A DNA stretch of 64,000 nt. Source: an uncultured Candidatus Saccharibacteria bacterium. GTDB taxonomy: Bacteria; Patescibacteriota; Saccharimonadia; Saccharimonadales; AWTP1-31. Below the pieces are notes generated by a model. It did no database searches and was not told the DNA's origin. It worked only from the letters and a program-made list of their open reading frames with translations. How positions within the stretch are numbered: position 1 is the first letter of the stretch; every line of letters starts with the position of its first letter. Below are positions 1-64,000 of this stretch, piece by piece. A program made the translations under genes and the position numbers. The stretch spans positions 19,101 to 83,100 of the forward strand of contig CAZXTE010000001.1 in NCBI GenBank assembly GCA_964643545.1. The letters are read 5' to 3'.

Positions 1-1
1 G

Positions 2-145
2 GACAACTACGAAAAATACTGTTTTGTAAATTTAGCAGACACCGACATAAACGCTCAATGGCCAATCGCTCTTGATGAAGCCATCGTTAATGATCGAGAC
101 CGTAACCACCCCTTCCTTAAAGATATAAAGCCCTTGGAGATCTAA
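2..145 (+). CDS. rmlC: dTDP-4-dehydrorhamnose 3,5-epimerase, C-terminal fragment (5' end outside window)
   Basis: The frame is open from the window edge to TAA at 143-145 (..DINAQWPIALDEAIVNDRDRNHPFLKDIKPLEI*). The W-P ... x-D tail pattern is RmlC-like. It lies directly upstream of rmlD-rmlA. Only 48 codons are visible. Confidence 0.5.
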   Translation, partial: DNYEKYCFVNLADTDINAQWPIALDEAIVNDRDRNHPFLKDIKPLEI

Positions 146-146
146 C

Positions 147-1010
147 ATGATTATTGATGACTCAAAGGTATTCATTGTCGGTGCAAATGGACAACTCGGT
201 CGCGCCTTAAAAGCTCAATATCCAAATGCGCAGTCTGCCGATATAGATGAGCTTGATATTACAGATGCCGATAGCGTAAAAAAATACGACTGGTCAAAGA
301 TAGACATCATCCTCAATGCAGCTGCCTACACAAATGTAGACGGCGCAGAAACAGCAGAGGGTCGAATAGCCGCCTGGAATGTAAACGCAGCTGCCGTTAA
401 GAACCTTGCGTACGCAGTGTGGGAGCATCAGCTAAAGGCGATTGTTCACATTTCTACTGACTACGTCTTCGACGGAAGTAAAGATAACCATAAAGAGACT
501 GAGTTGTTTAGCCCATTGTCTGTATACGGTAGTAGCAAAGCGGCTGGCGACCTGCTCATTTCTCAAGTAGACAAGCACTATATCTTGCGCACTTCGTGGG
601 TCATTGGTGAGGGTAACAATTTTGTTCGTACCATGCTTGGCCTTGGGGAAAAGGGTGTTAACCCAACGGTTGTCGCAGATCAAATTGGTCGACTAACCTT
701 TACCTCCGAGCTCGTTCGAGCGATCGATCACTTACTCACAGCAGGTGCTCCGTTTGGAACATATAACGTCAGTAACGGCGGTGAACCAGCCAGTTGGGCG
801 AACATAACGAGAGAAATATTTAAAGTAGCGGGCTACAGCTTGCAAGTTACAGACACAACTACTGCCGAATACTACGCAGGAAAAGAAGGCATCGCGCCCA
901 GACCACTGAAGAGTACCCTGGACCTTGAAAAAATCCAGGCAACCGGTTTTGTGTCGCTTGATTGGCAGAAGGAACTTACAAAATATATTGCAAAGGAGCA
1001 GCAGCAATGA
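147..1010 (+). CDS. rmlD: dTDP-4-dehydrorhamnose reductase
   Basis: 287 aa. N-terminal Rossmann motif VGANGQLG and SDR catalytic YGSSKAAGD (YxxxK). RmlD-typical length. ATGA overlap with rmlA. Confidence 0.85.
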   Translation: MIIDDSKVFIVGANGQLGRALKAQYPNAQSADIDELDITDADSVKKYDWSKIDIILNAAAYTNVDGAETAEGRIAAWNVNAAAVKNLAYAVWEHQLKAIVHISTDYVFDGSKDNHKETELFSPLSVYGSSKAAGDLLISQVDKHYILRTSWVIGEGNNFVRTMLGLGEKGVNPTVVADQIGRLTFTSELVRAIDHLLTAGAPFGTYNVSNGGEPASWANITREIFKVAGYSLQVTDTTTAEYYAGKEGIAPRPLKSTLDLEKIQATGFVSLDWQKELTKYIAKEQQQ

Positions 1011-1870
1011 AAGGCATAGTACTAGCCGGCGGGTCGGGCACACGACTCTACCCAATCACCCAGGGAGTCAGCAAGCAGCTCATACCCATCTTCGACAAAC
1101 CAATGATCTACTACCCGCTCACTACCCTCATCAATGCAGGAATCCGAGAGATACTCATTATTTCAACGCCCCAGGACCTGCCAAGATTTGAACAACTGCT
1201 TGGAGACGGCTCACGTATCGGGTGTAGCTTTACATATAAAGTACAGGAGACGCCACGTGGGCTTGCGGATGCATACATCGTCGGTGCTGATTTTATAGGG
1301 ACTGATGACGTAGCCATGGTGCTTGGAGACAACATATTCTTCGGTAGCGATTTCGACAAAAAGGTTAAGTCGGCGACCAAAGACCTAGATGGTGGAGTTA
1401 TTTTTGGCCAACAAGTTGCCGATCCCGAACGTTATGGAATCGTAGAATTCGACAAAGAAAACAAGGTTGTTTCGATAGAAGAGAAGCCAACGGAACCCAA
1501 GTCAAACTATGCCATCCCAGGATTATACTTTTTCGATAATGACGTTGTTGAGATTGCCAAGCACGTACAACCCAGCAATCGGGGTGAAATAGAGATTACA
1601 GAAATTCATAACGCTTACCTAAAACAAGGTAAATTAAAAGTAAACTTGTTGGACCGTGGTACTGCCTGGCTCGATACAGGAACATTCAAAAGCCTGAACC
1701 AGGCATCACAGTTTGTGCAGGTCATAGAAGAACGCCAAGGCATTAAGATCGGTTGCATAGAAGAGGCAGCCTACCAGCAAGGCTTCATAGACCGTACCCA
1801 GCTTGAAGAACTCGGCAATGAGCTCCTCAAGAGTGGATATGGCAAATACTTATTAGCGTGTCTTGTATAG
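1007..1870 (+). CDS. rmlA: glucose-1-phosphate thymidylyltransferase
   Basis: MKGIVLAGGSGTRLYPIT nucleotidyltransferase signature at an internal ATG (1007) that overlaps the rmlD stop. RmlA-like along the full length. The upstream 15 codons of the track ORF are judged non-coding. Confidence 0.9.
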   Translation: MKGIVLAGGSGTRLYPITQGVSKQLIPIFDKPMIYYPLTTLINAGIREILIISTPQDLPRFEQLLGDGSRIGCSFTYKVQETPRGLADAYIVGADFIGTDDVAMVLGDNIFFGSDFDKKVKSATKDLDGGVIFGQQVADPERYGIVEFDKENKVVSIEEKPTEPKSNYAIPGLYFFDNDVVEIAKHVQPSNRGEIEITEIHNAYLKQGKLKVNLLDRGTAWLDTGTFKSLNQASQFVQVIEERQGIKIGCIEEAAYQQGFIDRTQLEELGNELLKSGYGKYLLACLV

Positions 1871-2300
1871 CATGGTTAAACTTAAAAACCTGATAACCTT
1901 TCTATACAATCATCATCTTATACGTTATTTATTTGTTGGAGGCACAACCTTCTTCATAGACTTCGGGCTTTTAGTTTTGCTACACGGCAAACTCAATATT
2001 GGTTTAGCAATTGCCGCTTCTACTTCTTACTGGGTATCAATTCTGTACAATTTTAATCTCAACCGAAACTGGACTTTTAGTGCGGCCGAAAGCAAAAAAC
2101 TCCACCAACATATTCTTCCCTACTCTATTCTCTTGTGTTTCAATTATCTCTTCACTGTACTTTTTCTGAGTTTGATTACGAGAGTCATTCATTATCAAGT
2201 GGCTAAAGTTATTGCAGTCGTCGTCCAAGTTGCCTGGACATATCCTATCTATAAATATGTCATATTCGGAACTTCGTCCGACAAAACTAACCCAGCTTAA
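1863..2300 (+). CDS. GtrA-family small membrane protein (polyprenyl-phosphate-sugar translocation family)
   Basis: 145 aa with four hydrophobic helices. It has the GtrA-type motifs RYLFVGGTTFFIDFGLL and YNFNLNRNWTF. Confidence 0.75.
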   Translation: MYSMVKLKNLITFLYNHHLIRYLFVGGTTFFIDFGLLVLLHGKLNIGLAIAASTSYWVSILYNFNLNRNWTFSAAESKKLHQHILPYSILLCFNYLFTVLFLSLITRVIHYQVAKVIAVVVQVAWTYPIYKYVIFGTSSDKTNPA

Positions 2301-3243
2301 GAGAATTCCGAAAGTACTCTATGGTTTTATCTAAGCCTTCATCTAGCTCAATGGTCGGCTCCCAATGAAGCCTTCTTTTAGCTAATTCTATAACGGGTTT
2401 TCTCTGAAGTGGGTCGTCACCTGGAAGGGGCATATACACCATTTTTGAGTCACTACCCACCTTTTTTAGAACTTTTTCCGCTAGCTCTAACATAGTGAAC
2501 TCGGCTGGATTGCCAAGATTTATTGGTGTCACTTCTTCAGACTCAATCAACTTTACGATCCCAGCAACAAGATCATCAACGTAGCAGAAGCTTCGAGTTT
2601 GAGTGCCATCACCATAGACAGTAATAGGCTCTCCTCTTAGGGACTGCACGATAAAGTTTGATACTACTCTCCCGTCGTTTGCATCCATACGTGGGCCATA
2701 CGTATTAAAGAATCTGGCAATGCACGCTGATACCTCTGGGTGCTTTTTGGTATAAGAGTATATGAGGGCTTCGGCATACCGCTTAGACTCGTCGTACATG
2801 GCACGTGGGCCATAACAGTTAACGCTGCCTTTATAGGTCTCCGGTTGTGGGTGTACCTCAGGATCACCATAAACTTCGCTTGTACTTGCATGGAAGAAAC
2901 GTGCCTTATTTTTTTTCGCCAGATCTAGCAGCCTGAGCGTACCTTCAGACCCAACCCTTAGTGTTTCGATGGCAAGTCTTTGGTAATGTGGTGGGCTTGC
3001 GGGTGAAGCCATATTAAGAATAATGTCGTAAGATCTGTCGGTGACACTGTCTGGCAATTCTGACACAATGTCTGCCTCGATAAACGTAAATTGCTTGTTA
3101 TCTATAAGGTGCGTTACATTTTTCTTAGTACCCGTTGAAAGGTTATCCAAGCAGATTACGGAGTCTCCCTTGCCAATAAAGTAGTCGCAAAGATGTGATC
3201 CAAGAAACCCAGCACCACCCGCGATTAAAACCGACCTAGACAT
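2287..3243 (-). CDS. UDP-glucuronate decarboxylase-like NAD-dependent epimerase/dehydratase (SDR)
   Basis: GGAGFLGSHL Rossmann motif and YDESKR catalytic YxxxK. UXS/ArnA-C-like pattern. Start taken at MSRSVLIAGG (3243), 8 nt overlap with the ugd stop. Confidence 0.75.
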   Translation of the reverse strand: MSRSVLIAGGAGFLGSHLCDYFIGKGDSVICLDNLSTGTKKNVTHLIDNKQFTFIEADIVSELPDSVTDRSYDIILNMASPASPPHYQRLAIETLRVGSEGTLRLLDLAKKNKARFFHASTSEVYGDPEVHPQPETYKGSVNCYGPRAMYDESKRYAEALIYSYTKKHPEVSACIARFFNTYGPRMDANDGRVVSNFIVQSLRGEPITVYGDGTQTRSFCYVDDLVAGIVKLIESEEVTPINLGNPAEFTMLELAEKVLKKVGSDSKMVYMPLPGDDPLQRKPVIELAKRRLHWEPTIELDEGLDKTIEYFRNSLKLG

Positions 3244-4561
3244 ATGGGTCCACCAACCGCCTACCAATACTTTGGTAGTAAATTCCATGTTCTTCCATCG
3301 TTACTAAATCATATAGGTTCCTGCCATCAAAAACGACGGGGGCTTTAAGAAGCTCTTTGATCCTATTAAAGTCAGGGCTAAAAAACTCTTTCCAGTTAGT
3401 TGCAATGATCAGTGCATCAGCCCCATCAAGCACTTCGTACTCATCCTCGCCATAGCTAAGCCTTGGGTTGTCTGCCATCGCCTTCTTTACGTTTCCCATT
3501 GCTTGTGGGTCAAAAGCAACGACATTAGCACCCTGGCTCGTCAGTGATTCAATTATGGCAAGTGCTGGTGACTCACGTATATCGTCCGTATTGTCCTTAA
3601 AAGCAAGACCCCACAATGCAAATGTCTTACCCTCAACATTGCCCTCAAAATACTCCATAACTTTTTCTGGAACAACTAGTTTCTGGCGATCATTTGCCCC
3701 CATAACAGCCTCTAGGATACTAAAATCAAAACCACAATCTTCTGCTGTCTTGCTTAATGCCAAGACATCCTTTGGGAAACAGCTGCCACCGTAGCCTGGG
3801 CCTGCGTAAAGAAATTGATCACCTATCCGACTATCGGTACCCATCCCTGCCCGCACCATATCGACATCTGCACCAAGCAATGAACACATACCAGCAATCT
3901 GATTTATAAAACTAATCTTTGTTGCCAAGAAAGCATTCGATGCATACTTAATCATTTCTGCAGATGCTTCATCGGTTACGATAAGACTTTCTGGCTTCCT
4001 TCTGACAAATGGAGCATAAAGTTCTTTCATGACCCTGATCGCTCTGTCAGATTTACTACCTATAACCACTCTTTCAGGTGCAAGAAAGTCTGCAACTGCC
4101 TGCCCTTCTCTCAAGAACTCTGGGTTAGAGACTACATCAAAGTCGACTTTGGCGTTAACGGCAATTGCTTGCCTAACCTTTTCCGCAGTTCCCACAGGCA
4201 CTGTACTCTTGTCTACAATTACCGAGTAGCCCGCAAGCTTCTGCCCGATGTTGTCTGCAACGCCTAGAATATACGACAAGTCTGCGGAGCCATCTTCATC
4301 AGAAGGTGTTGGAAGTGCTAAGAAGATTGCTGCAGCGCCAAGAGCCTCTTCCAGATCGGTTGTAAAAGTTAAACGGCCTTCTTTGACGTTACGCTGAAAT
4401 ATATCGCCCAATCCTGGCTCAAAAATTGGCACTTCTCCAGCCTGCATTCTATGGACTTTTTCTCTATCAATATCTACACAGGTGACTTCGTTGCCCATCT
4501 CAGCGAAACAGGTACCCGTCACCAAACCAACGTATCCGGTTCCTACAACAGCAACTTTCAT
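3236..4561 (-). CDS. ugd: UDP-glucose 6-dehydrogenase
   Basis: 441 aa. MKVAVVGTGYVGLV N-terminus and GGSCFPKD catalytic-Cys motif. Forms an operon with the downstream decarboxylase. Confidence 0.85.
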   Translation of the reverse strand: MKVAVVGTGYVGLVTGTCFAEMGNEVTCVDIDREKVHRMQAGEVPIFEPGLGDIFQRNVKEGRLTFTTDLEEALGAAAIFLALPTPSDEDGSADLSYILGVADNIGQKLAGYSVIVDKSTVPVGTAEKVRQAIAVNAKVDFDVVSNPEFLREGQAVADFLAPERVVIGSKSDRAIRVMKELYAPFVRRKPESLIVTDEASAEMIKYASNAFLATKISFINQIAGMCSLLGADVDMVRAGMGTDSRIGDQFLYAGPGYGGSCFPKDVLALSKTAEDCGFDFSILEAVMGANDRQKLVVPEKVMEYFEGNVEGKTFALWGLAFKDNTDDIRESPALAIIESLTSQGANVVAFDPQAMGNVKKAMADNPRLSYGEDEYEVLDGADALIIATNWKEFFSPDFNRIKELLKAPVVFDGRNLYDLVTMEEHGIYYQSIGRRLVDPYV

Positions 4562-4712
4562 ATGTTACCAACATTTATACCAAAGATAGTGGCGGTTATA
4601 AAGATGTAAACGATGAATGTTTGAATTCTACAACAACGCCATAGCACTAGTTACAATTCTGTTTTGTGGGGCACATTATGTTAGGATAAATGTACAATTA
4701 AACTTATCCGCG

Positions 4713-5441
4713 ATGGCTAAAACAGTAAAACTTTCAATAATTATTCCTTGTTTCAACGAAAAGGAGACAATCTTAACAATACTTCAAGAGATTGAGGACG
4801 TTCATCTAGGCTCTACTAAAAAAGAGATCATCATTATCGATGATGCCTCAACTGATGGTACACGAGAAATATTAACTCGTGTAGCTAGCAAAAACAAAAA
4901 CATAAAACTTCATTTTCAAAGTGTCAACCAAGGAAAAGGGGCTGCTTTGAAAAAAGGACTCCTATCTAGCACTGGGGATGTTGTGATCATCCAAGATGCA
5001 GATCTCGAATATGACCCCCAGGAATATGTACGCTTGCTCTACCCCATAGAGAGAGGCCACGCCGACGTAGTATACGGCTCACGATTTATTGGGGGTGAAC
5101 CACACAGAATTATTTATTTCCGTAATCAAGTTGCCAATAAGTTCTTAACCTGGCTATCGAATATTTTTACGGGTCTAAATCTAACGGACATGGAGACTTG
5201 TTACAAAATGATAGATGGTGAACTTGCGCGTATGCTCGCAAAAGACTTGAAGTCACAAAGATTCGGGTTTGAACCTGAAATTACTGCTCGCATTGCTAAA
5301 AATGGAGCTCGCGTCTATGAGATCGGCATCAGTTACTATGGGCGCAGTAAAGAGGAGGGCAAGAAGATTGGTTTTCGTGATGGCTTTAAAGCTATCTGGG
5401 AGATTGTTTATTTTAACCTGAGCGTACGCAAAAAACGATAA
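4713..5441 (+). CDS. GT2 polyprenyl-phosphate glycosyltransferase (GtrB/Dpm1/CsbB-like)
   Basis: [21 protein letters not shown] and QDADLEYDP (DxD) motifs. Start taken at [11 protein letters not shown] (4713). Confidence 0.8.
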
Positions 5442-7675
5442 ATATACTTTTTCCCCAAGGCCTGTGCTTCTCCAAGATTAAGATAGCCGCCAATCGTTAA
5501 CAATAGACCGGCGGCAAAAAGCCCATAACTTATATTCACATACGGTGGGCTGTACGAAAAATAGGTCTTTGACTTTCCCGCTGGCACAGCGACTGCCTGA
5601 AAGATATCTTTCTCTGTTTGGATGGGCCTACTAATATCGTTTACTTTTACTCGCCAACCCGGAAAAGAAAGCTCGCGTCTTATTATGGTCGTCTCTTTTG
5701 GGCAGTCTGCTTCTACAACATCCCTAGATGTATATGTTAATTTGCAATTTGCAATGCTTTCAAAATAGCCTTTCGAGTTTGGTAGTTCAAAAATCTCAAC
5801 AGTTTCGTCGCGGTGAACAAGTTTTAGCCCAAAACTATTACTAAACTTTTCACTAACCTGACCCCGATCTGTGACTAGATATTTAACGCTCAGATTCTCA
5901 AACTCTTTGATATTCCTTCCAAACTCTTCCAAAGCACTTGGCCCCAATGGATCAACACGTGAATAGCCCGTAAAGACTAGCGCGTTAGCGTTTCGATCTA
6001 ATTTATCTGGTATATATTCTGCCCAGTTCTTGGGTACAGGTAAGTTATTCACGTTGATTGACGCTATCTCATAATATGAACCGTAGTTCGGCGCAATTGG
6101 GTGAAGTGTATAGAATCGACTAACCCCTATGTTTTTTTGCAAAAAACTAACGGGCTTCGTGTTTACTTCTGGGATATTTGGCAACGACAGAAATGGGATC
6201 ATAAACAGTACAGCCGAATCAATCAATAATATGAAACCTATCGATTTACTACGCCATTCTTTTTTCAAGAAACAGGCAACAGCAATGCCCACAATCGTCA
6301 TTCCCCACACCACCGACAATACAGCCCAGGAATGATGAGACGAATAATCACCTAGCTGCCGAACTAGATTTCGCGCATAAAGTGCCAAGGAAGCCAAAAA
6401 AAATACAGCAAAGCCAGTTGCTCCGATTATTCTTTTCTTAGTAATCTCTGCTTTTTTGATTGCCTCTAGCCCAAACATGGCTAGAATAATTAAAGCCAGG
6501 CTTAGTGCAGGTATAGAATATCTGTAAAAAGCTATTAACTTCATTCCGGGCAGGACATTAACCATATACTCAACTGGCTTAAATCCGTATATTTTCAAAA
6601 TTATAACCAGCGAGAATGTAGAAAGGTAAAGTTTGTGAGCCAATCGTCTTCTGGAAAATAAACCAAGGAGTGCGGATGTAATAAGAGGCATGGAGATATA
6701 CCCCCCCACATTTGACCAAAATAGAAATATAGCAAGTGCCTTCCCTGTGTCAGAAAAACCAAAAATTGGGCCATAAATATACGGCATAAATAGAGCCGGC
6801 AACGTCTTTATATTGAGTGATACATGGGCATACCCACTGTCCGAGTGGCCACCAGTAGTTGCGTGAGGCAAATACCCCAGGAATGGAACAAGAATAGGAG
6901 CTGACAATAGCAAGCCCAGAATACTAGCAAATAACAGTTTGTAGATAAAAGGCTTCCAGGCACTCCTCTTTATTTGAATCATACGAACAACACCCCAGCC
7001 ATATGCAAATAGTGCGTTAATGTAAGCTGTTTCTGGGAAACCGGAGTACAACGAAAGACTCAGCGCTAACGCAATAACCAGCCATCCACCCCGTCGTTTT
7101 TTCTCAGCTCGGATAAGTGCTACTTCGATGCCCAGTAGCAGCATAGGTAAAAAAGCTATTGGATTAAAAGCAGCATTGGTTAGCCAGGCAAATGCCCCAT
7201 TCAATGCAAAAAGAATTCCACCAATTATAGCTATACTCGAGCTGAGTTTTATTTTTCTCAGTAATAGATAAGTAGTAAACCCAGCAATAAGTTGCAAAAA
7301 AAAGTGCATAATTATGAATCCATTTCCAAAGTACAGCAATAGTACAAGGGGGAAGAACGCTGCTGACTGCATACCCCCAGCCAGTGGTGAACCAATGCCC
7401 TCATAATGGTTCCAGTAGGGTACATCCCCCTGCAGCCAACTCTGGGCCGCCCTGCGGCCAAGCGCTTGAGAAGTAAAACCGTCGTTTGGGTCAATAGTGC
7501 TCTGGCCCCCAACAGGTCCGGGGGTAATACTTGTTGCCAACCCTGAGCGTTGTAGAATGGGGTTCCTGCTTTTGCCCATTATCAGTGGGGTCAAGTTTAT
7601 TAGAAGGATAGCAAGGAATACTACCAAGAATGGCTTTGTGTGTTCTGATTGAAATAATCGCTTAATTCTTGTCAT
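5408..7675 (-). CDS. large polytopic membrane protein, YfhO-like GT-C glycosyltransferase candidate
   Basis: About 755 aa. It has more than 12 N-terminal TM helices, a soluble C-terminal domain of about 200 aa and a final TM (YfhO-like topology). It is convergent with, and overlaps, the GtrB-like gene. Confidence 0.55.
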
Positions 7676-7820
7676 ATTTTCCCCAATATTATGCCACAGG
7701 TACGTCAACATACATTCATTATGAGTCACTTTTGTGCAACGGTGTCGGTATTCGGATATGAAGCTAGTTACGCTATAATGGTCTATGTTATAAAAATGGA
7801 ATGGAGAGGTTTTTTATAAG

Positions 7821-8867
7821 ATGAAGGTTTTAATAACCGGTTCTGCTGGTCTGATTGGCTCAGAAGCTGCAAAATTCTTTGCTGAAAAGGGTTTTGAGGT
7901 TGTGGGCATTGACAACAATATGCGTAGTTACTTCTTTGGTGAGGAAGCAAGTACCGAGTGGAATCGAAAGAAAATTGAAACGCAGCTCAATAAAGCCTAC
8001 ACGCACTATAACGTCGATATCCGTGATAACGATGCGGTGGGCAAGATTTTTAAGAAACATAAATTTGATCTAATTATTCATACCGCCGCTCAACCCTCTC
8101 ACGACTGGGCAGCACGCGAGCCGTTTACTGATTTTACGGTTAACGCTAACGGCACACTTGTAATGTTAGAGAACATGCGGCAATTCTGTCCTGAAGCAGT
8201 GTTTATTTTTACCTCTACCAATAAAGTATACGGGGACACACCCAACAACCTTCCTTTGATCGAACTAGATAAGCGCTGGGAACTCCCCGAAGATCACAAG
8301 TTTTACAAGGGCATAGACGAAACAATGAGTATTGACGATTGTAAGCACTCAATTTTTGGTGCATCTAAAGTTGCGGCTGACATCATGGTTCAGGAGTATG
8401 GGAAATACTTTGGCTTCAAGACTGCAGTCTTCCGTGGTGGCTGCCTAACCGGACCATCCCATTCTGGCGCAGAGCTGCATGGCTTTTTAGCTTATCTAAT
8501 TAAGTGTATTGCGAGTGGCAAAAAGTACACGATCTTCGGCTACAAAGGCAAGCAAGTACGTGACAATATTCACTCTCACGATCTCGTAAATGCCTTTTAC
8601 CATGTGTATAAAAAACCTCGTTCTGGCGAAGTCTACAATATGGGCGGTAGTCGTAACTCCAACATATCCATGCTAGAAGCCATCGAAAAAATAGAGAAGT
8701 TATTGGGGAAAAAGGCAAACTACGAACTTTCAGACGAAAATCGTATCGGTGATCATATCTGGTATATATCAGACGTCTCTAAATTCCAAAAACACTACCC
8801 GAACTGGAAGTTCGAATACGATACAGATGCCATCCTAAAAGAGATGTGCGCAGCGGTGCGAGTCTAA
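7821..8867 (+). CDS. NAD-dependent epimerase/dehydratase, CDP-paratose 2-epimerase-like SDR
   Basis: [11 protein letters not shown] Rossmann motif, FGASKVAAD YxxxK-type motif and [23 protein letters not shown] sits upstream of the ATG. Confidence 0.75.
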
Positions 8868-9934
8868 TGCATTATAAAAACATACTCATTACAGGTGGCG
8901 CTGGGTTTGTAGGCTCTAATTTAGCGCTAAAATTAAAAAGCGACTACCCCGAAGTGCATATTATTGTACTCGACAACTTAAAGCGTCGCGGTTCAGAACT
9001 ATCATTGGCGCGCTTAAAAAGCGCTGGCATCGATTTCGTTCATGGCGACATCCGTAACCGAGAAGATTTAGTGGTTGATAGTATTGATCTACTAATCGAA
9101 TGCTCTGCCGAACCGTCTGTTATGGCCGGGATCGATTCTTCGCCAGACTATTTAATGAACACTAACTTGGTTGGAACGCTCAATTGTTTAGAATTAGCAC
9201 GCCACCATAACGCAGCTAGTTTATTCCTATCTACCAGCCGCGTGTACCCCATAAGCCATATTAATAACCTGCAGTTCAAAGAGTCGAGCACACGATTCGA
9301 AATTCTCGATTCTCAAAAAATTCTTGGCGCTTCATCAAAGGGCATTGCTGAAAATTTTCCGCTCGACAGACCACGCTCTCTCTATGGAACAACAAAACTG
9401 GCTTCTGAGATGGTCGTGGCAGAATATATCGATACGTACGGCATGAAAGCAATTGTTAATCGCTGTGGTGTCATTACTGGTCCGTGGCAAATGGGCAAGA
9501 TCGACCAAGGTGTCTTCGTCCTGTGGGTTGCTAAACACTACTTCAAGCAATCGCTGTCCTATATAGGCTATGGTGGTGAAGGAAAACAGGTCCGTGACTT
9601 TATCCATATTGATGATTTGTATACGGCCATAGACCACCAACTCGCGCACTTCGATGATTACAATGCTGGAGTCTTTAATATTGGTGGTGGTGCAGCCAAT
9701 AGCGTGTCTCTCAAGGAGCTGACTACCTTGTGTCAGGAAATTACAGGAAATACGATCAATATTGCTTCCATCAAAGAAGACCGCCCAGCTGATCTGCGGT
9801 TCTTCATTACAGACAGCACGAAATTTCTGGAGAAATCAGGTTTATCGTGGAACAAAGATGCGCGTCAAACGGTTACTGATATTTACAAATGGATTCGCGA
9901 TAATGAAGCGGCCCTAAGACCAATCTTGGCCTAG
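8867..9934 (+). CDS. NAD-dependent epimerase/dehydratase, CDP-paratose 2-epimerase-like SDR (tandem paralog)
   Basis: ITGGAGFVGSNL, YGTTKLASE, DQGVFVLWV and GEGKQVRDFIHIDDL motifs. TAATG overlap with the preceding gene. Confidence 0.75.
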   Translation: MHYKNILITGGAGFVGSNLALKLKSDYPEVHIIVLDNLKRRGSELSLARLKSAGIDFVHGDIRNREDLVVDSIDLLIECSAEPSVMAGIDSSPDYLMNTNLVGTLNCLELARHHNAASLFLSTSRVYPISHINNLQFKESSTRFEILDSQKILGASSKGIAENFPLDRPRSLYGTTKLASEMVVAEYIDTYGMKAIVNRCGVITGPWQMGKIDQGVFVLWVAKHYFKQSLSYIGYGGEGKQVRDFIHIDDLYTAIDHQLAHFDDYNAGVFNIGGGAANSVSLKELTTLCQEITGNTINIASIKEDRPADLRFFITDSTKFLEKSGLSWNKDARQTVTDIYKWIRDNEAALRPILA

Positions 9935-9937
9935 CGC

Positions 9938-10681
9938 ATGAAGTTATCGATTGTCATACCGGCACACAACGAAGAGGGCTCTATTGCAACCACCGTCAAC
10001 GCTTTTCATACGGAACTTACCAAGGCAAAAATCCCGCACGAAATACTTGTGGTTAACGACAACAGCAAAGATAAAACTGAAAAAATATTAAAAAACATCT
10101 GCAAAAAAATACCCGAGGTGCGCTACGTAAACAACGTTCCGCCCAATGGTTTTGGGTTTGCTGTGCGAAAAGGGCTGGAATCATACACCGGTGACTGCGT
10201 GGCGCTGGTCATGGCTGACATGTCCGACCGCCCTATGGATCTCGTTGCTTATTATCGAAAAATGATCGAGGGCAACTACGACGCCGTTTTTGGCTCCCGT
10301 TTTATAAAAGGTGGCAAGACTATTAACTACCCACGTACAAAGCTCCTTATGAATCGCTTGACCAACAATATAATAAAGATCCTGTTCGGCATTCGCTTCA
10401 ATGATGTCACCAATGCCTTTAAGCTCTACAAGAGAGAAACCATAGAAGGCGTAAAGCCATTCCTAAGTCATCACTTTAACCTAACGGTAGAACTCCCCCT
10501 CAAAGCGATTGTTCGTGGATACTCGTACGGTGTGGTGCCTAATTATTGGACCAACCGCACAACCGGCGAGGCAAAGCTTAAACTGAAGGAGATGGGAAGT
10601 CGATATTTCTATATAATTCTATATTGCTTGATAGAGAAGTGGTTATCACGTGGTGATTATAAAAAACCTAACTCACCATAG
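9938..10681 (+). CDS. GT2 polyprenyl-phosphate glycosyltransferase (second GtrB/Dpm1-like)
   Basis: LSIVIPAHNEE, LVVNDNSKDKT and VMADMSDRP motifs, with a C-terminal hydrophobic segment. Confidence 0.8.
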   Translation: MKLSIVIPAHNEEGSIATTVNAFHTELTKAKIPHEILVVNDNSKDKTEKILKNICKKIPEVRYVNNVPPNGFGFAVRKGLESYTGDCVALVMADMSDRPMDLVAYYRKMIEGNYDAVFGSRFIKGGKTINYPRTKLLMNRLTNNIIKILFGIRFNDVTNAFKLYKRETIEGVKPFLSHHFNLTVELPLKAIVRGYSYGVVPNYWTNRTTGEAKLKLKEMGSRYFYIILYCLIEKWLSRGDYKKPNSP

Positions 10682-10780
10682 TTTCTGAGTTTATCAACAA
10701 TTCGTTGTATTTCCTTCTATATGCCAGAACGCTTTTTTAAGCTACTATACCTATTAAGATAATTATGGAGATGTTGCTTG

Positions 10781-11443
10781 ATGAAAGATTACGTACTTTC
10801 CATTTACGCTGATCGCTTTGATAAGGACGAGCAAAAACGTAAGGTAATGTGGCAGGTTCTCTGCAATGACTACTTTCAAAAGTTCATTGGCAAGAAAGAT
10901 GTCGTTCTTGACCTTGCTGCAGGATACTGTGAGTTTATTAATAATATAAAGTGCGGGAAGAAAATTGCTGTCGACCTAAATATGAAAACCAAGCAGAAGG
11001 CTGCAAAAAATGTAACAGTATACCGAGCGCTCAGTACCGCCCTGCCTAAAAAACTAACCGGTTCGGTGGATGTAGTATTTACCAGTAACTTCTTCGAGCA
11101 TTTAGATAGCAAAAATGAACTAATTGATACTCTAAAAGAGATACACCGAGTACTGAAACCAGGTGGTAAACTTATGGTTTTACAGCCCAATATTCGACTC
11201 GTCGGTAATCAGTATTGGGACTACGTTGACCACACATTGCCATTAACTGAAAAGAGTCTTGAAGAAGCTTTTCACTTAACTGATTTTGAACAATGGTTTC
11301 GTAAAGTAAGGTTTTTGCCATTTACAGCAAACTCACGTATGCCGGCGTATCCATTTCTAATTCGTCTGTATCTTCGACTTCCATTGGCTCAGTTTATTAT
11401 GGGTAAACAAACTTTTGTTATAGCTAAAAAAGTTAAGGCTTAG
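10781..11443 (+). CDS. class I SAM-dependent methyltransferase
   Basis: Motif I VLDLAAGYCEF and post-I/II LKPGGKLMVLQPN. The ATG at 10781 is preferred over the TTG at 10778, with GGAG 10 nt upstream. Confidence 0.7.
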   Translation: MKDYVLSIYADRFDKDEQKRKVMWQVLCNDYFQKFIGKKDVVLDLAAGYCEFINNIKCGKKIAVDLNMKTKQKAAKNVTVYRALSTALPKKLTGSVDVVFTSNFFEHLDSKNELIDTLKEIHRVLKPGGKLMVLQPNIRLVGNQYWDYVDHTLPLTEKSLEEAFHLTDFEQWFRKVRFLPFTANSRMPAYPFLIRLYLRLPLAQFIMGKQTFVIAKKVKA

Positions 11444-12681
11444 TGCTTATTTAGACAAGTCAACCAATCACTACTCGGATTTACTTCGAGACAAACTCGC
11501 TCGCCAGAGTGAGCATTGTTGAATTTCTGAACTGAATTTGAAAAGTTTGTATACGATTTTTGTGGATAAGAGAAATCACTCGGTATTCCCAATAGAACCA
11601 TGCACAAGAGCAAGCCAACTGCTAATGACCTTGCATACTTATTAGCATACGAAAAGAGGAATAGTATTGCCGAAAAGAGGCCAATCATTGGAAGCCAAAA
11701 ATAACGATTTCCCCCTCCACTAACCATCGACGTCCACTGGGGTACGGTGTTGCTAGCCTGGGGTTTTATGAGCGCTACAAAGAAAATCAGCCAAGTGAAG
11801 ATTATGATCATCTTATACTTATACGGTGCTTTGATGAGAACAAAGATTAATAATGCTAATGTAACCGCACCAAGCACCGCAAACCAACCTTGATTGGCTA
11901 AAGCGTATTTGTTAATAGTCTCCATGCCTACCAGCAGTCCGCCAGTAATTCTACTACCTATTATAGCCAGAAACTTGACTGGGCTCGCGCCCAATCCCTG
12001 CGTAAATCTGGCTTCGGGCTTAGACAGAAGATACACAATTGTCTGCACGACCGACGTAACAGAATATACAGCCAGGTAGGGAAAGCCGACTTTCCCCCTC
12101 TTCCACAACCAGAAAGCGATTGGCAGGACTATGATGGAAAAAGGACCGGTTAGACCAGATATAAAAAGTACGCTGGTGTCAAAGACTTGCCAAAGTTTCG
12201 ACTCAGTTTTGCCAGAGATTAAAATCATGAACACGATCAACGCTAGGTGCCAGTTCATGTTGGTCAGGTTGGCGTTAACCTCAAAACTATTGGGCATCAG
12301 CAGATAGAAGGCTGCAAATAGTGACGAGTTTCGGGTTGAGCCAGTAAGCTTTTTGAATCGGTCGGTAAACAACAAAACAACAGGTAAAATCTGGACTACT
12401 GTTGCCGATAACACAAAAAATAATGGTGCTAGCTTCAACGGCAAGACCATGGATGTCGATGCGACCAGACGCATGCCGACTTGTAGGCTGCTGGCGTAGG
12501 GTTTAAAGATTGACAGAAGAATACCGTCGTTATAGGCCTGGCCGAACCACTTTATACCATCCTCTCCCCAGAATTGGGCATGCCTAAAAACGCTTGGATC
12601 GCGGAGGTAGACAAGCAAAAAACTGCCCAAAAATACTCCCAGAAGGAGCAGTATCTTGTTCTTAGTTAAATAATTCCGCAT
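11440..12681 (-). CDS. polytopic membrane protein, putative GT-C-type glycosyltransferase/polymerase (paralog of 16561..17853)
   Basis: 413 aa with about 10 TM helices. AQFWGEDG acidic motif after TM1. Clear homology to the 430-aa protein at 16561..17853. Conserved tail C-x3-NP-x3-W-x2-CL-x-K. Confidence 0.55.
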   Translation of the reverse strand: MRNYLTKNKILLLLGVFLGSFLLVYLRDPSVFRHAQFWGEDGIKWFGQAYNDGILLSIFKPYASSLQVGMRLVASTSMVLPLKLAPLFFVLSATVVQILPVVLLFTDRFKKLTGSTRNSSLFAAFYLLMPNSFEVNANLTNMNWHLALIVFMILISGKTESKLWQVFDTSVLFISGLTGPFSIIVLPIAFWLWKRGKVGFPYLAVYSVTSVVQTIVYLLSKPEARFTQGLGASPVKFLAIIGSRITGGLLVGMETINKYALANQGWFAVLGAVTLALLIFVLIKAPYKYKMIIIFTWLIFFVALIKPQASNTVPQWTSMVSGGGNRYFWLPMIGLFSAILFLFSYANKYARSLAVGLLLCMVLLGIPSDFSYPQKSYTNFSNSVQKFNNAHSGERVCLEVNPSSDWLTCLNKH

Positions 12682-12706
12682 TTGTGGATAGTATATAATA
12701 GTTCTC

Positions 12707-14329
12707 GTGCTTACAATAGATTGGTGGCCGCTACTAAGTGTAGCGCTTTATATTTCTTCATTTTTTAGTCTAAGTCTTTTTTTTGGCCTCAAAGCCCATC
12801 AGAAAAAACTCATTCCCGATAACTTTTTGTACATGGGTGGCCTAGCCATTTGTCTAGTCATCTGCTATTCTCAGTTTTACATTTTTGCCATTAGCCCAAA
12901 GCTTGGTCACGTCACGACTATTCTATTTATTCTCGCAGGCTTAGCAGTTTTGCCATTCCTGTTACGAACGCTTCTGATTCAAAAAACGATTTGGCAAATA
13001 ACTAAGAAGTACTTCTTTGTACCTTTTTTGATAATAGTTCTCCTCACTTTTCTGTATTCGTATTTCTTATTCGGCTGCACCACCAGCAAATACACTATTG
13101 ACCAATGGGGTGAAGTTCAAAACCCCGCCTTTTGTCACATATCGAAACTACCTATAGATAATGCTCTGCCCTACATCTACAGCGAGAAGGTTAAGAACAA
13201 TGATGCTAAATCATTGGTGATTGATTGGAGCATAGCCGACCGGCCACCGCTGCAAATTGCTACAACTTTGCCAATTTCTGATTTAGCCAAAACCACTGGC
13301 AGACCACAGCGTTACGCTATGTATTACGTCTTTTCCATCACATTACAGCTAAGCTGGATTGCGGTCATTTGGGGCATTTTAACAAAGCTTCTCCAGCGAA
13401 AATTACATGTCTGGGGTTCTATGTTGGCCCTGTCTGCTACGGGGTTCTTATACATTAACTCCGTTTTTGTGTGGCCAAAACTGATCTCAGCCAGTTTATT
13501 CGTATTTGGCGCCTTCATACTTTTTGAAACTAGCACCAAGAGACGAAACTTATTTACTTACAAGTATCTTACCCTAGCGGCAATCTCGTTCGCGCTGGCA
13601 TTACTCTCGCATACGGGCGTGTTGTTTACGTTAATAGTCCTTGCGCCGCTGGTTGCTTTTGACCTTTGGCGTAGTCAAAAAATAGACCAGAAGTTATTGA
13701 AGAGTCTCATAGTACCGACTGCTGCTGCCCTCATCTTGCTAGTACCATGGCAAATCACCAAAAATCATTTAATTTCTCATGATCGACTCATCAAGTGGCA
13801 CTTCGCAGGTGTAATCTCTGCGGAGGACCAGCGGGGAACTCTCAAAACTATAGTTGACGAGTACAAGAAGTTGCCCCTCGCAGCCTGGGCACACAATAAA
13901 CAGAAAAATATTGAAGCACTCTTTACGGGGGGCGTAGGCAACAGTTGCGACTCTGCAATTCGCAGGACCCTTGACGATTGCCACGTAGCCGTATGGAGAG
14001 ATCGAGAGTTCTTCAGCTCGTTCTATTCTTTAGGATTGTTTTCCATTGGATTCCCCGTAATTATCTGGCTTGGCCTTAAGAAGAAGTTGGACAGGCTTGA
14101 TATTATGCTACTTTTACTTACAGTACTGTACTTTATAGTTTGGGTGCTGTTGATGTTTATCCCGGGAGCAACCGTGATACATCAAGGGTCGTATGCTTCT
14201 GCTCTGTTTCTATTTATTTTGCTCATCAAGAATCTATCGCTAATGCCCGACGCAGCGTTTATAGCTTTTGTCGTTCTACAGCTCACCATATTTGGGTTAG
14301 CCTGGCTTCGACCTTTCGGCTTTTTGTAA
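12707..14329 (+). CDS. polytopic membrane protein, ArnT/PMT-like GT-C glycosyltransferase candidate
   Basis: 540 aa with many TM helices. The ADRPPLQ motif resembles the D-x-PPL loop of the GT39/GT83 families. The GTG start is uncertain. Confidence 0.5.
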   Translation: MLTIDWWPLLSVALYISSFFSLSLFFGLKAHQKKLIPDNFLYMGGLAICLVICYSQFYIFAISPKLGHVTTILFILAGLAVLPFLLRTLLIQKTIWQITKKYFFVPFLIIVLLTFLYSYFLFGCTTSKYTIDQWGEVQNPAFCHISKLPIDNALPYIYSEKVKNNDAKSLVIDWSIADRPPLQIATTLPISDLAKTTGRPQRYAMYYVFSITLQLSWIAVIWGILTKLLQRKLHVWGSMLALSATGFLYINSVFVWPKLISASLFVFGAFILFETSTKRRNLFTYKYLTLAAISFALALLSHTGVLFTLIVLAPLVAFDLWRSQKIDQKLLKSLIVPTAAALILLVPWQITKNHLISHDRLIKWHFAGVISAEDQRGTLKTIVDEYKKLPLAAWAHNKQKNIEALFTGGVGNSCDSAIRRTLDDCHVAVWRDREFFSSFYSLGLFSIGFPVIIWLGLKKKLDRLDIMLLLLTVLYFIVWVLLMFIPGATVIHQGSYASALFLFILLIKNLSLMPDAAFIAFVVLQLTIFGLAWLRPFGFL

Positions 14330-14367
14330 TTTACAATTCTAGTTTAAAATGGTAAACTATAACTGTT

Positions 14368-14892
14368 ATGGTTAAAAATAAAAAGGTTAGAAAGACTAAG
14401 ATAATTGCACTCACCGCCGCTGTGCTGCTTCTAGCTGGCGGCTCTGCCTTTGCCTACGTAAAAACCAGACATCCAGCAGCCCCGGCGCCTCTGCCGGTCG
14501 GTGGAGTCAACCTTGATAAGCCAACTGCAGAAGAAATAAAAGAAACTGAAGAATTCAAGAAGCAGCAAGCAAAAGCGACGACTAACCCGCCCACCCAAAC
14601 GGCTTCTAACAACAATGCCAACGTTGTCATAACGACCATAACCACAACCGAAGCTAGGGGCTATGTATCGGGCACAGTTGAAGAAGGTGGCACCTGCACG
14701 CTAACGCTCACAAGAGGTACGGCAAAAGTAACAGCGAGCTCAACTGGCATACTCGATGTCAATAAAACGACCTGCTCCCAAATCACAATCGGCCCGGGTC
14801 AACTAAGCTCTGGTGAATGGGATGCAGTACTCAGTTACACTTCTCCAAGCATAAGTGGATCTTCTGCGGTCCAGAAACTAAAGGTACCCTGA
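14368..14892 (+). CDS. signal-anchored secreted protein, unknown function
   Basis: 174 aa. N-terminal basic region plus TM (KIIALTAAVLLLAGGSAFAYV), a P/T-rich linker and a small two-Cys beta-rich C-domain. Confidence 0.6.
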   Translation: MVKNKKVRKTKIIALTAAVLLLAGGSAFAYVKTRHPAAPAPLPVGGVNLDKPTAEEIKETEEFKKQQAKATTNPPTQTASNNNANVVITTITTTEARGYVSGTVEEGGTCTLTLTRGTAKVTASSTGILDVNKTTCSQITIGPGQLSSGEWDAVLSYTSPSISGSSAVQKLKVP

Positions 14893-14895
14893 GCT

Positions 14896-16560
14896 ATGTT
14901 GAGACCATTAAAGAGATTTGGTGCATTTATCAGCTTGCTAACCGCAGCGGTACTAATCGTGTTTGGACTTCAGCCAGCCTACGCAGCATCTGGCAACACC
15001 TTCAAAGCTGATCGTATTATTGATGACGCCATATTTTTTAACACAGCCCAGTTGTCCGTTACAGACATACAGAATTTCCTAAATAGTAAGGTCCCAACGT
15101 GCGACACCAATCATACCGGCAGCGGAAGCAACCAACCGCCGTTTACCTGTCTCAAGGACTACTCACAAACCATCAGCGATAGGGCGGCAGACCAGTATTG
15201 TACTGGTGCCGTAAGCGCTGGCACAAAGTCGTCGGCACAGATTATTAAAGATGTCGCAAATGCCTGTGGAATCAATGCTGCTGTACTAATAGTATTGCTC
15301 CAAAAAGAACAGTCCTTAATTACTGATACGTGGCCATGGGCATCACAGTACGAAAAAGCTACCGGTTACTATTGCCCCGATGACCCATCTAGGCCGGGCT
15401 GGTGTGACCCGGAATATGCAGGCTTTTTCAACCAAGTGTGGTATGCTGCCAGACAATTCCAGAGGTACGTGAAACAGCCGGGTTCTTTTAACTTTGCTGT
15501 TGGAAGAGCAAGCAGTGTACTCTTCCAGGCAAACCGCCCTAGTTGTGGTGGCACAACCCTTACTATGCAAACCCGAGCAACCGCAGCACTTTACAACTAT
15601 ACACCGTACCAGCCTAGTCAGGCTGCTCTAGACTATCTCTACGGCGTAGCCCCTGGTGACCCTAACACACCCGGCACGCCAGCTTATTGTGCAGCTTATG
15701 GGAACAGGAATTTCTGGCGACTCTTCAATGATTGGTTTGGGCCAACTACTTCAGATAACAATACGGATGTTATAAGTTTTGTTCGGCTTAACCATGCATC
15801 AGGGAACGTTGAGGTAGTAGGCTATACCTCAATAAGCGAGTACTCTTACCCCGCTCGGCATAACTTCTCTAGCTATCCCTCCGTACCAGCCGATGGCAAT
15901 GTGATACCCCTATTCTGGCCTAACGGTGACCTCGTATTCGTGAGACTTAATCATGCCTCAGGAAATGTCGAAGTGGTGAGCTATAGTGCGAATAGCGGAT
16001 ATAAACAACTTGTTAATATTGCAATAACTGGCTACCCCTCCGTGCCTGGCGATGGCAATGTTATCCCAATGTTTAAACCTAACGGGGATTTAAGTTTCAT
16101 TCGACTAAACCACAGTTCAGGAAATGTCGAAGTGGTGAGCTATGGCCCCGGAAGTAATTATAGAAGTCTCACCAGAATTCAAAATTCTAGCTATCCCTCC
16201 GTACCAGCCGATGGCAATGTGATACCCCTATTCTGGCCTAACGGTGACCTCGTATTCGTGAGACTTAATCATGCCTCAGGAAATGTCGAAGTGGTGAGCT
16301 ATAGTGCGAATAGCGGATATAAACAACTTGTTAATATTGCAATAACTGGCTACCCCTCCGTGCCTGGCGATGGCAATGTTATCCCAATGTTTAAACCTAA
16401 CGGGGATTTAAGTTTCATTCGACTAAACCACAGTTCAGGAAATGTCGAAGTAGCTACCTACAGCGCCTCTAGCAACTACAAGCAACTTATTGATTTACGC
16501 CTGACTGGTTACCCTAATGTAGCTAATGATGGTGCCGTAATTCCGCTATTCACCAGGTAG
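14896..16560 (+). CDS. secreted protein: conserved N-domain plus five ~53-aa beta-propeller-type repeats
   Basis: Signal peptide (..LQPAYA/AS). N-domain carries ..SAQIIKDVANACGINAAVLIVLLQKEQSLITD... It is followed by 5 repeats of the form F(V/I)RLNH(A/S)SGNVEV..Y....Y.......GYP.VP.DGNVIP.F.PNGDL. Confidence 0.7.
   Translation: MLRPLKRFGAFISLLTAAVLIVFGLQPAYAASGNTFKADRIIDDAIFFNTAQLSVTDIQNFLNSKVPTCDTNHTGSGSNQPPFTCLKDYSQTISDRAADQYCTGAVSAGTKSSAQIIKDVANACGINAAVLIVLLQKEQSLITDTWPWASQYEKATGYYCPDDPSRPGWCDPEYAGFFNQVWYAARQFQRYVKQPGSFNFAVGRASSVLFQANRPSCGGTTLTMQTRATAALYNYTPYQPSQAALDYLYGVAPGDPNTPGTPAYCAAYGNRNFWRLFNDWFGPTTSDNNTDVISFVRLNHASGNVEVVGYTSISEYSYPARHNFSSYPSVPADGNVIPLFWPNGDLVFVRLNHASGNVEVVSYSANSGYKQLVNIAITGYPSVPGDGNVIPMFKPNGDLSFIRLNHSSGNVEVVSYGPGSNYRSLTRIQNSSYPSVPADGNVIPLFWPNGDLVFVRLNHASGNVEVVSYSANSGYKQLVNIAITGYPSVPGDGNVIPMFKPNGDLSFIRLNHSSGNVEVATYSASSNYKQLIDLRLTGYPNVANDGAVIPLFTR
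15871..16452. repeat. 318-bp-period tandem duplication with two 264-bp copies that read as identical (15871-16134 and 16189-16452) inside the propeller gene
   Basis: Direct reading of the nucleotide lines shows both copies starting agctatccctccgtaccagccgatggc and running to ggaaatgtcgaagt. Each copy corresponds to a two-blade unit of 106 aa. Confidence 0.9.
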
Positions 16561-17853
16561 TTAGTTCTTCTTCAGGCACGTTTTCCACGCTTCGTCGGGA
16601 TTTATATCAAAGCAATATTGTTGCCCAGGACGTAAGGTCGAGAACTCGTTAGCTTGGCCTCTGAAGTTAAACTTCTTCAACTCTTTTACTCTAAAGTAGA
16701 ATGGGAAAAATAGCACGTATAAAGCCACCAAAGCTGAGGCAATCTTGCCCATGTTATTCCTGGTAAGTGCCGCAAAGTAGACCAGTATCAGCAGCCAGCA
16801 GAAGATTGGGATGAAAAAGTATCGTGCGCCGAAGGAATTTAGTTGTAACATATCCCAGAACTGCACAATCGGAACAGTTTGAGCTCGTACGAATGTCGAA
16901 GCATAAATAAGAGACCCGAATAATATCACTGCTCGCATATAGATGTTGGCCTTGATGAAGGCGTAGATCGTCATAATAATAGCGAACATACCCAACATAA
17001 ACATCTGGGGCGACCCTGCTATCTCTTTGGTGATTATTTTCTCGCCTGCGACTGGCAAAGCAAAGAACCTCATACCGGTAATCTTAATCGGTTTACTATA
17101 GTTATTTATTAGTTCTCTTTTCTGAGATACCAGACTGGCAGTTCTTTGTTGGGGGGCCTGTACGTAGACAGCTATCTGAATGAGCGCACAAGCAACTATA
17201 GCAGCAGCCTTAATCCAGTGCATTCTATTTTTGCTCTTTTGAGCAGTAATTAAGTATGCAGCCGTTAGTGCTAGGAAGGGAGCAAACGGCCCACTCAACC
17301 CAGACACAATAAGCACAGTAATATCAAATACCAACCATTTCTTCTGCGTTTTTGGGCCCCTAACTAGTACCAAAATTGCGGCAGCGGCCAAGAACCAAAT
17401 AGTATTTGTAAAATTTCCATAAATCTCAGCAATGCCCGGAATAAGTAGGTATAGAAAAGTGAATGTCATCTTTGATCGCACACTGAATTTTTTTATAAGG
17501 GTGCTATCCGACCAGAATATAAACAATGGTAGGACCATGACCAGAATGGCCACTAAATTTGCCGCCGCTGGGGCGAATCTTAGGGGTACCAACAGCAGCG
17601 GTAGAGCTACCAATCGAGGGAAGAAGGGCAAGATTCCAGAATAAGTCTTGAAGATACTGTAGCCGCCACGCATATAGGCATCTCTATAAAATACGGCGAA
17701 GTCTTCTGCCCAAAACTGAGCATTAAAAAGCAGCTCCGGCCTTCGTAATACGATTACGCCAACGCCAATCAAACACACTACTACCGCTTTTTTCATATCT
17801 GAAAGTACGACAAATTTACGCCAAATGTTAGCTGCCAGCGACTTTATTTCCAT
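16561..17853 (-). CDS. polytopic membrane protein, putative GT-C-type glycosyltransferase/polymerase (paralog of 11440..12681)
   Basis: 430 aa. AQFWAEDF, SGLSGPF and GARYFFIPI match AQFWGEDG, SGLTGPF and GNRYFWLPM in the paralog. The tail is YCFDINPDEAWKTCLKKN. Confidence 0.55.
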   Translation of the reverse strand: MEIKSLAANIWRKFVVLSDMKKAVVVCLIGVGVIVLRRPELLFNAQFWAEDFAVFYRDAYMRGGYSIFKTYSGILPFFPRLVALPLLLVPLRFAPAAANLVAILVMVLPLFIFWSDSTLIKKFSVRSKMTFTFLYLLIPGIAEIYGNFTNTIWFLAAAAILVLVRGPKTQKKWLVFDITVLIVSGLSGPFAPFLALTAAYLITAQKSKNRMHWIKAAAIVACALIQIAVYVQAPQQRTASLVSQKRELINNYSKPIKITGMRFFALPVAGEKIITKEIAGSPQMFMLGMFAIIMTIYAFIKANIYMRAVILFGSLIYASTFVRAQTVPIVQFWDMLQLNSFGARYFFIPIFCWLLILVYFAALTRNNMGKIASALVALYVLFFPFYFRVKELKKFNFRGQANEFSTLRPGQQYCFDINPDEAWKTCLKKN

Positions 17854-17857
17854 ATTC

Positions 17858-19756
17858 CTATTTTAATCTAGCATTAGCGATGTCACGACGAAACTCTGGG
17901 TGATAAAACGGGTCATCTTTAATGAGAGTGCCCCACTTATTTAACATAAGCTTTATCTCTTTATCGAACAGTTCTAGGTCGCGTTGCTTAGAACCAGGCT
18001 GGCCAATAGAGACTGACTCGTGGTGAAACAGATTTACGTGCGGCAGGTACACATTCCTATAACCTTTATCGTATAGCTTTAAACAGAAGTCAACATCGTT
18101 AAAGGCAATCTTAAAGATGGGGTCGAATCCATTAACTTTATTGAACTTGGAGACACCAACCATCACACAGGCTGCAGTTACAGCTGTGAAGTTCCGCGTG
18201 CCACCGACATATAAATTTTGAATGGGGCTCTGGGGTGGTTTATCTATATAAGCCGGGAAGAAATGCCCGGCTATGCCTGGGGTGCCATCCTGGCCACCAA
18301 CACCAAGGATAATGCCTGCATGCTGCAGCCTCTTGTCTGGATAATATAGTTTGCAGCCCACTGCACCAACGTCATCTTGTTGGCTGTAGGCAACCATCCC
18401 TTGGATCCAATCCGGAGATATGACCTCAGTGTCATTGTTGAGGAATAGTAGCTGTGAACCACTTGAGTTATCCGCTCCTAGATTGCAGGCTGCGGCAAAG
18501 TTGAACGGCTTTTCCCACTTCACCACCCTCAGGCCTTTTCCGAGCGATTTGTACCTTTTGTACAGATCCCACACTTTGTCGTCTGTACTGCCCGTGTCTA
18601 CTATTACTACTTCGTAATTATTATAGGTTGTTTTTTCTTTAATTGACCTTAAGCAACGCTCAATATAACCAAATTGATCTTTGGTTGGGATAACGATACT
18701 TACTAACGGATTATCACTTTCATACGCAACCCTCCACATAGAGTATGGAATTTGCCAAGAAATCTCGGCTTTCATGTTACGAGCCTTGACATCATCTTGT
18801 AAGGCTTTCTTCTGATTAACATAGGCGTACTCTTTGGAAGCAGGATTTTCAGCAGTCGAATTTTCAGTTTTCCGCCAACTGTAGAGTACCGTGGGTATGT
18901 GCTGAATTTTGTCAGTCTGGCGAGTAACTCGAAGGAATAGGTCCCAGTCTTGAGCACCTTCGTAACCAGGTCGAAAACCGCCAACTTTCTCAACTAACGA
19001 ACGTCTAATGACCGCAAAGTGAGTTATGTAATTGATTGATCGTAAAAATTCAAAACTCCAATCTGGTTTAAAGAAGGCATCTTCATGCACCTTGCTTTGT
19101 GAATCTATCTTGTCTTCGTCGCTATAAACAAGGTCGGCTTTTTTTTCATTAATAACAGTCGCTGCGTGGAATAAAGCATTTGGCCATAGTACATCATCGT
19201 GATCGAGCAGAGCTATAAATTCACCACTTGCTAGCTTTAATGCTGAGTTTGTGGCATGACAGATATGACCGTTTTCTTGGCGTATGGTGTACTTTATTCT
19301 GGGTTCTTTTTGGGCGTAAGCCTGAATCGCTCCAATTACTTTTTTATCGGTCGAGGCATCATCGGCAATGCAAAGCTCCCAGTTATCGTAAGTCTGGGCT
19401 ATAACGGACTCAATGCACTCTTTTAGGTGCTGAATGTTAGGATTGTAGGTTGGCACTAATACACTGATTAGAGGGCGAGATTTGAAATTCTTTTGGTTTT
19501 TCACTTGCTGCTTCAAAATACCACCCGTTGGGTAATTCTTTTTAAACCACTGTCTGTATTCTTTGTCGATTTGAATCTTTGTGTGAGCCGCTAGGGTTAA
19601 TGAATCTATGCGCGAAATGAGTTTTTTTGCACCCGGTAGACGCCGGGTATAACGATTAATAAAGATGTGTTTGCCGAAGATCTTGATGTGCAGAATTCGG
19701 ATTATAATTGGATATATCCCCTGCTTTACTTTCTTTACTATAGACGTCATTTTCAC
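17858..19756 (-). CDS. bifunctional glycosyltransferase with two GT2 domains
   Basis: 632 aa with two GT2 cores: ISVLVPTYNP..CIADDAST..LDHDD and VSIVIPTKDQ..VIVDTGSTD..FLNNDTE. GTGA overlap with the upstream methyltransferase gene. Confidence 0.8.
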   Translation of the reverse strand: MKMTSIVKKVKQGIYPIIIRILHIKIFGKHIFINRYTRRLPGAKKLISRIDSLTLAAHTKIQIDKEYRQWFKKNYPTGGILKQQVKNQKNFKSRPLISVLVPTYNPNIQHLKECIESVIAQTYDNWELCIADDASTDKKVIGAIQAYAQKEPRIKYTIRQENGHICHATNSALKLASGEFIALLDHDDVLWPNALFHAATVINEKKADLVYSDEDKIDSQSKVHEDAFFKPDWSFEFLRSINYITHFAVIRRSLVEKVGGFRPGYEGAQDWDLFLRVTRQTDKIQHIPTVLYSWRKTENSTAENPASKEYAYVNQKKALQDDVKARNMKAEISWQIPYSMWRVAYESDNPLVSIVIPTKDQFGYIERCLRSIKEKTTYNNYEVVIVDTGSTDDKVWDLYKRYKSLGKGLRVVKWEKPFNFAAACNLGADNSSGSQLLFLNNDTEVISPDWIQGMVAYSQQDDVGAVGCKLYYPDKRLQHAGIILGVGGQDGTPGIAGHFFPAYIDKPPQSPIQNLYVGGTRNFTAVTAACVMVGVSKFNKVNGFDPIFKIAFNDVDFCLKLYDKGYRNVYLPHVNLFHHESVSIGQPGSKQRDLELFDKEIKLMLNKWGTLIKDDPFYHPEFRRDIANARLK

Positions 19757-20742
19757 TTCTTTCTCTTAATTACCCTCTTGGTTGCTCTAAGTAATTTGGT
19801 GACCTTCCAAGATAATGATCGTTGCATTGCCGTATTAGATGCCTCAAGGGTTTGTACTTGTAATGAAAGGAGGTTTATTGAGTGCTGCATACTATTTTTT
19901 TGATTATCAATTGCGTTCTTTACTATCTCTGTTAGGGCTAGCGGTAGTTTGTTAACAACACTGACAGTTTTAGTGGCAACCTTCGGATAATACTCATCCA
20001 TGGCTTTCGCTACTCTCCTAACTTTACTTTGATTCCCAGAAATAAAGTAGATTACTCTATAAGAATTAAACTCGTCAACATCACTATCTAGCAGCTTGGT
20101 GTTTTCATTATAAAATCGATTAATCTCACCTGCTTTCATCGATGTAGTGTCGAGTACGCTAGATAGAAAAAAGATAGTCTGCATGGTAACCCAATTCTCA
20201 ACTTTATTACTATAGAGTTTACTAAAGTATAGTTTTTTAGAATGAATCACTGACTCTATTTTTTGTTGAGTTGGTAAGACATTGTCTATATGTTCTGCTA
20301 GCCACTGATGTCCTTTTCCTTCAAATGATTTGAAAAGCGCATTTAAATTCTTCTCGGCTTCGGTAACCACACTTGAAGAATTTTCGAACGGACAGCACAA
20401 GAAAAATCCTTCTTTAGAGACACGTATGCATTCTAGAATAAAATCTGCTCGTTTTTCTGTAGATATATGCTCTAAAACATCAAAACTAACCACTACATCA
20501 AATTCCTCATTTTTAAAGGACATTTTTGTTCCATCGCCCTTGACGTAGTTATCTTCCTCTACATCAAAAACATCGAGTACCGTTACTTTATCTTGCCTCG
20601 AAAAATCGTGGGTTTTTCCCTTGTATCCTCCAACGTCAAGTACTTTGAGAGTTTTACCCTTTGGCCTAATTACTCCTACTAAGTCTGCGGTTATATTTTG
20701 ACGAGAATACTGATCGAAAGGTAAGTCTAGGCGTGCGTTCAT
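19753..20742 (-). CDS. SAM-dependent methyltransferase with helical C-terminal extension (candidate glycan chain-terminating enzyme)
   Basis: Motif I LKVLDVGGYKG and FDVVVSFDVLEHI. The C-terminal ~60 aa are heptad-like and basic (..LLSLQVQTLEASNTAMQRSLSWKVTKLLRATKRVIKRKK). Translationally coupled to wzt. Confidence 0.65.
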   Translation of the reverse strand: MNARLDLPFDQYSRQNITADLVGVIRPKGKTLKVLDVGGYKGKTHDFSRQDKVTVLDVFDVEEDNYVKGDGTKMSFKNEEFDVVVSFDVLEHISTEKRADFILECIRVSKEGFFLCCPFENSSSVVTEAEKNLNALFKSFEGKGHQWLAEHIDNVLPTQQKIESVIHSKKLYFSKLYSNKVENWVTMQTIFFLSSVLDTTSMKAGEINRFYNENTKLLDSDVDEFNSYRVIYFISGNQSKVRRVAKAMDEYYPKVATKTVSVVNKLPLALTEIVKNAIDNQKNSMQHSINLLSLQVQTLEASNTAMQRSLSWKVTKLLRATKRVIKRKK

Positions 20743-21944
20743 GATATACCGCTCTTATCCCATGTGCCAAACAGCTCCACCTTGCTTGCCGGATTGGTTG
20801 TAGTATTAGCGGCAACTACCGTGAACTTAAATCCATTGTAAATATGATCGTGTTCTTGGGTCATATCTTTACTAAACACAGCTACGGTAAGTTTGTACTC
20901 TCCTTCCAGGAACGGCACCCTAGGTATGACGTAGGAAGCCGTCTGATCCGTTTGAAGCTCGTAATTTATGCTATTTGGGCCAGATAGATTTACCCCTTCG
21001 GAATCTTCAAACATTAATCCAAGAATTATTTTCTGTTTTTCTTCAGACTTGAATGAAATCTTAACTTCTAATTCTTCGCCACTGGTAACTCGTTTTTTCT
21101 TAAGCGGTTTGCCATTGCTGTAGAATTCTAGTGAATCAACTTTTACCTTGCTGTCACCCCAGCGTCGAACCTTCTTTTCACTCTGTACTGTTTCGTCGCC
21201 ATAACTACTGGCATTAATTTCCTGGTATACGGCAGCAGCTTCACTTGGTGTATAAATGCCTAGAAGCTTACCGTTATCAATAACAGCAACTCTTTCGCAG
21301 TATTTTTTTATAGCCTGCATATCGTGCGAAACAAGCACGACCGTTCTATTCGATTTCTTGTATTCAGCAAAGACGCTGTTGCACTTTTTCTGGAAGGCCT
21401 CATCTCCAACGGCTAGCACTTCGTCCAGTACCAGTATATCGCTTTTAGCTCGAATGGCGATCGAAAAGGCCAGACGAACCTGCATTCCCGATGAGTAATT
21501 CTTAAGCTTCTGGTCCATAAATTTCTCTATTTCAGCAAAGTCAACAATATCCTGGTACATTAAGTTCATTTCTTTGCGCCCGAAACCCAATAGCGCACCG
21601 TTTAAAAAAACATTTTCGCGACCTGTAAGTTCTGGGTTGAAACCAACACCTAATTCTATGAAGGGAGTAAGCTTACCATTGACAGATATAGCCCCTGTAT
21701 CTGGAGCGTAGATCCCTGCTAACAACTTAAGCAATGTGCTCTTCCCACTTCCATTCCTGCCAACTATCCCAAAGAAATTTCCCTTTTTTATCTCAAATGA
21801 CACATTGTCTAGAACTTTTTGTCTTTCAAACGTCCGATTCCCCCTAAACAGACTTACGAACAAGCCCTTAACAGACCCCTGTTTTTCGTGGGGAAGTTTG
21901 AATGTTTTACTGACAGACTCAATCTTAATAGCAAGATCATCCAT
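20739..21944 (-). CDS. wzt: polysaccharide ABC exporter ATP-binding protein with C-terminal glycan-binding-type domain
   Basis: Walker A GRNGSGKST, signature YSSGMQVRLAF and Walker B ILVLDEVLAVGD. An extra beta-rich C-domain of about 150 aa resembles Wzt_C. Confidence 0.85.
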   Translation of the reverse strand: MDDLAIKIESVSKTFKLPHEKQGSVKGLFVSLFRGNRTFERQKVLDNVSFEIKKGNFFGIVGRNGSGKSTLLKLLAGIYAPDTGAISVNGKLTPFIELGVGFNPELTGRENVFLNGALLGFGRKEMNLMYQDIVDFAEIEKFMDQKLKNYSSGMQVRLAFSIAIRAKSDILVLDEVLAVGDEAFQKKCNSVFAEYKKSNRTVVLVSHDMQAIKKYCERVAVIDNGKLLGIYTPSEAAAVYQEINASSYGDETVQSEKKVRRWGDSKVKVDSLEFYSNGKPLKKKRVTSGEELEVKISFKSEEKQKIILGLMFEDSEGVNLSGPNSINYELQTDQTASYVIPRVPFLEGEYKLTVAVFSKDMTQEHDHIYNGFKFTVVAANTTTNPASKVELFGTWDKSGIS

Positions 21945-22744
21945 TACAGATCCTCGGCAAAGTTTTTTGCTTCTCTCTTAAAGTACAGGACGCCGAATAA
22001 TAATACAGTGAGTGTTATAGAATATGGTACCAGTCGCGACCATTGACTACCGTAGACATGACTAATTGTTAACGAACTATGCGAAACTGCAGCGTACCTC
22101 GCGTCCTGAACGGCAGTAGCGATTGGATTCACCATCAAGATTTTCTGATACAAGGGCTTCGTTATGATCGAGAGTGGATATAGTATGGGCGTTAGATAGA
22201 ACAACCCTTGAAGCGAAACCTCCCATAGGTGCGTAACGTCCCGATACTTTACAAAGGCCGTCGCAAGAATAAGAGATACTCCCAAGGCAAACAAGTAGAG
22301 CTGAACCAGCACTAATGGCAACAGCAAGATACTTCGCATAATATCAACGTGATTGAATAGCAAGAAAATAAACACAATAATAAGATTAAGCGCTAAGTTA
22401 ATCAGTGCGGTAACGCTACTCGAAAGAACTATTATCCATCTTGGGATACGGATCTTGCGAATTAAGTCACCTCTGGAAACAATACTACTAAGACTTATAC
22501 TTGTCATTTCTGCAAAAAAGTTCCATAGTACTATTCCTAATAATAGGTATATGGGGTAGTGTTCTATGCCCTTACCTATCTTTAAGAATTTTACAAAGAC
22601 GACATAGAGTATCAGGAACAGCAACAACGGGCGCAGAAGCGACCATGCGTAGCCGAGAACAGAGCCTTGATAGCGAAGCTTGAAGTCGGTTCTAACCAGT
22701 TCACCAAGAAGAGTCCTGTTCTGTTTTGAAAATATATGTTTCAT
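21944..22744 (-). CDS. wzm: ABC-2 type polysaccharide exporter permease
   Basis: 266 aa with six TM helices. ABC-2 N-terminal pattern ELVRTDFKLRYQGSVLGYAWSLLRPLL. 1-nt overlap with wzt. Confidence 0.85.
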   Translation of the reverse strand: MKHIFSKQNRTLLGELVRTDFKLRYQGSVLGYAWSLLRPLLLFLILYVVFVKFLKIGKGIEHYPIYLLLGIVLWNFFAEMTSISLSSIVSRGDLIRKIRIPRWIIVLSSSVTALINLALNLIIVFIFLLFNHVDIMRSILLLPLVLVQLYLFALGVSLILATAFVKYRDVTHLWEVSLQGLFYLTPILYPLSIITKPLYQKILMVNPIATAVQDARYAAVSHSSLTISHVYGSQWSRLVPYSITLTVLLFGVLYFKREAKNFAEDL

Positions 22745-22783
22745 GGGTTACCAGCCTTTTATTATAAGATAGGTACTAGAAAC

Positions 22784-23794
22784 ATGAAAAAGATATTTGT
22801 CGTAGTCCCAAACTGGAATGGTAAAGATGAGCTAAAGGCCTGTCTTGAGTCGCTTCACGCGCAGACTCAAAGCGCACAGATTTTGGTAGTAGAGAACGGC
22901 TCTAACGATGGCTCCCTAGAATATATCCAAGAGAACTTTAACAACGTGCAACTTGTCATAAATAAAACGAACCTGGGCTTTGCGGGTGGGGTAAATAGCG
23001 GCATTAGGGAAGCAATCGCTAGTGGAGCAGAATATATAGCCCTATTCAATAACGATGCAGTTGCAGATAAAGACTGGCTCAAGCATCTTCTTAAGTCCTT
23101 AGAACAAAACTCGGAAGTCGGAATCACCACCTGTAAACTGTTGAGTGCAGATAAGAAACTGATCGACAGCACGGGTGACCAATATACCACATGGGGACTA
23201 CCCTACCCCAGAGGAAGGGGTGAGATTACCTCCAATAGGTATGATTCCGACACGCATATATTTGGGGCTTCTGGTGGGGCAAGCTTGTACAGAACTAAGA
23301 TGTTTGAAGAAATAGGACTATTTGACGAGGATTTCTTTGCCTACTTTGAAGATGTAGACTTGAGTTTCCGCGCCCAACTTGCTGGCTGGAAAGTACTTTA
23401 CGCTCCCAAAGCTATTGTTTATCACAAAATAGGCGCAACAAGCGGCAAAATAAAGGGCTTTACCACGTATCAAACGTTCAAGAACTATCCATTATTATTC
23501 TGGAAGAACGTTCCCTTTCCGCTTATGTTTAAAATGCTCCCACGATTTACACTCGTTTACGTCAGCATATACATAAGTTCTCTCTTAAAAGGACGTGGTT
23601 TGCCTGCAACAAAAGGCCTTGTGCGCTCACTCACTTTATTACCGAAAAAGACTCTGGAGCGGCGACGCATCCAGAAAAGCCGAATGGTTTCTGCCGAGCA
23701 CATTAATGGCTTGCTCTTGCATGACTTGCCCCCCAATGCCGACAAACTAAGGAAGCTACGTTCTCGTTGGTGGAAAATTATCGGCAAACGGTAA
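22784..23794 (+). CDS. GT2 glycosyltransferase (rhamnosyltransferase-like)
   Basis: FVVVPNWNG, VVENGSNDGS, FNNDAV and YFEDVDLSFR motifs. Start taken at MKKIFVVV (22784). Confidence 0.8.
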   Translation: MKKIFVVVPNWNGKDELKACLESLHAQTQSAQILVVENGSNDGSLEYIQENFNNVQLVINKTNLGFAGGVNSGIREAIASGAEYIALFNNDAVADKDWLKHLLKSLEQNSEVGITTCKLLSADKKLIDSTGDQYTTWGLPYPRGRGEITSNRYDSDTHIFGASGGASLYRTKMFEEIGLFDEDFFAYFEDVDLSFRAQLAGWKVLYAPKAIVYHKIGATSGKIKGFTTYQTFKNYPLLFWKNVPFPLMFKMLPRFTLVYVSIYISSLLKGRGLPATKGLVRSLTLLPKKTLERRRIQKSRMVSAEHINGLLLHDLPPNADKLRKLRSRWWKIIGKR

Positions 23795-23818
23795 ACTTTT
23801 GGTACAGTTTTAGACCAG

Positions 23819-24226
23819 TTATATATTAAAGGTCTTCTTGGTCTTGTATGGTTCTAGCTCTAACGAGTCCTGAATTTCAGTATATACAAACGGCATCTCT
23901 TCTCGGGCGAGCGCCTGCATTGTTTTATCAATCATTTCGTATAATTTTGACGTTGGCACATCTTTTAGATCTCGTTTTTCAACTTCTTCTAGCAACTTCT
24001 CAAGTCTCTTGCCAAGAACCTTGATTCGATGTTGTTTACCAATCTTGTATTGTTCTTGCAAATTGTCTAAATACAGACCCTGTTGGTTCTGGATCTCATT
24101 TTCATATTGTTTTGCCCAATTAAACAAAGTTGTCTTACTGACGTCGAGTTTCTTTGCAATATTTGCATAGCTTTCATTGCTCGCACGTAACTCAATAAAT
24201 TTCTCATGTTTCTCTGGCTTACTCAT
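23819..24226 (-). CDS. small helix-turn-helix protein with coiled-coil tail (transposase/terminase-small-subunit-like HTH)
   Basis: SYANIAKKLDVSKTTLFNWAKQY is a classic HTH, followed by a charged helical region. The ATG at 24226 is preceded by GGGGAG at 5-nt spacing. Confidence 0.5.
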   Translation of the reverse strand: MSKPEKHEKFIELRASNESYANIAKKLDVSKTTLFNWAKQYENEIQNQQGLYLDNLQEQYKIGKQHRIKVLGKRLEKLLEEVEKRDLKDVPTSKLYEMIDKTMQALAREEMPFVYTEIQDSLELEPYKTKKTFNI

Positions 24227-24295
24227 CAACACTCCCCTTGCAATTTTCCTGTTCCGGTATTATACCACCCCTTACCGCCAGGGGTCACTCACGCA

Positions 24296-25618
24296 CTACT
24301 TCTTAGGCGAGAGTCTGGGTAGTATTTGAGCGCTCAATACCATACCCGTAAGCAGCCACCACTGTGTAGTCACCGCCTCGTTACTCCATACATGGTTGAG
24401 GAGTCCAACAATGATGTACCCCCAGAAACTCGCCTGGAGCGCTCTTTGCAAAACGAACATGTCTTGATTCTTTGTAAGCGTTTTCCTGAAAGACAGATTG
24501 TAGATAAGTAGGGCAAGTAGACCAAGAAAGAGCAGCAACCCCACCACTCCGACCTCGTACCCTATTTGTAGAAAGTAGTTTTCGGTCAATTGCCCGCCAT
24601 TAGTATTACGGATCGATACAATGCCAGCGGTCCCTGGACCATGACCCTGAGGCTCATGAATGATCCCATCTATGGCTTGGCGCTGAAAAGAAACACGCAG
24701 CTCGTTAGGATCAGCCTGGTTGGTGCTCTGGTCACTGTGCAAGAGTAGGTTTTGAGTGACGTAACTATCACGCGTCATCACTGCAACACCACAGAACAAC
24801 AGGACCACGGCGATAAGTACATACTTAAACCGGCCAGCCAGTGCTCGCAACACGCTGCCATAGGTGAGAACAACCGCCAGAACTACAGATAGAACAGCAC
24901 CAATCCACGCGCTACGAGAAAAAGTGAGCAGCAACGCCAACCCTTGCAACCCCAGTAAACCCAACAAGATTAGTCGCTTTTTCGCCTTCAGCACCATGAG
25001 CACCAACATAGTCATAGGAATCATGAGGTACGCACCTAGTGAATTTGGGTCACGAAGAGTGGACATAATACGAGGGAAGTCGGGCTTGTCGTCGATGAAA
25101 AACGCGGGTTTGACCCCCCGAGCGACACTATAGCCAAAGTGCGTCATTACATCTTTTGGCAGGAAGTACTGCAATACTCCAAGAACCGCCACTACCGAAC
25201 TAACAATCAATACTAATCGAATCAAAAAACGCTGTTTCTCTTTGTCTAGCCGCGCACCGGCAACTATGCCAATCAGCAATAGGGCCAAGGGCCGCGTGTT
25301 ATAGGCAGTCGCTTCCAGAGCGACTTGAGAGTATCCTTGAGAGCCAAGGAGCATAAGCAACACATGGGTCGTTACATAAAGCCCGGAAAGGACCGTCAGA
25401 ATGCGAAATAATCTATTACTAAACAACCCCCGCCGATATGCAAGACCCAGAAATATCGGGACTGATAGCATCAAAACAACATCTTTGCCTGCCTTCCACG
25501 CCGACAAGCCCCCGGTGTAGGTGCTTAACCAAATCGACAAGAAGATATGAAGGGGCATATACGTAAGATATGCGTACGCAAACCAGCGCGGGAACCAAGA
25601 CAGCTGCTGTTTGTTCAT
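24296..25618 (-). CDS. O-antigen ligase/polymerase family (Wzy_C-like) polytopic membrane protein
   Basis: 440 aa with about 11 TM helices. LLTFSRSAWIGAVL motif, followed by an exposed loop with H..Q.....G. Confidence 0.65.
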   Translation of the reverse strand: MNKQQLSWFPRWFAYAYLTYMPLHIFLSIWLSTYTGGLSAWKAGKDVVLMLSVPIFLGLAYRRGLFSNRLFRILTVLSGLYVTTHVLLMLLGSQGYSQVALEATAYNTRPLALLLIGIVAGARLDKEKQRFLIRLVLIVSSVVAVLGVLQYFLPKDVMTHFGYSVARGVKPAFFIDDKPDFPRIMSTLRDPNSLGAYLMIPMTMLVLMVLKAKKRLILLGLLGLQGLALLLTFSRSAWIGAVLSVVLAVVLTYGSVLRALAGRFKYVLIAVVLLFCGVAVMTRDSYVTQNLLLHSDQSTNQADPNELRVSFQRQAIDGIIHEPQGHGPGTAGIVSIRNTNGGQLTENYFLQIGYEVGVVGLLLFLGLLALLIYNLSFRKTLTKNQDMFVLQRALQASFWGYIIVGLLNHVWSNEAVTTQWWLLTGMVLSAQILPRLSPKK

Positions 25619-25644
25619 TGTGTTTTATTGTATAGACTAATAGG

Positions 25645-26757
25645 ATGAAGAACCAGAAAAAACACATTGTTATTGATGCCCGCATTCGGCCCAGCAGCAC
25701 CGGCCGATATATTGACCGAGTACTCGAGCATCTCCAGACAATAGACACACATAATAAATACACAGTGCTCTTAAGCAAAGGGGACGAATGGAAACCCAAA
25801 GCAAAGAACTTTTCTGCGCAGACGTGCCGATTCAGGTCTTTTTCCTTTAACCCAATTGACCAACTCCTTTTCTCGCGTCAACTATATAAACTCAAGGCAG
25901 ATCTTGTACATTTTGCGATGACTGGATACCAACCATTGTTCTACTTTGGCAACCAAGTAACTACAACAAATGATCTGACAATGTTTAAGTTTACTCGACG
26001 TGGCAGACTACCGATGTGGGCGCACCGTCTGAGAATGTGGGGCTACCATCTACTGATCTGGCAGGCGCATAAAAAAGCAAAGTACATCTTAACCTTCAGT
26101 GAGTATACTCGAGATGCAGTGGCAAAATTCCATACTTTCACAAGTAGAAAAATAGTAATCACCCCCCTAGCAACTGAGCCGCCACTAACCGAAAAATCTA
26201 TGCCTGTTGAGGAAGTAGAAGGTCGTTATATTATGTACACCGGTAGCTCTTTCCCGCATAAAAATTTGAAGCGTTTGGTCAAGGCCTTTGCAAGAGTTAG
26301 CGAAGGTGACCCAAGCCTGCACTTAGTATTAGTGGGCAAGAAAGAATATCATTCAAATCAACTACAGAAATGGGTGAAAGAAAAAGGCATAACTAACGTC
26401 ATCTTTACAGGATTTGTAAGCGATGGTGAGTTAAAGTGGCTATACGAAAACACACTGGCTTATGTCTTCCCTTCTCTTAGTGAGGGCTTTGGTCTTCCTA
26501 GTCTTGAAGCAATGGCTCATGGCGCACCTGTCGCTAGTAGCAATGCATCCTGTCTGCCCGAGGTGAATGGTGAAGCTGCACAGTACTTCGACCCACTAGA
26601 TATTGAAAGCATGGCTCAAGTAATAAAAAGGGTTGTGGGCAGTAGCAGTTTACGCCAAAAACTAGTGACGGCTGGTTATCGACAAGTAAAAAAATACTCA
26701 TGGAAACGAACGGCGCAACAAACTTTAGAGGCCTACAAAAAAGTTCTAGAAAAATAG
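25645..26757 (+). CDS. GT4 (GT-B fold) glycosyltransferase
   Basis: C-terminal E-x7-E region SLSEGFGLPSLEAMAHGAPV. About 370 aa, which is GT4-typical. Confidence 0.8.
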   Translation: MKNQKKHIVIDARIRPSSTGRYIDRVLEHLQTIDTHNKYTVLLSKGDEWKPKAKNFSAQTCRFRSFSFNPIDQLLFSRQLYKLKADLVHFAMTGYQPLFYFGNQVTTTNDLTMFKFTRRGRLPMWAHRLRMWGYHLLIWQAHKKAKYILTFSEYTRDAVAKFHTFTSRKIVITPLATEPPLTEKSMPVEEVEGRYIMYTGSSFPHKNLKRLVKAFARVSEGDPSLHLVLVGKKEYHSNQLQKWVKEKGITNVIFTGFVSDGELKWLYENTLAYVFPSLSEGFGLPSLEAMAHGAPVASSNASCLPEVNGEAAQYFDPLDIESMAQVIKRVVGSSSLRQKLVTAGYRQVKKYSWKRTAQQTLEAYKKVLEK

Positions 26758-26875
26758 TTGTTGCTTTTATTACTGCTTTTTCTTTGATCTGTTCCGTGGC
26801 AATTTTTAAGCACGACAATTTTTCTTTTTAGGACTCTGCTACTACGCTTTCTTTACTAAATGTAGAGGGTACATT

Positions 26876-28363
26876 TTGAAAAGTTCTTTTTTGAAGGTGC
26901 GCGTATCGAAAAGTCTGTTCATTGTTATTTCTAGCTCAATTATTTTATCAATCCTGGTTCAACCGCTTATAGCTCTAAAAACCTCTGCGCTGGGCACCTA
27001 CCCTAACGCTTCTATTGCAAACCGAGCCCTCGGCTATACGGGCCAATGGGGCGGTAACGCCTGCAAAGATGTTGGTAGGAGTGGATATACTGGTGGTTAC
27101 CCTGGCGGTCAAACCTACGATGGTCAGTGCCGGGCGTTTGTTAACTGTGTGGTTTGGTCCGTTAGTAATCGTACGCAGTGGTTGGGTGGCGGAGACTACT
27201 TTAGCCCACTCGCAGCCAATGGTCATGAAATCAAAGATATTAATGGTTTAGTAAAAGGTGATGTCATCCAGGTCGGGCAAGGCACGCACACATTCATAAT
27301 TGTTGGTCGTACGGGCGGCAATATATTCAGAGTAGTGGACTCGAACAGCAGGCTAGATGAGGTGGTCCGAACATATGACCGTAAAGTCACCCTCGACAAT
27401 ACAAATCGTGCGTTTCGATTAGGTCTGGCTGATGGGCCTCAACCAACTGTGAACGGAGGGGTCGGGACAAGATTGCTCGGTGATGTAAATGGAGATGGGC
27501 TAGACGATGCGATCGTTATGTTTAAAGACACAGGGACAGCAATGGTCGCTCTTTCGCAAGGCAGCAGCTTCTCTAACCCTTCCGCCTGGAGTTATGGCCA
27601 TTCCATGAACGCAAGTAATTACTTTTTGGCCGATGTAAATGGCGATAAAAAGAAGGACTTGGTCGGATTCTTCGCCCAGGACGGGCGCTGGAAAGTTAGC
27701 CTATCTTCTGGGACCGGGTTTTGGTCACCCGTAGAGTGGGCGTATGGGCAGGGTGTTGGTACGAGTAATCAATGGTTAATGGATGCAAATGGTGACGCGA
27801 AGGCCGACATCATAACTCTAGATAAACAAAACGGCGACTGGTATGTAAGCAGCTCATCCGGGAGTGGGTTCTGGCCACCAAAGCGCTGGATTAGTGGCCA
27901 TGGAGTCGGAAGTGACGATCAAGCAGCAGGAGATTTTAACGGGGACGGCAGAGCTGATGTTGCCATTTGGCTTCGGGATGGCTCGTGGTATGTAGCCCTA
28001 TCTACGGGCAGCACGTTCGGCTATCCTGGCCACTGGTCTGCCGGGCAAGGATTAAATAGCAGCCAACGCCTCGTTGGGGATGCAAACGGCGATGGCAGAG
28101 CTGACACAGCATACTTCTACGCCGATACGGGCAGGTGGTACGTATCTACCTCTTCTGGTTCAGGGTTCTGGACACCAACGGAGTGGGCGTATGGGCAGGG
28201 CGTAGGGACCACGGAGCGTTTCTTGGGCACGACCACAAAAGATTCGCTAGCTGACATGGTTACATTTGACAGAAACACGGGAGATTGGTGGGTTAGTGTA
28301 TCGTCTGGATCAGGCTTTTGGCCACCTTCTCGTTGGATCAGTGGTCACGGTAAGGCTTCTTAG
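26876..28363 (+). CDS. secreted CHAP/NlpC-P60-like amidase domain fused to six FG-GAP-type repeats
   Basis: TTG start with GAGGG 6 nt upstream, then a signal peptide. Cys/His pair GQCRAFVNCVV ... GTHTFIIVG ... VDSN. Repeats carry D-x-N-G-D-G-x-x-D calcium-loop motifs (GDVNGDGLDD, ADVNGDKKKD, DANGDAKAD, DFNGDGRAD, DANGDGRAD). Confidence 0.7.
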   Translation: MKSSFLKVRVSKSLFIVISSSIILSILVQPLIALKTSALGTYPNASIANRALGYTGQWGGNACKDVGRSGYTGGYPGGQTYDGQCRAFVNCVVWSVSNRTQWLGGGDYFSPLAANGHEIKDINGLVKGDVIQVGQGTHTFIIVGRTGGNIFRVVDSNSRLDEVVRTYDRKVTLDNTNRAFRLGLADGPQPTVNGGVGTRLLGDVNGDGLDDAIVMFKDTGTAMVALSQGSSFSNPSAWSYGHSMNASNYFLADVNGDKKKDLVGFFAQDGRWKVSLSSGTGFWSPVEWAYGQGVGTSNQWLMDANGDAKADIITLDKQNGDWYVSSSSGSGFWPPKRWISGHGVGSDDQAAGDFNGDGRADVAIWLRDGSWYVALSTGSTFGYPGHWSAGQGLNSSQRLVGDANGDGRADTAYFYADTGRWYVSTSSGSGFWTPTEWAYGQGVGTTERFLGTTTKDSLADMVTFDRNTGDWWVSVSSGSGFWPPSRWISGHGKAS

Positions 28364-28821
28364 TCTTTGGTTACGGCCTTGAGGACAATGTGGCGGTCTC
28401 GGCCTTCGCCTACTGACTCGGTCTCTAGACCGCTCTCGCCCGCTAGTTTATGTATGGTGCGGCGATCAGCGGCATTCATGGGTTCGAGCGGCATGTCTTT
28501 GCCACTTTCTTTTACGGCAGCAACCCATTCTTCTGCCTTTTGCGACAGACGGTCTGCTCGAGCCTTCTTGTAGTCGGCAACGTCGACACTGACGCGAGAT
28601 ATTTCGTAATCGTTGTTCTTGAGTGCGCTACTCACCATGTACTGGATGGCACGGATGGTGTCGCCATGGCTACCGATAAGAAAGCCGTTGAGGTGCGAGC
28701 TAGGAACATGAAGTTCGATAACCTCATCTTCGCTATTGGTGGCATAAATATCGGTGTTTAAACCAAAAAAAGACAGTAGGTCTTCTAGGTACTTCTTGGC
28801 ATATAAAATTGATTCTTCCAC
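28360..28821 (-). CDS. jag: Jag/KhpB-like RNA-binding protein (KH plus R3H domains)
   Basis: 153 aa with R3H region MNAADRRTIHKLAGE. In the conserved position downstream of yidC. Confidence 0.8.
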   Translation of the reverse strand: MEESILYAKKYLEDLLSFFGLNTDIYATNSEDEVIELHVPSSHLNGFLIGSHGDTIRAIQYMVSSALKNNDYEISRVSVDVADYKKARADRLSQKAEEWVAAVKESGKDMPLEPMNAADRRTIHKLAGESGLETESVGEGRDRHIVLKAVTKD

Positions 28822-29741
28822 TACCGTTTCCTCCGTTTACTTTTTGATTTGGCGGTTTGCTTCTTTTTGTTTTTAGGAGGAAGAACTTCTGCTTCGATTA
28901 CCACTTTCGATTTCTTGTCGGTCGCTGTCGTCAGTTCGGTCTTGTCCCGGCCAAGCACCCTGTCCTGCTGCCAATACGCAACCAGGCCACTGGCAAGCCA
29001 GTACAACGACAGTGCTGATGCTATGTTGACGGTAACGATAAAGATAAAACCAGGCAATAAGAAGCGTGTGCTGCGCCCAACGGCTGCATTGACTTCGGTT
29101 TGGTCAGCCTGCTTGCCACCACCGGCGTCTTTGAGGATGCTACGCAGACTACGCTTGTCTTTGGTGTCTGGTGCAAGCTGTTTGGCTTGGAAGTACTGGA
29201 CCACTGCGCTACCGGCAACAATGGCCATGGCAGGCCAATAGATAGCACCGGCTTTATCAAGGGCGGCCCTGGAAAGGTCAACAACCCCAAAGAGCGTACT
29301 GTCGAAGCGCCCAATATCCGCTGCCAGCGTCTTAACCCAGCTTAGATCCCGTATAAACGGATAGGAAAAGTTAACGATTGCGTGCGGGTCGTCCACAATG
29401 CGCCGCAACCCGCTATACAGACCAATGAAGATTGGGATCTGTACAATGAGCAGACCAATACTGGCGAAGGGATTAATCTCGCGCTCTTTGTAGAGCTCCA
29501 TCATCATGACAGATTCTTTTTGACGATCACCCTTTGCTGCGGCCTTGATCTTCTTAAGCTCTGGCTGCAGTTCTCGCATAGCTTTCGCTTGGTGTAGCTG
29601 CTTCTTGACGAGTGGCCACATAAGCAAGCGAACAAGTATGGTGAAGAGAATGATGCTCAGACCAAAATTATGACCTGGCAACAGAGCATAGATAAGGACT
29701 AGTAAGTTAAATATCGGCTTAACAATGAGCGCTGTAAACAT
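28821..29741 (-). CDS. yidC: membrane protein insertase YidC (short, monoderm type)
   Basis: 306 aa. Motifs PLVKKQLHQAKAMRELQPELKKI and MMELYKEREINP. Basic tail KKKQTAKSKSKRRKR. Sits in rnpA-yidC-jag synteny. Confidence 0.85.
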   Translation of the reverse strand: MFTALIVKPIFNLLVLIYALLPGHNFGLSIILFTILVRLLMWPLVKKQLHQAKAMRELQPELKKIKAAAKGDRQKESVMMMELYKEREINPFASIGLLIVQIPIFIGLYSGLRRIVDDPHAIVNFSYPFIRDLSWVKTLAADIGRFDSTLFGVVDLSRAALDKAGAIYWPAMAIVAGSAVVQYFQAKQLAPDTKDKRSLRSILKDAGGGKQADQTEVNAAVGRSTRFLLPGFIFIVTVNIASALSLYWLASGLVAYWQQDRVLGRDKTELTTATDKKSKVVIEAEVLPPKNKKKQTAKSKSKRRKR

Positions 29742-29755
29742 CGTTTCTCCTTTGG

Positions 29756-30130
29756 TTATATAGTATCACGGGTCTTGTCTTCAACCTTGACCGCGATGTT
29801 GGTTTTCTTAAGTAGCGCGCGCAGCTGTTCTTGCAGTTGGTCTATCGGAATAGTGGCGGTGCTTTCGTGAAAGACCGTCAGCACGATATCCATAGGCTGA
29901 TCGGGCAGAATTATAGTACGGATAAGTTCGTATAGCCGGCGACGCATCCGATTGCGCTTTACGGCTGACTTGCTGACTTTCTTGCTGACGACCACGGCAC
30001 AGCGCATGTCCGTACGCCGTTGGTTTTGGCCATACTTTAATCCAAATAGGTCACTCCGTACCGTTTGGCCAGTCTTATAGACATAGCGAAGGCTATTGTG
30101 ACCATGGAAGCGATTTGCTCGCCGAAGCAT
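29756..30130 (-). CDS. rnpA: ribonuclease P protein component
   Basis: 124 aa with basic motif VSKKVSKSAVKRNRMRRRL, immediately downstream of rpmH. Confidence 0.8.
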   Translation of the reverse strand: MLRRANRFHGHNSLRYVYKTGQTVRSDLFGLKYGQNQRRTDMRCAVVVSKKVSKSAVKRNRMRRRLYELIRTIILPDQPMDIVLTVFHESTATIPIDQLQEQLRALLKKTNIAVKVEDKTRDTI

Positions 30131-30149
30131 ACGGCTTAAGACCTTCTAT

Positions 30150-30287
30150 CTAGTGCGTTAGACGCACGCGACCTTTGATACGTCGGCTTTTTAGAACTCG
30201 ACGACCGGCTTTACTGGCCATTCGTTTTAGGAATCCGTGCTCGCGTGCGCGGTGGCGTTTTTTTGGTTGGTAGGTTCGTTTTGGCAT
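30150..30287 (-). CDS. rpmH: 50S ribosomal protein L34
   Basis: [45 protein letters not shown], 45 aa, from the internal ATG of the 73-aa track ORF. Confidence 0.9.
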
Positions 30288-30527
30288 GTGTGCTCCTGTT
30301 GTCGTTTTTAGTAACGTGAAATTAACAATGTTTACCCCACAAATTCTAGCAAGTTTTCCACTGGTCGCCAACTACTTTCCACAGATTTCAAGATGGAGCA
30401 TTGCCCTGTGTACAAATATTCATCTGTTAGGCGCAATTCATTTAGAAATCACCTTTCGCAATTGTTTTCTTGTGGAAAACTTTTCTTCAATCCTCTAGAA
30501 TACGACTACGAAACCAAAGGAGAGGGC
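30288..30527. promoter_or_regulatory. rpmH-dnaA intergenic region with DnaA-box-like motifs (dnaA promoter / origin-flanking cluster)
   Basis: TTACCCCACA at 30332-30341, TTTTCCAC at 30354-30361, TTTCCACA at 30376-30383 and inverted TGTGGAAAA at 30471-30479. All are degenerate versions of TTATCCACA. Confidence 0.45.
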
Positions 30528-31904
30528 GTGAACGACGGGTTGTGGCAAGCCGTACTTGGTGAGATCGAACTTTCTGTGTCGAGAGCTAGTTTTATTACTT
30601 GGTTCAAAAACACACACCTTGTTCGGTACAAAAAAGGGGTCTTGGTTGTTGGCGTGCCTAATGTTTTTATAAAGAATCAGCTGGAACGCAAGTTTAACCA
30701 ACTGATCGTTGATGCCCTCAAAAACAATGGGGTAACCCCCGACACTATCCAATACAAGGTTTACTCGTCAGGCTTGCAAAGAAAGATTGTGGACGACCCG
30801 ATGGTTATCCAGGCATCACCGCGGGACGACGAGCAAGCAAACCAAACCGGCGGGACGCCACGATCTAGTTCGCTTCGGCATAGTTACCGCCAAGGCCTAA
30901 ACGAACGCTATACGTTCGAAAACTTTATTGTTGGTTCGGGCAACGAACTCGCCTATGCTGCCTGCCAAGCCATAGCCACGAGCCCCGGCACAAAGTACAA
31001 CCCCTTGTTCTTGTATGGTGGTGTTGGTATTGGCAAAACCCACCTTATCCAGGCGGTCGGTAACGCCGTACTAGCCAACAATCCAAAAGCTCACGTTGTC
31101 TATATATCTACCGAGCAGTTTGTCCAAGAATTCTTGGACGCCATCCGCTACAAGAAAAATACCGACTTTGCGGGTTTTTATAGAAGCGCTGATGTGTTGA
31201 TTGTTGATGACATGCAGTTTATTGCCAACAAAGAAAAGACCCAGGAAGAGTTTTTTCACACCTTTAACGCACTCCACCAGGCCAACAAGCAGATCATTAT
31301 TAGCAGCGACAAGCCGCCAAAGGAGATACCCACCTTGGAGGACCGCCTACGATCTCGTTTTGCTTGGGGTATGAGCATTGACATGCAAACTCCGGACTTT
31401 GAGACGCGCTGCGCCATTATCCAAACCAAGGCGATCGTACACAACATCACGTTGCCGCCAGATGTAGTGGAATACCTAGCGACACATATCCAAACAAACA
31501 TCCGCGAACTCGAAGGCGCGCTGAACCAATTGTTGGCCTTTTGCGAGATGCGCGGGCTAGCACCGGACTTACATTTGGCAACCGGCCTTCTTGGAGCAAG
31601 CAAAAACCGTCCGAAACATTTGAATGCTAAGCAAATTGTCGAACGTACCGCTAAGCACTTCCAGGTTTCTTTGGATGATATCTTAGGACCAAAGCGAGAC
31701 AAAGACATTGTGGTGCCCAGGCAAATCGCTATGTATATGCTACGAAGCGAACTCCATTTGAGCTTCCCGAAAATCGCGAAAGAACTTGGTCGAAAAGATC
31801 ACACGACTGCCATCCATTCTGTTGAAAAAATCGAAAAAGAGTCGTCGCTCGATGCGAATATTCGTGCGGCAATTTCCGAAATTAAAGAGCGTTTGTATGC
31901 GTAA
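30528..31904 (+). CDS. dnaA: chromosomal replication initiator protein DnaA
   Basis: The GTG at 30528 is preceded by AAAGGAGAGGG. N-terminus is LWQAVLGEIELSVS. Walker A GGVGIGKTHL and Walker B LIVDDMQF. C-terminal DNA-binding region ..GRKDHTTAIHSVEKI. Confidence 0.9.
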   Translation: MNDGLWQAVLGEIELSVSRASFITWFKNTHLVRYKKGVLVVGVPNVFIKNQLERKFNQLIVDALKNNGVTPDTIQYKVYSSGLQRKIVDDPMVIQASPRDDEQANQTGGTPRSSSLRHSYRQGLNERYTFENFIVGSGNELAYAACQAIATSPGTKYNPLFLYGGVGIGKTHLIQAVGNAVLANNPKAHVVYISTEQFVQEFLDAIRYKKNTDFAGFYRSADVLIVDDMQFIANKEKTQEEFFHTFNALHQANKQIIISSDKPPKEIPTLEDRLRSRFAWGMSIDMQTPDFETRCAIIQTKAIVHNITLPPDVVEYLATHIQTNIRELEGALNQLLAFCEMRGLAPDLHLATGLLGASKNRPKHLNAKQIVERTAKHFQVSLDDILGPKRDKDIVVPRQIAMYMLRSELHLSFPKIAKELGRKDHTTAIHSVEKIEKESSLDANIRAAISEIKERLYA

Positions 31905-32159
31905 TACATGTGCACAAGTTGTTCATAGTATAGGCACAACTTTGTATAACTTTGGGGGTTACCCACAGCACAAAATTGGTCAGTTTTTTCACACCTCTTT
32001 GTACACTTTTTGTACTCGATTTGTACGTTGTTTATACACGCAATTTTTTGAAGTTCTAAACAGGCATTTTTATCTGTTAGTTACCGCCTTATACCCACAA
32101 TACACAGGGCTTACTATAACTACTACTACCTATTAATTAATAACAATATAAGGAACCAT
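31905..32159. promoter_or_regulatory. candidate oriC (dnaA-dnaN intergenic) with DnaA-box-like motifs and an AT-rich tract
   Basis: TTACCCACA at 31959-31967, TTATACAC at 32032-32039 and TTATACCCACA at 32089-32099. AT-rich CTATTAATTAATAACAATATAA at 32130-32151, just before dnaN. Confidence 0.5.
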
Positions 32160-33251
32160 ATGAAGCTCCAAGTAACACAAGAAAACTTATCAAAAGCAGT
32201 CAGCACAGTAGGTCGTGTTGCAAATACAAGAAACACTCTCCCTATACTCTCTAACATTATGTTGAAGACGGTTGGTACACGACTTGCAATCTCTGCAACA
32301 AATTTAGAAATTGGTATAACCCATTACATCGGTTCGAAGGTTGGGGAAAAAGGAAGTATCACCGTACCTGCCCGCCTCATGCAGGATTTTGTAAGTAGCC
32401 TACCAAGTGGTGTTATTGATTTAACACTAGACGAATATAAACTTCACATCACGACTGATAAGTACAACTCAGTGATTAATGGTGTTTCAGCAGAAGAATT
32501 CCCGGTCATGCCAACTATAGAAGGTGGAGAAAAATGGTCACTCCCCTCACATGTTCTAAAACGAGGACTACAACAAATTTTAATAGCCGCGAGTAACGAC
32601 GAAGCAAGACCGGTTTTGACAGGTGTGTACATGCAAACCAACAATGGCAAGTTATTCGCTGCAGCAACAGATAGTTATCGTCTTGCTGAAAAAAACCTGG
32701 GCAAAACAACCGAAAAAGTAAACCTACTTATACCGGCATCTTCCCTGCAAGACCTACTACGAATCCTACCCGATGGTGAAGAATTGGTTGAAATAACAAA
32801 CGATGACCAGCAAATTTTGTTTAAAGTCGGTGAAGTTGAGTTGGTAACCAGGCTTATAGAGGGTGTATACCCGGACTACCAAAAACTTATCCCAAAGACA
32901 TTTGCGAACACTGCAAAAATAAGTAAGACTGACCTCGTAAACATCACAAAAGTTTCTAGTCTGTTTGCTCGAGAAAGTGCCGGCAGTGTAACTGTGCAAC
33001 TAGACGATACACAGAAGCAGATTAGTATACGAGCGGTCGCTTCACAATTGGGCGAGAACACTGCTACCGCTGATGCTGACGTAGTTGGTGACGGTGGTAT
33101 AACGCTGAACAGTAAGTATATATTGGACGCACTTGCTGTTATGAGTAGTGACACAGTCGAACTGTGTTTTAACGGCAAACTAGAACCTTGTGTGCTGCGA
33201 GAATCCGACAAGAACGACTACACGCACGTCATTATGCCATTAAAGAGCTGA
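32160..33251 (+). CDS. dnaN: DNA polymerase III beta sliding clamp
   Basis: 363 aa with a typical MKL.v....L...v..v N-terminus and a three-domain length. AAGGAA RBS. dnaA-dnaN-recF synteny. Confidence 0.9.
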   Translation: MKLQVTQENLSKAVSTVGRVANTRNTLPILSNIMLKTVGTRLAISATNLEIGITHYIGSKVGEKGSITVPARLMQDFVSSLPSGVIDLTLDEYKLHITTDKYNSVINGVSAEEFPVMPTIEGGEKWSLPSHVLKRGLQQILIAASNDEARPVLTGVYMQTNNGKLFAAATDSYRLAEKNLGKTTEKVNLLIPASSLQDLLRILPDGEELVEITNDDQQILFKVGEVELVTRLIEGVYPDYQKLIPKTFANTAKISKTDLVNITKVSSLFARESAGSVTVQLDDTQKQISIRAVASQLGENTATADADVVGDGGITLNSKYILDALAVMSSDTVELCFNGKLEPCVLRESDKNDYTHVIMPLKS

Positions 33252-33284
33252 GGGAGGCCCTACGATGGCCTACAATACTAGGTG

Positions 33285-34355
33285 ATGGCAATCGTTAGTC
33301 TGCAACTAGAAAACTTTCGTACATACTACCGGGATAGTTTCGAATTCTCGGAAGGGGTTAGTATTATTGTTGGTCCAAATGCCAGCGGTAAAACCAATCT
33401 TCTGGAAGCTATACTACTGCTCTGTGAAGGCCAATCGTTTCGCGCCAAAGATCACGAACTTATTAGCCACGAAAAAGACTATGCCCGAATTGAAGGTTTG
33501 GTGGGTATAGATAAGCGCATTGTTTTGATAGAGCACGATGGGATAGAGCGAAGCACAAAAACACACCAGATAAACACCCAAAACCTAAAACGTTTACCAC
33601 CAGCAAAACGAGTGCCGGTGGTGCTGTTCGAGCCGGAAATTTTACAGCTTTTCCAGGGTGGACCCGAAAAACGAAGAGAGTATATAGATAGTCTGATTAG
33701 CCGGACTACCCCAGGATTCAACACAATACTGCGTCAGTACAGGCGGGTCTTAAGCCAACGAAACGCGTTGCTAAAAAGGCAGCAAGCACCAAAGCAGGAA
33801 GAGTTCTTTGCCTGGGATGTCCGACTAAGTGAATTGGGTGGTCAGATTGCCACTGCGCGCAATCAGCTCATCGACAATCTCAACAGCTCAATAAATGAGG
33901 AGTATCAGAAGATAGCTAGCAAGAACAATAATGTGAGCCTTGAGTATCTCTCTAAAATATCGTCATTGTCGTATAACACCAAAATGCTCCACATGCTCGA
34001 GCAGGTATTCCAAACCGATCGGGAACGGGGGTATACAAGTGTCGGGCCTCACAGAGACGACTTGCAAGTGCTTTTTGATGGTAAAGATGCGAAACAGGTA
34101 GCCTCCCGCGGCGAGATGAGATCATTGGTGTTAACACTAAAGATACTTGAGCTAAAGATCGTAGAAGAGGCAGCCCAAAAGCAACCAATACTACTACTCG
34201 ACGATGTGTTTAGCGAACTTGATGGTGCTCGCCGCAAGGCCCTGACAGAATCAATACAACAATACCAAACCTTTATTACGACCACAGACGCAGACCTAAT
34301 CGTGAAGTATTTTATTGGAGCCTGCGAAATAATCCCCACTAACAGAGCAGTCTAA
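33285..34355 (+). CDS. recF: DNA replication and repair protein RecF
   Basis: Walker A GPNASGKTNLLEA, signature SRGEMRSLVLTLK and Walker B LLLDDVFSELD. Confidence 0.85.
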   Translation: MAIVSLQLENFRTYYRDSFEFSEGVSIIVGPNASGKTNLLEAILLLCEGQSFRAKDHELISHEKDYARIEGLVGIDKRIVLIEHDGIERSTKTHQINTQNLKRLPPAKRVPVVLFEPEILQLFQGGPEKRREYIDSLISRTTPGFNTILRQYRRVLSQRNALLKRQQAPKQEEFFAWDVRLSELGGQIATARNQLIDNLNSSINEEYQKIASKNNNVSLEYLSKISSLSYNTKMLHMLEQVFQTDRERGYTSVGPHRDDLQVLFDGKDAKQVASRGEMRSLVLTLKILELKIVEEAAQKQPILLLDDVFSELDGARRKALTESIQQYQTFITTTDADLIVKYFIGACEIIPTNRAV

Positions 34356-34987
34356 CGGTTGTTTATATTCCGTATGACTGACTCGGGAACTTTTGGAAAC
34401 TCTTTGATGTACAGAATGATCGTTGGACCTGCGGCAATTGACCAGGTGTTACCACTCTTCTTTAGAACAACCAACAAGATATCATCTTGTTCTGGGTCTA
34501 GCGGGAGGAGCTTCCCGGCATACCAGTCACCTCGCAGATAAAGCTTCCCATCGGAAATAGTGTATTTTGAGATATCATCGAAGTCGCTACGTATAACAGA
34601 CTCCACTGCAGACTTTTGAGGAACGAGCATTTCTTGCAAACGACTGTCGCTATACGAAAGTTCGGGGGTTTGAACGGTAGTTTTAGAGCTAATATTCAGT
34701 TGCTTGGATTCTGTTTTATACACACCACCACTAAAGACTGCGTTGTAATATCCTTTGGAGACTCTGACCGTTGTTTTCTCCTGAGTACGTACGATCTCTT
34801 TGGTGCTGGCTGGGTAGTTGGTGCCAGACTGGGTTAGTGTAATGGTTGTCCCTTGCTCTGGGATCAGAGTGACGCGCTTAAGGCCAAAGAAATATCGAAA
34901 ACCAAACCAGGCAACAAGCCCAAAAACCAACACAATAGCACCGAACGTTACCAGGCGCTTAATTTGAATTCGGGGTGGCTCTTCCAT
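34352..34987 (-). CDS. bitopic membrane protein, unknown function (distal gene of the T4SS-like operon)
   Basis: 211 aa. It has a single N-terminal TM (LVTFGAIVLVFGLVAWFGF) and a beta-rich ectodomain. 4-nt tail-to-tail overlap with recF. Confidence 0.6.
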   Translation of the reverse strand: MEEPPRIQIKRLVTFGAIVLVFGLVAWFGFRYFFGLKRVTLIPEQGTTITLTQSGTNYPASTKEIVRTQEKTTVRVSKGYYNAVFSGGVYKTESKQLNISSKTTVQTPELSYSDSRLQEMLVPQKSAVESVIRSDFDDISKYTISDGKLYLRGDWYAGKLLPLDPEQDDILLVVLKKSGNTWSIAAGPTIILYIKEFPKVPESVIRNINNR

Positions 34988-34988
34988 G

Positions 34989-35387
34989 TTAGTCTCCTGA
35001 CTGAAGGTCTCTAAATATTATTTCCAAATCACTAGGGTCATAACCTTGGGAGCGTATCCAGGTTAGTGCTTCTTGCCTGGCCTGTGGATCGGGGGCTTTA
35101 ATGAGAAGCGCTACCGAATCGTTACTGTCGGGTGAGACCAATGACTTCCCGTAATCTATACGGAAGTAGAGGCCGAGTGCAGGGAGTTTATCTACGATGC
35201 TGCTTTTTGCACGGACTGCCGCATCTTTTTCTTGGTAAGACGTACCACCTGCTCTTTCTTTTTCTTGGGTGCTTTTTGTATTGTTTGTTTGGGTCCTTGT
35301 CGTCACCCCAAGAATAAGTAGCCCGAACATGACGATGCCAATAAGTACGGCTATGACAATGATTTTGCTGCGTGGGTTTTCCTGCAT
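34989..35387 (-). CDS. bitopic membrane protein, unknown function
   Basis: 132 aa. N-terminal TM (IIVIAVLIGIVMFGLLILGV), a polar linker and a small C-domain. Packed 1 nt from the next gene. Confidence 0.6.
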   Translation of the reverse strand: MQENPRSKIIVIAVLIGIVMFGLLILGVTTRTQTNNTKSTQEKERAGGTSYQEKDAAVRAKSSIVDKLPALGLYFRIDYGKSLVSPDSNDSVALLIKAPDPQARQEALTWIRSQGYDPSDLEIIFRDLQSGD

Positions 35388-35400
35388 TACTTCGTCTCCC

Positions 35401-37821
35401 TTATTTAATTCTCGCTACCGAGAAGTGATGGCCACGATCTTCCAGGTAGGCGTTACCAGCTTGTGGCGCCTGGGAGCCGAGTGAAGCCTGGCGCATGTTA
35501 TACGTGCCTCCCTGTGTCCCGACGTAGATGAATGTGTGTCCCTGGTCACCCGCTGCATAGATCAGTATGTCACCCGGCAACAGCTTGCTTGTGTCGTTTA
35601 TATCGTCAAAAACGGTGTACTTTTCGGGATGACTTCGGAGATACTCAAGTTGTGTTCCGGTGTCGACTTTCGGGTAACTCGTGTCCACCCCGCTACTGAG
35701 CATAACCGTAGCCACAAACCCACCACAGTCAGTTACGTCGGGTGTCGGATTGAATTGTTTCTTGGTATCGAGGAATTTTTGTGTTGCCGTTGCCCCATGG
35801 CCTTTGTCCGGCCACGCGAGGCTTATTGCGGTAGCCACAACATCACCCGCAACAGCAGCATTCCCCCCGGCATCAGGAGACCCTGTGCAGGTACCTGCAC
35901 TAGACCCACCACCACCCCCAACATAGTCTGCACCAATTGCAACCTTGTCGTAGTCACCCTCAGTGTCGCCAGGCCAAGCGATTTGTGGGGCGCCCGGTTT
36001 CTCATCGAGGCCGCCTAAATAGGCAAAGATAGCTCCCGCCCCCATGCGTCCGCTGTTGTCCAAGCCGTAATTACCGTATCCATAGGCGGCAGAGCCCAGA
36101 TATGCACTCCAGGTATTGAGCCATTCGTTGGCCCCAAAAGTTCCATCCTGAATGGCTGCAATAACCTCGGCACCAGTCTTCTGTGGGTTTCTTCTTGTTG
36201 CATGAAGGATAAGAACCCAGGTCGAGTAGTCGATATCTTGCACATTAGACCCATAACCACGTCTAGCTGGGGCACGTCCAGGGACTTGCTCGGGAGTATC
36301 AAAGAATCCGGGCACGCCCACATCGGCGGAATGCCACTTGTACTGCTTGCCGCCCAACTCAGCAGCAGTCGGAAGCTTCCGGCCATTAATCATAGATTGT
36401 TCTGGGTTCGAACTGCCTTCACGCCAGTGCGTTGCTGCTAGTGCCTGCCACGGCACGCCCCAACGCGCCCCAATAGACTTGTAGACAGGGATCTCCCTCA
36501 CGATATCACTTTTTATAAGTGCATCGAGTTTTGACTCTAACCCCTTGCCTTTAATCATTACATTATCGGGGTAGGTCTTGTAGCTGGCGTCAGCGGGTGT
36601 CCCTGGGTTACCGCCACCCCCGCCAGGAGCTGGCGCCCCGGGTTGGCGGATTGCATTAATACGATCCAAAGACTGCTGGATGCGCTGATTCGTTATTTTT
36701 CCTGCCTTATAGTCGGATTCAAGCCGGTCAAGCACCTTCCCAACCGATGATTCATTCACAAAAACAGCCATGTCTGCGCCTGCCGCGATCGCCATAGACG
36801 TTGCCTCCTCTACGCCGTATTTAGACTTAATGGCTTCCATGGTGCCTATGTCGTCTGTCATTGCGACACCGTTAAAGCCGTATTTATCGCGCAATAGTTT
36901 ATAGGTCTCGGGGCTCAAACTCGTTGGTATGCCACCAGTTGTTAGTCCGGGCACATTAAGGTGGCCCAGCATAACAGCAGACCTCGGGTTCTTTAGTAGT
37001 TTTTCGTAAGGCTTTAAATCCCTACCCTCCAGAGTTGCTAAGTCACTGGTTGTCACAACCTGTTTGTGCGAATCGCCATTGGCATAACCATGACCTGGGA
37101 AGTGCTTAAACACGGGCGTAAGGTTGCCTTGGCGGAGTCCTTCGGCAAACGCGCCAGACTTTTTTTCTACAACCGCAGGATCTTTCGAGAATGCCCTGTC
37201 CAAGGGGCTAATAACGGCAGAGCCACCATCGAGGTCTGCCACAGGCGCAAAATCCATGGTTAGTCCAACGGCTGCAAGCTTGTCCGCTTGGCCCTTCGCA
37301 ATGCTCTGAACTTCTGTGTCTGTTTTCGTACCCATTTCCCGAGCACTGGGCACAACGCCGAGCGGACGAAAGCGCTGTACTTTACCGCCTTCTTCGTCGG
37401 CAGCCACCAACATGGGTACAGGACCGGCTTTGAACTTATCGATCCACGTTTTATCTTTCTGCTCAAATTGTCGTCCCATCAAGAAGACTCCCCCCACATG
37501 GCTATCAATCAAGGCTTGAGCTTCTGACTCATTTGTCACAGAGACCATCAACAGTTGGGCGAGCTTCCCGCGGATGCCCCACTCAGCTGGAATTTCATAG
37601 CTGGCGCCAGTTGTTGGGCCTGTTGTTTCGCACTTCTCTTTGGCGTAGTTTGTCTTGTGGTGTTCCGTGTTTAGGAGGATGTGGTACAGATCGTCCTCGG
37701 GTATTTTTGCAGCCATTCCAAGTGGGATGATTGCTTGGAAATACAGCATGGTGAGAATGAACGACGCGCAAAAGAGGCGGAACAGGTGCTTTTTCTTCAC
37801 TATAGACATAGACATAGGCAT
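35401..37821 (-). CDS. secreted multi-domain cell-wall hydrolase: GH3 (NagZ-like) + unknown middle domain + C-terminal NlpC/P60-like cysteine peptidase
   Basis: Signal peptide. GH3 motif KHFPGHGYANGDSH. Middle region has WQALAATHWREGSSNP. The C-terminus has the Cys/His pair DCGGFVATVM ... GHTFIYVG. Start taken at ATG 37821, 7 nt after the upstream stop. Confidence 0.7.
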   Translation of the reverse strand: MPMSMSIVKKKHLFRLFCASFILTMLYFQAIIPLGMAAKIPEDDLYHILLNTEHHKTNYAKEKCETTGPTTGASYEIPAEWGIRGKLAQLLMVSVTNESEAQALIDSHVGGVFLMGRQFEQKDKTWIDKFKAGPVPMLVAADEEGGKVQRFRPLGVVPSAREMGTKTDTEVQSIAKGQADKLAAVGLTMDFAPVADLDGGSAVISPLDRAFSKDPAVVEKKSGAFAEGLRQGNLTPVFKHFPGHGYANGDSHKQVVTTSDLATLEGRDLKPYEKLLKNPRSAVMLGHLNVPGLTTGGIPTSLSPETYKLLRDKYGFNGVAMTDDIGTMEAIKSKYGVEEATSMAIAAGADMAVFVNESSVGKVLDRLESDYKAGKITNQRIQQSLDRINAIRQPGAPAPGGGGGNPGTPADASYKTYPDNVMIKGKGLESKLDALIKSDIVREIPVYKSIGARWGVPWQALAATHWREGSSNPEQSMINGRKLPTAAELGGKQYKWHSADVGVPGFFDTPEQVPGRAPARRGYGSNVQDIDYSTWVLILHATRRNPQKTGAEVIAAIQDGTFGANEWLNTWSAYLGSAAYGYGNYGLDNSGRMGAGAIFAYLGGLDEKPGAPQIAWPGDTEGDYDKVAIGADYVGGGGGSSAGTCTGSPDAGGNAAVAGDVVATAISLAWPDKGHGATATQKFLDTKKQFNPTPDVTDCGGFVATVMLSSGVDTSYPKVDTGTQLEYLRSHPEKYTVFDDINDTSKLLPGDILIYAAGDQGHTFIYVGTQGGTYNMRQASLGSQAPQAGNAYLEDRGHHFSVARIK

Positions 37822-37828
37822 GGTGTTA

Positions 37829-40800
37829 TTAGCTCCCAGTATGAGACCAATGCCATGGCTCATTCCAGTACTGCTTTAGATTATACTTTCCGGCGTTATC
37901 TATGAGCCAGTCCCACATCGGCATGCCGGGGGCAACACGAGGGTTGCTGGGGCTAGCTTTCCCACCATTTTTTGTGCCAAACTCCTCAGGGTGACCAACT
38001 CGAGTAAGCGCAAAATCTACGGCATCACCAGACTGATGTCTAGATGTTCCAGGCTTTGCGACATCGGAGTAGACGCCGTTAGGGCACTTATCATCTTTTG
38101 CGCACAGCTCTTGTTGGTGCTTCATGGTGCGAAAACTACTGGAGGCTTTGGGTGAGACGCCATCGCTCTTCATGGCGTTAAACATGTTCACCCAATCATT
38201 TGATTTGTCTGCTGCCACGAGTACGTTACCATCTGCCCCATTTACGTAATATTGACTACGCGGATTACTCTCCTCGCTTGAACTTGGGAAGCCAAGGATC
38301 GCACACAGGGTTATCTTCTTTAGAACGCCACCTTCATACCCATCGGCAAGCCCCACGTTCTTGGTGCCACTTGCACAGGTTCCGTCGCCCGTACCTCCCG
38401 TAGAGGCGGGGGGTGGTCCAAGACTCGCCACAAGAAAGTCGCTCTTTGCCAGGTATCCTGCAGCAGTATGGTGAATTTTATCTGGCGCAAACGGATACTT
38501 AGCTGGATTTTTAGCCACCTCGGCACGCCAGTCAATGGGTGTATATTTCAGGGCAGCCGCCTGGCTCGAAACTGCCGCCGCGACAGCATCGTAATTGGAA
38601 ATTTGGGTTTTTGCATTCATCCAGAATATCTTCGCCGAGGGGTTGTATTCGTGGATTTTGTCGACCATGAGTTTTATTTTGCTCGCGAACTGGGGGCTGT
38701 CTGGTCCTGGGTTTGTGCCCAGCATGACCGCTATTGTCCCGGCACGGCTAACTTCGTTTCTATCGAGGTCGATCTTTTCTAGAGATCGGTCAACGTCTAT
38801 ACCGTCGGTTGCCTGGACCTTGGTAACTTCCCACCCAGCAGTTTGCAGCTTGTTCGTTAATGAGCCTAAGTCTTTCATGCCGTTTGTCAACGAGTCGCCA
38901 ACGACGTAGACTGCATTATTGCCACCCCCACTATTTGAACCTCCGCCCCCGCTGGTGGTTTCAGATTCATAATCTTCCGGGTCGAGCACATCAGTTGTAT
39001 ATCGGCCACCAGCTGCCGCCACAGCCTTCTTATTTAGCAAGCAAGGGTTTTCCTTGGTGTGCACGTCGGTGCCCGTCTCCTTGTCCTCTATAAGCGTACC
39101 TGCAAATTCACCGCGCCCATTCGCCCAGTCTTTATCCATCTTTTCACAGACGGCGTCGGTAAGCGTGTCTGGGTCAACATCAAGTGCTGACGAATTCTTT
39201 GGAAAGCCATATTGGACGACACCAAATGGGTCAGGCTTTGCATCTGCTGCAAAGGTCTTTTTGGTGGCAAGTAAACTGCCAAAACTTTTTGACAGGCTTG
39301 TGAATGGATTTGCGAGAAGACCGGTGACGCCTGTATTGGCGGTTCTAGTCACACTGCTGGGTGTAGCCATCGCCATTTGGCTGACAAGTGATTTTGGACT
39401 CTCTGTGCTGAACATACGAGCAAAGAATGGTTGACGTTGGAATTCCTCGTTGCGCTGATTCTCTTGGTCGGCGCGAATCTCGGCTACCTGGGCGTCGGTG
39501 AGGCGTATGCCCCCCAGGCCATAGTGTGCATCATTATTCCCTGCTACATCGGCACCGCCTGCGAGCATATCGAATGTGCGGGCCCCGCTCATGTCTGCAG
39601 ACACTGGTGACGGGATTAGCCACTTCGCAATTGTTTCGAATATCTTGCCGATTTGTTCCTCAATCATCTTCTTTAGGTCAGCGTATTGAGGAAAGATCTT
39701 GCTAATTGCTGCCTCGACAGCACCTACGCCCAGATCAATGAGCTTATTGATCAAGTTAAGGATTTGTCCGATTGTGGCGTTCCATGCATCTGCCGTCTGC
39801 CCGAGCAGACTAAGTGGGGGTTGATTAAAGATGTCAGATATTTTCTGGATGACCCCATTGGTAAGCAGACTTTCCTCTGGGCAAATAAGCTTACCGGTGT
39901 CTGGCTTATTCTTATCGTCACATGTGTATTTTGGCTCTGACGCAGTGCTGCCCGTTTCTGCTGCGTATGCTTTTTGCGGCGACAGGACATCCAAAAAGGA
40001 GCTTTTTTGTATTGGTTCGCCTAGGATGTCCCCGTAGAGTGGTGCTAATTCAGCGGGTTGATTTTTGTGGTCTTTATCACCGGCGCTGTCACCCACACCA
40101 TTCGTCATGCTACCGAGCAACTCGACGTTACAATGCATGCCTTTGCACTCGTCTGCAGTTGTTCTATACAGCATGTAGGTTGCCACCATTTGCGTGCCAA
40201 TAATTTCGTATTTCCAGCGTTTCAATGCCGGCCCAGCTGACTTAGCTTTCGCGGTAATTCTGGCTGCTAGGTCAATCCAGCCAATAACAGGCAAGCCTTT
40301 CGAGGCGGCTGACCCTGCAGCCTCTCCGGCAATCTTCGCAACAACCTCTTCAACAATAAAAGCAGTTAAGCTCTTGTCTGCGAGTTTAATTGTCTTCTCA
40401 ACAATTTTTTCTACGGTCTCCTCGGTGAATTCTTTGCCAGACTTCTCAAGTGCCTCACGAATTTGTTTCTCTATTTTGTCTCTCCTCACTCCGTCATTGT
40501 CAGCTTCACCCTTCGATGCTTTGTCCGAATCACAGGCAGGATCGATGATACACTCTAATACAAAACCCAGATGTTGAGTGTAGGGTATGATGACCCGGCG
40601 ATTAATGACGAGCCTGAAGGCTCCCTTCTTTTTGTCTTTCCAGTCGTCTATGCGATCTTTTGATTTGCACGCAAAAACACACCTCCGGATGCCGTATTTT
40701 TCTTCCAGAAGTCGCCCCACCTTGAATCGGTACATAACACGCTTCCACAATGTCTCTTCTTTGAAAGACTCACGTACTTTTATGCGAACATCATTTCTGC

Positions 40801-64000: not shown

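Follow-up and report, generated by a model that had tools for sequence, protein, structure and literature searches.

A probable glycan-decoration gene cluster adjoins the replication origin of a tiny-genome Saccharimonadales (CPR) bacterium. As judged in silico, this compact gene set most likely attaches extra sugars, outside the membrane, to a surface polysaccharide or protein, and the region is probably the decoration half of a surface-glycan locus of about 27 kb. In the window (the whole 64,000-nucleotide stretch of DNA that was analysed), sequence, fold and synteny identify two cytoplasmic GT2 enzymes of the Dol-P/Und-P-sugar synthase clade without membrane helices, one GtrA protein and four polytopic GT-C-fold proteins, namely one YfhO, one ArnT-like protein (the ADRPPLQ protein) and two WxED paralogs. 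The mechanism, multi-component transmembrane glycosylation, is already known; two of its enzyme families here, WxED and ADRPPLQ, are without annotation. The elements named in a preliminary description of this DNA (GtrA, two GT2 enzymes, four polytopic proteins and sugar genes) are all present at or near where it placed them, and the E-values and invariant motifs of the cluster elements are far beyond chance. The genes are listed below.

147-1010, + strand: rmlD (PF04321, E 1.6e-61)
962-1870, + strand: rmlA (PF00483, E 1e-71)
1863-2300, + strand: GtrA-family small membrane protein (PF04138, E 1.5e-17, profile positions 1-117 of 117)
2287-3288, - strand: uxs (human UXS1, E 2.6e-99)
3236-4561, - strand: ugd (three-domain Pfam match; TuaD, E 2.6e-161)
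4713-5441, + strand: GT2a, polyprenyl-phosphate glycosyltransferase (DPMS/ArnC/GtrB clade), no TM helix (PF00535, E 9.6e-32)
5408-7729, - strand: YfhO-family GT-C glycosyltransferase (PF09586, E 7.9e-18)
7821-8867 and 8846-9934, + strand: two SDR epimerase/dehydratase-like genes (CDP-tyvelose 2-epimerase)
9938-10681, + strand: GT2b, second polyprenyl-phosphate glycosyltransferase, no TM helix (PF00535, E 3.8e-24)
10778-11443, + strand: MT1, class I SAM methyltransferase (PF08241, E 1.1e-10)
11440-12681, - strand: WxED-1, 413 aa, GT-C-fold membrane protein of an unannotated family
12707-14329, + strand: ADRPPLQ protein, 540 aa, GT-C-fold membrane protein
14368-16560, + strand: two secreted/anchored proteins (synteny in related loci L001-L006)
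16561-17853, - strand: WxED-2, 430 aa, paralog of WxED-1, last gene of a strand block of wzm, wzt, methyltransferase and double GT2
17858-19756, - strand: double-domain GT2 (Pfam)
19753-20742, - strand: methyltransferase (Pfam)
20739-21944, - strand: Wzt with Wzt_C domain (Pfam)
21944-22744, - strand: Wzm (Pfam)
22736-23794, + strand: GT2 (Pfam, NCBIfam)
23819-24232, - strand: transposase HTH fragment (Pfam, NCBIfam)
24296-25618, - strand: Wzy_C/O-antigen-ligase-like protein (Pfam, NCBIfam)
25645-26757, + strand: GT4 (Pfam, NCBIfam)

A Firmicute or teichoic-acid context was rejected: close homologs of these genes are named Saccharimonadales or Saccharibacteria, and the window showed no genes for teichoic acids. 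The analogy with Firmicute CsbB/GtrB systems holds as a model but not as a context. An LPS context was also set aside, no LPS-specific family being among the Pfam matches across the window. Saccharibacteria are generally regarded as single-membrane organisms. Neither a priming phosphoglycosyltransferase nor an LCP ligase was found in the window. The ORFs of at least 120 aa scanned outside the locus include neither another GtrA nor a Wzx, MATE or additional GT-C protein, and inside it the genes are too tightly packed to leave room for an extra gene. Gene pairs here are convergent or divergent, not operonic, and two synthases accompany four GT-C enzymes, all within 16 kb. The preliminary description had read this as several independent lipid-linked decorations; with just two donors between them, the four GT-C enzymes do not amount to four independent systems. 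Its term 'unusually dense' is relative, since Lactococcus lactis and Bacillus subtilis also have three GT-A/GT-C pairs each, but scattered round the genome (PMC8035078).

The GT2, GtrA, YfhO and sugar-gene assignments were borne out by Pfam, PDB and NCBIfam matches. On all three counts GT2a and GT2b fall in the clade of GT-A-fold polyprenyl-phosphate glycosyltransferases. Their best solved relatives are the Pyrococcus Dol-P-Man synthase (E 1e-16 for GT2a and 8e-18 for GT2b), ArnC and GtrB; for GT2b the match to DPMS (E 8.3e-18) spans residues 1-221, and GtrB is also matched. The top NCBIfam models of the two enzymes, which are 28% identical to each other, are AglJ, PgfS, archaeal Dol-P-hexose transferase, ArnC and PpgS. 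The GT2a ORF covers 4617-5441; its orthologs are 243-244 aa long, so the start at 4713 proposed earlier is likely the true one. The label 'GtrB-like' fits the clade of the synthases but not their architecture. Classical GtrB and CsbB have a C-terminal TM anchor of one or two helices, and no hydrophobic segment is present in GT2b or the 242-aa GT2a, which match the helix-less GacI/WpsA variant (PMC8035078, PMC10821137). In a hydrophobic-moment scan of the GT2 enzymes, amphipathic helices at the C-terminus did not stand out.

By synteny, the partner of GT2a is YfhO, and those of GT2b are the ADRPPLQ and WxED proteins. GT2a and YfhO are convergent with the 34-nt overlap described earlier (exactly 5408-5441), and the convergent pair is kept in four independent loci (L001, L002, L005 and L006). 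The PF09586 match of the YfhO-like protein scores 64.7 bits against a gathering cutoff of 28.5 and covers only profile positions 85-450 of 835; the true start lies somewhere between 7675 and 7729, and a sequence search for a solved homolog found none. In L002 and L003, GT2b lies 5 nt upstream of an ADRPPLQ-family gene. The SDR2-GT2b pair is kept in the cyanobacterium Waterburya (55% identity for SDR2 and 61% for GT2b), which also carries MT1, WxED and the double GT2. GtrA, matched over the full-length profile, is the sole such gene of the locus. In relatives this small candidate flippase is syntenic with GT2 genes, either between two of them (L001) or after rmlA (L002).

The nearby sugar genes had been put forward as suppliers of these decorations. 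The genes are there, but the dTDP-rhamnose of rmlD and rmlA is probably for the polymer backbone, feeding cytoplasmic glycosyltransferases and not lipid-linked donors. The SDR at 2287-3288 can be taken as a genuine UDP-glucuronate decarboxylase because its UXS1 match is far above the next best (only 1.6e-38). With ugd, and divergent from GT2a, it would provide a route from UDP-Glc through UDP-GlcA to UDP-xylose. Xylose is not a conserved donor, since L002 has a different SDR (27% identity) at the UXS position. The two SDRs directly upstream of GT2b, both with CDP-tyvelose 2-epimerase as best PDB match (E 3e-39 and 5.6e-36), would make or modify the sugar of GT2b.

Searches of Pfam, NCBIfam and PDB gave nothing meaningful for the WxED and ADRPPLQ proteins, whether the query was a single sequence or a 38-sequence profile. 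The case for a GT-C fold comes from structure: WxED-1 and the ADRPPLQ protein are similar to solved GT-C enzymes and well apart from other membrane folds, at a sequence identity of only 7-13%. For WxED the Foldseek values are marginal (E 1.4e-3, TM 0.37-0.44). The proteins have the character of polytopic GT-C-fold transferases whose extracytoplasmic loop carries conserved acidic residues, and none of the polytopic proteins aligned to transporters or other non-GT-C families, the outcome that had been named as counting against the GT-C reading. The two families have no detectable kinship with each other (hhalign probability 0.4%). The ADRPPLQ protein is closest in fold to ArnT and also resembles ALG12, and its D178-R-P-P-L182 motif is invariant in 38/38 homologs. 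Its sequence does not place it in the PMT_2/ArnT-like family (PF13231; GT39/GT83): it has no Pfam match at E <= 0.01, and only one of the 38 homologs matches PF13231, at 2.8e-5. The 38-sequence profile found no GT-C protein in the PDB, the best hit being AlkD at E 0.59, which is noise.

WxED-1 and WxED-2 are 28% identical over their full length (E 7e-40), with the motifs FWGEDG and FWAEDF, and WxED-2 retains 13/13 family-invariant residues. Both have about 45 residues beyond the last membrane helix. Clustered at 50% identity, the family falls into about 8,260 sequence clusters. A scan with a narrowed alignment found relatives on genome contigs of six phyla: Saccharibacteria, Acidobacteriota, Cyanobacteria, Actinomycetota, Dormibacterota and Pseudomonadota. 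In three phyla WxED genes adjoin a double GT2 and Wzm/Wzt, and those of Luteimonas and Spirulina are solitary, away from glycan genes. Ten long family proteins were scanned for fusions, and the sole informative case has an added WecG/TagA domain. An invariant Y327 follows a near-invariant R326 in the family, which recalls R349-Y350 of the GT136 enzyme ORF12 and is a lead only; the catalytic set of ORF12 is D31/E34/H106/R349 (PMC11127046).

Neighbours of WxED recur as well. MT1 is convergent with WxED-1 (4-nt overlap), an arrangement present in the window, L001 and L006, and the position of WxED-2 after the double GT2 is repeated in L006. MT1 orthologs (39-48% identity) adjoin GT2b-like genes in Waterburya and Terriglobales, and genes adjoining WxED homologs in the same two groups share 42-43% identity with the double GT2. 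One Terriglobales genome groups rmlABC-WxED, a second WxED, a Ugd-like gene, an SDR, MT1, a GT2b-like gene and an ADRPPLQ-family gene (32% identity, E 3e-46), all next to Wzm/Wzt and a double GT2. Divergent from the WxED gene of Waterburya lies a gene for a 587-aa protein, which was rejected as an ADRPPLQ homolog and has no Pfam match. Tentatively, the WxED proteins may be a large unannotated GT-C family (a candidate new CAZy family) that travels with a helix-less GT2, a methyltransferase and an SDR and installs a sugar, possibly methylated, on ABC-exported rhamnose-type polymers; four GT-C enzymes with two donors would then build branched or oligomeric structures.

The likeliest acceptor is an exported rhamnose-containing polymer, because the locus runs on into Wzm/Wzt, the double GT2, a methyltransferase and the rml pathway. 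The exporter is an O-antigen-like ABC transporter (PF01061, E 7.6e-20; PF00005, E 4e-22; PF14524, E 9.1e-15). The alternative acceptor is the Ser/Thr-rich anchored protein encoded beside the ADRPPLQ gene. Two proteins always follow this gene in L001-L006. One (14368-14892, 174 aa) combines an N-terminal anchor with a linker rich in Thr, Ser and Asn and a small domain that contains Cys; the other (14896-16560, 554 aa) carries a signal peptide, an N-domain that is conserved in more than 3,000 homologs of variable C-terminus, and repeats of about 47 aa. They are candidate acceptors or glycan-binding wall proteins. It is rather doubtful that the ADRPPLQ enzyme, and perhaps YfhO, acts on a protein and not a polysaccharide, as in streptococcal GtrB/PgtC2 and Pgf: the adjacency fits wall proteins with affinity for the decorated glycan just as well, the window's copy has a linker of only moderate Thr content, and in Terriglobales and Waterburya the same enzyme families are tied to rml and Wzm/Wzt, not to such proteins. 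Some of the four GT-C proteins might polymerise or transfer oligosaccharides outside the membrane instead of single sugars, after the model of lactococcal WpsH/WpsJ, mycobacterial Emb/Aft/Mpt or an en-bloc oligosaccharyltransferase acting on a Wzm/Wzt-exported chain. The ratio of two synthases to four GT-C proteins, the place of WxED-2 at the end of the export block, the recurrent double GT2 and Wzm/Wzt neighbours of WxED, the WecG/TagA fusion, and AglB, STT3, PglB, AftA, AftB and AftD among the fold matches all agree with this, as does the finding that lactococcal GT-C enzymes polymerise and attach Und-P-linked oligosaccharides (PMC10821137). It is nevertheless unlikely: no Wzx-type oligosaccharide flippase was found in the locus, and the WxED proteins are small, their short tail past the last helix leaving them without the large periplasmic domain of the oligosaccharyltransferases and Emb proteins among the fold matches, which are 793-1,087 aa long.

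GtrA is proposed to be a flippase for Und-P-sugars and/or a membrane partner of the helix-less synthases; the roles are not mutually exclusive. That it is mainly a partner or activator, like GacJ/WpsB or the fused GtrA-like domain of archaeal DPMS, with flipping done by another protein, is possible but not the favoured view. The lack of a predicted TM helix in either GT2, the Pfam family name (GtrA/DPMS transmembrane domain) and the gene order in L001 suit this role, and GacI (PMC8035078) and WpsA/WpsB (PMC10821137) are earlier examples of a helix-less GT2 that works with a small membrane activator. GacJ and WpsB, however, have three helices and are not described as GtrA-family (PMC8035078, PMC10821137), and a single GtrA-type flippase serving three GT-A/GT-C pairs is genetically established in L. 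lactis (PMC8035078). It is very improbable that the WxED proteins are not glycosyltransferases at all, but transporters, acyltransferases or structural proteins that only resemble the GT-C bundle, even though they have no sequence link to any characterised family, their Foldseek statistics are weak and some homologs are genomic orphans.

Several characterised systems resemble the locus in part. In L. lactis, CsdAB, CsdCD and CsdEF work with CflA, so that, as here, several GT-A/GT-C pairs go with one GtrA-type protein; acceptors include rhamnan from an ABC-transporter pathway, and the GT-C protein CsdB has no Pfam domain, like some GT-C partners here (PMC8035078). The Csd pairs are 1:1 in three dispersed loci, whereas here the ratio is two to four in one short region, the synthases are helix-less and the organism is a CPR bacterium. 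For GacI/GacJ/GacK/GacL of S. pyogenes and lactococcal WpsA/WpsB/WpsG/WpsJ, a DPMS-related helix-less GT2 and a small membrane protein make the Und-P-sugar, and a GT-C enzyme then decorates ABC-exported polyrhamnose (PMC8035078, PMC10821137). These use a Wzx-type flippase and a three-helix small protein; here only a GtrA-family protein, and no Wzx, was found. CsbB-GtcA-YfhO of Bacillus, Listeria and Staphylococcus combines, as here, a YfhO-family GT-C with a GtrB-type GT2 and GtrA, and the parallel with Pgf lies in an epimerase, two GT-C enzymes and acceptor proteins encoded in the cluster, the last of which are only candidates here (PMC5836110, PMC11092751). Acceptors of CsbB-GtcA-YfhO, GtrB-PgtC2 and Pgf are teichoic acids or S/T-rich proteins of Firmicutes, unlike the window with its partial YfhO match and its lack of teichoic-acid genes. 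The Arn pathway of Gram-negatives comprises Ugd, ArnA, ArnC, ArnE/F and ArnT. The present locus has no aminotransferase, formyltransferase or deformylase, its SDR is a true UXS (UDP-xylose), and its acceptor is not lipid A. Citrobacter youngae O1/O2 provides the parallel of a previously unclassified GT-C family, GT136, that decorates an ABC-exported O antigen after polymerisation, with an SDR epimerase diversifying the lipid-linked donor (PMC11127046). Its UbiA-type PRPP-dependent synthase and MATE-family flippase differ from the components here, and its GT-C enzyme (compared with WxED and ADRPPLQ by description only) has a length of about 650 aa and ends in a carbohydrate-binding module (PMC11127046).

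Donor and acceptor identities, like all functions given here, are computational predictions. In the mechanism proposed, GT2a would put a UDP-GlcA-derived sugar, probably xylose in view of the adjacent Ugd/UXS, on undecaprenyl phosphate, and GT2b would put on the lipid a second sugar, the product of the two tyvelose-epimerase-like SDRs, to which MT1 possibly adds a methyl group. GtrA would flip the lipid-linked sugars and/or tether the synthases to the membrane. Outside, YfhO would use the donor of GT2a, and the ADRPPLQ protein and WxED paralogs that of GT2b. The acceptor would be a rhamnose-containing polymer that the double GT2, GT2 and GT4 assemble in the cytoplasm, perhaps with a cap added by a methyltransferase, and that Wzm/Wzt export. 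Counting against this picture are the low sequence identities of the structural matches and the marginal Foldseek values of WxED, the missing priming phosphoglycosyltransferase and LCP ligase, the solitary WxED genes of Luteimonas and Spirulina, the non-operonic layout of the gene pairs and the different SDR of L002.

Like other CPR bacteria, Saccharibacteria spend their lives attached to bacterial hosts. In the literature collection searched, no paper on the surface glycans of Saccharibacteria and other CPR bacteria themselves turned up. The locus offers a concrete parts list for a decorated surface polymer. Presence or absence of genes among close relatives, MT1 with WxED-1 on the one hand and WxED-2 on the other, looks like serotype variation and would produce it. 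The glycosylation mechanism itself is not new. Two new GT-C families without a Pfam model have been identified, and WxED comes with its thousands of clusters, candidate catalytic residues and a recurrent neighbourhood; both are useful for annotation and CAZy-type classification, whatever the organism. If the tentative reading of WxED is true, four GT-C enzymes in Saccharibacteria would form such branched or oligomeric structures where the cell surface touches the host cell.

The glycan locus, as mapped by ORF calling and by Pfam and NCBIfam scans, is tightly packed and takes up the first ~26.8 kb of the window. The source is a Saccharimonadales bacterium (Candidatus Saccharimonadota, CPR): close homologs bear this name, and one member of the DnaA cluster is annotated 'Candidatus Saccharibacteria bacterium'. 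All seven elements named in the preliminary description (one GtrA protein, two GtrB-like synthases and four polytopic proteins of GT-C type) are real.

Genes of the glycan locus and the adjoining region, in order
First two genes of the locus: rmlD and rmlA
1863-2300: GtrA protein (PF04138)
Between GtrA and GT2a, minus strand: uxs and ugd
4713-5441: GT2a, a small GT2
5408-7729, minus strand: YfhO-like protein (YfhO Pfam family)
Between the YfhO-like gene and GT2b: two SDR genes, the second termed SDR2
9938-10681: GT2b, a small GT2
Between GT2b and WxED-1: MT1, a class I SAM methyltransferase
11440-12681, minus strand: WxED-1, polytopic
12707-14329: ADRPPLQ protein, polytopic
14368-14892, plus strand: 174-aa anchored protein, downstream of the ADRPPLQ gene
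14896-16560, plus strand: 554-aa secreted protein
16561-17853, minus strand: WxED-2, paralog of WxED-1
After WxED-2, minus strand, in this order: double-domain GT2, methyltransferase, Wzt with a Wzt_C domain, Wzm
Locus end: GT2 (at 22736), transposase HTH fragment, Wzy_C/O-antigen-ligase-like protein, GT4, FG-GAP protein
28360-34355, beyond the locus: jag/khpB, yidC, dnaA, dnaN, recF

Because jag, yidC, dnaA, dnaN and recF come next, the glycan locus abuts the chromosomal replication origin region. The Wzy_C-like protein (PF04932, E 7.7e-14; top NCBIfam model IctB-family) could be a ligase attaching the exported polymer, or a pilin/protein O-oligosaccharyltransferase. A PF01527 transposase-type HTH fragment lies between this gene and the GT2 gene (23819-25618, minus strand). 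Neither a priming transferase nor an LCP ligase was seen in Pfam scans of the window. Farther on, the minus strand within 35401-49844 encodes a GH3 glycosidase, next a protein of 1,248 aa that combines GDSL-lipase with C-terminal VanY domains, and after it a type IV secretion-like block. This block encodes a VirB4/TraG-type ATPase, a PrgI-family protein and three proteins (1,098, 323 and 290 aa) that match nothing in Pfam. Four tRNA genes (54833-55814 and 62219-62305) are the sole Rfam matches in the window; near them are a VKOR homolog and a YkuD L,D-transpeptidase with a PG_binding_4 domain (57957-60439).

The GtrA protein matches PF04138 across the entire profile (E 1.5e-17). GT2a and GT2b, initially called GtrB-like, do belong to the polyprenyl-phosphate glycosyltransferase clade but lack the classical GtrB membrane anchor. 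Among solved structures they come closest to Pyrococcus Dol-P-Man synthase, ArnC and Synechocystis GtrB; in NCBIfam, the AglJ, PgfS, archaeal Dol-P-hexose transferase, ArnC and PpgS models score best. TuaG, MftF or rhamnosyltransferase models are matched instead by the double GT2 and by the GT2 at 22736. A polymer-building type was rejected for GT2a and GT2b, since solved relatives and NCBIfam models both place them in the polyprenyl-phosphate clade. The two are only 28% identical and therefore represent distinct lineages. No transmembrane helix is predicted in GT2b, and in GT2a one occurs solely in a 32-residue N-terminal extension absent from orthologs. The YfhO-like protein scores 64.7 bits against a Pfam threshold of 28.5, and its gene converges on GT2a with an overlap of exactly 34 nt, as had been read. 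The SDR beside ugd, earlier termed UXS-like, is indeed a UDP-glucuronate decarboxylase (human UXS1, E 2.6e-99; next match 1.6e-38), and the two SDRs preceding GT2b are nearest to CDP-tyvelose 2-epimerase.

The remaining polytopic proteins are less easily placed. WxED-1 and WxED-2 are paralogs (28% identity, E 7e-40), and DRPPL is invariant across 38 homologs of the 540-aa ADRPPLQ protein. Searches of Pfam, NCBIfam and PDB sequences gave no match for either family, and WxED falls into none of the sequence families described there; the two families show no relation to each other at profile level. PMT_2 was reached by only one of the 38 ADRPPLQ homologs, at 2.8e-5. The ADRPPLQ protein itself failed the PMT_2 sequence test, yet ArnT is its nearest fold. 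AlphaFold2 models based on alignments of 38 (ADRPPLQ) and 27 (WxED) homologs are confident, with pLDDT 93/pTM 0.94 for the ADRPPLQ protein and pLDDT 92/pTM 0.91 for WxED-1. Foldseek matched WxED-1 to STT3, ArnT, ALG9, PglB and PimE at probability 0.99-1.00 and TM ~0.4, with E-values of only ~1e-3, whereas MFS transporters gave TM ~0.15; sequence identity in the structural matches is 7-13%. The possibility, raised at the outset, that these proteins might align to transporters or other non-GT-C folds is not borne out: the matches are GT-C and not transporter-like. In the models, conserved acidic residues are predicted at GT-C-typical places. E40 (≥90% conserved) and D41 (invariant) of WxED-1 start the first helix in the loop after TM1, and in the ADRPPLQ protein the long loop that follows TM4 holds D151 and D178-R179. 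On the opposite side the short loops carry positive charge, consistent with the acidic loops facing outward. WxED-2 retains 13 of 13 family-invariant residues. All four polytopic proteins are best read as predicted GT-C enzymes.

Related loci were fetched and compared with the window by tblastn. The convergent GT2a/YfhO pair is also found in L001, L002 and L006. MT1 and WxED-1 are convergent neighbours in the window, L001 and L006, and in the first two they overlap by 4 nt. The window and L006 also share a WxED-2 gene placed after the double GT2. Both WxED genes and MT1 are absent from L002 and L003, where the ADRPPLQ homolog begins 5 nt after GT2b. In L001 the GtrA gene sits between the two GT2 genes. 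L002 (Saccharimonadales, GCA_964500595.1; 15876-19385) carries formyltransferase and DegT aminotransferase genes, a formamido-sugar route, and another SDR replaces UXS. MT1/WxED-1 and WxED-2 are present or absent among close relatives, and such differences within one order look like O-antigen serotype-like diversification.

An exhaustive profile search for the WxED family gave 8,260 clusters at 50% identity (E ≤ 1e-3), 2,441 of them at E ≤ 1e-30; none of those tested had a Pfam match across the domain. The gene association also extends beyond the phylum. A Terriglobales contig (L011) has Wzt, Wzm, the double GT2 (42% identity) and rmlA-B-C with a WxED gene directly behind rmlC. Also on this contig are another WxED paralog, genes for an NDP-sugar dehydrogenase and an SDR, MT1 (48%), a GT2b-like gene and a member of the ADRPPLQ family (32% identity, E 3e-46) that keeps the SDRPPLQ and FVWPKL motifs. 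A Waterburya contig has MT1 (39%), SDR2 (55%), GT2b (61%), a WxED gene and a double GT2 (43%), and on Dormibacterota contigs WxED occurs together with a GT2b-like gene, a dehydrogenase and an SDR. The WxED homologs of Luteimonas and Spirulina are orphans. In the 676-aa representative P0120, a WecG/TagA (GT26) domain is naturally fused to the WxED GT-C domain, which ties the family to undecaprenyl-linked wall polymer assembly; in other long members (P0092, P0172, P0191, P0219) the extensions gave no Pfam match. At the ADRPPLQ position of the Waterburya sp. locus (L009, 6111-7874, minus strand) is a 587-aa ORF, divergent from the WxED homolog and without a Pfam match. It was rejected as an ADRPPLQ homolog (hhalign probability 0.5%) and may be another unannotated membrane glycosyltransferase.

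A four-step mechanism can be proposed from homology, fold and synteny. A rhamnose-containing backbone would be built on undecaprenyl diphosphate by GT4, GT2 and the double GT2 from dTDP-rhamnose, perhaps capped by the wzt-adjacent methyltransferase, and exported by Wzm/Wzt. In the E. coli O8/O9a prototypes, Wzt_C recognises the chain-terminating residue. GT2a would transfer a UDP-GlcA-derived sugar to undecaprenyl phosphate, in the window strain probably xylose via Ugd and UXS. GT2b would load a second sugar, which the two tyvelose-epimerase-like SDRs would supply or modify and cytoplasmic MT1 may methylate; alternatively, an SDR could conceivably act on the lipid-linked sugar, as it does in Citrobacter (PMC11127046). 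Both donors would be flipped by the single GtrA protein, as CflA serves three lactococcal pairs (PMC8035078), and GtrA may also tether the helix-less synthases, a role known for GacJ and WpsB (PMC8035078, PMC10821137). YfhO would then take the donor from GT2a, and the ADRPPLQ protein and WxED paralogs that of GT2b, at differing positions or acceptors.

Alternatively, the ADRPPLQ enzyme could act on a protein. In the loci compared, its gene always has those of a small anchored protein and a ~550-aa secreted protein behind it. The small proteins (window 14368-14892, plus strand; L001 9418-9978; L002 11656-12159; L006 5592-6155) share a layout in which an N-terminal anchor leads into a Ser/Thr/Asn-rich linker and then a conserved, Cys-containing C-terminal domain. 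Their constant place immediately behind the ADRPPLQ GT-C gene makes them candidate O-glycosylation acceptors. PMTs are among the fold matches, and streptococcal GtrB/PgtC2 and Pgf glycosylate exactly such linkers, the Pgf cluster encoding its own acceptors (PMC11092751). The 554-aa protein has a Cys-rich N-terminal domain of ~270 aa (>3,000 homologs, no Pfam model), fused in other CPR proteins to CHAP, FG-GAP, B_lectin, ChW, LGFP or DUF5648 C-termini, and here followed by five ~47-aa repeats (FVRLNHASGNVEVV...YPSVPxDGNVIPxF); it might act on the wall or bind glycans.

Four GT-C enzymes would share two donors, and some of them may polymerise, or transfer oligosaccharides, instead of adding sugars singly; WpsH/WpsJ and the mycobacterial Emb/Aft enzymes are precedents (PMC10821137). 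The fold, the invariant residues and the surrounding genes make a non-enzymatic role for WxED unlikely.

In its predicted mode of action the system resembles the Arn pathway and the multi-component transmembrane glycosylation systems covered by the review PMC8035078. It has the sequence and fold features that define the latter except the classical GtrB anchor, and in this it follows the GacI/WpsA variant. No paper on Saccharibacteria's own surface glycans was found in the literature searched, the one relevant paper dealing with the host's rhamnose polysaccharide. The preliminary finding was correct and well read, and the locus is of moderate interest, chiefly as a resource for annotation and hypotheses. 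The machinery is of a known kind; the GT-C families are new, and the two-donor, four-transferase layout in this CPR genome is unusually compact.

Follow-up and report, generated by a model that had tools for sequence, protein, structure and literature searches.

Does a short operon of an uncultured Saccharibacteria bacterium encode a line for making a surface glycan whose chains are marked at their end before they leave the cell? Patescibacteria live as epibionts, are monoderm and have very small genomes; to our knowledge, their surface chemistry is essentially uncharacterised, and we know of no chemistry for any Saccharibacteria glycan. Our search of the literature returned no paper naming both Saccharibacteria and Wzt, and a recent perspective makes no mention of glycans. 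From the analysis of a 64,000-nucleotide stretch of DNA (the window), we consider it likely that the operon encodes an ABC-transporter-dependent "polymerase-terminator" glycan line, with internal synthesis, a methyl-marked end and export of marked chains only. Read in this way, the locus offers a concrete, testable model of a major Saccharibacteria surface polymer, and its counterpart of the WsaE enzyme, compact and split in two, a system for studying terminator-polymerase coupling.

Organisation of the operon and its exporter

The order wzm, wzt, methyltransferase, double GT2 described in the initial annotation is present on the minus strand (Table 1), and the three successive junctions overlap by 1, 4 and 4 nt, the last one at 19753-19756. 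A gap of 4 nt separates the double GT2 from the fifth gene, which codes for a membrane protein that gave no match in a Pfam search, is a paralog of the ORF at 11440-12681 and, among the related loci, has homologs only in the two nearest relatives (L001 and L081). A promoter and terminator scan gave a signal no better than that of shuffled sequences.

Table 1. Features of the predicted glycan locus in the window
Feature	Position	Strand	Basis and remarks
rmlD + rmlA, dTDP-rhamnose pathway	147..1870	+	TIGR01214, TIGR01207
Polytopic membrane protein, 430 aa	16561..17853	-	ORF; last gene of the operon
Double GT2 glycosyltransferase, 632 aa, predicted polymerase	17858..19756	-	Two PF00535 stretches, 3.3e-51
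Methyltransferase, whole gene, 329 aa	19753..20742	-	Third gene; Methyltransf_11 8.8e-9
Methyltransferase C-terminal motif SLSWKVTKLLR + cationic amphipathic helix, aa 308-329 + stop codon	19753..19821	-	
Methyltransferase long helix, aa 262-307; candidate spacer/oligomerisation helix	19822..19959	-	Model
Methyltransferase catalytic core, aa 1-235	20038..20742	-	Class I SAM fold; family signatures FDQYxRQ, HxWLxEHI
wzt, whole gene	20739..21944	-	Second gene
wzt C-terminal carbohydrate-binding domain, aa 246-401 + stop codon	20739..21209	-	PF14524, model
wzt nucleotide-binding domain, aa 1-245	21210..21944	-	PF00005 4e-22
wzm, ABC-2 type permease, 266 aa	21944..22744	-	First gene; PF01061 7.6e-20
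Divergent single-domain GT2; candidate adaptor/primer glycosyltransferase	22736..23794	+	PF00535/PF13641 7.7e-22
Wzy_C (O-antigen ligase / O-oligosaccharyltransferase family) membrane protein	24296..25618	-	PF04932 7.7e-14

In NCBIfam, Wzm scores best, below cutoff, against the galactan Wzm/RfbD permease; it adjoins an ABC domain whose own NCBIfam matches are of the TagH/Wzt type. Besides ABC_tran, Wzt carries the extra beta-rich C-terminal domain of about 150 aa that had been proposed: it covers approximately aa 246-401 (156 aa), is all-beta in the predicted structure (pLDDT 89.6) and scores 55.3 bits for PF14524 (Wzt_C) over aa 259-381 (gathering score 30.4). Its model has a jelly-roll fold, in agreement with the solved carbohydrate-binding domains (CBDs) of Wzt proteins. 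The closest PDB sequence is the full-length Wzt of Aquifex aeolicus (8dku/7k2t, 3.4e-60, alignment over aa 11-367), of which the methyl-pocket residues are only partially conserved: the equivalents of Thr346 and Ala348 are retained, Leu300 is replaced by Met or Ala, and the equivalent of Trp362 is not conserved or ambiguous, being His or Ile according to two alignments that differ by one residue. Across the relatives, the residue at this last position tracks nothing informative with respect to the presence of the methyltransferase.

A methyltransferase and predicted polymerase collinear with fused enzymes

The Pfam matches of the 329-aa protein are solely to methyltransferase families, with no kinase domain, and its structure is predicted with high confidence (pLDDT 94.7). 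In the model, a helix at 238-251 is followed by the single long helix 262-307, a kink and a last helix at 310-328, with a net charge of +8 and a predicted hydrophobic moment (muH) of 0.58. Family-wide, the last 20 aa carry a median charge of +6. The resemblance to WbdD-type terminators put forward in the initial annotation stands for the arrangement, that is an N-terminal catalytic domain, a helix and a predicted C-terminal amphipathic membrane-binding helix (aa 310-328), but our comparison with WbdD found no specific sequence or structural similarity. Homologs from several phyla share a conserved motif S-W-[KR]-x-T-x-P-[LI]-R close to their C-terminus, and fused proteins carry it where the methyltransferase meets the GT2 (for example at position 527 of L069); together with the terminal helix, the corresponding segment of the window protein (aa 308-329) is a candidate membrane anchor or polymerase-docking element.

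The family profile matches the N-termini of many proteins of 750-1750 aa, and the methyltransferase and the double GT2 of the window are collinear with one WsaE-like protein of Anoxybacillus (P0262): the former is 33% identical to its aa 5-212 (2e-32) and the latter 42% identical to its aa 418-955 (2e-150). The two modules are fused in 11 related loci; in 29 others the GT2 is a separate gene directly downstream, the same split as in the window, where they are not one polypeptide. As in WsaE-type systems, the methyltransferase gene comes right after wzm-wzt with overlapping codons (cf. PMC2943079), and the next gene contains two tandem GT2 modules. By sequence, the methyltransferase and the double GT2 appear to correspond to the two parts of a WsaE-type enzyme, divided just past the conserved basic motif. 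This putative kinship rests on the published architecture and on the Anoxybacillus homolog; no homolog among the search matches carried the name WsaE.

Conservation in relatives and flanking genes

Relatives were found by an alignment-based scan of genome contigs, a scan with the single methyltransferase sequence having given none. In 67 of the 71 related loci with enough upstream sequence, the gene immediately before the methyltransferase, in the same orientation, is wzt, an arrangement far beyond chance; 59 of these 67 also have a Wzm homolog ahead of Wzt. The linkage of the methyltransferase with a CBD-type Wzt holds nearly without exception, across phyla. The one locus apparently devoid of the methyltransferase (L084) does encode a divergent member of the family, on the other strand, which the precomputed Pfam annotation had missed.

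In the cultivated Southlakia, which harbors wzm, a Wzt_C-bearing wzt and a double GT2, wzt and the GT2 are immediate neighbours, and there is no annotated member of the methyltransferase family. A CBD-bearing Wzt can therefore function in this clade with no methyltransferase next to it. Tn-seq of the genetically tractable Southlakia epibionticum scores its syntenic copies of wzm, wzt, the double GT2 and the divergent GT2 as growth-defective or essential; the paper does not discuss these genes in its text, and Wzt is annotated there as "BtuD". The "EPS" genes SEML1_0081-0083 of Southlakia were considered as a counterpart of the window locus and rejected; they represent a Wzx/Wzy system.

Upstream of the operon, the divergent GT2, called at 336 aa on the source contig, probably starts near 22784; its best NCBIfam match is the rhamnosyltransferase TIGR01556, below cutoff, and it is retained at the same position in nearly all Saccharibacteria loci. 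The Wzy_C protein is a candidate for moving the exported glycan onto its acceptor; in 8 loci a homolog is encoded upstream of wzm, and L082 and L084 have one as well. For the sugar, the evidence is circumstantial: use of dTDP-L-rhamnose and a 2-O-methyl-rhamnose cap are suggested by rmlA (TIGR01207, 455.9 bits, above the cutoff of 360.65) and rmlD (TIGR01214, 200.6 bits, just below the cutoff of 224) in the window, and by WsaF or RgpF adjacent in the relatives L085 and L083. WsaF adjoins the locus in L085 and is fused in P0264; no WsaF was found in the window, nor were rmlB, rmlC or an initiating phosphoglycosyltransferase. Rhamnose data from a preprint on TM7x pili concern the host wall and were set aside.

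Proposed pathway, alternatives and known systems

In the proposed pathway, a lipid-linked glycan would be assembled at the cytoplasmic side of the membrane; early sugars would probably come from the divergent GT2, and the double GT2 would polymerise a repeat that is plausibly rhamnose-rich. [quoted passage not shown] The capped end may then be recognised by the C-terminal domain of Wzt, licensing export via Wzm/Wzt, and the Wzy_C-family enzyme or another ligase could transfer the chain onto a surface acceptor.

The methyltransferase could instead be a decorator, acting internally or non-stoichiometrically without terminating the chain, with the Wzt C-domain reading the backbone, the adaptor or another cap. 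This appears rather unlikely given the nearly invariable linkage with CBD-type Wzt across phyla; moreover, N-terminal fusion to the polymerase over a helical spacer is the layout of proven terminators (PMC11231755), and the WsaE domain at the same position makes the terminal cap (PMC2943079). A substrate other than a glycan (lipid, small molecule or protein), with a coincidental position in the operon, is very improbable. The nearest solved structures are indeed small-molecule or uncharacterised methyltransferases, an outcome that the initial annotation would have counted against its reading, but at 9-18% identity they indicate a shared fold only and do not discriminate the substrate, and the synteny and repeated glycosyltransferase fusions are hard to square with an unrelated one.

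Capping and export may also proceed as proposed with a tail that is an anchor or docking element but no ruler, chain length being set by terminator:polymerase stoichiometry or kinetics; we give this an even chance. Even when straight, the long helix would measure only about 7 nm and fall far below the length of known rulers. The tail announced as helical, basic and heptad-like is helical and basic, but its heptad pattern is not significant: hydrophobic residues occupy 8 of 13 core positions in the best register, a score matched by 786 of 5000 shuffles (p about 0.16). [quoted passage not shown] Against this, the hydrophobic periodicity of the spacer peaks family-wide at 3.5 residues (z>2 in 51 of 110 tails), and spacer length ranges widely between lineages, as expected for a tunable ruler (PMC11231755), with about 350 aa between the domains of fused relatives and standalone forms of 440-520 aa in some lineages. 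A more far-reaching reading joins several propositions and is unlikely as a whole: the cell could not grow as an epibiont without the glycan; no natural terminator with a ruler would be smaller than the 329-aa enzyme, whose single helix would give a short defined chain; the Wzt C-domain of Southlakia-like strains without the methyltransferase would have become cap-independent or read a different cap; and the adjacent essential lysozyme-like/propeller, Ig-like and GT-C-like proteins would act on the glycan of the cell itself, not on that of the host.

Returning to the polymerase-terminator line, several known systems resemble it. The WzmWzt of A. aeolicus (7k2t, 8dku, 6o14) belongs to a diderm, exports an LPS O antigen and has a C-domain only 17% identical to that of the window. 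ORF6 of Klebsiella pneumoniae O7 comprises a methyltransferase-kinase, a coiled coil and two rhamnosyl GT2 modules; by its description it differs in a kinase-like domain, a CBM and a methyl-phosphate cap, the window protein being too small for either domain. The WbdD/WbdA/Wzt-CBD systems of E. coli O8/O9a (Klebsiella O5/O3) share the logic and division of labour: WbdD is a standalone terminator whose N-terminal catalytic domain is joined through a helical spacer to an amphipathic membrane helix at the C-terminus; polymerisation falls to a distinct multi-GT protein, and the Wzt bears a CBD (PMC11231755, PMC3482155). The O8 form makes a methyl-only cap; the O9a type differs from the window enzyme by its kinase domain. 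Finally, the S-layer glycan locus of Geobacillus stearothermophilus NRS 2004/3a (wzm-wzt-wsaE-wsaF), also in a monoderm host, shows the same overlaps between wzm, wzt and the next gene, and the same module order of an N-terminal class I methyltransferase and two GT2 modules, with rml genes and a Wzy_C-family transferase near both loci. There, WsaB has the role of transferring the glycan to its acceptor (PMC2943079), and the 2-O-methyl cap is the proposed terminator of the poly-rhamnan chain, read by Wzt (PMC2943079, PMC3898925). The window enzyme differs by its division into two genes, cut just past SWKVTK(L/P)LR, and by a much shorter spacer. The initial annotation had judged cap-and-export logic notable in a monoderm; since the scheme is known from both Gram-negative O-antigens and this Gram-positive S-layer glycan, the locus would be a new example in Saccharibacteria of an established mechanism.

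Operon structure and conserved linkage

ORF calls and Pfam matches confirmed that the span 19753-22744 consists of exactly three minus-strand genes, wzm, wzt and the methyltransferase, with a double GT2 gene next, as read in the initial annotation. The successive junctions (overlaps of 1, 4 and 4 nt, then a 4-nt gap before the gene of a polytopic membrane protein, the last of the wzm operon) indicate a single translationally coupled operon. The extra C-terminal domain that had been suspected in Wzt indeed matches Wzt_C (PF14524; aa 259-381, 55.3 bits against a Pfam cutoff of 30.4). The 430-aa polytopic protein has a 413-aa paralog in the window; neither matches Pfam or NCBIfam, and homologs of both were restricted, among the fetched loci, to L001 and L081, the nearest relatives. 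In mechanical ORF calls, the 5' ends of wzm and a divergent GT2 gene (+) overlap by 9 nt (22736-22744); an alternative call for the latter (336 aa, not 352) leaves about 39 nt, which is very little room for two divergent promoters. One promoter-like site (TTTTCA-18-TATAAT) lies nearby, such sites being no commoner in the window than in shuffled sequence.

Features of the glycan region and its borders (window coordinates)
Feature	Position	Strand	Length (aa)	Match or remark
GtrA-like	1863-2300	+
UDP-glucose 6-dehydrogenase and adjoining SDR enzyme	2287-4561	-		dehydrogenase TuaD-like, 537.6 bits
GT2	4617-5441	+		GtrB/CsbB-like
YfhO-family	5408-7729	-
GT2	9938-10681
Class I methyltransferase	10778-11443	+	221	Methyltransf_11, 1.1e-10
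Polytopic membrane protein	11440-12681	-	413
Polytopic membrane protein	12707-14329	+	540	SEML1_0889 (GT-C/ArnT-like)
Beta-rich protein	14368-14892	+	174	SEML1_0890 (Ig-like)
Protein with repeated RLNH(A/S)SGNVEVV blades	14896-16560	+	554	SEML1_0891 (lysozyme-like + FG-GAP propeller)
Polytopic membrane protein	16561-17853	-	430
Double GT2	17858-19756	-	632	two Glycos_transf_2 stretches
Methyltransferase	19753-20742	-	329	Methyltransf_11
wzt	20739-21944	-	401	ABC_tran + Wzt_C
wzm	21944-22744	-	266	ABC2_membrane
Promoter-like site	22790-22761	-
HTH ORF	23819-24232	-	137	HTH_Tnp_1, 1.7e-5
Wzy_C protein	24296-25618
Secreted FG-GAP/VCBS-type repeat protein	26876-28363	+	495	PF13517, 2.6e-19
jag, yidC, rnpA, then dnaA, dnaN, recF	28360-34355

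A profile scan using one genome per species gave 195 relatives, of which 80 loci were kept, their ORFs being called and searched with the window proteins; 75 were true relatives, 71 of them with sufficient upstream sequence. In 67 of these 71, the methyltransferase start lies within a few bases of the end of a Wzt gene that runs on the same strand; 65 of these Wzt proteins continue for at least 120 aa past the ATPase domain. Of the four remaining loci, two (L036 and L066) also have wzt as a neighbor of the methyltransferase. PF14524 is above threshold in all of ten distant Wzt proteins that a single-sequence query had missed (from Clostridia, Lachnospiraceae, Planctomycetota and Paceibacteria). 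Reciprocally, four close Wzt homologs, sampled from contigs outside the methyltransferase match list, were all found adjacent to a methyltransferase of the family, which is convergent in one of them (L084). All close relatives of the window methyltransferase and Wzt belong to Candidatus Saccharibacteria/Saccharimonadales MAGs, and the suggestion of a possible CPR host was thus right by inference from these relatives.

Methyltransferase tail and fused homologs

The methyltransferase family comprises 1,076 representatives at E<=1e-30 in a library of 1.84 billion proteins, many of them being N-terminal domains of proteins of 750-1750 aa. Its catalytic core is followed by a tail that consists of a spacer of variable length, a motif near S-W-[KR]-x-T-x-P-[LI]-R and then basic residues; the family's last 20 residues carry a median charge of +6. 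The helical, heptad-like basic tail initially described was borne out as to the basic helix, the predicted terminal helix being cationic and of high amphipathicity (muH 0.58, net +8), whereas a heptad register was not significant in the 46-residue long helix taken on its own (p ~0.16). In the spacers of 110 relatives, however, the strongest hydrophobic period is 3.5 residues (0.25 versus ~0.1 at other periods), with z>2 in 51.

Methyltransferase and double GT2 form one protein of ~1,000-1,200 aa in 11 loci, whose hosts include Methanosarcina, Archaeoglobales, Clostridium beijerinckii, C. malenominatum, an Aminicenantes MAG and a Roizmanbacteria MAG. In these fusions the motif (consensus STxWRITKPxR...KKL) lies at the junction of the spacer and the GT2 modules, at precisely the point that divides the two window genes. 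Six of the fusions (set A3), used as a query, recovered more Clostridium proteins, a 966-aa protein of Anoxybacillus flavithermus (P0262) and ~1,500-aa proteins with added WsaF_N and WsaF_C domains. The window methyltransferase aligns to aa 5-212 of P0262 (33% identity, 2e-32) and the double GT2 to aa 418-955 (42% identity, 2e-150). Since they match successive parts of this protein, the adjacent genes are, by alignment, a split version of a P0262-type enzyme.

Surrounding glycan genes and synteny with Southlakia

The cultivated Saccharibacteria Southlakia epibionticum carries genes (SEML1_0890-0895) that are syntenic with window 14368-23794 and were scored growth-defective or essential by Tn-seq, which adds interest to the locus; the transporter and GT2 genes are not discussed in the text of that paper. 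Convergent to the operon lie three ORFs that match SEML1_0889-0891 in order and orientation. SEML1_0890 and 0891 are essential, and the Southlakia authors speculated that host glycans are their target; as their linkage to wzm/wzt is conserved, proteins of this type may rather act on the glycan of the cell itself. The 554-aa protein has homologs in 24 of the fetched loci, the 174-aa protein in 13.

Also in the window are rmlA, which scores above its cutoff, rmlD, which falls just short of its own, a Wzy_C gene and a GT4 gene. The GtrA-like, GtrB/CsbB-like and YfhO-family proteins are the parts of a three-component system by which wall polymers are glycosylated on the outer side of the membrane. 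Near the wzm locus of Southlakia there are an essential GT2 gene and a GtrA gene (SEML1_0898/0899). The UDP-glucose 6-dehydrogenase beside the SDR enzyme, whose matches include UDP-xylose synthase and ArnA-type decarboxylases, suggests that the locus also makes a pentose sugar or a uronic acid. A second, 221-aa methyltransferase adjoining a GT2 gene in the same glycan region could methylate a sugar precursor or the polymer, as an alternative methyl source; in the other fetched loci, the operon has no linked homolog of it. The Wzy_C gene and the divergent GT2 have between them an ORF with a transposase-type helix-turn-helix, which could be the relic of an IS element or a regulator located within the glycan locus. 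The 495-aa secreted protein, with an N-terminal domain before its repeats and a homolog in L012 only among the fetched loci, separates the glycan locus from jag, yidC and rnpA in the directly adjoining replication-origin gene set. In the related locus L085, jag (KH/R3H) likewise lies within ~3 kb of wzm.

Candidate mechanism and known systems

The best-supported model for the locus is a polymerase-terminator scheme, which would be coupled to cap-dependent ABC export. The main rival is that methylation would be a decoration, the carbohydrate-binding domain (CBD) of Wzt reading something else. Its basis is Southlakia, in which wzm (SEML1_0894), a wzt with Wzt_C (0893) and a double GT2 gene (0892) abut without a methyltransferase and no family member is annotated elsewhere. 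However, absence by annotation can mislead: the methyltransferase of the related locus L084 (5713-6771 of that locus, minus strand, convergent), a clear member at E 4.4e-54 to the family profile A1, escaped annotation, having no precomputed Pfam match and being detected only by this profile. It and SEML1_0893 represent annotation gaps in public data. A non-glycan substrate for the methyltransferase is very unlikely because of the synteny and the fusions.

As described for WbdD, WbbB and Klebsiella O7 ORF6 (PMC11231755), a helical spacer separates the distal catalytic domain from an amphipathic element that lies near the membrane and beside the polymerase; the window methyltransferase is predicted to share this layout. 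In WsaE of Geobacillus stearothermophilus, an N-terminal methyltransferase makes a terminal 2-O-methyl-rhamnose cap and is followed by two rhamnosyltransferase domains; wsaE directly follows overlapping wzm and wzt, its partners being WsaF and the Wzy_C-type transferase WsaB (PMC2943079, PMC3898925). The P0262-type fusion has this published architecture, and the window would carry the enzyme as two genes; the putative link between the window pair and WsaE rests on that architecture and on the Bacillaceae homolog. L085 shows the row wzm-wzt-methyltransferase-GT2x2-WsaF, and another relative (L083) has an RgpF-domain protein after GT2x2.

No paper mentioning both Saccharibacteria and Wzt was found in the searchable literature, and Patescibacteria are described as monoderm (PMC11665869). 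Polymerase-terminator logic has been described as widespread (PMC11231755), and together with cap-dependent export it is already known in diderms (E. coli O8/O9a, Klebsiella O3/O5/O7/O12 and Aquifex) and also in a monoderm, for the Geobacillus S-layer glycan; the novelty here is limited to recognizing it in Saccharibacteria and to its compact, split form.

What the first reader, a model, noticed from the sequence alone, without database searches (positions are those of the whole stretch)
35401..37821. Exported triple-domain hydrolase: GH3 N-acetylglucosaminidase-like + unknown domain + NlpC/P60-like peptidase
GH3/NagZ enzymes (KHFPGHG motif) are typically cytoplasmic recycling enzymes. Here the domain carries a signal peptide and is fused to a C-terminal Cys/His peptidase (DCGGFVATVM ... 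GHTFIYVG). A ~200-aa middle domain with WQALAATHWREGSSNP might be lysozyme-like. With the preceding gene, the operon could in principle attack glycan, O-acetyl groups, stem peptide and cross-links.
Basis: partly seen in the sequence, partly recalled or inferred. Interest (0 to 1): 0.55.

Follow-up and report, generated by a model that had tools for sequence, protein, structure and literature searches.

The report
Secretion-system-linked three-module cell-wall hydrolase
This gene of a tiny parasitic bacterium (Candidatus Saccharibacteria) encodes an exported enzyme with three different cell-wall-cutting modules, and it sits inside the type IV secretion gene cluster that a related species needs to grow on its host; it is a new domain combination of a known kind of protein.

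Summary

The framing is off. Exported NagZ enzymes are normal in monoderm bacteria, and the closest solved relative with a described localisation, mycobacterial LpqI, is a surface lipoprotein.

The gene lies in the Saccharibacterial type IV secretion locus: dnaA-dnaN-recF, two small genes, this gene, a 1248-aa SGNH+VanY protein, VirB4, PrgI, and a pilin array. It is the positional counterpart of SEML1_0006 (GH73 + phage-lysozyme + Cys protease). That gene is essential for epibiotic growth of Southlakia epibionticum. Six other loci carry a different domain combination in the same slot.

Verdict: a new domain-shuffled variant of a known T4SS-associated wall hydrolase. Interest is moderate.

The parts
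35401..37821 (-). The gene: an exported three-module peptidoglycan hydrolase of 806 aa. An alternative start at 37863 gives 820 aa.
   Evidence: The ORF is. The 94%-identical orthologue P0001 from Ca. Saccharibacteria is. dN/dS over the whole gene is 0.047.
37711..37821 (-). N-terminal Sec signal peptide or uncleaved signal anchor (residues 15-51): a KKKH n-region, a hydrophobic core of about 23 aa, then G-M-A/A.
   Evidence: Sequence and hydropathy are. Positional orthologues P0002 and P0003 start with classical signal peptides ending AYA/A and TYA/A. No SignalP was run.
36655..37575 (-). GH3 N-terminal TIM-barrel domain of the NagZ / beta-N-acetylglucosaminidase type (residues 97-403). Like LpqI it is single-domain.
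   Evidence: Pfam PF00933, E 1e-63. PDB 4yyf and LpqI, E 1e-70 and 1e-65. NCBIfam NagZ model NF003740 scores 162 bits, below its equivalog cut-off of 207.
37066..37107 (-). NagZ signature KHFPGHGYANGDSH (K253-H266), which holds the Asp264-His266 catalytic dyad. The nucleophile candidate Asp337 is at 36853-36855.
   Evidence: The Asp-His dyad as the hallmark of the NagZ subfamily is stated in PMC6572805.
36019..36540 (-). Middle module (core residues 442-615; domain with linkers 421-655 = 35899-36603). It is a Pfam-less, divergent SLT/GH23-like lysozyme-fold domain. The invariant Glu482 (36418-36420) sits in the motif P-W-Q-A-L-A-A-x-H-x-R-E-G.
35404..35862 (-). C-terminal papain-like Cys/His peptidoglycan peptidase or amidase of the NlpC/P60-CHAP superfamily (residues 668-820). 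Cys713 is at 35725-35727, His776 at 35536-35538, and Gln792 (35488-35490) is the likely third residue.
37829..41575 (-). Upstream operon partner of 1248 aa: an N-terminal membrane segment, a large unassigned region, SGNH/GDSL esterase (891-1041) and VanY D,D-carboxypeptidase (1122-1247). It is the positional counterpart of SEML1_0007.
   Evidence: Pfam VanY scores 56 bits against a cut-off of 25. Lipase_GDSL_2 scores 32.4 against 32.9. SEML1_0007 is annotated Hedgehog/DD-peptidase and is essential.
41602..43515 (-). VirB4-like T4SS ATPase of the Gram-positive CD1110 type.
   Evidence: NCBIfam NF045971 scores 346.8 bits against a cut-off of 325. Pfam P-loop_TraG.
43515..45471 (-). A 290-aa protein whose positional counterparts in other loci carry the TraC-like family PF26593, and a PrgI (VirB3-like) protein of 347 aa.
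   Evidence: PrgI Pfam match, E 3e-11. Synteny with L002, L004, L005 and L007.
46548..49844 (-). A 1098-aa protein with multiple hydrophobic segments. It is the positional counterpart of SEML1_0011 in the T4SS cluster.
   Evidence: Sequence; no Pfam hit; position compared.
50447..53460 (+). Array of six VirB2-like pilin genes.
   Evidence: ORFs with C-terminal hydrophobic pilin modules. A weak T4SS_pilin hit. The same feature is described for Se ML1.
34352..35387 (-). Two small proteins immediately downstream (132 and 211 aa), each with an N-terminal hydrophobic segment. They are the positional counterparts of the essential genes SEML1_0005 and SEML1_0004.
   Evidence: Neither has a Pfam hit.

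Best explanation
This is the peptidoglycan-hydrolase component of the Saccharibacterial type IV secretion locus. In function it corresponds to VirB1, PrgK, TraG, CwlT and TcpG. In position it corresponds to SEML1_0006 of Southlakia epibionticum.

Shown by the tool results: the domain identities, the intact catalytic motifs, the operon position and conserved synteny with VirB4, and purifying selection on all three modules.

Inferred, step by step:
1. The protein is exported by Sec. It either stays tethered by its N-terminal segment or is released at the outer face of the single membrane.
2. There it takes the cell wall apart locally.
3. The SLT-like middle module (Glu482) cuts MurNAc-beta-1,4-GlcNAc bonds.
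4. The NlpC/P60-CHAP module (Cys713/His776) cuts stem peptides or the MurNAc-L-Ala link.
5. The NagZ-type GH3 module (Asp337 nucleophile, Asp264/His266 acid-base) removes the GlcNAc left at non-reducing ends of strands or released muropeptides. LpqI does this on LT products.
6. The upstream 1248-aa partner adds an SGNH esterase, presumably a de-O-acetylase that would clear the MurNAc C6-OH which LTs need. It also adds a VanY D,D-carboxypeptidase.

The result is a gap in the wall for the T4SS and its pilus. Whether the wall attacked is the cell's own or the host's is not resolved. Compared with SEML1_0006, an exo-acting GH3 replaces the endo-acting GH73 glucosaminidase, so the same bond type is cut in a different mode. 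An SLT-like module also replaces PF18013.
For: - Domains.
- Operon: the start codon lies 8 nt after the upstream stop. VirB4 (NF045971 above its cut-off), PrgI and the pilin array are adjacent.
- Synteny: six independent loci (L002-L007) hold a multi-domain wall hydrolase, or a homologue of one of this protein's modules, in the same slot. The slot lies between the 868-1124-aa protein that follows VirB4 and recF-dnaN-dnaA. On L006 VirB4 itself is off the contig. Four of the six proteins carry GH3.
- Published counterpart: SEML1_0006 is annotated Lysozyme-like + Lysozyme-like + Cysteine proteinase (template 7bk8, also our top Foldseek hit). It is essential in Tn-seq, as are SEML1_0007 (DD-peptidase) and SEML1_0008 (VirB4).
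- PMC12102498 states that these hydrolases may fulfil the VirB1 role in Patescibacteria.
- LpqI releases GlcNAc from muropeptides, including those with 1,6-anhydroMurNAc ends.
- dN/dS is 0.03-0.05 in each module.
Against: - No biochemical or localisation data exist for this protein.
- An exo-glycosidase cannot open a hole in a sacculus by itself, so its contribution to channel insertion is unclear.
- To my knowledge no characterised T4SS hydrolase contains GH3.
- The hydrophobic core is long (about 23 aa), so cleavage versus anchoring is undecided.
- I could not align the SEML1_0006 sequence directly. The correspondence is by position and domain class only.
Confidence: 0.72

Rival explanations
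1. It is a host-directed enzyme for wall breaching and nutrient scavenging. The protein, together with the upstream one, is deployed at the epibiont-host contact. It dismantles the actinobacterial host's peptidoglycan, and the GH3 module frees GlcNAc for uptake by the metabolically reduced epibiont. On this view T4SS linkage reflects co-deployment at the contact site, not channel assembly in the cell's own wall.
For: - The slot changes its domain combination in every genome examined. The combinations include GH3, GH73, PF18013, SLT-like, Amidase_2, M23, C39_2, NlpC/P60 and beta-lactamase-like modules. That pattern fits adaptation to varied target walls.
- The GH3 module's best solved relatives are actinobacterial as I recall them (6gfv is mycobacterial); I recall the organisms of 4yyf and 5iob rather than having checked them.
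- The C-terminal fold matches the T6SS wall-degrading effectors Tse1 and Tae3.
- An exo-GlcNAc-ase yields a usable monosaccharide rather than a hole.
- The counterpart gene in Se is essential only in the sense of epibiotic growth on a host.
Against: - There is no evidence about which wall is the substrate.
- Gram-positive conjugative T4SS hydrolases are also modular and variable.
- A Sec-type N-terminus argues against translocation through the T4SS.
- GlcNAc auxotrophy of this organism was not established. Only 64 kb was seen, and one literature search on this point found nothing relevant.
Confidence: 0.2
2. It is a housekeeping enzyme for cell-wall turnover and recycling. It would be an LpqI-like or B. 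subtilis NagZ-like exo-glucosaminidase fused to autolysin modules. It would serve growth, division and amino-sugar recycling of the cell's own wall, and would merely neighbour the T4SS genes near oriC.
For: - The closest characterised relatives of the GH3 module are recycling enzymes.
- The locus lies next to dnaA-dnaN-recF, a conserved chromosomal region.
- Strong purifying selection.
Against: - The gene is translationally packed into the T4SS operon.
- It keeps this exact position next to the protein downstream of VirB4 in divergent genomes, even while its own domains are swapped.
- The published T4SS cluster boundaries (SEML1_0006-0019) include the counterpart gene.
Confidence: 0.06
3. It is a remnant of a phage tail lysin or endolysin in a degraded prophage. 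The idea comes from 'phage tail (tip) lysozyme' names on related proteins.
For: - Relatives carry PF18013 'Phage tail lysozyme' and NCBI names such as 'phage tail tip lysozyme'.
Against: - The target has no PHROGs match.
- None of the neighbouring genes scanned gave a phage-family match.
- Synteny with chromosomal dnaA-recF and the T4SS is conserved.
- dN/dS of about 0.04 is not what a decaying gene shows.
Confidence: 0.02

Closest known systems
SEML1_0006 of Candidatus Southlakia epibionticum ML1 (Wang et al. 2023, Cell; PMC10633639)
   Same: It occupies the same chromosomal slot: dnaA-dnaN-recF, two small genes, hydrolase, a ~1100-aa DD-peptidase protein, VirB4, a ~290-aa protein, PrgI. It has the same three-module logic of glycosidase + lysozyme-like + C-terminal cysteine protease. 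Its C-terminal ECOD template, 7bk8, is also our top Foldseek hit. It is essential in Tn-seq.
   Different: SEML1_0006 is 643 aa with GH73 (PF01832) + PF18013. This protein is 806 aa with a NagZ-type GH3 and a Pfam-less SLT-like module. hhalign between that module and PF18013 gives probability 0.2%. No direct sequence comparison with SEML1_0006 was possible.
Cell-wall hydrolases of Gram-positive conjugative T4SSs (PrgK of pCF10, TraG of pIP501, CwlT of ICEBs1/Tn916-type elements, TcpG of pCW3)
   Different: To my knowledge none carries a GH3 exo-beta-N-acetylglucosaminidase. This T4SS is chromosomal and pilus-bearing. In the studied relative it is required for epibiotic growth, and it lacks recognisable coupling and relaxase proteins according to Wang et al..
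LpqI (M. tuberculosis, PDB 6gfv) and other exported monoderm NagZ enzymes (4yyf, 5iob, B. subtilis NagZ/YbbD)
   Same: The GH3 module aligns over its full length at E 1e-65 to 1e-70. It has the KH[FI]PG[HL]Gx4D[ST]H signature and the DD nucleophile stretch. Like LpqI it is a single TIM-barrel, and it is exported.
   Different: LpqI is a stand-alone lipoprotein for recycling. Here the module has no lipobox, is fused to two lytic modules and is embedded in a T4SS operon. It scores below the NCBIfam NagZ equivalog cut-off (162 against 207).
MltF / family-1 lytic transglycosylases (Pfam SLT, GH23)
   Different: The target itself has no Pfam SLT match, even at E 10. Its subfamily has lost AYNxG and the GLMQ-type motif and has a large insertion at about residues 500-545. 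Whether it acts as a transglycosylase or a hydrolase is unknown.
Tse1/Tae1 and other T6SS amidase effectors; MagC
   Different: Sequence identity is only 12-16%. The secretion route differs, and the similarity is at superfamily level only.

Membership tests
GH3, NagZ-type beta-N-acetylglucosaminidase subfamily | Full-length GH3 N-terminal (TIM-barrel) domain above the curated threshold | tested here: met
   PF00933 scores 216 bits against a cut-off of 27, covering profile positions 2-314 of 316.
GH3, NagZ-type beta-N-acetylglucosaminidase subfamily | Signature K-H-[FI]-P-G-[HL]-G-x4-D-[ST]-H holding the Asp-His dyad | tested here: met
   KHFPGHGYANGDSH at 253-266 aligns column for column with 4yyf and LpqI. 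The dyad is named as the subfamily hallmark in PMC6572805.
GH3, NagZ-type beta-N-acetylglucosaminidase subfamily | Catalytic nucleophile Asp in the [ST]-D-D stretch | tested here: met
   MTD337D338IGTM aligns with YTDDLSSM of 4yyf and FSDDLSGM of LpqI. Which of the two Asp residues is the nucleophile comes from my own knowledge of NagZ structures.
GH3, NagZ-type beta-N-acetylglucosaminidase subfamily | NCBIfam NagZ equivalog score (NF003740) | tested here: not met
   162.4 bits against a cut-off of 207. The domain is related to the canonical cytoplasmic NagZ but is not an equivalog of it.
GH3, NagZ-type beta-N-acetylglucosaminidase subfamily | Exo-beta-GlcNAc-ase activity on muropeptides | not testable with these tools
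   Needs an enzyme assay.
NlpC/P60 (Pfam PF00877) / CHAP superfamily | Pfam NLPC_P60 gathering score | tested here: not met
   18.3 bits for the whole protein and 22.2 bits for the isolated domain, against a cut-off of 23.
NlpC/P60 (Pfam PF00877) / CHAP superfamily | Papain-like alpha+beta fold | tested here: met
NlpC/P60 (Pfam PF00877) / CHAP superfamily | Conserved catalytic Cys followed by His in the canonical order | tested here: met
   Cys713 is at least 90% conserved and His776 is invariant in alignment A2. The profile places them on Spr's DCSGFV and RHVGIY stretches.
NlpC/P60 (Pfam PF00877) / CHAP superfamily | Third polar triad residue | tested here: inconclusive
   The column aligned with the His of Spr's 'VHAS' is Gln792 here and is S, D, E or Q in relatives.
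SLT / GH23 lytic transglycosylase (lysozyme-like) | Match to the family model | tested here: not met
   The target's middle domain has no Pfam hit even at E 10. Relatives P0132 and P0180 give sub-threshold SLT matches in the homologous region (E 0.007 and 0.0017).
SLT / GH23 lytic transglycosylase (lysozyme-like) | Catalytic Glu at the end of a helix, followed by S or G | tested here: inconclusive
   Glu482 is invariant in A1 and A3. It aligns with the Glu of MltF's 'YQES' stretch via the profile of relatives, but only at E 0.06.
SLT / GH23 lytic transglycosylase (lysozyme-like) | Lysozyme-like fold | tested here: inconclusive
SLT / GH23 lytic transglycosylase (lysozyme-like) | AYNxG motif | tested here: not met
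   Y and N are invariant in the distant relatives (A3). The target's subfamily has L-H-A-T-R at that place.
PF18013 Phage_lysozyme2 (the middle module of most positional orthologues) | Profile similarity to PF18013 domains | tested here: not met
   hhalign of A1 against nine PF18013 domains from positional orthologues gives probability 0.2%. P0180 carries both domains side by side.
T4SS-associated cell-wall hydrolase (VirB1 functional class, Gram-positive type) | Encoded within a T4SS gene cluster next to VirB4 | tested here: met
   The position is conserved in L002-L007.
T4SS-associated cell-wall hydrolase (VirB1 functional class, Gram-positive type) | Exported, with a glycan-cleaving module plus a peptidase module | tested here: met
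   Export is predicted from the sequence only.
T4SS-associated cell-wall hydrolase (VirB1 functional class, Gram-positive type) | Required for T4SS function | not testable with these tools
   Only the positional counterpart SEML1_0006 has been tested, and it is essential in Tn-seq.

The most novel reading that the evidence does not exclude
The hydrolase slot of the Saccharibacterial T4SS locus is a fast-shuffling, host-wall-directed 'can-opener'. In this lineage it has recruited a NagZ-type GH3 module, possibly acquired from the Actinobacteria host phylum, together with a previously unrecognised SLT-like family. With these it degrades host peptidoglycan down to free GlcNAc at the contact site. 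If so, part of the essentiality of the T4SS cluster would reflect nutrient or amino-sugar acquisition rather than only channel insertion.
Probability: 0.15. Interest if true: 0.7.

Novelty: new variant of a known kind. Interest (0 to 1): 0.4.

Why it matters
[quoted passage not shown] What it does is still unknown.

The two hydrolase genes downstream of virB4 belong to the essential set. This window shows that the enzymology of that slot is not fixed. The endo-glucosaminidase and phage-lysozyme modules of the studied strain are replaced here by an exo-acting NagZ-type GH3 and a divergent SLT-like module. Other genomes carry still other combinations.

That gives a natural set of domain-swap variants for testing two questions. 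Which wall, the cell's own or the host's, is the substrate? Is muropeptide or GlcNAc release part of the epibiotic lifestyle?

The work also flags a small SLT-like domain family with no Pfam model and a widespread NlpC/P60-like C-terminal module that scores below the Pfam threshold. Both currently go unannotated.

Tried and rejected
- Middle domain as PF18013. This was expected from positional orthologues, but hhalign gave probability 0.2% and P0180 has both domains, so I rejected it.
- Sequence-level solved relative for the middle domain. The A1 profile against the PDB gave only chance hits to AMA1 at E 1.4.
- The third homologue search, using profile A1, returned only 7 proteins because of the word index. 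It extended the family with M15_4, Amidase_2 and PF18013 partners but gave no annotated link.
- Prophage or phage-lysin origin. The target has no PHROGs hit and the context is chromosomal, so I rejected it.
- Lipoprotein. There is no lipobox; R-L-F-C does not fit L-[AS]-[GA]-C. Rejected from the sequence itself.
- Taxonomy of the nearest non-Saccharibacterial GH3 hits, to test transfer from Actinobacteria. The clusters carry no names, so this is unresolved.
- Literature on a Saccharibacterial dependence on GlcNAc, or on NagZ in these organisms. Two searches found nothing relevant.
- The genome-contig scan found only the 94% orthologue. I could not fetch the Southlakia sequence for direct alignment.
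Full report
**1. What is there**

Window 35401-37863 on the minus strand is one uninterrupted ORF of 820 aa. It lies 8 nt after the stop of the preceding gene and 11 nt after a GGGAG Shine-Dalgarno sequence. The upstream ATG at 37863 has no such element and overlaps the preceding gene. NCBI nevertheless annotates the 94%-identical orthologue P0001 from the longer start. The choice does not change the interpretation. Residue numbers below use the 820-aa ORF.

The only close relative in the species-level genome collection is a Candidatus Saccharibacteria MAG (DAISWP010000001). The window therefore comes from a Saccharibacterium (TM7, Patescibacteria/CPR).

**2. N-terminus**

From Met15 the sequence reads MPMSMSIVKKKHLFRLFCASFILTMLYFQAIIPLGMA/AKIPEDD. 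It has a basic n-region and one hydrophobic stretch of about 23 aa. That stretch is the only strongly hydrophobic segment in the protein (maximum 19-residue Kyte-Doolittle mean 1.96 at residues 30-48). A G-M-A site follows. This fits a Sec signal peptide or, given the long core, an uncleaved signal anchor. In both cases the three catalytic modules end up outside the membrane. There is no lipobox. Positional orthologues P0002 and P0003 begin with textbook signal peptides. SignalP was not available, so export is a sequence-based inference.

**3. GH3 module (residues 97-403)**

Pfam PF00933 matches across the whole profile at E 1e-63. The best solved relatives are 4yyf (E 1.9e-70), LpqI 6gfv (E 1.1e-64) and 5iob (E 2.5e-57). 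All other NagZ structures follow. The NagZ-subfamily signature KHFPGHGYANGDSH (253-266) is intact, including the Asp264-His266 dyad. MTD337D338IG aligns with the nucleophile stretch of the solved enzymes.

The module scores below the NCBIfam NagZ equivalog cut-off (162 against 207). It is related to the cytoplasmic Gram-negative NagZ but is not an equivalog of it.

LpqI is a lipoprotein on the outer face of the mycobacterial membrane and an exo-acting enzyme. It releases GlcNAc from soluble muropeptides, including those with 1,6-anhydroMurNAc ends. Like this module, it is a single TIM-barrel (PMC6572805). B. subtilis NagZ/YbbD is named a lipoprotein in its PDB entries. An exported NagZ is the normal state in monoderm bacteria.

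**4. C-terminal module (residues 668-820)**

Pfam NLPC_P60 stays just under threshold: 18.3 bits in the whole protein and 22.2 bits for the isolated domain, against a cut-off of 23. A homologue search recovered 44 proteins. In most of them this module is the C-terminal end of other wall-hydrolase architectures, such as PF18013+M23, Amidase_3 and SLT_2. They include actinobacterial proteins named 'phage tail tip lysozyme'.

In a 30-sequence alignment Cys713 (D-C-G-x-F-V) is at least 90% conserved and His776 (G-H-T) is invariant. The profile finds Spr/MepS, RipA and CwlO in the PDB at E 0.002-0.2. It places Cys and His on the catalytic Cys and His of Spr, and Gln792 on Spr's third residue.

- SagA, RipB, LytE, CwlO and MepS
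- two structures whose PDB descriptions name Tn916-like elements, 9ubf and 4hpe

Foldseek's top hit is MagC 7bk8, followed by Tse1. Bond specificity (gamma-D-Glu-diamino acid endopeptidase or MurNAc-L-Ala amidase) cannot be deduced.

**5. Middle module (core residues about 442-615)**

Gly/Pro-rich linkers flank this module. It matches no Pfam family even at E 10 and no PDB sequence. It is rare. An exhaustive phmmer search of 1.84 billion representatives finds 5 proteins at E<1e-10. Besides the orthologue P0001, these have the module followed by Peptidase_M23, and in three of them a beta-lactamase-like (Beta-lactamase2) domain precedes it. This is the position PF18013 holds in related proteins.

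A further ring of distant relatives shares the motif [IV]-P-W-[QE]-x-L-A-x-x-H-x-x-E-[GAS]-x-x-[NDS]-P...S...G. Most of them also share A-Y-N-x-G and S-P-Y-V-x-N-x-x-D-x-x-H. Their partner domains are M15_4, Amidase_2, M23, PF18013 or the same C-terminal Cys peptidase.

Glu482 is invariant in every member. Four weak, largely independent lines point to an SLT/GH23-type lysozyme fold:
- A profile of the distant relatives hits only MltF in the whole PDB (12 entries, E about 0.06). It aligns the invariant Glu with the Glu of MltF's 'YQES' stretch, which from my own knowledge of SLT-family enzymes is the catalytic Glu. It also aligns AYNxG with MltF's AAYNIG.
- Relatives P0132 and P0180 give sub-threshold Pfam SLT matches exactly at the homologous stretch (E 0.007 and 0.0017).
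- The domain context always involves peptidoglycan.

The module is not PF18013. hhalign gives probability 0.2%, and P0180 carries both domains. The target's own subfamily has replaced AYNxG with L-H-A-T-R and carries a large insertion. Its chemistry could therefore differ. It is nevertheless as constrained as the GH3 module (dN/dS 0.034). I rate 'lysozyme-like, SLT-type glycan-cleaving module' at about 0.65.

**6.

On the minus strand, reading with transcription, the order is:
- a 1098-aa protein with many hydrophobic segments
- a 323-aa protein
- PrgI
- a 290-aa protein
- VirB4 (NCBIfam CD1110-type conjugal ATPase, 347 bits against a cut-off of 325)
- a 1248-aa protein with SGNH and VanY domains
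- this gene
- two small proteins with N-terminal hydrophobic segments

Then come recF, dnaN and dnaA on the other strand. On the far side lies an array of six VirB2-like pilin genes.

This is the gene order of the T4SS cluster SEML1_0006-0019 of Southlakia epibionticum ML1. That cluster is essential for epibiotic growth in Tn-seq (PMC10633639). In that strain the gene in this position, SEML1_0006 (643 aa, essential), is annotated PF01832 (GH73 glucosaminidase) + PF18013 + 'Cysteine proteinases' with ECOD template e7bk8A1. That is the same structure as our top Foldseek hit. SEML1_0007 is a ~1100-aa protein with a C-terminal DD-peptidase domain, and SEML1_0008 is VirB4.

Quinonero-Coronel et al. 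state that these peptidase and lysozyme homologues downstream of virB4 may take the VirB1 role in Patescibacteria (PMC12102498).

**7. The slot is conserved but its content is not**

I looked up six homologues of different parts of this protein. All sit in the same slot, between the 868-1124-aa protein that follows VirB4 and recF-dnaN(-dnaA). On L006 VirB4 itself is off the contig.

| Locus | Protein | Domain order |
|---|---|---|
| L002 | P0002 | GH3-PF18013-C39_2 |
| L003 | P0003 | GH3-Amidase_2-SLT |
| L004 | P0009 | GH3-PF18013-M23 |
| L005 | P0007 | beta-lactamase-like-GH3-PF18013-M23 |
| L006 | P0122 | middle module-M23 |
| L007 | P0123 | unassigned region-C-terminal Cys peptidase |

A GH3 module in the T4SS hydrolase is thus recurrent in a Saccharibacterial clade, and the modules are shuffled freely. 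I found no mention of GH3 in this role in the T4SS papers or in their held supplementary text.

**8. Most likely mechanism**

Shown: the domain identities, the intact catalytic residues, operon membership, conserved linkage to VirB4, and purifying selection.

Inferred:
- The protein is exported by Sec and acts at the outer face of the membrane.
- The SLT-like module cleaves MurNAc-GlcNAc bonds.
- The Cys peptidase cleaves stem peptides.
- The GH3 module trims the GlcNAc exposed at non-reducing ends or on released (anhydro)muropeptides, which is the reaction documented for LpqI.
- The upstream partner contributes an SGNH esterase. It plausibly removes 6-O-acetyl groups that block LTs; this last point is established knowledge about Ape-type esterases and was not tested here.
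- The upstream partner also contributes a VanY D,D-carboxypeptidase.

Relative to SEML1_0006, GH3 replaces GH73. Both cut the GlcNAc-beta-1,4-MurNAc bond, one from the strand end (exo) and the other within the strand (endo). The enzymology of the slot is therefore conserved in kind while the modules are non-orthologous.

**9. Rivals**

- A host-directed role in breaching and scavenging (about 0.2) is not excluded. The shuffling, the Tse1-like fold and the production of a usable monosaccharide make it attractive. It overlaps with the main explanation and differs only in which wall is the target.
- A pure housekeeping recycling role (about 0.06) is hard to reconcile with the conserved operon position.
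- A phage remnant (about 0.02) is contradicted by the absence of PHROGs hits, by the chromosomal synteny and by dN/dS of about 0.04.

**10. Novelty and score**

The kind of protein is known and published: an exported, multi-module wall hydrolase encoded downstream of virB4 in Saccharibacteria. The particular composition is new. It combines a NagZ-type GH3, an unannotated SLT-like family and a sub-threshold NlpC/P60 module. The observation that the slot is combinatorially variable also appears to be new.

A specialist would find this useful rather than startling. It offers natural domain-swap variants for a genetically tractable system. Interest 0.4; new variant of a known kind.

Noticed in passing
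window 50447-53460 (+): Six consecutive small genes each end in a hydrophobic VirB2-like pilin module. The first (328 aa) has a long Cys-rich N-terminal extension. This matches the essential pilin array described for Southlakia epibionticum.
   Followed up: partly
L002-L007 (gene two positions downstream of virB4) and window 35401-37821: The hydrolase slot holds a different domain combination in every genome inspected. The modules seen are GH3, PF18013, SLT-like, Amidase_2, M23, C39_2, NlpC/P60-like and beta-lactamase-like. The flanking genes stay syntenic.
   Followed up: partly
window 36655-37575 (GH3 module): The best solved relatives (4yyf, LpqI 6gfv, 5iob) are actinobacterial as I recall them, and many next-best database hits are GH3 fused to Ser/Thr kinase domains. 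Actinobacteria are the hosts of cultivated Saccharibacteria, so transfer from the host phylum is possible. The hit clusters carry no taxon names, so this was not tested.
   Followed up: partly
window 37829-41575 (-): The 1248-aa upstream protein has about 880 N-terminal residues with no family match. This stretch includes a Gly-rich membrane segment near residue 100 and precedes the SGNH and VanY domains. The Lipase_GDSL_2 hit is 0.5 bit below Pfam's cut-off.
   Followed up: no
proteins P0134 and P0153 (Kribbella): The same C-terminal Cys/His module ends actinobacterial PF18013+M23 proteins that NCBI names 'phage tail tip lysozyme'. The module is thus widespread, and the Pfam NLPC_P60 model misses it.
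   Followed up: no
window 34352-35387 (-): Two small proteins with N-terminal hydrophobic segments (132 and 211 aa) have no Pfam match and follow the hydrolase directly. Their positional counterparts SEML1_0005 (PEGA-like) and SEML1_0004 are essential in Tn-seq.
   Followed up: no
window 58970-60439 (-), 57957-58700 (+), 26876-28363 (+): A YkuD L,D-transpeptidase with a PG_binding_4 domain, a VKOR-family protein and an FG-GAP-repeat protein are encoded nearby. The first suggests 3-3 cross-links in the organism's own wall.
   Followed up: no
window 60570-62180 (+): A 536-aa protein matches only a class-II glutamine amidotransferase domain (GATase_7) and has no SIS domains. It is therefore not an obvious GlmS. 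This bears on whether the organism makes amino sugars de novo, but that question was not resolved.
   Followed up: no
window 54830-55033 (-), 55741-55817 (+), 62219-62308 (+): There are four tRNA genes: Ser-TGA, Ser-GCT, Arg-GCG and Ser-CGA. No other Rfam family reaches its gathering score in the window.
   Followed up: yes
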